The notes under the pieces: generated by a model
Told to the model about the DNA's origin: nothing
Database searches by the model: none
Seen by the model: the letters and a program-made list of their open reading frames with translations, nothing else
In this document: in pieces, positions 1 through 33,977 of the stretch
Position numbering within the stretch: the stretch's first letter is position 1
Layout: every line of letters starts with the position of its first letter
Translations under genes and position numbers: made by a program
Assembly (NCBI GenBank): GCA_001275005.1
Contig: JWZX01003083.1
Coordinates: 1-33,977 of the forward strand
Reading direction: 5' to 3'
Source: Chrysochromulina tobinii
Taxonomy: Eukaryota
Length of the DNA stretch: 33,977 nt

Positions 1-235
1 TGCTTCCACCATGTACTGGTTCATTGTGCTGTTAGAATGAGTCCTATAGGAGGTGCACAAATTTACGCGCACATTTTCCAAAGGGTAGCCTAGCATCGGC
101 CGGGAACGGCCGCCCCAAAGGGCTTATTTATAGGGCTCCTTATCCAAACCCAGCGTGGATCGCCTAGCCGCGGTGCGTTGTGGTCGTCGTCCGAGTATCG
201 TCCGAGAGGAGCCTGAGAGGTCTCTGAAAGTGTCT

Positions 236-1066
236 TCAAACGCCAATGCAATCATCGTCGTCGTCGTTGCTGTCATCGTTGCTGCGAACGCGGTGGCTCT
301 TGGCGGCGCAGCCATCCGCCGTCTCGAGCTCCATCTCGTGCTCAACCGTCTCGTCAACCGTCTCGTCAACCGTCTCGTCAAGTACTGTTTCGATCGACGC
401 TTCCGGCGCTTCCGGCGCTTCCCGCGCTTGCTCCGGCCCAACCCTGGGTGACTCGCCGCTCTCCATCAAATCGACTGACGTCAGCCTGAGCCCGCTGCGC
501 CTGCGCGTAGTGATCCGGTAGATCCTCCATTCCTTTGCAAGGCAGCGCAAGACTTCAATCACACCAAATGAGAGCAAGATAATGACGCACATCAGGAGCG
601 ACGTGCGCGTTGCGACGTACAGGATCGAATTGTCTTCCACCGCACTGCGCCTGGCGTCCGACGTGGCAACAAACTCGGAGATCGAAGACGTGCTGCCCCC
701 GTCGTACTTGATGCCAAGCTCCCCCACGGCCTGTGCCTCCAAGGACCAGCCTTGCGCGTTCAGATTGACCATGGGCGCCGTCGGCGGATTCGGCGGCGGC
801 GAGGGTGGTGGTGGCGGCGGCGATGGCGGCGCCAACCACGAGCACATGGTCGTGTATACGGGGCACATGCCCTCGAGAGGTACTTCAGAGCACAGCCCCA
901 CGCCCAGATTGACGCTCGATGTGCACAGCGGTGCCTGCACTGCGCGTGCCTGCTCCAGGTTCAAGCTCGGCCCAAGGCCCATGTGGTCCGAAGCAACGAG
1001 CACGCTGCAATACGTGCAGTCTTCGAGCATTGAGTACAGCGAGCGCATCTTGTCGAGCGTTCGCAT
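236..1066 (-). CDS. Hypothetical protein with poly-Pro linker, one predicted C-terminal TM helix and DETV repeats; true start uncertain
   Basis: ORF 236..1084 opens on TTG; first in-frame ATG at 1066. Hydrophobic stretch LLMCVIILLSFGVIEVL followed by basic residues. No recognised domain. Confidence 0.5.
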   Translation of the reverse strand: MRTLDKMRSLYSMLEDCTYCSVLVASDHMGLGPSLNLEQARAVQAPLCTSSVNLGVGLCSEVPLEGMCPVYTTMCSWLAPPSPPPPPPSPPPNPPTAPMVNLNAQGWSLEAQAVGELGIKYDGGSTSSISEFVATSDARRSAVEDNSILYVATRTSLLMCVIILLSFGVIEVLRCLAKEWRIYRITTRRRSGLRLTSVDLMESGESPRVGPEQAREAPEAPEASIETVLDETVDETVDETVEHEMELETADGCAAKSHRVRSNDDSNDDDDDCIGV

Positions 1067-1307
1067 TGCTAAAAGTGCATGCAAATCAACAAAAACGTTG
1101 AATATTTTTTACGTGAAGTTGACATGTATGAATACTGTGGTACTGGCGGAGGCGACTTGAAACGTGAGGGTCGAGACTCGCGATTCGGCCCGAAACGGAT
1201 TAAAAACTTGGCTTCGCGAGTTCGCTCGGGTCGCCACTGATCGACGTTCGCGCACCGACGAGAGCAGAGCGCGAAAGAGAGAGCAGAATTCGATTGGGAT
1301 CCTTGGA

Positions 1308-2435
1308 ATGACGGTTGGCGAGTCCTTCCTTGAGTCCCCCGCTCGCCCGACGTCCGTCCTTTCTTCTCCCGCCCCGCTGGGCATAGAGCTGTTCGACCCG
1401 TCTTCACCGTCGTCGCCTTCGCGCTCGCCACGCACGCCTTCTATTGAGTCTGCCCACCATCACCACGACGAGGTGAACTTCGGGAATTACCGGCATGCCT
1501 TGAAGATCAGCGAAGATGCAAGGACCGCAGACAGGCGCGCCTGGCTCAAGGGCGCGCGCACATTTCGCGAGGAGCTCATCACGCGAGAGACGATGAAGCA
1601 GGCGGACATCGACAAGAAGATAGCGATCATCATCAAGAACCGGCCTGAGCCACCGGGCACGCCAAGTTCGCCGCGCGCGCGCCATGGGCCGCGCGACGCC
1701 AAGGCTGTACGCACGCCCGATATCGATTTCTCGTCCGATGTCATGAAGAACTTGACCATCCAGCGCGCGGAGCAGGCGCGGCAGGGCGCCGAGATACTCG
1801 GAGGATGGACGGCCACGGTTGGCAAACTCAAAGCGACGGAGGTGTTCGCGTCCGAGGAGCGCACGGCCAAGGTGCAGGACGCGCTTGCACAGGCGCACAA
1901 CCTCACCTCGCGCCACCACAAGTTTCAGACGCGCAAGGCGCAGTTGCAAGAGCTCGAGCGGTCAGCGAATCTCGTGCAGATGAGAAGGCACGCGAGCGAG
2001 ACGCGGCAGCGGTCTGAGCTCATGGCGCGCATGAAGGCGAATCGCGAGCGCGCGGCCGACCTGCGCGTACACGCGTGGCGCGTGACGATTGCGAGTGGCA
2101 CGGATCGCACGATCCATAATCAGGTGCTCCTGATTGCCTCTGATGACCTCCGATGGGATCCCTCATCAGGTGCTCCATCCATATGAAGCTGATTGCCTCT
2201 GATGACGATCCATAATCAAGTGCCTCTGATGACGATCCATAATCAATTGCCTCTGATGACGATCCAATTGCCCCTGATGACGATCCATAATCAGGTGCTC
2301 CATTCGCCGCGCAAGGGCGTCGGCTTGCCAGAAAGCCCCTGGCCCGTGTACAACCATGTGCCCTCGCCTCGGAGACCCGCCAGCGCGCTGCCCATTCCTT
2401 TGTCGCCTCGGACGCCCGTCACTGAGAGGCATTGA
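1308..2435 (+). CDS. Hypothetical helical/coiled-coil protein, join(1308..2123,2295..2435)
   Basis: ATG at 1308 within ORF 1164..2186. Removing GT..AG intron 2124-2294 joins RTIHNQ to VLHSPRKG...TERH* of ORF 2193..2435. Confidence 0.65.
2124..2294 (+). mobile_element. Introner-like repeat intron (171 bp), CTGAT..ATCAG family
   Basis: CAG|GTGCTCC ... CAG|GTGCTCC. 22-bp direct repeat ACGATCCATAATCAGGTGCTCC at 2109-2130 and 2280-2301. Contains CTGATTGCCT units and CCCTCATCAG at 2160-2169. Confidence 0.75.
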
Positions 2436-2649
2436 AACACCTGAGAACGATGTACGGTGTTTGGTGGCGCTGTGGCGCTCTCTGAGAGCGCGGGCGCGCT
2501 GGTGGGCCGATGCCAATGACGCGAAAATGTTGCACTTACGGCCTCACAATAAGGTTCTCAGCAGTTGTTCACACTCACCTCGGCCATTTAATGGGTTTTT
2601 GGAAAGCTTAGCTGCGAAAGCCTTCTGTCCACGCCGCCACGGAGCAGCG

Positions 2650-3610
2650 ATGGTGAGGACCTCGCCTGGCCTGTTGCCGCTTGCTGCTGCTAGCCGACCC
2701 CCGGCGCCTGTTCATTTGCGGCCTGAGCGCGCAAGAGCGTCTGCACGCGCTGCTACCCGCCGTGACTATAGTCTGCAAGCTGCTGTTGATGGCGCACGTC
2801 TCGCTGACTTGTCGCTGTTCTTTGCTCTCGCAGGGTCGTGTCATCCGTGGTCAGCGTAAGGGTCGCGGCTCCGTCTTCGTGTCGCACACCAAGCACCGTA
2901 AGGGTGCGTGCGGCCTCAAGGCGATTGACTTCGCTGAGCGCCATGGCTACATCCGTGGTGTGGTCAAGGATATCATTCATGATCCGGGTCGTGGCGCGCC
3001 GATCGCAAAGATCCAGTTCAACGACCGCTATCGCTTCAAGAAGGTGAATGTGCAGTGGACCGCGACTGAGGGCATGTACACCGGCCAGTTTATCTACATG
3101 GGCAAGCGTGCGCAGCTGGTTCCGGGCAACGTGATGCCTCTGGCCTCGATGCCGCCAGGAACGGTGATCAACAACGTGGAGAAGCACGCCGGCGACAAGG
3201 GCAAGTATGCCAAGACTTCGGGTGGCTTCGCGCAGATCATCGGCCATATTGATGGCGCCGGCATGACGCGCCTGCGCTTGCCGTCGGGTCAGAAGAAGAC
3301 CGTTACCTCGATGGCGCGTGCGACTGTCGGCATTGTTGCCGGAGGCGGCCGTATCGACAAGCCTCTCTTGAAGGCCGGCCGCGCCTTCCACAAGTTCCGG
3401 GTCAAGCGCAACTCGTGGCCCCGCACCCGTGGTGTTGCCATGAACCCCTGCGAGCACCCGCACGGTGGTGGTAACCACCAGCACATCGGCCACCCCTCTA
3501 CCGTACGCCGCGACAGCGTGCCCGGCCAGAAGGTCGGTCTCATTGCGGCGCGTCGCACTGGCATTCTGCGTGGCAGCAAGGATGTCGTCGAGGAGAAGGG
3601 TGGAAAGTGA
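2650..3610 (+). CDS. RPL8: 60S ribosomal protein L8 (uL2), join(2650..2652,2834..3610)
   Basis: ATG|GTGAGG donor at 2653, GCTGAC branch-like site, polypyrimidine tract and CAG at 2831-2833 give [11 protein letters not shown]. Hallmarks [35 protein letters not shown]. Confidence 0.97.
2653..2833 (+). other. Conventional GT-AG intron directly after the RPL8 start codon
   Basis: GTGAGG donor, GCTGAC, TTCTTTGCTCTCGCAG acceptor; restores the conserved N-terminus. Confidence 0.93.
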
Positions 3611-4458
3611 TAAGACGGCGTGATAAGGCAACGAGGCGTGTGAATATCTGATGTCGCGAGCCGTGCCGTGCCAGAGGGCCGGGCGGGCCGATGCGTGGGT
3701 GCCGGGGTGTCTCGCGGAGCGAAATCGCACACGGCGCAGATCGACAAGCATCAGAGTGATGTCTGCACGCTTCTGCACGCGTCCCTGTCCCTTTCGTACG
3801 TGAGTATCTCAACTCCATGTGATTTTCTCTATTACTTGCAATTTAGAACGTACTTTTCAGAGGCGCTGCTCCCTGCGCGCGACTCCTGCGCGACTCTCGA
3901 CTCGGCCGGCCGCCGCGGGGCGGCGGGGCGGCCGAGGCGCCGAGCCCCGGCGGGCGTGGCGTTGGGAGTCGAGACGACGAACGCCGTTGGAACTAAATTG
4001 GACGAACGCGTACGTTGCCAACAGTGACCGTCGCGGGACCGCGGGGGCGAGCACACACCACAGGGCGGCACGGCGCGCCAGACGGTGAGCCAGACGGTAG
4101 CGGGGGCGCGCGAACGCGCGGCGAGCGCCGAGGACGGGCCGCGCGGCGATTGCGACCACGTACAAACGAGCAGGCAGGACGCAGGAGCGAGGACCAGTGA
4201 AGGACCAGTGAACCGAACGCGTAAACCCAACCGCAAACAAACACCCAAAGCGGGGACAGAGCGACTCGGTCCGCGCCCTCCCGCGCTCCGACTGCCTGGT
4301 CTGCCGTGCAGGTATGCCACTGACAAACTGAGGATCGAGGACCGTGGTGGGTGACAGGTGTGCGTCAGTGCGACGCCCGCGGAGTCGTACCTCGTTGGCC
4401 ACGTGGTCGTGCGGCCCAACAGGGGCCATGGTGCGGGCGCGAGAAATCCATGGCCCCT

Positions 4459-4524
4459 GCCGAGGCCCATGGCCTTGGGGCCCCGCCGAGGAGCCCTGGG
4501 CGCCGAGGCCCATGGCCTTGGGGC
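4459..4524. repeat. 23-bp direct repeat in a CCATGG-rich, GC-rich intergenic tract
   Basis: GCCGAGGCCCATGGCCTTGGGGC at 4459-4481 and 4502-4524. Confidence 0.85.
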
Positions 4525-4667
4525 TACGTCGTAAGTCGAGGGCACCCGGGATCACCCGAGCCCCGGGGCGCACCTGGGCACGGCACGCACGGCGCACCCC
4601 ACACAATCGGCATGCTCGCGCGGCCGCCGCCCCTCCCCCCGGGCAATGGGACGAAACTGCCACATGA

Positions 4668-7101
4668 CTACAACCCGTCCTCCAGCAGCGCGGCTGCAAG
4701 CCGTAAGCGTCTATCCTGGACCAATGCGCTGGGCTCCTCAGTTCCTCGGGGGCGTTTGCCATACTTGGGGGCGTTGGCCATCTTCGGTCCAAGCTTCACA
4801 TCATCAGCACGCGCGGTGACCGGCTCTGTCGTCGTCCTCGAACTGAATGCTTCCATATTTGGGAGCTGCTGCTGCTGCCCCTCCGACGCGCCGTCCCAAG
4901 CGCCTTCCTGCCCGCGAGTCTGCCTGTGGGCAAAGTAGGCATCCTCCACTTCCTCCATCGGTGCGCTCAACGGCAGCCGACCCTCGCGTTCCTCACTGAG
5001 CGCCCATCGCACTCCGACGAGCGCGCGCTCGTACCTGATGAGGGAGGCAATCAGCATGCACTCAGCATGCACTCGGCATGCACTCGGCATACACTCGGCA
5101 TGCACTCGGCATGCACTCGGCATGCAATCACCTGATCCGAGCGAGCGTGGGCCGTTGGGCAGGCAATCAGGCAAACGGGCAGGCGACTAGAATGCAATCA
5201 GCGTACTCGGCAGAGAGACGAGCGAGCGCGGGCCGTTGGGCAGGCAACTCAAGTGGACGATACGCCTTTGCCGCCTTGGCCATCGACGCCTTAAAGTGGT
5301 GCACCTCAGAGTCCTTTAGGAGGGTGTAGCTCGTGCCCGCCTTGCCCGCGCGCGCGGTGCGACCGACACGGTGGACGTACCCCTTGATGTTGGCGGGCGG
5401 GTCGTAGTTGATCACGACACTCACACCCTCGACATCCATACCGCGCGCCATCGCATCCGATGCAATGAGCACGCGCGTCTGCCCTGACTTGAGCCGCTCG
5501 AGCGCGAGGGTGCGCTGCTTCGGAGGCACCGACGAGGAGAATTCGGTCGCGGCGATCCCGAGCATATGAAGCAGTCGTGTGAGACGATGCGTACTCTCCA
5601 AGGAGGAGCAAAAGACGATCACGCGGCCAGACTTGAGGGAGCGGCGTCGAAGACCGCCTCCTCCTTTTCCCACTGCCGCGAGGGCGGCGTCTGCCTCGGC
5701 GTCCTCGGCTTCGTCGTTCAAGCGTACATCTTCGGTCACCTCCGCGGCGCTGTCGTCGTCGTCGTCCTTGTCGTCGTCGTCTCCATCCTCGCCGCCTTCC
5801 ATCACCTCACCCTCTGCTCGTCCGCCCTCCGCCACGTCCTCGGCTTCAGCCTCTTGCGCCTCCGCCTCCAGCAGCCCACGCAGCAGCAGCAACAGCAGCC
5901 TGGGCTTCTCTTGGGCACCGCACGTCAGCATCCACTCCTTGAGCGTGGCGGGCGTCGCGTACCGTGCGCCCGCGACACAAAAGTAGCGTGGATTCACGAG
6001 CTGCAGCGGCGCGAGCTTGGCGGGAGAGCGCGTGAGGGTCGCGGAGAAGAGCAGCTTGAGTAACGGCGCATCCGCCCCCGTGAGCGCCAGCGGCGCGCCG
6101 CGGCTGCGTGCGGCGGCCGAGCCAAGGCGCGCACGCACGGTCTCCGCGGCGAGTGCGGCTGGGGCAGCGAGTGCCGACCGTCCTAATATGGGTGCGGCAT
6201 GGGATGGCCTAATATGGGCGGCGTCGAGGACGCTCCGCAACCAGCCTTGGTAGCCTTGCGACAGCAGCCTATCAGCCTCGTCGACGACTAAGAAGCGCAG
6301 GTGCTGCAGCGTGAAGGGAGCGCCGCTCTGCAGGTGCTCGACCAGTCGGCCGGGCGTCGCTATCACGATGTCCACCGCTGATGTGCCCTCGCCCGCCACC
6401 AAGTCGGCTTCATGGTAGCTACCGGTACTGCTTCCTCCGCTGACTCGCACGAGGCTGGCACGCTCGCGCTCCCACGAGACGCCCTCCTGACCGGCGGCGA
6501 GGCCACAGCGCAGAGGCGTGCCTTCGCAAAGCGTGCAGAACACTCCGTGCACCTGTGCCGCCAGGCCGCGCGTAGGCAGGAGCACGAGCGCGCGCAGCCG
6601 TGTCACGACCCGTGGCAGCAGCGCCTGCACAATTGGCAGCGCGTAGGCGAGAGTCTTACCCGAGCCCGTGGGCGCGCACACGCACACGTCGGCGGCCCGG
6701 CGCGCCGCATGCGCCGCGAGCACGACCGGCACGACCGCCGCCTGCACCGGGAAGCATTGATGCACGCCAAGCCGACCGAGCGCGGCGACAAGCCGCTCGT
6801 CCAGGCCGAGCATAGCCGTACTCGGCGTGCGCGCCTCGATGATACTTGCATGCGCGCGGTGCATCCAAGGCGGCAGCGAGGTTTCGTCCTCCACGCCAGC
6901 CTCCGGCTCGCCCTCTGGCATCAAAGGGTCTGCCGCCTCTTGGCCCTCGTCGTGCTCGGCATCTCCGGGCCCGCTCGCCTCCTCCTCCTCCTCCTTCTCG
7001 TCGTCGGGCAAAAGCCGGGAGTCGGCGCCCTCATCAAAGCCCATGAGCGAATCGCCGACGGTAGGCAAGCCTGCGAAGGCGTCATCCAGGTCGACTTCCA
7101 T
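4668..7101 (-). CDS. DDX51: DEAD-box RNA helicase, DDX51/DBP6-like, complement(join(4668..5034,5207..7101))
   Basis: Q motif FPVQ, APTGSGKT, LPTRGLA, TPGRL, DEAD, SAT, ARGMD, HRVGRTARAG. ATG at 7101. Splicing 5035-5206 gives SAEYERALVGV in frame with ORF 4668..5174. Confidence 0.88.
5035..5206 (-). mobile_element. Introner-like repeat intron (172 bp) in DDX51
   Basis: Minus strand GA|GTACG CTGATTGC ... CTGATTGCCTCCCTCATCAG|GTACG, a 5-bp duplication GTACG. Seven 11-bp units at 5054-5130. 29-bp exon copy at 5138-5166. Confidence 0.85.
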
Positions 7102-7264
7102 TTTCGCACGTTTCCTATGCCGGTCGCGTCGCCTTCGTAGTTCCGCGTTGTGAACAGTTTCTTTAGCCGGGAAAGTGGGGGATGGCGAGCCCGCACTCAA
7201 GAATTGCATCTGTCGACTCCCACATTCCTAACATCAGAGTTCCGGCACACCCGTCAGCGGGTTT

Positions 7265-7284
7265 CGTGATTCGCACGAATCACG
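7265..7284. promoter_or_regulatory. Palindrome in the DDX51/ATG8 divergent intergenic region
   Basis: CGTGATTCG-CA-CGAATCACG with perfect 9-bp arms; regulatory role is inferred from position only. Confidence 0.35.
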
Positions 7285-7394
7285 CACGAAGCAATAGCGG
7301 GACGACTGCCGTGGACGGATCGCTTTCTTGCTTTCGTGGCGTCTAGGCGTCCCACTCGGTTTCGGCACCACAGGTCCCGGTAGCCGTCGTACCG

Positions 7395-7895
7395 ATGCGA
7401 AAGACCGAGTTCGCCTACAAGCAGGACCATCCCTTCGAGAAGCGCGTAGCAGAGGCCGCACGCATCCGAGAGAAGTACCCCGACCGTATTCCCGTCATCT
7501 GCGAAAAGGACGTGGGCTCCGACATTCCTGCGGTCGACAAGCGCAAGTACCTGATCCCGATGGACCTGACAGTCGGCCAGTTTGTGTACGTGATCCGCAA
7601 GCGCATCTCGATTCCGTCCGACAAGGCCATCTTCATCTTTGTCAACAACTCGCTTCCGCCAACTGCCGCACTCATGAGCACGGTCTACGAGCAGCACAAG
7701 GATCAGGACGGCTTCATGTGCGCCTCCAGCGATCGAATGCACGCGCTTGCGAGCCCCTACGCGCTTACGCACACCCGCTTCCCATCGCTTCCCAACTCAC
7801 GAGCACACGCCACCCACACGCGCAGGTACATGATGTACTCTGGGGAGAACACGTTTGGGTCGGCAACCGAGTTGCTGGAAGAGGGCTCACCGTGA
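7395..7895 (+). CDS. ATG8: Autophagy-related protein 8 (GABARAP/LC3 family), join(7395..7717,7826..7895)
   Basis: [36 protein letters not shown]. Removing intron 7718-7825 gives [15 protein letters not shown] plus the short tail [11 protein letters not shown] after the conserved Gly. Confidence 0.96.
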
Positions 7896-8722
7896 AAGCG
7901 CGGCTGTGCCACGTGGGACGATCTCCTCATGACGACGTGGCGCCCCTTCTACGTTCACGCGAGCATGTTTCTCTCGTCGCGAGTCTCATGGCGGTTTGGG
8001 CGCAAATGGCTGGCCAACCGCCCCCCGCGGCGACGGGTCGTAACTGATTAACGAGTATGAAGCTGTCCCTCATGTGATGAGCGCGTTCCTTCTCACTGTT
8101 GTCCCCCCCAAACGCGGGGTAGGGCAGGCCACGTTCCGAGCACACCCGCCGGCCCCCGTGGCCCGTGGCGGGGCGCGCGCTTCGTCGTGAGCGGGCCTCG
8201 TGGACCCGTTGGAGCGGGTGCGTTGCGGTCGAAGGCGATCCACCCTGTTCATCGAGCCACGAGCGGCGATTAGAAATCGTGTAGTGGTTAGTGGAAGTGG
8301 TTAATCGCCATCGCGCCGGAGCCGTTGTCTCGTCTGTATGAATAACGATGCGCGATCGTGTAGACCGTACCGCGCGAGAGGCGTGTTCGGTGCTGGACGA
8401 TTTCAGTTACCGCGCCGGAGCTTCGCTTGAAGGCGGTGGTCTATCCGATTTAATCGGTCCGATATCGATCGCCCCCGCCCCCCCCCCTCCACCCCGCACA
8501 TCTCTGACGCCCGCGTCCGTACACACTTCGGGACACATCTTCATCTAGGATTGTGCGTGTATACTGTCTGACATACGATTATCTAACCCGTTTCCGTCAA
8601 TCACAGCGCCGAGAGTGCTGCGGGCGGGTGTCACCGCCCCGACGCGCGGCCCAAGGCCGGCGGGTAATGTAATGCCGAACCGGATACGTGTGGGCACAAG
8701 CATCAAACCATCAATCAGAGTC

Positions 8723-11272
8723 TCAGAACTGCAGAGCATGGCCAATCTCCACAGTGAAAAAGTCAGTGATCCACGTCCGGACGTTATCGGAGATGACGCT
8801 CCAACTCCATCCTTGATTGGCGCGGTCGGCCACACTCATCGCTATCGTCGCCCGTTCGCCATCCTTTTGGCGCTCTGGGTCGTACGAGCCCGGTCCAACG
8901 CCGGGACCCGTCTCGCGGCCGGACCCGCCCAGCGAGTCGCTAGGGAAGCGGGCCTCATGCCCTGTACCCATAAGGATGCCCCCGCTCTGGATATGCGGCT
9001 CAACAGAGGTCATGTTGGGATCGTAGGCACCCACGCCGGGAGAGGCGCTCGGGAGCAACATAGGTCGCTGTTCCGAAGTAGCACGCAAGGCGCTGCTGGC
9101 TCGGCAGCGGTTTGCCTCGTGGCCCATGGGCCGCTGGCGGCCGAATTGATCGACAGTCGGGTTATATTCTGACGGGCCGGGATTACCAGCCCCCATGATG
9201 TCTTGCCGCATCACACGCGCCGTCTGCGCGCCGAAGCCTGCAAATCCTGCGCGGCTCGCGAGGTGGAACGAGGCTGCTGCTTGCTGAATGACTTCGTGGC
9301 CGTCACCACTTTTCATCACGCGGGGGTCGTAGGCCCCAGGGTCGCCCGCGTCCGTCGCGAGCATGTTTCGTCCGTCACTGCGGCACTCACGAGCTGTCAT
9401 GGAGCCAAAGGCACCCATCCCTGCTCGGGCGCTAGCGTTGAAGGTCGAGAAAGCAGCTGCGGCCCTGACGGCAAGATCCGTGGGCAAGCGATGGCCAAAG
9501 TAGGCGCCTGGCCCAGGTGCCTCCTTCTTCTCCCGAACGAAGGACAGATCGAGTGGACGAGCCGAGGCTCCGACACCGAACCCGGCTTCTTTGCTCGCAA
9601 TCGCGCGGCTCATGCTATCCACGACCTTGTTGACGGCCTGAGCGATCGAACCGTTCACCTCAGCGTCGTACGAGCCCGGTCCAATGCCAGGACCCGTCTC
9701 GCGGCCGGACCCGCCCAGCGAGTCGCTAGGGAAGCGGGCCTCATGCCCTGTGCCCATGAGGATGCCCCCGCTCTGGATATGCGGCTCGACGGAGGTCATG
9801 TTGGGATCGTAGGCACCCACGCCGGGAGAAGCGCTCGGGAGCAGCATGGGGCGTTGCAGCGACTCCGAACGGAAGCTCCTGCTGGGCATGGCAAGACGAC
9901 TGCCCATAGCGCCATCGAGAAAGTCGGTGGTCCAAAACCGATTGTATGTCCCTGGAGCGGGCACGTCCAGCCCCATAATCTGTCGTGGCATCTCGCGTGC
10001 TGTGGCGGGTCCGAACGCATACAGCCCAAACTGCGAGCGAGTGTTGAACGATCGGCCCATGTCCGAGGAGATCGTCTTCACCCTGCTCAGGTCATACGCG
10101 CCCGGATCGCCGTTTGGAGCCTCGCAGCGCAGGCGAATGGTCGTGGTCTTGAAGGACGAGCGATGTCCATCGCCACCATTGCTGAGCTGAGATGGACTCC
10201 TTGCCTCATATGCCCCAGGACCGGGCGTGCTCATGTAGTCCATCATGCCGACGCGCTCAAAGGGCAGCTCACGGGCCTTCCATTTTCCGCCAAATGCAGG
10301 GCGGCACAAGCTCATGCGCGCATGGATCTGGGCGGCGGTCTGGGCTATCGTGCCGCTCTTGTCGTCGTACGAGCCCGGTCCAACGCCGGGACCCGTCTCG
10401 CGGCCGGACCCGCCCAGCGAGTCGCTAGGGAAGCGGGCCTCATGCCCTGTACCCATGAGGATGCCCCCACTCTGGATATGCGGCTCGACGGAGGTCATGT
10501 TGGGATCGTAGGCACCGACGCCGGGAGAGGCGCTCGGGAGCAGCTTTCTCGGGCGTTGCGGCGACTCAGAACGGAAGGCGCCACCAGCAGCATCATAATC
10601 AGCTGCAGTACTTGCCATCGGTCGAGGCACGAGTGGGCTGTAATCTGCGGCTCCGGGAGTGTTGTCGCGGACGTCCAGCTTCAAAGTGCGCTCTGTGGAA
10701 CTTCCGAACGCGCCGTGACCAATAGCATTCAAACGGTTGAATGATGATGATGCTTGGGAGCCGACATCCGTGAGATTGTACGAACCTGGGTCCTGACTTT
10801 CTTGCAGGAAAGGGTCGACCTTGGGACGCTGTGACTTTGATCGAAAGGCCGACGAGCCAGCGAGCTGTAATATGCCCGACCCCAGCTTTTGAGGATTGTA
10901 CTGGCCTGGGCCTGGACTGCCCCAACGCTTGGCTACGCGCGCCTTTATGCGCATCTCGTCCTTCTCGGCACGCTTGCTTGGGCTCAAGGTGGGTGACGTA
11001 TTGCGTGCCAAACTCGACGGTGCAGAGCCCTGGGCGATGGGCTTGCGTCGTGCAAACGGCGGTGATTTGGGCGGTGGTGCCAGCCAGACGGGCACCTTCT
11101 CTTTGAGCGGCTGTGTTGCTCCAGTGGGGCTTGCCTCGACGATTGAGGTAGGATCGCCGCTAATCAGTTCGAGGCGCGCCTCCTCCTGCTGCCGCACCTC
11201 TAGCTCCATGATCTCCTTCTCGGCGATGAATTTGGCTTCCAAATCGGCCAATGCGGCCGGAGACATCGGCAT
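8723..11272 (-). CDS. Sperm-tail PG-rich (STPG/SHIPPO-ODF3-like) repeat protein, probably axonemal
   Basis: 849-aa ORF with many PGPGxY / DPGAYD / GPGSYD motifs, each followed by F-x-S/T...R. Confidence 0.8.
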   Translation of the reverse strand: MPMSPAALADLEAKFIAEKEIMELEVRQQEEARLELISGDPTSIVEASPTGATQPLKEKVPVWLAPPPKSPPFARRKPIAQGSAPSSLARNTSPTLSPSKRAEKDEMRIKARVAKRWGSPGPGQYNPQKLGSGILQLAGSSAFRSKSQRPKVDPFLQESQDPGSYNLTDVGSQASSSFNRLNAIGHGAFGSSTERTLKLDVRDNTPGAADYSPLVPRPMASTAADYDAAGGAFRSESPQRPRKLLPSASPGVGAYDPNMTSVEPHIQSGGILMGTGHEARFPSDSLGGSGRETGPGVGPGSYDDKSGTIAQTAAQIHARMSLCRPAFGGKWKARELPFERVGMMDYMSTPGPGAYEARSPSQLSNGGDGHRSSFKTTTIRLRCEAPNGDPGAYDLSRVKTISSDMGRSFNTRSQFGLYAFGPATAREMPRQIMGLDVPAPGTYNRFWTTDFLDGAMGSRLAMPSRSFRSESLQRPMLLPSASPGVGAYDPNMTSVEPHIQSGGILMGTGHEARFPSDSLGGSGRETGPGIGPGSYDAEVNGSIAQAVNKVVDSMSRAIASKEAGFGVGASARPLDLSFVREKKEAPGPGAYFGHRLPTDLAVRAAAAFSTFNASARAGMGAFGSMTARECRSDGRNMLATDAGDPGAYDPRVMKSGDGHEVIQQAAASFHLASRAGFAGFGAQTARVMRQDIMGAGNPGPSEYNPTVDQFGRQRPMGHEANRCRASSALRATSEQRPMLLPSASPGVGAYDPNMTSVEPHIQSGGILMGTGHEARFPSDSLGGSGRETGPGVGPGSYDPERQKDGERATIAMSVADRANQGWSWSVISDNVRTWITDFFTVEIGHALQF
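8879..10544 (-). repeat. Three dispersed ~180-bp near-identical coding repeats
   Basis: Copies at about 8879-9058, 9665-9844 and 10364-10543 encode LLPSASPGVGAYDPNMTSVEPHIQSGGILMGTGHEARFPSDSLGGSGRETGPG(V/I)GPGSYD. Confidence 0.95.
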
Positions 11273-11359
11273 GGCACCAACGTTTTTCGCGGTCGGGGAG
11301 ACGGACTATACAAAATGGGTGGTTTCATCTTTCGACGGCACCCCAGGAGGGGAAAGGCG

Positions 11360-11654
11360 TACCGGGTACAGAACTTTCGCCTCCCCGGTAAAAAGTCTGG
11401 CACCGCGGGGAGCCGGGACACACACAATTCACACACAATGACAGTCCCCAAAATTCCCAAACTGTGAGCTGGGCCCCTGGGCATGAGAAACCACACAGTG
11501 TGGAGTCACCATAATTTGGGATTCGAGTTACTAGAGCACTGTACGGTAGTAGAGTCGGTGGGGTTGGTTTTGAGCGCGTTGAGGGGGTTCGTGACATCGT
11601 GAGGTTCGTGTATCTGCCTCGTCCCTCGTGCGTGTCTCCGGTGTTTTTTAACCG
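11360..11654. repeat. Degenerate second copy of the 28597-28837 inverted-repeat element
   Basis: CCGGTAAAAAG..CACCGCGGGGAGCCGGGACACACAC (11385-11425) matches the arm at 28599-28633. A weaker opposite arm CGTGCGTGTCTCCGGTGTTTTTTAACCG lies at 11627-11654. Confidence 0.6.
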
Positions 11655-11830
11655 CCGATAGTACAGTACAGTACGTTTCGGCGCGCGCGCGCGCGCCTCG
11701 TTTCAGATCTTTTCAGACGCACATTCACATTCACGCACACCTTCCAGTTATGTCTCCGAAAAGTAATGCCCGACAGGGGGCCCGACTGACTGACAGCAGG
11801 ACAAGGCATCGTCGGGCATAACTAGTGGCC

Positions 11831-12733
11831 ATGAATCACCTCTGCGGCTTGCCCAATACTGTTGGCAACCCAATCGACACGCTCCTCGAACTCGGCGAGC
11901 GTGAAGCGCTCGCAACATTCAAAGCAAGCTACATGGAGCATGCTGACGCGAACGATTCTGTGCCTATCTGGACCTTGACAAAAGAAGCAGTTGATGCCCT
12001 TCCGGCAAGTGGCTGGCGTGCCTTGGACGATGTCACACTGCTGCGTTTCTTGCGCGCCGACAAGCGCAGGGATGGCTTTGACCACGCTAAATCGATGGGC
12101 CGATTACTTGCAGCGCTCGCGTGGCGAAAGAAAACGAACTCTGATTTGCTTCTTGCTTTGCCTGCGGATGACGACTACGAGCACCTGCGCATTCGCCGCT
12201 GGGTCGGCACGGACAAACATGGGCGACCGGTGCAGTTTGAGCGCCTGGGAGAGTTCCTCTGCAGCGGCAATGCCAAGGCCTTCACCGCCGACGAGTGGTT
12301 GCGCCACTACGCGCGCGATCTAGAGACCACTTTCGCAGAGATGCGCCAGGCCAGCCTCGCAAGTGGCAGGCCAGTGACCAAGTACGTATTTGTTGGCGAC
12401 TTCCAGGGCGGCTCCGGCGTCGTCTTCCACATGAGCACGGTCGTCCCGCTGCTCAAGATGCTCACGAAGTCGGTGGAGGCGCACTTTCCAGAAATCGTCG
12501 ACAAAATCCTCATCTTCAACGCGCCCCGTATCTTCGCAACCATGTTCCAGATCGTCAAGGCATTCATGGACCCGATCACCGCCGCCAAGGTGGAGGTGTA
12601 TGCTGGCGTGCCCACGGGGCGCTTGCTCGCGCTCATGGATTCGAGTACCTTGCCAGTGGAATACGGTGGCACAAATGCGATACCCTACCCCCTCGCGCGC
12701 GTGTTTACCCCGCGCTCCCAAGATGCCAAATGA
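11831..12733 (+). CDS. CRAL-TRIO / Sec14-like lipid-binding protein
   Basis: ATG at 11831; DDVTLLRFLRA, GTDKHGRPV, HFPEIVDKILIFNAPRIF, FMDPITAAKV, LPVEYGG. Confidence 0.9.
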   Translation: MNHLCGLPNTVGNPIDTLLELGEREALATFKASYMEHADANDSVPIWTLTKEAVDALPASGWRALDDVTLLRFLRADKRRDGFDHAKSMGRLLAALAWRKKTNSDLLLALPADDDYEHLRIRRWVGTDKHGRPVQFERLGEFLCSGNAKAFTADEWLRHYARDLETTFAEMRQASLASGRPVTKYVFVGDFQGGSGVVFHMSTVVPLLKMLTKSVEAHFPEIVDKILIFNAPRIFATMFQIVKAFMDPITAAKVEVYAGVPTGRLLALMDSSTLPVEYGGTNAIPYPLARVFTPRSQDAK

Positions 12734-13414
12734 TACATAGTCGTGACAGAGCTCCTGTTTCATCGAGCTACGCATGAAAGCCACACCTTCTGTATTTTTG
12801 CAGACCGGCGGGAGCAATTGGGCGGCTCAGGAATCGCCCACCGCCCCACCCGCGTTGCCGCGCGTTCCCGCGCGCTTCTCGACCCTTGCCGCAAGGGGCG
12901 CGGTACGTTGGCCGGTTCGCGCCGCGCGCCGGTGTCGACGGGCCGCGCGCTCGCGCTTTTGCGCTTTCGCCGCGTGAATCGGTTCCGTATTTCGCGTCGG
13001 ACGGAGGGGCGCCGCCGTGTGGTCGTGGGCCGTGCGGTCGACGCTTGCCACCGCGCCGGGCCGGGCCGCGCTCTTAAGCCGCTCCCCTCGGCCGCTGGCG
13101 CTCGGCCTCGCGCGGCGCGTCGTCGCGCCGGCTCTCGACCCACCGGCGACCGGGAGGGGCGAGCGCCGAGCCGCGCGGCAGCTGGGGGTGGGTGGCGGGA
13201 CGCGGGACCCGCACCGGACGGCGCGGCCGGCCCCGCAAGATGAACAATACGCAATAGCGAACCGGAGGTGCATCGTGCAATAAATAAAAAATAAAACGTT
13301 GCGCCGGGTACACGTGCAGCACAACTTTCACGCAGCCATGTGGCGGCAACTGTGCCACATGACCGTCGCGCCCTGCGCACTCAGAACGGCTCGTCCAGGT
13401 TTCACTCAGGTTGG

Positions 13415-15136
13415 TCAACCTCGACTTGCTGCCATCTTTCTGAGCGCTCCTGCCTTGAATTCATCGGCCGACAGCAATCCGTCCTTGTTGGCATCAAGCT
13501 GGTCGAAGGCTGCCTTCGCTCTGTAACGGTCGGTCTTGCCCTTGGCCGACTCGAGATACTCGGACTTGGAGACCTTGCCGTCCGCGAACGTGTCCATCTG
13601 GCTGTAGGCGCGGTTTGCTTGGTCGTCGTTGGCTGCGACCGCGATCGTCTCGCGAGCAGTCGCGCTCGCTGTGTCATGGCGGAGTGATCGGGGAGAGGAG
13701 CGAGGGGACGAGGTGTTCGCGCCCGCGCCAAAGGGAAGCTCGATCCGGGGTCCTGCCGGTCGCTCGACAGGCTCGTCCAGCCGCGGCTGGATGGCAAACA
13801 AGCGGAGAGGGCCAGCGCCTGGCGCATGATGGATCCGATGCGAGAAGGTATACTCGAGGGGATGCGCCTTGACGGTGGGGACGTGCCGAAGGATTGACTC
13901 GTAGGGCACACGGGCCAAGTTGGAATGCAATGTCCTTGACATGTCCTTCTTCCACTTGAGGTAGGCGGTTTGGACGTGCTCGTACGTCTCGTTGGTCAGG
14001 GTCCCACCAGGCTGCAGCAGCGCCGCATGGAGGGCGAGGGGCGTGAGTTTGGGGCTGCCGTCGCGAGGCGAGCCTGCCGCCGTGCTGCCTCGAGTCGAGC
14101 TGTGGGAAGTCGAGCCCTGTCGAGGGGAGACTGGGCCGAGGCTGCTGCCGTCGCGCATCGCGCTGCCTCGACTCGACCCAAACGAGACACGCATCGCAGA
14201 CGGGGAGGCGCTCGACAGCCTTGGCGTCATGAAGGGGGAGAGGGGGGAGGCGCCGATGGAGGATGAGTCCGAGCGACTGTGCACAGCGTCGTTGGCCGGT
14301 GGAAGCGCGAGCACCGCTGGTGCACTTTGACTGAGGCATGCACCGCCGTACCAGTGCACCTTGACCGACGAGGGCGGCGAGGCAGGCGCTGACGTGTCCG
14401 CCCCCGTGGTGCCATTAGTGGCGATGGCATCGAAGAAGGCCGCGCGAGGCGAGCACGCGCGTGGCGAGAGGGCAGGCGCACGCGGCGAGAGGGGCGTCGC
14501 GTAGTGCGGCACGCGGCGGCCCGAGAGCTGCACGCTCCAACCCATGCTGCCGACGGTCGAGGCAGGAGGGTGCATGGAGCTCATCTTCCGTTCGAGAGCA
14601 CCGTAGCGTTGTTGATTCAACCAATCTAGGCTGTCACGAAGTCCGTCCGCGTACATGTTCGCACGCGTGGCCACATCATGCTGCATGGCCTCGGCGACAG
14701 TGGTTGACCACGTGGCGAGTGCCTTGCCACGCAGCCGCTGCAGCTCAGCCTCTAGAGGGCCAAGGGTCTGGTCCACTACGTCCAGCTCGGCCTGCAGCTC
14801 TTCGGCGCTCTTTGACGGCTCGTCGGCCGCAGGCTCCGCGGCCACTGGAGGGGCAGCCCCTCCTTTGCCCCCCTTGCCGCCCTTGACCGAAGCGGCGGCC
14901 GCTTCTGCAGCTGCAGCTGCCTCGGACAACTTGAGGAGCTGCTCCGCAATGTGCGCGCGCTGCTGCATCGCGGCTGCTACCAAGGACTCCTGCGTTTGAA
15001 CGAGAGCATAGGCCTCGTTGACCGCCTCGCTACCGGGGAAAGCCAGAGGAGCTGCAGCTAGCGCCAAGGGCGTCTCGAGAGAGACTTCGACGCCCATCGG
15101 AGAACAGACTAACAACAAGAGAAAGCGACTTTCCAT
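13415..15136 (-). CDS. Hypothetical protein with coiled coil, Ser/Pro-rich middle and C-terminal EF-hand pair
   Basis: 573-aa ORF with canonical loop DANKDGLLSADE and a second loop DTFADGKVSKSE. Start may be 15136 or 15097. Confidence 0.7.
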   Translation of the reverse strand: MESRFLLLLVCSPMGVEVSLETPLALAAAPLAFPGSEAVNEAYALVQTQESLVAAAMQQRAHIAEQLLKLSEAAAAAEAAAASVKGGKGGKGGAAPPVAAEPAADEPSKSAEELQAELDVVDQTLGPLEAELQRLRGKALATWSTTVAEAMQHDVATRANMYADGLRDSLDWLNQQRYGALERKMSSMHPPASTVGSMGWSVQLSGRRVPHYATPLSPRAPALSPRACSPRAAFFDAIATNGTTGADTSAPASPPSSVKVHWYGGACLSQSAPAVLALPPANDAVHSRSDSSSIGASPLSPFMTPRLSSASPSAMRVSFGSSRGSAMRDGSSLGPVSPRQGSTSHSSTRGSTAAGSPRDGSPKLTPLALHAALLQPGGTLTNETYEHVQTAYLKWKKDMSRTLHSNLARVPYESILRHVPTVKAHPLEYTFSHRIHHAPGAGPLRLFAIQPRLDEPVERPAGPRIELPFGAGANTSSPRSSPRSLRHDTASATARETIAVAANDDQANRAYSQMDTFADGKVSKSEYLESAKGKTDRYRAKAAFDQLDANKDGLLSADEFKAGALRKMAASRG

Positions 15137-15341
15137 TTGGGGAAAGTTACCGCTGGTTGACCATGCGATCGCACTGCGCCGATCGCACTGCGCGCGAACG
15201 ATGAACGCAATTCAAACTGCACCGCTCACATTGACAAACTTCTTGCGAACATGGTCTGTCAGCAACTACTCGCCATTGCCTCGGCCGCTAGCCCGGAGCC
15301 ACAATTGCCTCCACCGCCGCGGCCGCTAGCCCGGAACCACA

Positions 15342-16850
15342 ATGCCATCTTCGGTACGCTACCAGTCTACGCGTGGCGGCGTGCGCGATTTAGACTTCAC
15401 GGACATCTTGCTCTCGGCGTACGCGGCCGATGGGGGACTTTTCGTGCCAATGCTCGCCACGATGCCCACTGCAATTTTTGATCAGCTGCATGCCGGCATG
15501 AGCCTCGCGCACGTGACGGCGCGCTTGCTGCACCCATTTACGGGAATCGAAGTTGTCAAGCTCGTCTCGTTGTGCGCCGCGGCCTTTTCCTCGTTCAACA
15601 ACGGCCACGAGCCCTCCCTGCCACTCGTGCGGGTGGGCGATCGCTACTTTTTAGAGACAGGCGCCGGGCCGACCCTGGCCTTCAAGGATATTGGGCAGCA
15701 GGTGGTGGCGCAGCTGCTCAATCACGTCCTCGGGTCGCGCGGCGAGCGCGCTACCATCATCGTGGAGACGTCAGGCGACACGGGGCCTGCCGCCATCGAG
15801 GCCGTGCGAGGTTGCTCAGCGGTTCGAATATTCTGCCTCTACCCGATGGGCCGCGTGTCGCACGTGCAGGAGTTGCAGATGATCACCGTCGACAGCCCGA
15901 ACGTGCACGTGTATCGCACCGAGGGCGACACTGACGAGCAGGCGGAGGCGCTCAAGGTGGTGTTCACGGACGCCGAGTTCATGCGCCGCCACAAGGTGTG
16001 CTCCATCAATTCCATCAACTGGGCGCGCGTGCTCGTGCAGAGCGGCTATTACCTGTGGGCGTGCTTGCAAGTCGCACCCGATGCCCGCATGCGCGTCAAC
16101 TTTGTCGTGCCCACCGGCGCGTTTGGGAATGCGGCGGGAGGGCTGCTCGCCAAGCGCCTGGGAGCGCCGATCGAGCGCATCGTCTGCGCGACTAATGCGA
16201 ATGACATTGTGCACCGCACTATCCAGACGGGCGACTTGTCTTTTGGCACGAATCGGCAGACGATTAGCCCGGCCATGGATATTCAGTTTGCGTACAATCT
16301 CGAGCGCCTTCTATACTTGTGCAGCGCGGGCGACCGTTCACTAGACAAGGCGATCATGACTGAACTCGAGTCCACCCGTGCTGTGCAGCTGCCGCGACCA
16401 TTGCTTGATACGATCCAGCAAACTTTCCTGTCGTGTGCCGTGGACGACGCGCAGACGCTGCAGGCGATGCGCGAAGTCTATCGTGCACACGGCTACGCGC
16501 TCGACCCACACTCGGCGATCGGCGTCTACGCACTCGATCACGTACATGCCGTCAAGGAGGCATGTAGGGCGAACCCCACCGTTTGCGTGCTCACCGCACA
16601 TCCTGCAAAATTCGGTGAGGCGTGCGCACAAGCGGGTCTACCGCCGAGCGTGTGCGATGACCCGCGCGTCGATGTGCTCAAGACGAAGCCGCATCATTTC
16701 ACATGCCTGCGCGACCCGGGCGCGGGCAGCCGCCCGGACAAGCTGCAGGCCTGGGCAAGAGAGATCAAGCGCGCTGTCGAGGACCAGGACAAGCTAGCCC
16801 AGACTTTCGTTTTGGCGGCGACCACACGCCACTCACGCAGCAAAATGTGA
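15342..16850 (+). CDS. thrC: Threonine synthase (PLP-dependent, with YxSTRG N-terminal domain)
   Basis: YQSTRG, DGGLFVP, PTLAFKD (PLP Lys), TSGDTG, NSINWAR, VPTGAFGN, SPAMDI, DPHSA, TAHPAKF. Confidence 0.93.
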   Translation: MPSSVRYQSTRGGVRDLDFTDILLSAYAADGGLFVPMLATMPTAIFDQLHAGMSLAHVTARLLHPFTGIEVVKLVSLCAAAFSSFNNGHEPSLPLVRVGDRYFLETGAGPTLAFKDIGQQVVAQLLNHVLGSRGERATIIVETSGDTGPAAIEAVRGCSAVRIFCLYPMGRVSHVQELQMITVDSPNVHVYRTEGDTDEQAEALKVVFTDAEFMRRHKVCSINSINWARVLVQSGYYLWACLQVAPDARMRVNFVVPTGAFGNAAGGLLAKRLGAPIERIVCATNANDIVHRTIQTGDLSFGTNRQTISPAMDIQFAYNLERLLYLCSAGDRSLDKAIMTELESTRAVQLPRPLLDTIQQTFLSCAVDDAQTLQAMREVYRAHGYALDPHSAIGVYALDHVHAVKEACRANPTVCVLTAHPAKFGEACAQAGLPPSVCDDPRVDVLKTKPHHFTCLRDPGAGSRPDKLQAWAREIKRAVEDQDKLAQTFVLAATTRHSRSKM

Positions 16851-17015
16851 AAGAACTCGAGCCACTTCCGGCGAAGTTCAACTGGTCTCGGTGCTGAGTG
16901 TGTGATGTGTGGAGGTACGGAGCGGCTCGCAGACGGGAACAAGGCGTCGCTCTAAGACCCTCTAACATGGAGCGGCCAGCGCCCAGCGACGGCGGCGGAG
17001 CGTGTTCTCCCGGCG

Positions 17016-17042
17016 TTAGGGATTAGGGTTAGCGCATTAGGC
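17016..17042 (+). repeat. Short degenerate telomere-like TTAGGG tract
   Basis: TTAGGG-A-TTAGGG-TTAGCG-CA-TTAGGC. Confidence 0.5.
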
Positions 17043-17945
17043 ACAAGGGTGAAGGGACAAGGCTGTATAGGGCACGCGCTAGGCGGGCCTGCCGAAACGA
17101 TATCAATCACACGTATCGAGAGCTCCGGGCCCGCCGCCCGGCCGCTCGCGGCGTCGCGCGACCGCGAGCACGGACGGTGTCGGAGGTGGAGCCGAGCAGG
17201 GTCGGCCCTTCGTAGCTTCGTCGCCGACCTGTCGCGGCTCTAAAAGTTGCAGTTGGTAAAACTAAAAGGTCGCGTCGCGTCGGGTACTCGGGGTGAACCG
17301 TCCCCACCCCGAGTCCGTCGACCTCTAATAAGCAGCCAAGATGCTCCGCGGCGACACCCACCCGGCCTGTGACACACGCGAAACACACGCGAGAGACCGA
17401 TGGGCGGACACGGAACGATACTGAAACCGTCTAGTAATCATCACAGAGGTAGAGGTTTTCGCCCGTCCTCTCTCGTAGCATGAGTGGCAACCCAGCACGT
17501 CTTGAGGACGGTCCTCGGGGGGAATCTCCCTGAGATCCTCTGCCGCTCGCATCTGCTCTTGAGCCCCTGTCGCTCTCGCACTCTCCACCTGCATCTTCTC
17601 CTAGCGGTTCATGCATCAGGGTCCGTCTCCGAACGGTACCGGGCCGCCATGCGGGCTGCGAAGCGATGCCCCGGGGCATCCGCGCCTCCACTTACCCGCC
17701 ACTCTGACTAACTGTCCCACGCATGCCTGACCCACCTCGGCATGCAACGGAACTCACACGACACGCACATCCACACCTTTGTGCTCGGCACAGCACGAAA
17801 TTAGAAGAATGGTCGAGCGCGGCGGGTCGGCCGCCCCAGCGCGTGCAAACTCAACAAGCAGTGCGAAGGGCGAGGCCGTAGACGAAGAAGGAGCCTTACG
17901 CCTTCAAACGTTGCCGGGACCACCGTGCAACCAAGCAACAGATAC

Positions 17946-20900
17946 TCAGGCAGCGCTAAGATCATCGGCTTCAGCGTTCGCTTGCATCGCGACTGAGGCG
18001 CTCGTGCTAGCAGTACGAGCGATGAGCTTTCCATCTGGCTTCTTGATCGCGGCGTGCTGTGACATATCGGCGACGCCCTTGCAAAAGATCAGCTTGTAGA
18101 CCAGCGCGATGGCGATGATGATCAAAATGTCGATGCCCCGTTCGTCCTTATCGTTGAGCGTCTCAAAATTCCGGTTCAGGTTCTTCAGGATCACCGTGCC
18201 CGTCCTTCCCGCGCATTGGGTGAGTGGCACATCTGGGCAGTAAAAGTCGGAGAAGCACATCGACGGGCCGGTGGAGGTGTTGACCAGGCTGCCATACGTG
18301 CACGGCAGCGTGCCTTCGTAGATGGCGGGGACGAAAATGTCATAGGCAGCCGAGTTGAACAGCCATCGGAGCGGGAAGAGCCAGATCAGGATGCGAAACG
18401 GCCAGATGACGTCCTCGCCACGGAAGACAAGGCCCGTGAAGATCAGGGCACTCGCCCACACATTCATGAACTGCAGGATGCCGATGATCGGATTACGGAG
18501 GAGCGCGCAGGCCTGGCCGAGGCATTCGAAGGCCCACAGGCTGAGCGCGTACGCAATCCAAAAGGTGACGAAATTGTCCCACGGGAAGCCGCCGAGTCCA
18601 TACCCGGGGATGCATGCGCACAGCGCGAGCGCGAACATCATGGGCAGCTGCACCGCCGTGTTGGCCACGACGTACGCGAAGGTCCCGTAGGCGCCAGTCT
18701 TCATCTCGGCGCGCGCCGTCTGCAGCTCGATGTTATAGTAGAACACGGCCACGATGTCGAGAGCGGGCGGCACACAGAGCAACCACCAAAGGAAGAAGAG
18801 GCGGAAGCTGATCTGCTCTTGTACCTGGTTGGCTGACTCGAGGTACACGATGCCGAAGAAGGTGATGATGAACGCCACGACGAACATGCGCACCAGGTAG
18901 ATCACCGGGTCCGCGAACGCCATCTCAAAGGTACGTTGCGTGAGCACGACGATCTGTGTGCATAGGCCGGCGCGTGCCTGCCTCGCGTGCAACTTTGCCT
19001 TCGCCTGCTTGGGCGACAGCGCAGGCGACACGCTGCTCGCGTGTTTCGTCCATTGGTCGAGCACTACTTCCACCGCCTCAATCGACGTCATGTCCTTCGA
19101 CACCTCGTCCACGAGGAACTCGGCCGGGTTGGCCGCCGCCGGGAAGGTCTTCCCAATCTTGGCAAAGTAGCCCGCTGCATCAATGCGCGTGCCGCTGTAG
19201 GCGACACGTCCCATGGAGAGGAGCAACAGTCGATCAAACTTGGCATACACTGCCGCCGACGGCTGCTGGATGGTGCAGAGTATCGACGTGCCGTTCTTGA
19301 GCGCAATATCTTTGAGAAGGCGCGTGATCGCGGCCGCTGCGGCCGAATCGAGACCCGAGGTCGGCTCATCGAGCAGCAGGACCTTAGGGCGGGAAACGAG
19401 GCCGAGGGCCATCATGAGGCGGCGCTTCTGGCCGCCGGAGAGGCCCTGCCGCAGCGCGTCGCCGGCCTTGGTGTGCTGGCACGAGACCATGCCGGTGGCC
19501 AGGAGCAGCTCGTCGACCGCCTTCACCATGGCGGCGCCCGTGAGGTCCGGGCGCATTAGGCGGAAGGCGTACTCGAGGTGCTTGCGTGCCGTCATCATGG
19601 GCCAGAGCGTCTCGGCGTTGGGCACGTATGAGCACAGGTGCGCGTAGTTGGCGGGCGTGATCGGCACGCCGTCGAGCTCCAGTACGCCGTAGGCCACCGT
19701 ACTGGTCTTCTCGAGCGAGAGCGCATTGAGCAGCACGGTGCCGTCGCCATCCGAAGGGCCGATAATCGCCATCACGTCTCCGCCCGGGATTTCGAGCGAG
19801 ACGCCACTCAGAACCTTCTTGTTCTCCTTTTTCGGCATGCACGGAACGCCGGCCGGCGCCGGACTGATGCATTCGAGACCTTTGACCACAAGCACGCTCG
19901 TCGCGCCCTGAGCACCCGGCGCGGCAGGCAGCATCTCGGCCTCCACATTCAATTCTTGAGTGAGCTCGAGGTCGGGATCGCTCAACTTTTTAGAGGAGAC
20001 GGCAATGTGCTTGGAGCTCGATTTCGACGGCTCGACCGGCGTGCTGCCGGGGAGCACCTGGAGTGGCGGGACGGGCGCCTGCACGTTCGATGTCTGAGCG
20101 TACATTTGCACGAGGTAGAGGATACGGAAGAGTACACCACCTGCCCCGATGATGAGCAGACCTTTCGTAACGTTCTCCTCACTCTTGAACAGGTTGGCAA
20201 AGTTGTTCGAGAGCGAGTCGAGAATTTGCGTGCCGGTACGTCCGAGGCATACGAAGCCAGTCGCGTCGCCCGGGCAGTAGAAGGCGCGGGCCGAGCACGG
20301 GTACTGTGAGCCCGGGAACGGGTACGGCACGACGGAGGAGTTGACAATCTCTCCCGGAGTGCAGAGGTACGCGTCTTCGTAATCGGGCGTGTAGATGAAG
20401 ATGGTGTGCACCATGAGCGAGATGGTGTACTGGAGAGGCATGGCGTGCGCCATCCAGCGAAAGACCCACGTGAGATTGTTGAGGTCGATGAACATGCCGC
20501 AGAAGAGGAACATGGCGAAGAAGAGCTGCATGAAATTCATGAGGCCGAGCAAGGGGTGCGACGCAAGGGCGAAAAACTGGCCGTAGCCCTCGAAGCTCCA
20601 GTTGGTGACGCCGTAAATGAGCCACGCTTGTGGGAAGGCACGCCAGTCGAGGTCGCCGATCGCAAACGGGGTGACCATGGCGGAGGCCGCGGTCACGAAC
20701 ATGAAAGGCGGCTGCACGATCCAGCTCGCGAGCGAAGCCGTGAGGGGTGTGAACAGACCGTCCTTGATCTCGCGACGGAGCGAGAGGGCGTAGAAATATT
20801 CGGCGAGAACAGCGACGAGATTGAACTGCAGAGGCATGGTGGTGAAGAAGAGGACGAAGAAGCACCGGGTCTGCACCTGGTCTTGCACGCGCTCCCGCGT

Positions 20901-22007
20901 CGAGAGGTACAGGATCGAGAAGAAAGTGGTGACGAACAGGTTGGCGATGATGCGCCCCACGTAGAGCATAGGGTCGCGGCGCGCGAGGAGAAGCTGCCGG
21001 CTCGTGAGCGACATCACCTGAGAGCAGAACCCGCTCGAGCGGGCGACCTGCGGCAGCCCCTTGTCGTGAATGGCGCGCGGCGTCGCATGTTGGGCGGCCT
21101 CGGAGCTCGCCCACGCGTTGAGCAGCTCGTCGACCTGCGCGGGCGCCGTGAAGTCTTTATTGACGAGATCGAGCACGAATTCAGCGAGATTGACTCCGGC
21201 GGCGGGCGGGCGACCCAGCGCGGTGAAGTACACGCCCATGTCGGCGGCGGGGCCGAAGTAGGCGATGCGGCCGGAGGCGAGGACGAGGTTGTCGTCAAAA
21301 CCCTTGAAGACCGACGCGGGCGGCTGGTGGATCGTGCACGCGATCGCCACGTTCTTTTCGGCTGCGATTTGTTTGAGGAAGCCCATGATCTTGGCCGCCG
21401 AGGCCGAGTCGACGCCCGTCGTCGGCTCGTCGAGGAAGAGGATGGAGGGCTGCTTCGTGAGGGCGAGCGCGATGGAGAGGCGCCGCTTGAGGCCGCTCGA
21501 GAGACCGCCCATGAATTGGTTGCCCGCCTGCGTGTGCTCGGGCTTGCCCTTGAGGCTGAGCTCCTCGAGCAGCGAGTCGATGCCGGCCTCGCGCGCCGCG
21601 CCGGTGACGCCCGGGCGGCAGAGTGCGAAGGCATAGCTCAGGTGCTCACGCGTCGTCAGCGAGGCCCACAGCGCGTCCTGCTGCTGTACATACGCGCAGT
21701 GCTCGCGGTAGAGCGGGCCATCCATGTGTGTGCCGTTGATCATGACGCTGCCGTATGGCTGTCCGCCCTTGCGCTGAAGTGTGAGCATGTTGAGCAGGGT
21801 GGTCTTGCCCGCACCCGACGGTCCCAGGATGGCGAGCACATGGCCCGACGACACCGACGCGGACACGTCGCTGAGCAGGACCTTGTCCTTGGTCTTGATG
21901 CACCTCTTGAGCGCCGCCGGCACCGCCACCGCCTTGCCCTCGAGCGACACCTGCACAATGTAGCTGCAGTGCTCGAAGTGGAGCGTGAATTTGGCCCCGG
22001 GAGCCAT
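17946..22007 (-). CDS. Full-size ABCG transporter (NBD-TMD-NBD-TMD), intronless
   Basis: 1353-aa ORF. NBD1: GPSGAGKTT, LDEPTTG, TIHQP. NBD2: LSGGQKRR, LDEPTSG. Two ABC2-type membrane domains with Cys-rich extracellular loops. Confidence 0.93.
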   Translation of the reverse strand: MAPGAKFTLHFEHCSYIVQVSLEGKAVAVPAALKRCIKTKDKVLLSDVSASVSSGHVLAILGPSGAGKTTLLNMLTLQRKGGQPYGSVMINGTHMDGPLYREHCAYVQQQDALWASLTTREHLSYAFALCRPGVTGAAREAGIDSLLEELSLKGKPEHTQAGNQFMGGLSSGLKRRLSIALALTKQPSILFLDEPTTGVDSASAAKIMGFLKQIAAEKNVAIACTIHQPPASVFKGFDDNLVLASGRIAYFGPAADMGVYFTALGRPPAAGVNLAEFVLDLVNKDFTAPAQVDELLNAWASSEAAQHATPRAIHDKGLPQVARSSGFCSQVMSLTSRQLLLARRDPMLYVGRIIANLFVTTFFSILYLSTRERVQDQVQTRCFFVLFFTTMPLQFNLVAVLAEYFYALSLRREIKDGLFTPLTASLASWIVQPPFMFVTAASAMVTPFAIGDLDWRAFPQAWLIYGVTNWSFEGYGQFFALASHPLLGLMNFMQLFFAMFLFCGMFIDLNNLTWVFRWMAHAMPLQYTISLMVHTIFIYTPDYEDAYLCTPGEIVNSSVVPYPFPGSQYPCSARAFYCPGDATGFVCLGRTGTQILDSLSNNFANLFKSEENVTKGLLIIGAGGVLFRILYLVQMYAQTSNVQAPVPPLQVLPGSTPVEPSKSSSKHIAVSSKKLSDPDLELTQELNVEAEMLPAAPGAQGATSVLVVKGLECISPAPAGVPCMPKKENKKVLSGVSLEIPGGDVMAIIGPSDGDGTVLLNALSLEKTSTVAYGVLELDGVPITPANYAHLCSYVPNAETLWPMMTARKHLEYAFRLMRPDLTGAAMVKAVDELLLATGMVSCQHTKAGDALRQGLSGGQKRRLMMALGLVSRPKVLLLDEPTSGLDSAAAAAITRLLKDIALKNGTSILCTIQQPSAAVYAKFDRLLLLSMGRVAYSGTRIDAAGYFAKIGKTFPAAANPAEFLVDEVSKDMTSIEAVEVVLDQWTKHASSVSPALSPKQAKAKLHARQARAGLCTQIVVLTQRTFEMAFADPVIYLVRMFVVAFIITFFGIVYLESANQVQEQISFRLFFLWWLLCVPPALDIVAVFYYNIELQTARAEMKTGAYGTFAYVVANTAVQLPMMFALALCACIPGYGLGGFPWDNFVTFWIAYALSLWAFECLGQACALLRNPIIGILQFMNVWASALIFTGLVFRGEDVIWPFRILIWLFPLRWLFNSAAYDIFVPAIYEGTLPCTYGSLVNTSTGPSMCFSDFYCPDVPLTQCAGRTGTVILKNLNRNFETLNDKDERGIDILIIIAIALVYKLIFCKGVADMSQHAAIKKPDGKLIARTASTSASVAMQANAEADDLSAA

Positions 22008-22363
22008 TCTGCAATAGCGTTGCAGACCTGGTGGCCGGCTCAGTCGGGTTTCCGGAGAAGTCGGAGAACCTCGGCTCGAACTTCCTTACGATTCCCTCGC
22101 GATTCCCTTTATTTGAGACCCGGTATTCGTCCCCTTTACTCAAGCACGTGTGGTTGTGGCAGTTCTGAATCTCTTTTACAGACAAAGTTTGCCTGCACGA
22201 GGCCTCGAGTGATGACGAGTCGATTTCCGGGGCCCAAGGTGTGGGAGGGTGTGTCGTGATTCGGAGCTCGCAAGTGTGTTTCGTTTTTTCGCGCGGAGAC
22301 GAAAGATGACGCAACTTTCGAGCTCCTCTTGACGAGATCGCGCACGCGGGCGAGGGAACGTGA

Positions 22364-23994
<1,631 letters not shown>

Positions 23995-24134
23995 AGAAGT
24001 GATCGCGCGGAGGAGGCTGCTTGCACGTCTGGGGGTAACGGGAATGGCGCACGGTCGCGAACGTGGCCAAGGTTTCCTAGTCAGGAAGCTCTCAGGGTCG
24101 CCAAGGGCTTCTGTACACGTGCTCCGAACACCGA

Positions 24135-24152
24135 GGGGGGGGGGGGGGGGGG
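24135..24152 (+). repeat. G18 homopolymer downstream of SRP54
   Basis: 18 consecutive G. Confidence 0.9.
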
Positions 24153-24652
24153 CTGCGCTCACGCACCGGCGTTGGAGCCAGCAACCCCGTCTTCTCCTCA
24201 TCGCGACGACCTTGCACCTTCTCGTCTTCTCTTTTCGCAGTTCTGCTTTCGGTGCTCGTTGGTTGTATGATCCCCAGCGGGTAAGATCGAGAAACACGTC
24301 TGCACGCCTCACGCGTGGCGTGGTCCGCAGCGCGCCCGGCCCGGGCCGCACTGGCGCAGACGCTCGTCCGCACGCGCGACGCGCCGGCGCGTGCCCCCGC
24401 CGCGCCTCTCGGGCCCCCTTGTCGGGGAGCGGCCGCCCCTGCCGGAGCCCGGGCGGTGCGCCCGGTGAACGGCAGCTTTATAAATAAGTACGCGTAAAAC
24501 TGTCTCCCGGTCCCGTTGACCAAGGCGGTGAAGACGCGCTCTACCGCGCGCTTCTAAGATTGCTGACACAACACCTGAGGGTTTCATCCGGCGGATACGG
24601 ATCCCGGTTCGCGGTTGGGCGCTGGTTGCGCGGTCCCGGGTGGGCGACCGCC

Positions 24653-26245
24653 TTACGCCTGGAAATCATCATCGCTATGCTTCTTCTTGTACTTCTGCTG
24701 GTAGACGGGCGGTAGAAGCGTGTTCGACGGCGCGTTCTCGGAACCGTCGAGGAGGGCACGGTAACGGCCTTGGAAGCCGTCGAGACCCGTGTTCTCGCTC
24801 GAGGCGAGAGAAGTGGTGACCCCGCTCGAGGAGCAAGCGGGCCGAGCATGCATCATTGACACGTTCTCGCCGCCTTCGTCGCTGCTGTCGACGCCGTATG
24901 TGACGGGCGATCCAACTGCGACGGGCAGGTCGACCGGCGGTGCCTGCTCGAGGGCTTGCGGAAGCTGCTGCCTCTGTCCTTTCTGGTGCGACGGCACCTT
25001 AGCAGAGCGCGAGCCATCATGCTGGGTGGAGGGCGGTAGGGGGCGGGCGGGGGCAACCTCGCGGTCGGGGGCGGTGCGGATGGAAGGCTTGGAGGGCAAG
25101 AGCTCGAGCAGCACGCGTTCCACGTCGAGGATATACGACTCGAGTGGCAGGTCGTTGGCATCATTGCCAAAGGGCTGCTCGATCTCGATTGCCATCTGCT
25201 CGACAGTCAGGAACAGGAAGCCGATCACCGAGAGAGCTGGTACGGCCACCCAGCCGTACTCGCCGATGAGCGAGGAAGGGAGCGTAGCGAGCCAGAGCAC
25301 GAGGAAGGAGCGCAGCGTCGCGATGTAGCAGAACGTCATGGGCGTCTGCTTGATCCGCTCGCACACGCCCACAGCGCTCATCAGCACGCGCATCTGCTCA
25401 ACGGCTTCGTCATAGATGGACGTCCCTAATCCGGTCGTGTCGGTAGGCAGGTTGAACCGCACAGTCGAAGCGAGCTCACGGATCGCTACAAGTGGCGGGC
25501 AGCTCGACTTGTTGAGCAGCATCACGTGCTCCCACGACATGCGAAAGCCTACCTCGTCGGGCGAAACGGCGGTGCCGCGCAAGTAGGCCTTGAACGACAC
25601 TGCGAAGGCGACGACCTGCATGGAGAAGCGCTCCTGCGCGGCGTCGTCACAGAGCGCCGCTCCGGTGGTGACGACAAGTGCGCGGCAGGAGGTGACGGCA
25701 TCCTGCCAAGCACAGCGCGCCTCCCACCACCGGTCGAACGACGCTTGAGTGCGGAAGACGATCAGGAACGAAAGCGCACCGCCCATCACCACGTGCGCAT
25801 CGATGGGCATCTCGAAGCACGGCTTGAGCGACGGCTGAACGAGCTCCACCCAAAAGGTGAGCACGAAGATGTACACGTTAAGCACCATCCACGGGAAGTA
25901 GATGAACGGCGTCATCCGAAGATGGACCGTACCCTGCCACTGGTCGGGCGAGTACTTGTGGAAGCCACGCACAGCGTCTTGGTAGTAGGTGTGGTCGAGC
26001 CACGTAGACTGTGGATCAGGATGACGCGGCGGATGCACCTTGAGAAGGGCATCGCGACTGGCGAGCTGCTCCTTGGCGAGCTGCTCAGTGAAACGACCGG
26101 GCGCTTCGCGGATGTAGCTTGCACGTGTGACCGGTGACCTGTGGGTGCCTTGAGCGCTGGAGCGGTCGCTGCTGCGACGAGAAGAGGAGAGCTTGATTTC
26201 AGACGCGCCGTTGCTGGGACGGCGCTGGTTGGGTGGATTGATCAT
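24653..26245 (-). CDS. Bestrophin-family anion channel (bacterial/plant YneE-VCCN type)
   Basis: LSFLIVFRTQASFDRWWEAR, CERIKQTP, IEQPFGNDANDLPL; first ATG at 26245. Confidence 0.9.
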   Translation of the reverse strand: MINPPNQRRPSNGASEIKLSSSRRSSDRSSAQGTHRSPVTRASYIREAPGRFTEQLAKEQLASRDALLKVHPPRHPDPQSTWLDHTYYQDAVRGFHKYSPDQWQGTVHLRMTPFIYFPWMVLNVYIFVLTFWVELVQPSLKPCFEMPIDAHVVMGGALSFLIVFRTQASFDRWWEARCAWQDAVTSCRALVVTTGAALCDDAAQERFSMQVVAFAVSFKAYLRGTAVSPDEVGFRMSWEHVMLLNKSSCPPLVAIRELASTVRFNLPTDTTGLGTSIYDEAVEQMRVLMSAVGVCERIKQTPMTFCYIATLRSFLVLWLATLPSSLIGEYGWVAVPALSVIGFLFLTVEQMAIEIEQPFGNDANDLPLESYILDVERVLLELLPSKPSIRTAPDREVAPARPLPPSTQHDGSRSAKVPSHQKGQRQQLPQALEQAPPVDLPVAVGSPVTYGVDSSDEGGENVSMMHARPACSSSGVTTSLASSENTGLDGFQGRYRALLDGSENAPSNTLLPPVYQQKYKKKHSDDDFQA

Positions 26246-26448
26246 CGATGCGCTAGCGAGCCTCGTCCACCAAGAGAGTGGAGAGAGGCGTTGTGTGTTC
26301 AAAAATTCAGGCTCCCAAAAAAGGATCGTGATTTCGCGAGGGAGACGTTGCGACAGTCAAGTCCAGTCAAGCCAAGTCAGCTTCGGTTCCTGAAGCAAAT
26401 CAGTTACGTACAGTTGTACTCAGACCTGGTCTGACCTCCGCGCGGCGA

Positions 26449-28454
26449 CTATTTCCAGGCGTTGTGAGCCCAGATGGGGGTTGTAAAGCCCGCAATGCCG
26501 CCTCGTGGGAACGGCAGGCGGGCGTGAGGATTCAGAATGAGGGGATGGTCAGGAGGGGGATCAAGTGGCCCTGAGCCCGTCCTCCATTTTGGCACATTAG
26601 TGGCGGAGCTGCTGTTGCTGCTGTTGCTGCTACTTTCCTCTGGCGGCGGCAAACTACCGTCGGCGCAGAGAGCGCGCCTATCAAAGGTGCACATGGTATC
26701 AGAGCCATTTACCCGATACACGGCGCTTGCCGACGCGCGGTATTGGTGATGCTGAAGGATTCGGTGTGCATACGGCCGGTAGGCATCGATCTTGCACCAC
26801 ACGTCTTCGGGAGGTTGAGGCATCACACGCCCCTCGGGGTAGTCGAGGCCGGCTCTACTCCGTTTGAGCGAGAGCATAAATGTGCCCATCGTTTTCTCCA
26901 TGTGTACCGCAGTTCGAGCTAGCCTCAAGTCATCAGCGCCCCACAAGTCATAGCGCTCCTCTGGATCCGCTGAGAGGTTGAAGAGCGCCACCGTGTGGTT
27001 AGAATAGCCGGCTGACAAACGCGTCCACGCCTGGGAGCACTCGGACGGGGGAGGTATGGGAGCTGACGCAGTGGAACACCGCGTCCTGTTTGGGTAGAAG
27101 CGGCGGCTGTGGACACCAGATGCCCATCGATCCTGAATCGCCCACCTAACCAGCTTGAGATCGCTGTGAACCGACACATCAACGCCCCTAAAGCTCATGA
27201 GGATGTCCTTGTGGCGCCCGCTGGGGATCTCCCCAAGAAAGAGCTTGTAAATGCTCAAGCCATCCTGTGGTTCCAGCATGCTCGATGCCGGCAGGCCCAC
27301 GATCTCGGCAATGGTAGGGAAGAAATCATATGCAGATACTGGGTAGTGAGTGATTCGTGGTGAGATGACTCCGGGCCACTCGACGATTGCAGGCACGCGT
27401 ATGCCGCCCTCAAGCATTTGCTTCTTGAAGCCGTGGAGGCCACCATTAGGGTCGTCTGGAACCTCGTGAAAAGGCTGGGCACCTGCAGCATGGAAGAACG
27501 AAAAGTGAACAAATGTGCAGTACGCAATCAGAGCACGTCGGCACTCGGTTTCGGCCCACCGTTATCACTCGAGAACCATAGTAGCGTCCGGTTTTCGATT
27601 CCCAACTCACGCAGACCCTTTCGCATGGTGCCAACGCTGCGGTCGAGTGAGTGCAACTCGGCGTAGTACCGCACCACGTGGTGTTCGAGAAAGCAGTCGC
27701 AATCGCGGGGCCACACTGGCGCGGCAAAACGCCCTTTGACTCTCGTTGGTACGCACGCCTTTGGAGTCTTATACCTCTCGCAGCGGATGAGGTCTCTGAA
27801 CAGGGCCTGGTCCGCTGTGTGTGCATACCAAGGATCGTGCGGGGAAGCGTAATGCACTGCAACAAAGAGAGGCTTTGGGTAAGGCGCTTTCGCTTCGCGT
27901 CGGATAAAATTGAGGGCCTCGCGAACGATCACTTCTGAGCCTTCTCCGCGAAAGGCCTCGATCTCGCCTTCGCGACTGAGCAGAGGGTCCAAGTCGAAGA
28001 CTCCATAGTTGGAGATCCACGTCTCGAAACCAAACGCCGAAGGGCGGTGGCTGTAGTTTCCAAGTGTGGGCCCGCCGCCGATCCCAAGCGAGTGGATGCC
28101 TTCGAGGTGCATTTTGCCGAAGTGGGCGCAGTGCCAGCCTGCGCGTTGAAGGGCATGGGCAACGGTTTTCTCTTGCAAACGCAGTGGCATCCCCTGGTTG
28201 TCTACACCTGTGCGGTGCGGAGCTCGGCCGGTAAGGAGCGCGGCTCGTGCAGGCGAGCACACAGGCGAACCGGAGTAGTAGCGCTCGAGCCGCAGCCCAT
28301 TCGCTGCCATCGCTGCCAGGTTGGGCGTCCTGAGGCGTTTCTCGGGATCGCGCCATTCAACTTCGCCCCATCCCTGATCGTCCGAGAGGAGCTGAACGAT
28401 GTGCGTGACTGGCGGAGCGTGCCTCACTGCTTCCACACTTTGCGTCGACGCCAT
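26449..28454 (-). CDS. Formylglycine-dependent (S1) sulfatase, complement(join(26449..27482,27545..28454)); alternative donor at 27559
   Basis: SDDQGWG, TPNL..MA..G, CSPARAALLTGR (CxPxR), GKMHL, PHDP, SDNG, EGGIRVP, LFNL..DP.E..DL. A phase-1 intron ending TGCAG at 27483 joins the two ORFs. Confidence 0.88.
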
Positions 28455-28596
28455 AACGGCGTCGGTGAGGAAGCGCGAGCCGCCCAATGCTGTGAGTGAG
28501 CGTGGGGGAGAGAGCAGTCCGCAACACTGTTCCGCGCAACAAACGTGTGTGAATGTGTGTCTGAGTGACTTCTAAGAAACGCTCGCACCTCACCGC

Positions 28597-28824
28597 TACC
28601 GGTAAAAGACACCGGGGGAGCCGGGACACACACGGGTAAGCGTTGTAATATTAGAGGATTTGCGGAATAATGATTGTTTCGACCGGTGCTCGTCGTGCGT
28701 CTTGCCCTCATGGCAAATAAACTAAGGCAAATAAACGTGAATGTGAACGTGAACGTGTTGCGGTCGAAACAGCAATACCGGTCCCGTGTGTGTCCCGGCT
28801 CCCCCCGGTGTCTTTTTACCGGTA
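28597..28824. mobile_element. MITE-like element with ~40-bp terminal inverted repeats and TA ends (or paired promoter motifs)
   Basis: TACCGGTAAAAGACACCGGGGGAGCCGGGACACACACGGG (28597-28636) is the reverse complement of 28783-28824 apart from two homopolymer indels. The interior is relatively AT-rich and has no credible gene. Confidence 0.6.
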
Positions 28825-28895
28825 CCCGTACCCGGTAAGTCGGCGAAGCGTCGACCGAAACGACCAAAGACGCGAAAAAGCAGGCTTCAGTCCAG

Positions 28896-30179
28896 ATGGC
28901 CACGGCCGCCGGAGCTGCAGCTGCCCAGTCGCGTGGCGGCATCCGCCGGTCTCAAGGGAGTGCACTTGCGGGTGAGGGAGGTTTGGTCGGAACAGATGTG
29001 CTGCCAGGAATGATGCCGGAGGATGACTTTGGGCTGTCGCTCGAGGCGCAGGAGCTTGCTGAGCTGCAAGGCATGATTGGATCGTCAACAGTGGGCTCAC
29101 GCCGGACGCCTCCCATGTCCGTCGGCAAGTATCGCCAGTGGAAGCTCGTCGAGGCGAATATTGGGCTCGCTCAGCAAATACGGGCGGAGGAGCAGGCTCT
29201 CAAGCAAAAGCTGCTCGAGTCAACCCACGCCTACCATGAAGCGCGAAAGGCCAAAACCTCAGTTGGCCACATGCAACTGAGGCTCTCCGCAGATGCGGTA
29301 CAAAAATACCACGCTCAACTCGCCATTCAAGGTGCGGAGGGCAAAAGGCAGCTGGAGGAGATCCGCGACAAGGCCATCAAGCAGAAGGCGGAATGGGCAG
29401 CGCATGGCGCACGCAACGCGAACCTGCACGGTCTCGAGCAGAAAAAGCGCGTGCTCGAGAGTCGAGCCGAGCGCTTTCAGTCGCGACGGAATGCTGCGTT
29501 GGCGACGAAGCAGGAATCAGAGGCGAAGAAGGCTGAGGCGCGTGAGCGGATGAACAAGGTCCTCGAGGAGAAGCGCCTTCGACTCGAGAAGACTCGCGAG
29601 GGCTTGCCGACGGCTGAGAGCCTCGCGGCGGCACGTGACTTCTTCCTCGAGCAGAAACGAGAGGCTGCGCGCGATGTGCGCAAGTCTTCGGAGAGGCTGG
29701 AGTCTGCTCGCAAGAAAGATTCGGAGAGATCGCTTGCGCGCGCGGCGGCGAATCGTACGGTCGCGTTCGAGGGGCGCAAGGCTGCAACGCAGCACCGCAC
29801 CGAGATCCTGGAGATGCGAAAGACTCAAGCCAAAGAGATCAAAGAGAGACTGAAGACACTGGAGGCAGCGCGACAACAGACTGTAATTGCAGCGACTCAG
29901 AGTGGCAAGGCGGCCCACCAAGAAGTGTACGAGAAGAGGTTTGTCAGCCAGGAGGAGGCGGAGGAAGTGCACAGCAGCGAATACGGCACCTTGCTACAGC
30001 GAGTGCGGACGCCAGGCGTGATGGGGAAGTCGGGAACAAGCCCTGGCCGTGATCGATCGAGTCGAATATCTCAAGAAGAGATACGCCTCGATTCGAACTC
30101 ACCAGTGTCGCCCAGCAGCGATTCGCTTGGCGGCTCGCCGAAGCAAGCGTGGACGGAGCCAGCACTGGAACTCTCGTGA
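28896..30179 (+). CDS. Hypothetical coiled-coil protein (E/K/R/A-rich)
   Basis: 427-aa ATG-initiated ORF with a long charged helical region; no recognised domain. Confidence 0.7.
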   Translation: MATAAGAAAAQSRGGIRRSQGSALAGEGGLVGTDVLPGMMPEDDFGLSLEAQELAELQGMIGSSTVGSRRTPPMSVGKYRQWKLVEANIGLAQQIRAEEQALKQKLLESTHAYHEARKAKTSVGHMQLRLSADAVQKYHAQLAIQGAEGKRQLEEIRDKAIKQKAEWAAHGARNANLHGLEQKKRVLESRAERFQSRRNAALATKQESEAKKAEARERMNKVLEEKRLRLEKTREGLPTAESLAAARDFFLEQKREAARDVRKSSERLESARKKDSERSLARAAANRTVAFEGRKAATQHRTEILEMRKTQAKEIKERLKTLEAARQQTVIAATQSGKAAHQEVYEKRFVSQEEAEEVHSSEYGTLLQRVRTPGVMGKSGTSPGRDRSSRISQEEIRLDSNSPVSPSSDSLGGSPKQAWTEPALELS

Positions 30180-30696
30180 CGCTGATGCACGATGGCGAGA
30201 TCTCGACGCATGTAAGGATTGGCACGGGCGCTCGACCCGGAGAGTCGTTACTGCATGGAGATGATCGAGCCATCATCTAAGTTCGAGACGCAACAGGGTA
30301 TAACCATGAACGCGGCATGCCGCATGAGAGTGTGACCCTCGCCATAGCCGTAAGCCGCGTGACTTGTGCAGCGTGAGAAGACAGAGATATGGTCGTCGGT
30401 GTGGTCACGCGTGGCTCGCACAGATCGCACGACCGACTATTCGCGCCACCCTGTAAAGGGATGCTTCTATTCGCAGTGACGGTTCGCGTGTCGTCGCGCT
30501 CGGCCGGTGTATAATACCAAAGGATAAATAATGACGCCGAACGGAACGCGGCGCAACGCCCGGGGGTGTCGCGGACTCGCGGTGACCGGTGTCGGTACCC
30601 CCTACACGCGTACAGTTCAGCGTGTAGCGCACACTAGAATCCTCCTATGTATTGTTTATCCCGAACCACGATGCTCGATGCTTCGATGCACGATGC

Positions 30697-32184
30697 TCAG
30701 AACGGGAACGCCACATAGTTTCGAACGTTGCACATCCTCAGAGTGCCATTGACAAGCACAATCCTCTCGAGCACGTTTTGCAGGGCAGGCCACGGCAGGA
30801 TAACATCCTGCGAGATGTAGCTGGATCGTTGACGGACGTTGGGGACGTGGCTCAGATTATTACTCTCCAGCTTGTAGTAGCAAAGCTCCCGTTCGCTCGA
30901 TAGGTAGAGATTGGTATACAAAGAGCACGGGCAATCTCCCCTCGTCACGGGCATCACCTCCACGACCGAGCCTCCCGAAGGAAGCGCAAATCCATTGGGG
31001 AGGTCGCTTCCATGCATCGAAATGAAGACGTCCGCTTGGGTGAGCACCTCCGCGTTCTCCAAGGTGCCGTTCCACAGACTGTGGGCGATGCAGTAGGCAC
31101 GAATGCCGTTCGGCGCCACCCATTGATTGCAACGAGAGACGAGCTCCTCTAAGTTGAGGATCTGCCGGCGATTCGTTCGATTCGTGAAGAGGACTCTCAT
31201 TCGGGGCCCAGCCTCTGACGTGGTACGATCGGCGGGCCACAGGGGCGAGACAAGATCCTCGGAGCCCTCCGAGTGCCGGAGCCGAGCGACGCGTGACTGC
31301 GAGCGCAATTTGCCGGCTCGAGACAATAGGAAATGCATCGTGCTCCACGGGCGGCTCTGTCCGGTCGCTGGGTCTCTGAACTTGCAAACCGTCGCCGTCT
31401 GAAAGCAGCGCGGCGCTGGAGCGTCAAACATCCGATACACGCTGCTGTTGAACTCGGTTTCCCCTGAGTACCTCGCCGCCTCATAGTACTCTTGCAGGAT
31501 CCCCGAGAAGTTGCGTGAGCGTAACGCCTCGTGAACTCGGTTTGCCTGGCTCCACGACTGGATGGGATGAGAGAGTGGCTGGATGGCATGCCGACTCATC
31601 GGCTGAAGAAGCGTACTCAACATCTCGGGCGAGCCTAGCGCGGGAATGACGTGTACGCTGGCGTTCTGGGCGTCTACGATCAGCTCGAAGAGTCGAACTG
31701 CGACACGAGCAAAGACCTCGCCGAAGGTGTATGGCATCGTGCCGTAGTAGATCACCGCTGGCTCGTCGGAGAAGCTCGACTGTTCGGGTTTCGCGAGGAG
31801 CGTCGCATTACGACGGAGAAACCTTTGGACTGAAGGTTTCGAAAGTTCGTAATCTTGCGCAGCGAGAATCAACGGTACGAAGTGGTATGGCTGCGTGGCG
31901 TTGGCCATCACCATTGCGACTGGGCGTACATGTGGTCGGAGCTTGCGAAACGGACTCATGGGATCGTCCGCATAAAACACCAACTTCTTCAGCTCGTCCG
32001 CTTCATCCTGGGTCTGAACGGCGAGCTGTTCACCTTGTACGCAAATGTTCGAGACGACGACACAGGTCTGCAGCACAGCATTGAGCGACTTGTTGGATCT
32101 ACTGAAAAGAAAAGAACCCTCCATCGACTGAGAAGGGGCGTTGATCGGCCCAAGGAAGATGGCGCGCGGGATCCACGTGAGCAC
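30697..32184 (-). CDS. Glycosyltransferase family 61-like (DUF563) protein; 5' end uncertain (first ATG 32124)
   Basis: R...RQILNLEEL and ADVFISMHGSDLPNGFALPSGGSVVEVMP match the GT61 C-terminal pattern. Confidence 0.75.
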   Translation of the reverse strand: MLTWIPRAIFLGPINAPSQSMEGSFLFSRSNKSLNAVLQTCVVVSNICVQGEQLAVQTQDEADELKKLVFYADDPMSPFRKLRPHVRPVAMVMANATQPYHFVPLILAAQDYELSKPSVQRFLRRNATLLAKPEQSSFSDEPAVIYYGTMPYTFGEVFARVAVRLFELIVDAQNASVHVIPALGSPEMLSTLLQPMSRHAIQPLSHPIQSWSQANRVHEALRSRNFSGILQEYYEAARYSGETEFNSSVYRMFDAPAPRCFQTATVCKFRDPATGQSRPWSTMHFLLSRAGKLRSQSRVARLRHSEGSEDLVSPLWPADRTTSEAGPRMRVLFTNRTNRRQILNLEELVSRCNQWVAPNGIRAYCIAHSLWNGTLENAEVLTQADVFISMHGSDLPNGFALPSGGSVVEVMPVTRGDCPCSLYTNLYLSSERELCYYKLESNNLSHVPNVRQRSSYISQDVILPWPALQNVLERIVLVNGTLRMCNVRNYVAFPF

Positions 32185-32488
32185 ACCAATTGCTGTACTA
32201 TTGTTTTCGTCCGACTGTCGGCCTGAGCGGGCGTTCGCGGCCGATTGGGTTCGCCGGTCCCAGCTCTCCGCTTGGTCGTTCGGTGTGTTTCGGTTTCGAA
32301 CTAAACCTGGCTGTGAACGTCAAGTCGAACGTCAAGTTATGAACGCGATGCCCGTGACGAAGAAACCATGTCATGCCACATGCACACCAGGGAAAGCAAA
32401 AAGTACCCATCATGGAACATGGTCAGGAACATGGCCCCTCATGTAACCTAAGAGTACGGTGTATCGGTGTTATTGGAGTTCTCAGCTC

Positions 32489-33977
32489 TCACTTGCGATC
32501 GATGCCGCTGAGTACCGCATCAAGCACGAGCTCCTTGGCCCGGGCGGCCTTCCGCTCGGCCCTGCTGGTGCTTCCTCGTAATGAGCGGAGGACCTCCCAT
32601 TCTCGTCCCTCCTGGGGGATGAGCAGCTGCCCGGCGCGCTCGCGGAGCGTACCTGATGAGGGAGGCAATCAGACGTCTTCAGAGGCACTCAGAGGCACTC
32701 AGACGTCACCAGAGATCATCAGACGTCATCAGAGGTCGGGTACCGAGCATGGCCTCGGCGGACAGGAAGAAGGCGTCGACGAAGACAGCCTGGCGCTTCC
32801 GGCTGACCTCCTCTGCGTCGGGAGCGCTCTCGATCACACTCACGTCCACATCGAAGGCCACGCCGCGGTCGGCCGCCGCCGCAGCGTCCGACGTGAGCGC
32901 GCTGCTCTCGCGCCAAAAGGAAGGTGGGTCTGCGGCGGGGCCGTTGAGTGGCCGCGTGCGTGGCTCCGCTTGGCGGGAGGCGCGTGCCGCGTTGCCGTCG
33001 GAGTTTTGTGCAGATCGCAGCACGGTCTCGTCAAGTGCGGCCACACCGGTTAGAGTTTCGTCAAAGTAGGGTACGGCGTCCGCCTCCACCACGCCATCTG
33101 CTGCGTCGAAGTCCGCATCGACGCTCAAGTCATCGAGCGGCAGGAAGTCTGCCGTCACGGACTGCGCATTCGTCCGCGAGTTCGACCTCCCCTCCACGCG
33201 GAGCTCGAGCGTCGCGAACACTTTCGCCGCCGCCTCGACCGCCGCCTCCGCCTCCGCCACAGCTGCCTCGGCCGCCACATCGGCCCCCGATCGAGGTGCC
33301 CAAGTTTCGTCCCAAGTTTCGTCCCGTTTCGTCAGCTTGCGGAGCTCGGCGACCCTCCGCCGCTTTGCCTCCACCTCGGCTCCGACTCCGGATGTGACGG
33401 ACGACGGTGACGGTGGCGGCGGCGGCGGCGGTCGCGCCGTCCGGACCGCCGACACAGGCGTGGCCGCCTGTGCGGCTGACGGAGGCGCGGACGAGAGCTG
33501 ACTAGAGGCCAGGGCCCTTTCCGCAGCGCCGCCGACCGCCTCGCCCAGGCTGCGCATGTCCGCAGCGAGTTTTGAAGTTGGTCCCTTGACGGCCTCGACC
33601 AAGTCGGCCAACGGCCCAAGCTGCGCCCCGCGCTGCAGGTCCGTCGCGTACTCCTGCGCAATCTCGCGCGCGAGCTCGCCCACCAGCCCCACGTCCACCC
33701 CGCCGCCGCCTCCAGTGCCCTTGGCGCCGGAGCCCGATAGGCTGTTACCCAGCGCCTCCGCAACGCGGCGAGCTACCATGCGACCCACAGCCTTGGCAGG
33801 CGGCAACACCCCGTAGACGAAAGCGTCGGCTGAGTCCTTTGTAGCACGCTGACCGAGCGCCGCCGCCACTCTCAGCTGCTTCGTCTCCGTCTCCAGCTGC
33901 CGGCGCCGCTGGCGCTCTAGGCGCTGCGCAACGGGTGAGCTCTGCCGTTGGAAAGCGCCGAGCGCCTGGGCGCCACC
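32489..33977 (-). CDS. Hypothetical Ala-rich protein, 5'-partial, complement(join(32489..32652,32744..>33977))
   Basis: Frame is open to the window edge. Splicing 32653-32743 gives AMLGTLRERAGQLLIPQEGREWEVLRSL...GIDRK* with TGA at 32491-32489. Confidence 0.65.
32653..32743 (-). mobile_element. Introner-like repeat intron (91 bp)
   Basis: G|GTACCCGACCT, seven 10-bp CTG-initiated units, then CCCTCATCAG|GTAC. The 25 bp at 32648-32672 are identical to 5030-5054 in DDX51. Confidence 0.85.

Follow-up and report, generated by a model that had tools for sequence, protein, structure and literature searches.

Repeat-built introns of Chrysochromulina tobinii carry pieces of one another and may multiply without a master element

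How new spliceosomal introns arise is a long-standing question, to which transposons are the current answer. A 33,977-nt stretch of contig JWZX01003083.1 from the freshwater alga Chrysochromulina tobinii (the window) raises it again, with four introns of related, repeat-built layout in unrelated genes. We found all four at the coordinates and with the ends given by the initial annotation (Table 1), and its 25-bp identity between 5030-5054 and 32648-32672 holds. Excision of each leaves an open frame, as had been claimed, and in SRP54 restores the conserved sequence: the spliced product is identical to P0233 at 490/490 residues. Spliced gene B is matched by C. parva model P0125 and spliced gene A by P0241, P0255 and P0256; these intron-free proteins, whose source molecule type is unstated, agree with spliced A, B and C. 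The four introns are confirmed as real, and for intron D it is the restored frame that argues for splicing. Allowing up to four mismatches to the 20-nt core and an AG end, the core occurs three times in the window and in none of 20 Markov simulations; the core of intron C, one base shorter, is missed by this count. Rfam gave no match in the window. The proposed duplication of the downstream exon is present at all four sites at unequal lengths, from 4-5 nt (D, B) through 7-9 nt (A) to 20 nt (C), and A and B additionally hold exact copies of upstream exon.

Table 1. Coordinates of the four window introns and their parts.
Feature	Position	Strand	Description
Intron A (GT-AG, phase 0)	2124..2294	+	Gene 1308-2435, 318 aa, no assigned function; two stacked modules; read-through proteins P0241/P0255/P0256
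Module 1 of intron A	2124..2169	+	7-nt duplication, units, degenerate core with AG end
Module 2 of intron A	2170..2294	+	9-nt duplication; family units alternate with upstream-exon-end copies; an exon copy gives the acceptor
Upstream exon end copy in intron A	2280..2294	+	15 nt exact, of 2109-2123; provides the final AG
Intron B (GT-AG)	5035..5206	-	DDX51/DBP6 helicase gene 7101-4668; 5-nt duplication
Upstream exon copy in intron B	5149..5166	-	18 nt exact, of 5230-5247
11-nt tandem array of intron B	5054..5126	-	6.6 copies; hybrid of family unit and host splice-junction sequence
20-nt core of intron B	5035..5054	-	Branch-point motif, pyrimidine tract and AG
Intron C (GC-AG, phase 0)	23126..23217	+	SRP54, 22430-23994
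Downstream exon duplication of intron C	23126..23145	+	20 nt, 1 mismatch, of 23218-23237; provides the GC donor
Intron D (GT-AG, phase 1)	32653..32743	-	Close to the 3' end of a gene with no assigned function, stop 32489-32491; 4-nt duplication; 10-nt array
20-nt core of intron D	32653..32672	-	Same sequence as the core of intron B

One exact-motif scan revealed 257 family sites in 124 loci, and we estimate the family in the thousands of copies. Counts are based on 715,533 non-redundant bases, with 20 of the 124 loci dropped as redundant and the window added. In layout, a duplicated piece of downstream exon, variable in length, provides a GT or GC donor and is followed by branch-point units of 10-11 nt and a fixed 20-nt acceptor end. 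There is neither a fixed target-site duplication (TSD) nor a terminal inverted repeat. Tabulated duplication lengths vary, as had been expected: a significant duplication is found at only 75 of 201 sites, spanning 9-55 nt continuously, and is shorter or decayed in the others. The inverted repeat read into CTGAT...ATCAG did not survive, since the motif is not terminal, insertions start at scattered unit phases (27 scored sites), and the core shows no excess of folding over its shuffles (hairpin z -0.72). The view that only unit vocabulary and 3' end are conserved holds family-wide, the 20-nt core alone being common to all; copies are not near-identical over their full length, and there are more than 60 unit variants, which are intron-specific. 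The core is absent from the viral contigs and prokaryotic genomes searched, and drift of the duplicated donor toward consensus is weak.

There are three donor-recipient pairs. In each, sequence that derives from an exon at one site is found in the intron of another, and all three recipients hold bases whose exon derivation exists only at the donor. The donor intron in a C2-domain gene (L092) and its recipient in an unrelated gene (L043) agree at 71/73 positions, the donor in a gamma-tubulin complex gene (L060) and its recipient in an Argonaute gene (L113) at 53/54, and a third pair lies within one locus (donor L024:10613, recipient L024:7745, 97/101 identical, phases differing). An origin in one master locus or a small RNA, once envisaged, is not supported, since the recipients hold exon-derived sequence of other, ordinary family introns. 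Assembly chimerism was considered for the cross-gene pairs and rejected, as only 9-14 nt are common to the 5' joins and the copies differ at 1-4 positions. An automatic search for rare 16-mers returned just four pairs among the 257 sites, namely 3 of 518 same-locus and 1 of 32,378 cross-locus comparisons. Same-strand neighbours have rare sequence in common, a strand preference not significant by itself with only 10 opposite-strand pairs closer than 3 kb; the members of one similar pair (L017), separated by 12.8 kb, are on opposite strands. Junction-signature donor searches gave 25 matches against 0-5 in controls, mostly uninformative owing to shared vocabulary and excluded from the counts, and the first donor ranking was noisy apart from its three clear pairs. 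The downstream exon starts agree over 4, 3, 12, 6, 4, 4 and 5 nt within seven pairs, three of them chosen by eye or via a noisier search, against a null mean of 2.3 nt (P = 0.006 for the four automatic pairs), so the template appears to run beyond the AG and not to be an excised intron. What is new is that copying can be traced from donor to recipient among ordinary introns, with no element defined.

Family introns are likely chimeric: a stretch duplicated from the host gene is followed by the 3' portion of a different family intron, the two probably joined through an RNA step. The account we favour, and hold to be modestly probable, is reverse transcriptase (RT) switching template between transcripts, followed by gene conversion, with any family intron able to serve as template. 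Travelling 3' to 5' on the target RNA, RT would use a microhomology of a few bases to switch to a donor pre-mRNA at the donor's acceptor junction, and would there copy AG and core plus branch-point units to a varying extent, sometimes continuing to the donor's exon-derived piece or the entire donor intron. It would return to the target 3-50 nt downstream and re-copy that stretch, whose first GT or GC would become the donor site; the cDNA would then convert the chromosome, only cleanly splicing products would persist, and later slippage would enlarge units and whole modules. No master element would be required, and the repeated branch-point units would keep truncated copies spliceable and give many landing sites. 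The candidate RT or transposase proposed as a check did not appear in the loci, about 1% of the genome: their six frames gave no credible match to RT motifs, and the 58 of 251 long ORFs covered held no RT, transposase or endonuclease family. In its broadest form the proposal is masterless intron multiplication, in which all family introns serve as templates, an RT that jumps between templates joins a target duplication to another intron's tail, and the process has produced about half of the genome's introns while selecting branch-point arrays; this we put forward tentatively, leaning slightly against it.

Templated synthesis with variable duplication had been preferred over cut-and-paste from the outset, and remains the better class. 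Of the routes then listed, slipping RT is now favoured, telomerase-like addition has fallen away, and polymerase-mediated end joining is still a rival, one that does not predict the sense-only pattern. In DNA-templated form, a polymerase repairing a break or replicating DNA would switch out to any family intron and back (polymerase-theta-type templated insertion or microhomology-mediated break-induced copying), with selection keeping spliceable products. We consider this unlikely, if a serious competitor. It expects the same chimeric anatomy, makes RT unnecessary, and accommodates the strong neighbour preference, the pervasive short direct duplications, the opposite-strand pair in L017 and the microhomology present at both junctions (1.44 against 0.55 nt at the 5' junction, P = 3e-5, n = 27, the scorable fraction of the 75 sites with significant duplication). 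However, orientation-blind capture predicts antisense intronic arrays, and 26,533 intronic bases hold 1271 sense units and 6 antisense ones, at chance level (8 expected). Many arrays would also be expected in non-coding DNA, where they cost little, yet they occur in 4 of 272 non-coding windows, against 39 of 933 sense-coding and 1 of 933 antisense windows (P = 0.04). Polymerase-theta-type templated insertion uses direct and inverted templates, with no strand lock; here junction microhomology and local templates are found (a local match in 55 of 96 stacks), but copies within 300 nt are all direct and none inverted. Such direct-only local copies fit plain DNA slippage equally well. Sites also favour the 3' half of genes (60 against 24; per gene 44 against 20, P = 0.004; P = 0.002-0.02 under three other settings; control mean 0.48), figures that depend on a coding model for which 13 ORFs of the window served as training set, and on a control without non-family introns. 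DNA-templated switching predicts this bias only via selection, and selection could indeed produce it, late insertions being less costly. RT template switching with gene conversion fits the sense-only arrays, the transcribed targets, the 3' bias and the template reaching beyond the acceptor. The donor-recipient identity, the microhomology excess and the copy-number polymorphism are likewise in keeping with it.

Markedly less probable is that the family represents the 3' tail of one SINE/LINE-like master, 5'-truncated and inserted by target-primed reverse transcription with variable target duplication. The usual footprint of that process, namely a fixed 3' end, a variable 5' end, variable duplication and 5' microhomology, is all present, with duplications of 9-55 nt; yet the copies do not form a nested set under one sequence, recipients contain exon fragments from ordinary host genes, sequence beyond the core is shared in just one donor-recipient pair, antisense copies are absent, and no RT was found near cores in the loci (about 1% of the genome).

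Variation between alleles bears on the next possibility. Site A appears to have empty, one-module and two-module alleles: P0245, P0247 and P0250-P0253 read as module 2 alone, so module 1 would be missing from some. Site B is read through in relatives of 51-70% identity, on contigs of 2.7-8 kb. Unit and module copy number vary among alleles of a single intron, and much array variety is therefore local slippage; the orthologous locus pairs L002/L004, L098/L124, L118/L122, L058/L070 and L008/L033 show copy-number differences or no difference, and no empty site. That the family is older, its look-alike pairs reflecting ectopic gene conversion between existing introns with no new insertion, has poor prospects: conversion would be helped by the resemblance of neighbours and by the homology of the 20-nt cores, and the module copied into L113 lies behind a pre-existing core, but the site-specific exon duplications would go unexplained, and the alleles inferred at site A and the read-through at site B speak against it. 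A degenerate introner of MITE type (moved by cut-and-paste, with fixed TSD and terminal inverted repeats), which the initial annotation had rightly set aside, or telomerase-like addition templated by a short RNA would share the polarity of the Symbiodinium/Polarella classes (duplication-derived donor, carried acceptor) and account for processive-looking tandem units and a CTGAT...ATCAG resembling an inverted repeat, but both are largely refuted and scarcely credible, as duplication length is continuous, the 5' end has no fixed start, units are intron-specific and none is TTAGGG (this alga's own telomere unit may differ), and donor exon pieces travel along.

Related introns sit at non-homologous sites in unrelated genes and, to judge by the apparent empty sites at A and B, are absent in relatives, so the family would count as introners in the broad sense. 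Read et al. are said to have described in 2013, in descriptive terms only, introns of Emiliania huxleyi rich in 10-11 bp tandem repeats; these haptophyte introns would be like ours in their wealth of 10-11 nt repeats, and may share the anatomy. Introners of Symbiodinium and Polarella glacialis (classes 4, 5, 6, 8 and 10) have TSD-derived donors with fixed TSDs of 3-8 nt (bioRxiv 10.1101/2020.10.14.339549); ours likewise hold the acceptor in the insert, draw the donor from duplicated target, occupy many genes and include GC donors, but those families have fixed ends and family-wide identity, whereas in our family neither the duplication nor the 5' end is constant and any intron could act as donor. 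Among haptophytes, compared by description and not by sequence, a Chrysochromulina sp. MAG has introners with a 4-bp TSD that carry the 5' site and co-opt the 3' site (PMC9860276), a polarity opposite to ours, with its carried 3' site and target-derived 5' site; small Emiliania and Pavlovales families are classed as 'co-opt 5' carry 3'' (PMC12130899 Dataset). Published introner screens list 0 families for C. tobinii, and the screening discards repeat-driven families and those with inconsistent boundaries (PMC9860276/PMC12130899). A review of intron gain counts 14 whole-intron transpositions, reports no in vivo demonstration, and names template switching as a possible route (PMC3443670). Our introns resemble its transposition models in that an existing intron would be copied to a new site through RNA, and differ in being mostly partial, chimeric, duplication-flanked copies, estimated in the thousands. 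They also recall its gains by tandem duplication or double-strand-break repair, where a direct repeat gives a splice site, as in intron A, where module 2 owes its AG to a copied piece of its gene's exon; unlike those, ours are filled with branch-point arrays that recur and are copied from other introns. By contrast with our family, sister stwintrons, for which end-joining models exist, have long inverted repeats and no flanking duplication (PMC8469720). A prior description of the C. tobinii family was not found in the open-access literature searched.

Ordinary introns thus appear to multiply without a dedicated mobile element, and donor-to-recipient copying is seen in an alga grown in culture for which two large screens recorded no introners. 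A masterless process, if real, would escape introner screens and might account for introns built from repeats elsewhere among the haptophytes. Since some sites are young and polymorphic and their donors can be identified, templating by RNA can be tested directly against templating by DNA. The family also bears on annotation: the public SRP54 model P0002 uses a wrong upstream GT and loses 13 conserved residues.

The four window introns are present as the initial annotation had described, and excising each of them leaves an open reading frame. The predicted return of conserved sequence on splicing SRP54 is borne out by database protein P0233, which equals the spliced product (490/490) and lies on 14 contigs of at most 1,873 bp. 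The spliced gene B product equals the C. parva model P0125, with the same helix kept in relatives; spliced gene A is matched by three proteins, 6-7 substitutions aside; and for intron D the evidence is that of the frame.

Family introns and other features of the window
Feature	Position	Strand	Host gene or description
Intron A	2124-2294	+	318-aa protein, function not assigned
Intron B	5035-5206	-	DDX51/DBP6
SHIPPO-repeat gene	8726-11305	-	Three near-identical internal nucleotide repeats, ~200 bp each
Telomere-like stretch	17013-17041		Short, degenerate, TTAGGG-type units, non-coding DNA
SRP54 segment	23087-23125		13 conserved residues, lost in public model P0002 through choice of an upstream GT donor; given back by the GC donor at 23126
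Intron C	23126-23217	+	SRP54
18-G run	24135-24152		Downstream of SRP54
Intron D	32653-32743	-	Protein of no assigned function

These introns belong to a real, genome-wide family, in which a module comprises a downstream-exon duplication with a GT/GC donor, branch-point units and a 20-nt core forming the acceptor end. Scanning metagenome contigs for an exact 21-base family motif gave at least 130 stretches in at least 124 loci (L numbers below); the motif had no match in viral and prokaryotic collections. With 20 redundant loci removed and the window included (715,533 bp), we counted 411 core-like ends in 257 sites among the matches listed, 80 of these 257 being stacks of 2-11 modules. GT/GC directly follows the core-like end in 225/257 sites, versus 16% after any AG, and in 106 of the 125 sites without the exact core. 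Non-seed sites number 108 per 523,837 bp (1 per 4.9 kb), and the window holds 4 in 34 kb. Given this density and, from the accessible part of PMC4580454, a 59-Mb genome with 16,777 genes and ~1 intron per gene, we estimate that there are roughly 7,000-12,000 sites, or about one intron in two; the loci behind this extrapolation had been selected for carrying the core.

A downstream-exon copy beginning at the donor is significant in 75 of 201 analysable sites (control 0.65%) and spans 9-55 nt without fixed length, matching the variable duplication size first noticed. Units likewise have the anticipated branch-point-like start, in many variants, and mostly measure 10 nt (925/1,300) or 11 nt (196/1,300). 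Emiliania introns reportedly contain 10-11 bp repeats. Insertions start at scattered unit phases, with 5' junction microhomology averaging 1.44 nt versus 0.55 in artificial junctions (27/75 scorable; P=3e-5). Unit or module number varies between alleles, which shows that slippage goes on after insertion. The first two modules are clearly unlike in 41/80 stacks. Internal stack junctions read AG then GT/GC in 81/154 cases (e.g. L010, L012, L033, L037, L038, L060, L113), an arrangement that would allow recursive splicing.

Copying between introns is visible in individual pairs. The L043 intron is the whole intron of L092, a C2-domain gene (71/73 identical), and takes with it 8 bases that derive from an exon at L092 alone; downstream of the two introns, the exons begin with the same 12 bases. 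The Argonaute gene L113 holds the tail of a module from L060 (gamma-tubulin complex; 53/54), bases derived from the L060 exon included, joined via ~9 nt of microhomology. Pfam profiles continue across the L092 and L060 introns. The 101-nt L024:10613 intron recurs in L024:7745 (97/101), where its position is not homologous and its phase differs, and further neighbour pairs have rare arrays in common (L078, L021, L017, L044). An automatic search recovered 3/518 same-locus and 1/32,378 cross-locus pairs and missed L092/L043. Since the sampling reached just a few percent of the potential distant donors and still gave two cross-gene pairs, we infer that distant copying is common. Downstream-exon starts agree in paired sites above chance (P=0.006 with the four pairs of the automatic search, P=0.0008 with a set of six that excludes L092/L043), so the template runs on past the AG.

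Random capture followed by selection would give the opposite of the pattern seen in introns and intergenic DNA. Within 26,533 intronic bases, 1271 units are sense and 6 antisense (8 expected by chance). Flanks of 131 arrays are sense-coding on both sides in 93, mixed in 32 and antisense in 6, all six with weak or negative coding scores, and arrays are rarer in non-coding than in sense-coding windows (4/272 vs 39/933; P=0.04). Of the forms of templated synthesis first proposed, a slipping RT is now favoured, and RT template switching is on balance the best reading. An RT would leave the target, jump onto a donor pre-mRNA and return, yielding the observed part order directly; such copying would be sense-locked and begin from 3' ends. 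In module 2 of intron A the RT would have jumped off the target 15 nt beyond the junction, with the AG then supplied by the copied exon sequence. Sites are concentrated towards 3' ends: 60 of 92 against 24, and 44 against 20 when counted per gene, with a control mean of 0.48. Selection could also cause this bias, and one similar pair on opposite strands counts against template switching. So does the suggested search for a candidate RT, which found none in the loci examined. Among 96 stacks with non-vocabulary segments, 55 have a local match and 41 none; copies within 300 nt are all direct. Unspliced RNA may be plentiful, by analogy with Emiliania, where the available part of PMC4028052 reports common intron retention.

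The family works like intron transposition with target duplication, any family intron serving as donor. It is not a MITE introner, in keeping with the early argument against cut-and-paste: in known introners both the TSDs and the ends are fixed, whereas here duplication length and insertion start vary. C. tobinii was among the inputs of a 2022 introner screen and had 0 families in a 2025 screen, whose curation drops repeat-driven, boundary-variable families. The accessible parts of PMC12480563, PMC4815162, PMC8469720, PMC13518057 and PMC8775090 do not describe the family; the RT template-switching idea itself is already named, as a hypothetical intron-gain route, in the part of PMC3443670 available.

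Read-through proteins indicate that site A exists in four states: without an intron, with module 2 alone, with modules 1 and 2 together, and as a third variant. Protein P0241 lies on an 11.6-kb contig, and other calls of its source read into the intron. We only infer the empty allele, since P0124, from the same source, stops exactly at the intron B donor, leaving room for splice-aware calling.

At L052:1178 (+) the duplication begins GA and a GT sits 9 nt upstream, which suggests an imprecise gain that removed three codons in frame. A different 10-nt vocabulary of GATCTC type, which may represent another lineage of repeats, is fused to the core in L093 (+) near 320, L024:8753 and L017:9677. 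A second intron type carries telomere-like C-strand repeats (L024, about 10720-10900; L053, near 9900-10020, minus strand), and in L053 family modules are piled on its acceptor.

Follow-up and report, generated by a model that had tools for sequence, protein, structure and literature searches.

The origin of new spliceosomal introns is a long-standing question, and recent screens mostly credit transposons with a fixed body. The introners of Symbiodinium and Polarella (classes 4/5, 6/8/10) are described as carrying a 3' splice site and recruiting the 5' site from the target duplication (PMC9860276; bioRxiv 10.1101/2020.10.14.339549). The introns considered here, termed the core family after their shared 3' end, are similar in that they take the donor from duplicated host sequence, bring an acceptor, would restore the mRNA and occur in genes in many copies. 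However, the described introners have a fixed duplication of 3-8 nt and bodies similar from end to end (PMC9860276), whereas the core family has duplications of up to 55 nt, only its 3' 20 nt fixed, microhomologous junctions and host pieces that travel with the intron. Since its members are neither alike at both ends nor flanked by a duplication of fixed length, the family is not classed as a classical introner or MITE. As its filters are described, the introner screen of PMC9860276 demanded similarity at both ends and removed low-complexity families, and would therefore likely miss the core family, a class of intron-generating sequence that screens with these two filters would skip; the supplement names Chrysochromulina tobinii at least once, among the genomes that were screened.

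Tandem genomic duplication across AG|GT is described as drawing both splice sites from duplicated exon (PMC3443670), as does a class of inserts without the core (the core-less class, below); in contrast to tandem-duplication introns, the duplication here is short, and a run of family repeats between the copies gives the length and a branch-like CTGAT. As in intron transposition and transfer, an intron that is already present gets copied elsewhere, but models of transposition involve seamless reverse splicing, with neither homology at the site nor a duplication, and transfer is said to need paralogues (PMC3443670; PMC8469720). Here the genes are unrelated, with only 9-15 nt in common, and copies can be partial. 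Polymerase-theta end joining and fork template switching leave direct repeats at the ends, microhomology and multi-round filler from flanks or distant DNA. The core family shares with such break-repair insertions the direct repeats at its ends, the microhomology and filler traceable to the flank or to a distant template; on the other hand, break-repair fillers are one-off sequences, and here the filler is one self-renewing family. Gain of introns in the course of double-strand-break repair has been described for Daphnia (PMC3443670). Target-primed reverse transcription of LINEs, as portrayed in PMC4245944, yields a fixed 3' end, a truncated 5' end, a variable duplication and flank copies at the 5' junction, all as here, but the core family has no tail or element body, uses host-gene introns as donors and includes core-less members. 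The core family merges tandem duplication, transposition and break repair, three mechanisms kept separate in the review as consulted (PMC3443670).

Neither the core sequence nor a description of the family was found in the open-access literature searched, although subscription papers and supplements could hold one. The main text of PMC12130899 contains neither "Chrysochromulina" nor "haptophyt", and introns are mentioned once in the consulted text of the C. tobin genome paper (PMC4580454).

The window, i.e., the whole 33,977-nt stretch of C. tobinii contig JWZX01003083.1 that was analysed, is GC-rich eukaryotic DNA. The gene and insert of interest are laid out as follows:

1308..2123, + strand: upstream coding part of an orphan gene (272 codons), ending ATAATCAG
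2109..2130, + strand: left copy of a 22-nt host direct repeat, comprising 15 nt of exon end and the first 7 nt of the next exon; GT at 2124 is the predicted donor
2124..2294, + strand: insert, a predicted intron of 171 nt, in frame; the retained form, P0003, stops after 292 aa
2124..2169, + strand: unit 1, with exon-start copy, family repeats plus a variant of the 3' core that has CTCATCAG at its end
2170..2193, + strand: start of unit 2, with a 9-nt copy of the downstream exon start, a 10-nt non-family spacer and the motif start
2194..2220, + strand: chimeric repeat 1 (27 nt), motif plus upstream exon end
2221..2247, + strand: chimeric repeat 2 (27 nt), motif plus upstream exon end
2248..2268, + strand: chimeric repeat 3, shortened (21 nt), motif plus upstream exon end
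2269..2294, + strand: chimeric repeat 4, with CTGAT at 2274 and a host-derived CAG at its end
2280..2301, + strand: right copy of the 22-nt host direct repeat, identical to 2109-2130
2295..2435, + strand: downstream coding part (46 codons and stop), uninterrupted in 318-aa alleles

The four chimeric units lie, base for base, where the first-pass annotation had placed them, and each joins, as it had said, the TGCCYCTGATG motif to ACGATCC(ATAATCA), the end of the upstream exon. Allowing 2 mismatches at most, the window has four occurrences of the exon-end 14-mer ACGATCCATAATCA, each of them at this locus (2109, 2205, 2232 and 2280), and Tandem Repeats Finder (TRF) reports the array with period 27, 4.1 copies and a score of 147. 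The 22-nt direct repeat straddles AG|GT and brackets the 171-nt insert, whose deletion in silico gives a 318-aa ORF with the C-terminus of the natural 318-aa proteins P0001, P0015 and P0016. In repeat 4, the predicted branch A lies 18 nt from the AG, compared with 17 in the family core. The chimeric unit of 2194-2294 was found in none of 125 other loci, including family introns of other genes, and the core variant ending unit 1 has no occurrence in these 125 metagenome loci. Two forms of the host protein, P0015 and P0003, gave no match in a Pfam search; when 2339 candidates with lengths of 149-476 aa were searched, its relatives fell into two clusters, each at 97-98% identity, and no relative of the gene at 1308-2435 below 97% identity was seen within that length range.

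The 90% cluster of the host protein has 48 members. Among the 15 of the 48 that were listed, three are 318 aa long with an uninterrupted end, carry their own substitutions and lie on contigs of up to 22 kb; other listed members stop after 276, 282 or 292 aa, at the insertion point, and the 282-aa alleles end VLHLYEADCL. At the protein level the alleles thus differ in presence or absence of the insert, and the 318-aa proteins are read here as the empty allele on this protein evidence, although they may instead be spliced gene calls; empty-allele DNA was not found in prokaryote-genome or viral contigs. In run X14, from another study, the array has two chimeric units instead of four (48 nt, two repeats, are missing), and unit 1 is 11 nt longer with two substitutions. 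These allele differences (318, 292, 282 and 276 aa; the two-unit X14 form) make it likely that the insert at 2124-2294 is a recent gain that is still changing, and the two-unit allele agrees with the proposal of the first-pass annotation that slippage later amplified a chimeric unit. The start of unit 2 at 2170-2193 matches that of unit 1 as it stands in the X14 allele, so that it is likely a tandem duplicate.

Three further introns of the family lie in the window:

5035..5206, - strand: second family intron (172 nt) in a gene that we take to be DEAD-box-like, with a 29-nt copy of its own upstream exon that is joined on both sides to the motif
23126..23217, + strand: third family intron (92 nt) in a presumably SRP54-like gene, with a GC donor within a 20-nt copy of the downstream exon start
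32653..32743, - strand: fourth family intron (91 nt), with a short site duplication, 10-nt repeats and the full core

In the third (23126-23217, +), the GC is the sole usable donor; GC follows the acceptor in 23 of 146 family clusters. These clusters come from a scan with a 21-nt core, which gave at least 130 matches in 125 metagenome loci (542 kb) at unrelated positions in many introns, and 146 distinct clusters after removal of duplicates; intron ends were called from DNA, the loci were picked by exact core and many are probably of one strain. Conservation is restricted to the last 20 nt (the 3' core, from the branch-like CTGAT to CATCAG; 86-100%). Upstream of it there are variable repeats of 10-11 nt (85 different 10-mers in 122 clusters) and no fixed sequence. 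Similarity does not extend to both intron ends, as the 5' ends are host copies, the exceptions being donor-recipient pairs. Terminal inverted repeats are absent, with 5' ends that are host copies or truncated repeats; among family introns there is also no tail after the core and no common element body. The core was not present in viral contigs. Among the 51 clusters whose post-acceptor dinucleotide was not imposed by the search pattern, 45 have GY there, and 44 of 45 neighbouring family introns within 1.5 kb are co-oriented. Neighbours are not more alike overall (suffix 13.8 vs. 15.8 nt; repeat-type test, p 0.09), and an open-frame test did not separate the strands (50 vs. 40 of 54). Two or more acceptors occur in 41 of the 146 clusters, as stacks of cryptic splice sites, and whole units (exon-start copy, repeats and core) are arrayed head to tail in L008, L012, L025, L037, L038, L041 and L046.

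Copies of an intron's own flanks are enriched over shuffled exons, as the first-pass annotation had anticipated. A downstream-exon copy with a score of at least 10 opens the intron in 45 of 146 clusters (shuffled, 0.08%), and its length in 54 confident cases is 8-55 nt; the host duplications at family introns, from a few nt to 55, are not of fixed length. Low scores are frequent (76 to 92 of 146 under 6 to 8), and many members have only 4-7 nt duplicated. For upstream copies, 135 clusters have GY after the acceptor and 110 of these a donor candidate; 13 of the 110 contain a 12-mer or longer from their own upstream exon (shuffled mean, 0.04), or 11 once two boundary mis-calls are dropped. At the nine scorable junctions from motif to upstream copy there are 3-6 nt of microhomology (mean 4.6 vs. 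1.1 nt), and at the 5' junctions (33 scorable of 54) 1.73 vs. 0.96 nt; none of 10,000 shuffles reaches either value. This junction microhomology fits template switching between motif and host DNA, which had been proposed for this insert. In L011, L065 and L089 the upstream copy is followed by the first unit's repeats, as plain later slippage would give; in L029, L078, L107 and at 5035-5206 of the window, the sequence after the copy is unlike the intron start. A fold-back model was dropped, since at 10 nt only three of the 110 introns have an inverted copy of the upstream flank and three one of the downstream flank, close to the highest count in shuffles (3). Improvement of donors after insertion was likewise set aside, with three GC-to-GT and two position-3 changes among 54 being too few.

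Copying from one intron to another site can be followed in four pairs, in three of which the donor's exon piece was brought to a site homologous over 9-15 nt. L093 and L043 (also L090) have introns of 73 nt that are 71/73 identical, although the proteins are unrelated; the sites match over 12 nt and the donor's 20-nt exon piece is included. The direction is from L093 to L043, because the first 20 nt of the intron match the exon of L093 and only 12 nt that of L043. For L060 to L114, the switch out of the recipient's exon copy lies at a match of 14 of 15 nt, after which come 49 nt of L060 exon piece and repeats. Within L024, the intron at 5542 gave rise to that at 2674, 2.9 kb away, carrying its exon-derived start to a site with a match of about 9 nt. 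In L079, a rare 42-nt end is common to two introns; both (176-520, -) sit at equivalent positions of a repeated protein motif, presumably MORN-like, and a local transfer is likely. Two of the four firm pairs are thus same-locus pairs, though only 88 such pairs were compared, vs. 10,472 others, and only two firm pairs are unlinked. Cross-locus pairs share non-family sequence in the same orientation only, none being found on opposite strands. Three pairs sharing 17-19 nt (L001/L095, L017/L078 and L009/L041) were excluded because they may reflect host-host coincidence, and the L001 piece is readable as a micro-exon. Most of the 68 unexplained segments, in 45 of the 110 introns, have no convincing source in the 542 kb, and of 63 matches in a 13-mer source search nearly all are chance-like. 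With four inserts per 34 kb, the density of a single window, and a genome of 59 Mb, if it is of that size (PMC4580454), a rough figure of about 7,000 members is obtained; one donor link per member would then roughly predict about two unlinked pairs among 110, and two were seen. Because the core family spreads with no fixed body, yields donor-recipient pairs that can be traced and varies between alleles at 2124-2294, population genomes can show where gained introns come from, in which direction they are copied and what rules their junctions follow.

Like the insert at 2124-2294, some members end without the core. A screen gave 289 motif chains, 150 of which do not end in it; 90 of these lack a flanking repeat, 34 were discarded because they were internal or derived from the family, and 7 of the remaining 26 were set aside (upstream copy below 8 nt), leaving 19 for scoring (the screen was run at three filter settings, the two earlier ones keeping 17 and 19). 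In 14 of the 19, the 2124-2294 locus and 13 others, GY..AG lies in register inside the host repeat (null, 3.8), so that both predicted splice sites come from a duplicated exon stretch with AG|GY; five have no in-register splice sites. Microhomology is weak in this class (1.86 vs. 1.06, p 0.005; 10 of 14 at 0-1 nt), and under a stricter earlier filter there was no excess (1.22 vs. 1.27). Core-less inserts could stem from unit loss in longer introns. Three other repeat runs between host duplications (L001 -3841, L044 -3317, L064 +4607) have a good donor and TG, CG or TC in place of AG; they may be internal parts, unspliced inserts or inserts with odd acceptors.

On balance, these introns are probably best explained by microhomology-guided copying from existing introns combined with host duplication and followed by slippage. 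At the new site, a free DNA end would anneal to a short matching stretch of a family intron that already exists and copy it, partly or wholly, through the core; by then rejoining the host upstream of the exit point it would duplicate a variable stretch of exon. A GT or GC donor would come from the duplicated host, and the AG from the core or from another copy of the host, so that splicing would restore the mRNA. Additional switches to the host would leave upstream-exon copies, and the direct repeats could later cause tandem gain and loss. We favour a host repair or replication polymerase acting on a DNA donor, with polymerase-theta-like end joining or fork template switching as candidate routes; reverse transcription with unspliced pre-mRNA as the template would leave the same footprint. 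Since every donor intron is followed by GY and begins with a copy of that exon, products rejoining at GY would be spliceable and become new donors. A wider proposal, plausible but somewhat short of probable, is a chain reaction without a transposon, in which each family intron, flanked by an exon duplication, serves as a template for genes with a chance 6-15-nt match; such a family would renew itself, carry scraps of old host genes and might account for thousands of introns.

At the present locus, the likely sequence of events starts with the insertion of a normal family unit with a 9-nt duplication, which the 282-aa alleles and their 10-nt foreign spacer fit. That unit would then have been duplicated in tandem (unit 2 repeats the start of unit 1), and the second core swapped for the exon end through homology between the core-plus-exon-start junction and the exon-end junction, which match at 20 of 22 nt. 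Slippage with a period of 27, equal to the distance from TGC at 2269 to TGC at 2296, could finally have given two and then four repeats. The chimeric end thus looks secondary, made after a normal family unit had been inserted. The view of the first-pass annotation that the intron was built in place by switching between motif and host DNA holds for the template switch itself, but the switch would be a secondary event with a motif from a pre-existing intron. Its corollary, that the intron did not arrive as a preformed element, is not supported for the family part, which is copied from existing introns, sometimes whole (71/73 nt). The pattern at 2124-2294 is real and family-wide, and its mechanism is testable and possibly transposon-free.

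The insert might instead be a non-working intron, a disruption that an orphan gene tolerates close to its end and that truncates a dispensable tail, which we consider somewhat unlikely. It is retained in RNA contigs, dominantly so in the polyA run X14 (depth 31.6 vs. 34 in the exon) and also in X11, X12, X15 and X16, and this is not DNA carry-over, since the ordinary intron next to it is uncovered in the RNA runs. The first-pass annotation had the final repeat supply the acceptor; the repeat does end in CAG, but no spliced joint for 2124-2294 is present among the contigs of six RNA runs, and contigs drop rare forms. Given the missing joint and the retention in X14, the copy may be a poor or failed intron; a host gene of no Pfam family and a 3' end without the pyrimidine-rich core agree with this. 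On the other hand, the GT..AG is in register and its in-frame removal gives back the natural 318-aa end, and the reading leaves the construction of the insert unexplained. Contigs of X13 and X15 stop matching the window at precisely position 2280, where the right repeat copy starts, and run on for 12 and 1 letters. This is no more than a hint that spliced or empty molecules exist; the same would be seen with an empty allele. In X13, 2116-2279 is largely uncovered by RNA, although such gaps alone carry no evidential weight, and runs X17-X20 contain none of the search words. Splicing of the family intron at 5035-5206 is seen as a joint at 5029-5202 (CT..AC) in one X11 contig (depth 3.3). Over 2125-2174 of the window, the summed RNA-contig depth of family sequence in runs X13-X16 is 116-616, compared with 3-34 for the flanks; family introns that remain unspliced are frequent in RNA libraries, including polyA ones.

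For the family as a whole, it is doubtful that the introns are SINE-like introners, in which a reverse transcriptase of LINE type would start from a nick on a dedicated short RNA that ends in the core, leave 5'-truncated copies and jump to the flank before completing the copy, own-flank copies being extra nucleotides at the 5' end. The polarity fits, with 3' 20 nt conserved at 86-100% and a variable 5' end, as do the variable duplications, the 5' microhomology and the abundance of family sequence in RNA contigs; LINE 5' junctions are described with microhomology and extra nucleotides taken from the flank (PMC4245944). The core also forms a 5-bp hairpin, but at -1.3 kcal/mol it is too weak to mean much. 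Against priming on such an RNA, there is no tail and no common upstream body, duplications reach 55 nt, and the donors are ordinary introns of other genes, which arrive together with a piece of their own exon and require site homology.

It is just as improbable that an ordinary introner with a duplication of about 4 nt was inserted, with long copies, tandem units and sharing between loci arising later by slippage, unequal exchange and gene conversion, changes that would be tolerated because they stay inside the intron. Marine Chrysochromulina introners are reported with 4-bp duplications and without terminal inverted repeats (PMC9860276), and the members with only 4-7 nt duplicated, the upstream copies that are exact junction duplications and the apparent secondary remodelling of the 2124-2294 locus itself are in keeping with such a history. 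However, the long copies at the 5' extremity of single-unit introns would require two later events each, whole-intron copies between unrelated genes make new introns and do not remodel old ones, and in four introns (L029, L078, L107 and 5035-5206) the post-copy parts differ from the intron start. In addition, Chrysochromulina introners of the published type bring a 5' site of their own, opposite to the arrangement in the core family. It is extremely unlikely that the array is an assembly artefact, since, although the family motif is present in very many copies (its summed depth exceeds 1800 at 2064-2207 in run X9), the array's longest exact repeat is 26 nt, it is crossed by a single DNA contig (1200-5056; X9, possibly the source sample) and by RNA contigs of X11 (2196-2571) and X12 (1808-2274), a related allele comes from an independent study, and P0003 is found on 28 contigs.

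Two other repeat-associated sequences were noted in the metagenome loci. Another 3' element conserved among introns, GCATGCAAGTGCTCACCAC, comes after the family's repeats at L017 +5141, L037 +4422, L041 -4209 and -2503 and L108 +251, and also adjoins upstream-exon copies. A related repeat type beginning GATCTCCCTTGATTG lies just past the donor at L051 +137, L068 -5268 to -5322 and L017 +4561, in introns that end in long upstream-exon copies. Elsewhere in the window, three long near-identical blocks (8880-9050, 9665-9845 and 10365-10545) were seen by eye in a minus-strand ORF that has repeats of a PGPGxY type.

Follow-up and report, generated by a model that had tools for sequence, protein, structure and literature searches.

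Direct copies of flanking exon sequence in a repeated intron family of a Chrysochromulina alga, including one in the DDX51 intron, and a possible slip-back origin

The origin of new spliceosomal introns is an open question. In the cited parts of two introner papers, the classes described have short and fixed target duplications. Introner classes 4, 5, 6, 8 and 10 of Symbiodinium and Polarella carry the acceptor and obtain the donor from the target duplication, and their characteristic duplications are 3–8 nt long (bioRxiv 10.1101/2020.10.14.339549). An introner example from Chrysochromulina sp. has a duplication of 4 bp and carries the donor (bioRxiv 10.1101/2022.06.06.494994). Other routes, described in the cited sections of PMC3296678, are intron gain by tandem genomic duplication and the gain of introns while double-strand breaks are being repaired. 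The insertions made by polymerase theta are, in the excerpts of PMC7165422 used here, both direct and inverted and enriched in AT, with first tracts rarely longer than 10 bp and templates typically no more than 30 bp away.

The intron family analysed here resembles the Symbiodinium and Polarella classes, as those excerpts present them, in being a repeated family that carries the acceptor, the donor being supplied by the target duplication. It differs from them in duplications of 4 to more than 30 nt, in a variable body of 10–11 nt arrays and in the exon pieces recopied inside the intron. The layout of the Chrysochromulina sp. example, in the passage cited (10.1101/2022.06.06.494994), is the opposite of that of the present family, which takes its donor from the duplication. 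Among 52 simple introns of the family the target duplications are variable, with 4–34 exact bases, and not of the fixed length of DNA-transposon-type introners. As in the routes of PMC3296678, a duplicated gene segment, or filler DNA with direct repeats on its flanks, turns into an intron or into part of one; unlike what the sections cited describe, the filler is a family repeat, and events of a preferred length recur across many loci. Literature searches brought up no publication on the family or its spacing; term look-ups in PMC12130899, PMC4580454, PMC2784329, PMC3152781 and PMC11282704 yielded nothing on either, and supplements to the introner papers may list the family.

The DNA analysed (the window) is a stretch of 33,977 nucleotides of Chrysochromulina tobinii. 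Its minus strand carries a gene for the DEAD-box helicase DDX51/DBP6, identified by the Pfam domains DEAD and Helicase_C and by named homologues; it is the gene of a Chrysochromulina parva-like alga. The upstream coding exon lies at 5207..7182 (5' end approximate) and the downstream coding exon, placed by RNA contigs and homologue comparison, extends to the stop codon at 4668..5034. They are separated by a GT..AG spliceosomal intron of 172 nt (5035..5206, minus strand), a member of the family CTGATTG...CCCTCATCAG. RNA contigs of the runs X11, X12 and X13 skip positions 5035–5206; the joint rests on these three runs, X14 having no cover at the junction, and GTACG at both ends leaves it ambiguous by five bases. 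The C. parva gene model P0005 matches at 99 per cent over the aligned part and has an identical exon junction, and 21 other listed proteins read the intron start in the same way. In a cluster of proteins 89 per cent identical (P0004), all 15 of the 15 listed members end exactly at the intron position; judging by these sequences, the relative behind the cluster may have an intron there too, one that starts differently. The DDX51 intron is common to close relatives, and more distant haptophyte proteins, possibly derived from transcripts, read through. Elsewhere in the coding region P0002 has a tandem duplication of 20 residues relative to the window (proteins P0002 and P0134 are flagged), and a short repeat with a spacing of 26 nt is found near that region, around 6182–6230.

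On the sense strand the intron opens with the donor GTACG, after which come a family unit, a short piece that echoes exon sequence at 11 of 12 bases and another family unit, which merges into a 29-base copy of upstream exon sequence. Beyond the copy lie the linker GATCAGG and an 11-nt array, and CTGATTGCCTCCCTCATCAG forms the family end. The donor is supplied by a 5-nt duplication of GTACG (5202..5206), of which the second copy (5030–5034) opens the next exon, as the ambiguity of the RNA joint indicates. The array (5054..5126) has 6.6 copies of its 11-nt unit, which includes TGCCGAGT; CTGATG recurs throughout it and is complementary to CATCAG. Intron repeats of 10–11 bp are reportedly described in the Emiliania genome paper. 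The 3' terminal motif of the family (5035..5054) combines a branch-point-like CTGAT with the acceptor AG and has exact matches in at least 130 metagenome stretches.

The copy (5138..5166, minus strand) is identical to its source in the exon (5219..5247), 81 nt apart, at 28 of 29 bases. The only mismatch, a C to T transition at 5148 of the plus strand, falls within a CpG. For the DDX51 intron against 150 nt of exon, the probability of a 29-base match by chance is about 2e-11. The GC content of the copy is 76 per cent, and the 10 bases that precede it on the sense strand do not match those preceding the source. At its start the copy shares TTGCCT, six nucleotides common to the family unit (5161..5166) and the exon (5242–5247), which scores 6 as microhomology on the sense (minus) strand. 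Both the 29-bp copy with its single change and its start at TTGCCT were described in the initial annotation, and both stand. Positions 5177..5188 partly echo this piece of exon at an earlier point (11 of 12 bases against 5238–5249), which can be read from the sequence as a possible aborted round of copying.

Source and copy lie on a single piece in the DNA contigs of four runs (X1, X2, X3 and X9), which are possibly the window's own source. An assembly artefact is hard to reconcile with this, with the one-base difference between the copies or with the intron start shared by 21 other listed proteins, and we regard it as next to negligible. What speaks for it is the protein P0139 (cluster of P0003), whose C-terminus joins the exon source straight to the sequence past the intronic copy, with 81 nt missing, so that the repeat can evidently collapse or be deleted; P0139 may reflect either an assembly collapse or a real deletion of 81 nt. 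The CAG-GT that follows the intronic copy would offer another donor, in phase with the first.

The exact 21-nt family end is present in at least 130 metagenome stretches, indicating many similar introns at unrelated loci; the family motif has no match in viral contigs and none in prokaryote genomes. Using this exact motif, 124 metagenome loci (785 kb) from short-read assemblies were chosen as a catalogue. One of them matches the window without a difference over 621 nt, and pairs that overlap reach 97–100 per cent identity. After de-duplication the catalogue and the window together gave 228 clusters, about 20 of which are probably opposite-strand duplicates. With the family motifs masked, direct copies of the flanks were found for the upstream 150 nt in 42 clusters, for the downstream 150 nt in 31 and for either in 63. 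No copies appeared with swapped flanks (0 of 4478), and motif-free DNA yielded 186 and 188 of 3000; the masked count was used in place of the unmasked one, which gave 12–13 per cent in the swap control. Inverted copies were seen in none of the 228 clusters (masked, score at least 14; one and one before masking), a threshold below which inverted inserts shorter than about 14 nt would escape detection.

A comparison of acceptors in matched geometry, long target duplications included, gave a local repeat at 68 of 168 family acceptors and at three of 32 conventional-like ones, the latter set by pattern only (Fisher 5e-4). Equal frequency in the two kinds of intron, which the initial annotation had named as telling against it, is therefore not what is observed. 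Its suggestion of local copying with microhomology at the junction is borne out as a family-wide trait, and the DDX51 copy is not the rare case it had seemed, with upstream copies in 42/228 clusters and downstream copies in 31/228. A second intron family, with the core TGCTCACCACGGCGC and acceptors ending in CCCCACAG, has a local repeat at 21 of 37 acceptors (Fisher 4e-5 against the same 3/32). It occurs at L001:353–720, L017:2104, L019:6599 and other places, and has long flanking duplications with the same period of 70–85 nt as the first family.

Upstream copies were then analysed in the 30 of 42 clusters that retain at least 6 nt of exon; the other 12 were removed by eye, three as opposite-strand duplicates and nine because the copy starts at the donor or no more than 3 nt from it. 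Donors were placed by eye in 29 of the 30 cases, one of which has no open frame, and the RNA verifies that of DDX51 alone. Twenty-seven copies cross the donor, and DDX51 is among the three that stop short: 12 nt separate the end of its source from the donor, and the full-period continuation through the donor is absent. The view that the copy is not a target site duplication thus holds for DDX51 as it stands, and does not extend to its siblings, where the 27 of 30 crossing the donor read as target or tandem duplications made just inside the intron. Because the siblings behave in this way, truncation or erosion of a donor-crossing copy is the probable origin of the one in DDX51. It had also been asked whether copies always derive from the upstream exon. 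Copies derive from both exons, the downstream one in 31 of 228 clusters, and an upstream-only polarity therefore fails. By our reading of the alignments, 21 of the 31 downstream-flank copies lie inside clusters, directly after an internal acceptor-like motif.

Microhomology at the start of the 30 upstream copies is in excess for the longer classes: at least 3 nt in 14 (5.4 expected) and at least 4 nt in 11 (2.4 expected). Matches of at least 1 nt are at chance level (20 against 19.9), and 10 copies have none. Microhomology is thus a tendency and not a rule. Two neighbouring introns of the locus L012 (sense offsets 10760 and 11111) share the uncommon unit TTGATTGCAC, and both of their upstream copies begin with TCGC after TTGA, which hints at templating between nearby introns.

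These counts bear on polymerase theta, to whose insertions the DDX51 copy had been likened. A templated end-joining scar at a break in the intron would account for a direct copy of 29 bp, within the 3–30 bp range of insertions matching a flank in the excerpts of PMC7165422, and for microhomology above chance; the echo at 5177–5188 looks like an aborted round. In the family, the likeness extends to direct flanking copies of up to about 30 bp that are microhomology-primed and possibly iterative. It breaks down in the orientation and in the tracts: those excerpts describe both orientations and short AT-rich tracts with templates typically no further than 30 bp off, and here 0 of 228 clusters have inverted copies (score at least 14), the matches are 21–190 nt long and GC-rich (76 per cent in the DDX51 copy), the spacing is about 75 nt and two intron families are involved. 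We therefore consider such a scar improbable, and the likeness is not sustained.

For the 30 upstream copies the distance between copy and source ranges from 53 to 161 nt, with a detection minimum of about 14 nt for the match; 22 of them fall at 63–85 nt, a range chosen after inspection of the data, and the median is 74.5. Internal downstream copies behave similarly (19 of 21 at 60–85 nt). With the donors set by hand, the reach into the exon and the offset in the intron compensate for each other (Spearman -0.46, p 0.01), and the spacing has an interquartile range of 13, compared with 23 after permutation (p 0.007). The distances have no frame bias (10, 9 and 11 of 30 by remainder of 3). Repeat periods of 70–79 nt are found in 55 of 164 cases in the first family, in 11 of 36 in the second and in seven of 203 elsewhere, and short periods are the commonest among repeats away from both families. 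A genome-wide bias towards 75-nt duplications was rejected, as repeats away from both families have no such peak. Collapse at the k-mer length is unlikely to have caused the upper edge, exact runs being below 55 nt in 24 of 30.

Simple family introns have a median length of 88 nt, and for the target duplications the spacing can therefore be put down to selection for intron length. Such selection accounts less easily for the 17 copies which start in mid-repeat, 10 of them at 71–82 nt.

Complete tandem repeats account for nine of the 30 events; in the other 21 an exon tail is followed by repeats, by the exon tail again and by different repeats. This incomplete pattern is what the introns' own target duplications leave behind. 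The structure bears on the main rival explanation, plain slippage with selection. According to it, introns rich in repeats undergo ordinary replication slippage that has nothing to do with intron birth. The resulting tandem duplications across a splice site would be tolerated because splicing removes them, and would erode later; an 81-nt duplication would have left the DDX51 copy as its remnant. Consistent with this are the nine complete repeats, the variation in repeat number between relatives and the 8-mer TGCCGAGT of the exon–donor junction, which recurs downstream of the DDX51 copy and in no other of the 228 cluster interiors; as the 8-mer is one base away from a common unit, its sharing is suggestive only. 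The variation is seen in five overlapping pairs of loci, which differ in repeat number (by 80 nt in L002/L004 and 16 nt in L072/L124), and among which none had gained or lost an exon copy. Slippage gives no reason for the spacing of 63–85 nt or for the missing short periods, which are the most common ones away from the families, and in 21 of the 30 events the copy is incomplete and flanked by differing repeats. We judge this explanation unlikely, if still a serious competitor.

An RNA template, either pre-mRNA or the RNA of the element, reverse-transcribed at the site with template jumps, would fit the sense orientation of every copy, the inclusion of unspliced donor sequence and the variable lengths of the duplications. 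Variable target duplications resemble those of target-primed reverse transcription. Copies of both polarities run counter to this origin, as does the lack of any A-tail in the listed introns, and we hold it to be very improbable.

The reading we favour, with a probability of about 0.55, is that the DDX51 copy is one of many direct exon copies in these introns and arose by re-synthesis after a slip-back of about 80 bases. A growing strand ending in a family repeat would slip back by this distance, pair with the exon at TTGCCT and recopy the exon. Each such event would add about 75 nt, made up of family repeats and a re-copy of the DNA just upstream. Events in exons would survive only with CATCAG at the end of the repeat and GT or GC at the start of the re-copy, which would give a new intron with a target duplication of variable length. 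Inside an existing intron, near its edge, this filter would not act, and the re-copy would therefore reach into the exon, often starting at a microhomology. For DDX51 this would mean that the re-copying broke off 12 nt before the donor, or that the missing part was lost later. This also counts against the slip-back reading: DDX51 is atypical, as one of the three in 30 that stop before the donor, and requires a second switch or a later loss.

More broadly, we suggest tentatively, as a possibility that falls short of the reading above, that introns of two unrelated families are made and grown by a copy-back measured in length (about 75 nt) and not by cut-and-paste transposition, the internal copies being products free of the filter. 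A strand that carries added family repeats would go back upstream at a microhomology and leave behind a duplication of variable length. DNA wrapped once round a nucleosome measures about 78–80 bp, and the length of about 75 nt may reflect such a turn.

Besides the DDX51 intron, three further family introns in the window are predicted from sequence. One, with a putative GC donor, lies in a gene named SRP54-type in the initial annotation (23126..23217, plus strand) and is bracketed by a 25-nt duplication (23121–23145 / 23213–23237, 24 of 25 identical). The weaker echo reported there is present, with eight bases 47 apart; the 8-mer is found in one of the 228 cluster interiors, and 34 of 224 unrelated downstream pieces of 60 nt share an 8-mer with the insert, so that the echo may be due to chance. 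The second (2124..2294, plus strand; no RNA joint is listed) has a 22-nt flanking duplication and two further internal copies, at 2205 and 2232, of a 14-nt upstream piece; across 2109–2301 the internal copies of this piece are spaced by 27–48 nt. The third (32653–32743, minus strand) is a simple intron of 91 nt with a short GTAC duplication, across which the frame is continuous. Two other kinds of repeat were noted in the window. Three diverged copies of a repeat of at least 227 nt, spaced 786 and 699 nt, lie within 8873–10584. The two arms of a perfect 23-nt inverted repeat (28614–28636 / 28783–28805) are separated by 146 nt, and 11401–11425 holds an arm related to them; the arms are possibly the ends of a miniature transposon.

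By itself the DDX51 copy is an ordinary-looking spliced-out duplication with no demonstrated effect on the protein. What is new here is the preferred copy spacing of about 75 nt, common to two intron families and not shared by other DNA. Together, the variable duplications, the microhomology junctions and the preferred length of 75 nt point to a replication- or repair-type route. The interesting part is this preferred length of a family-wide process, of which the DDX51 copy is one ordinary instance.
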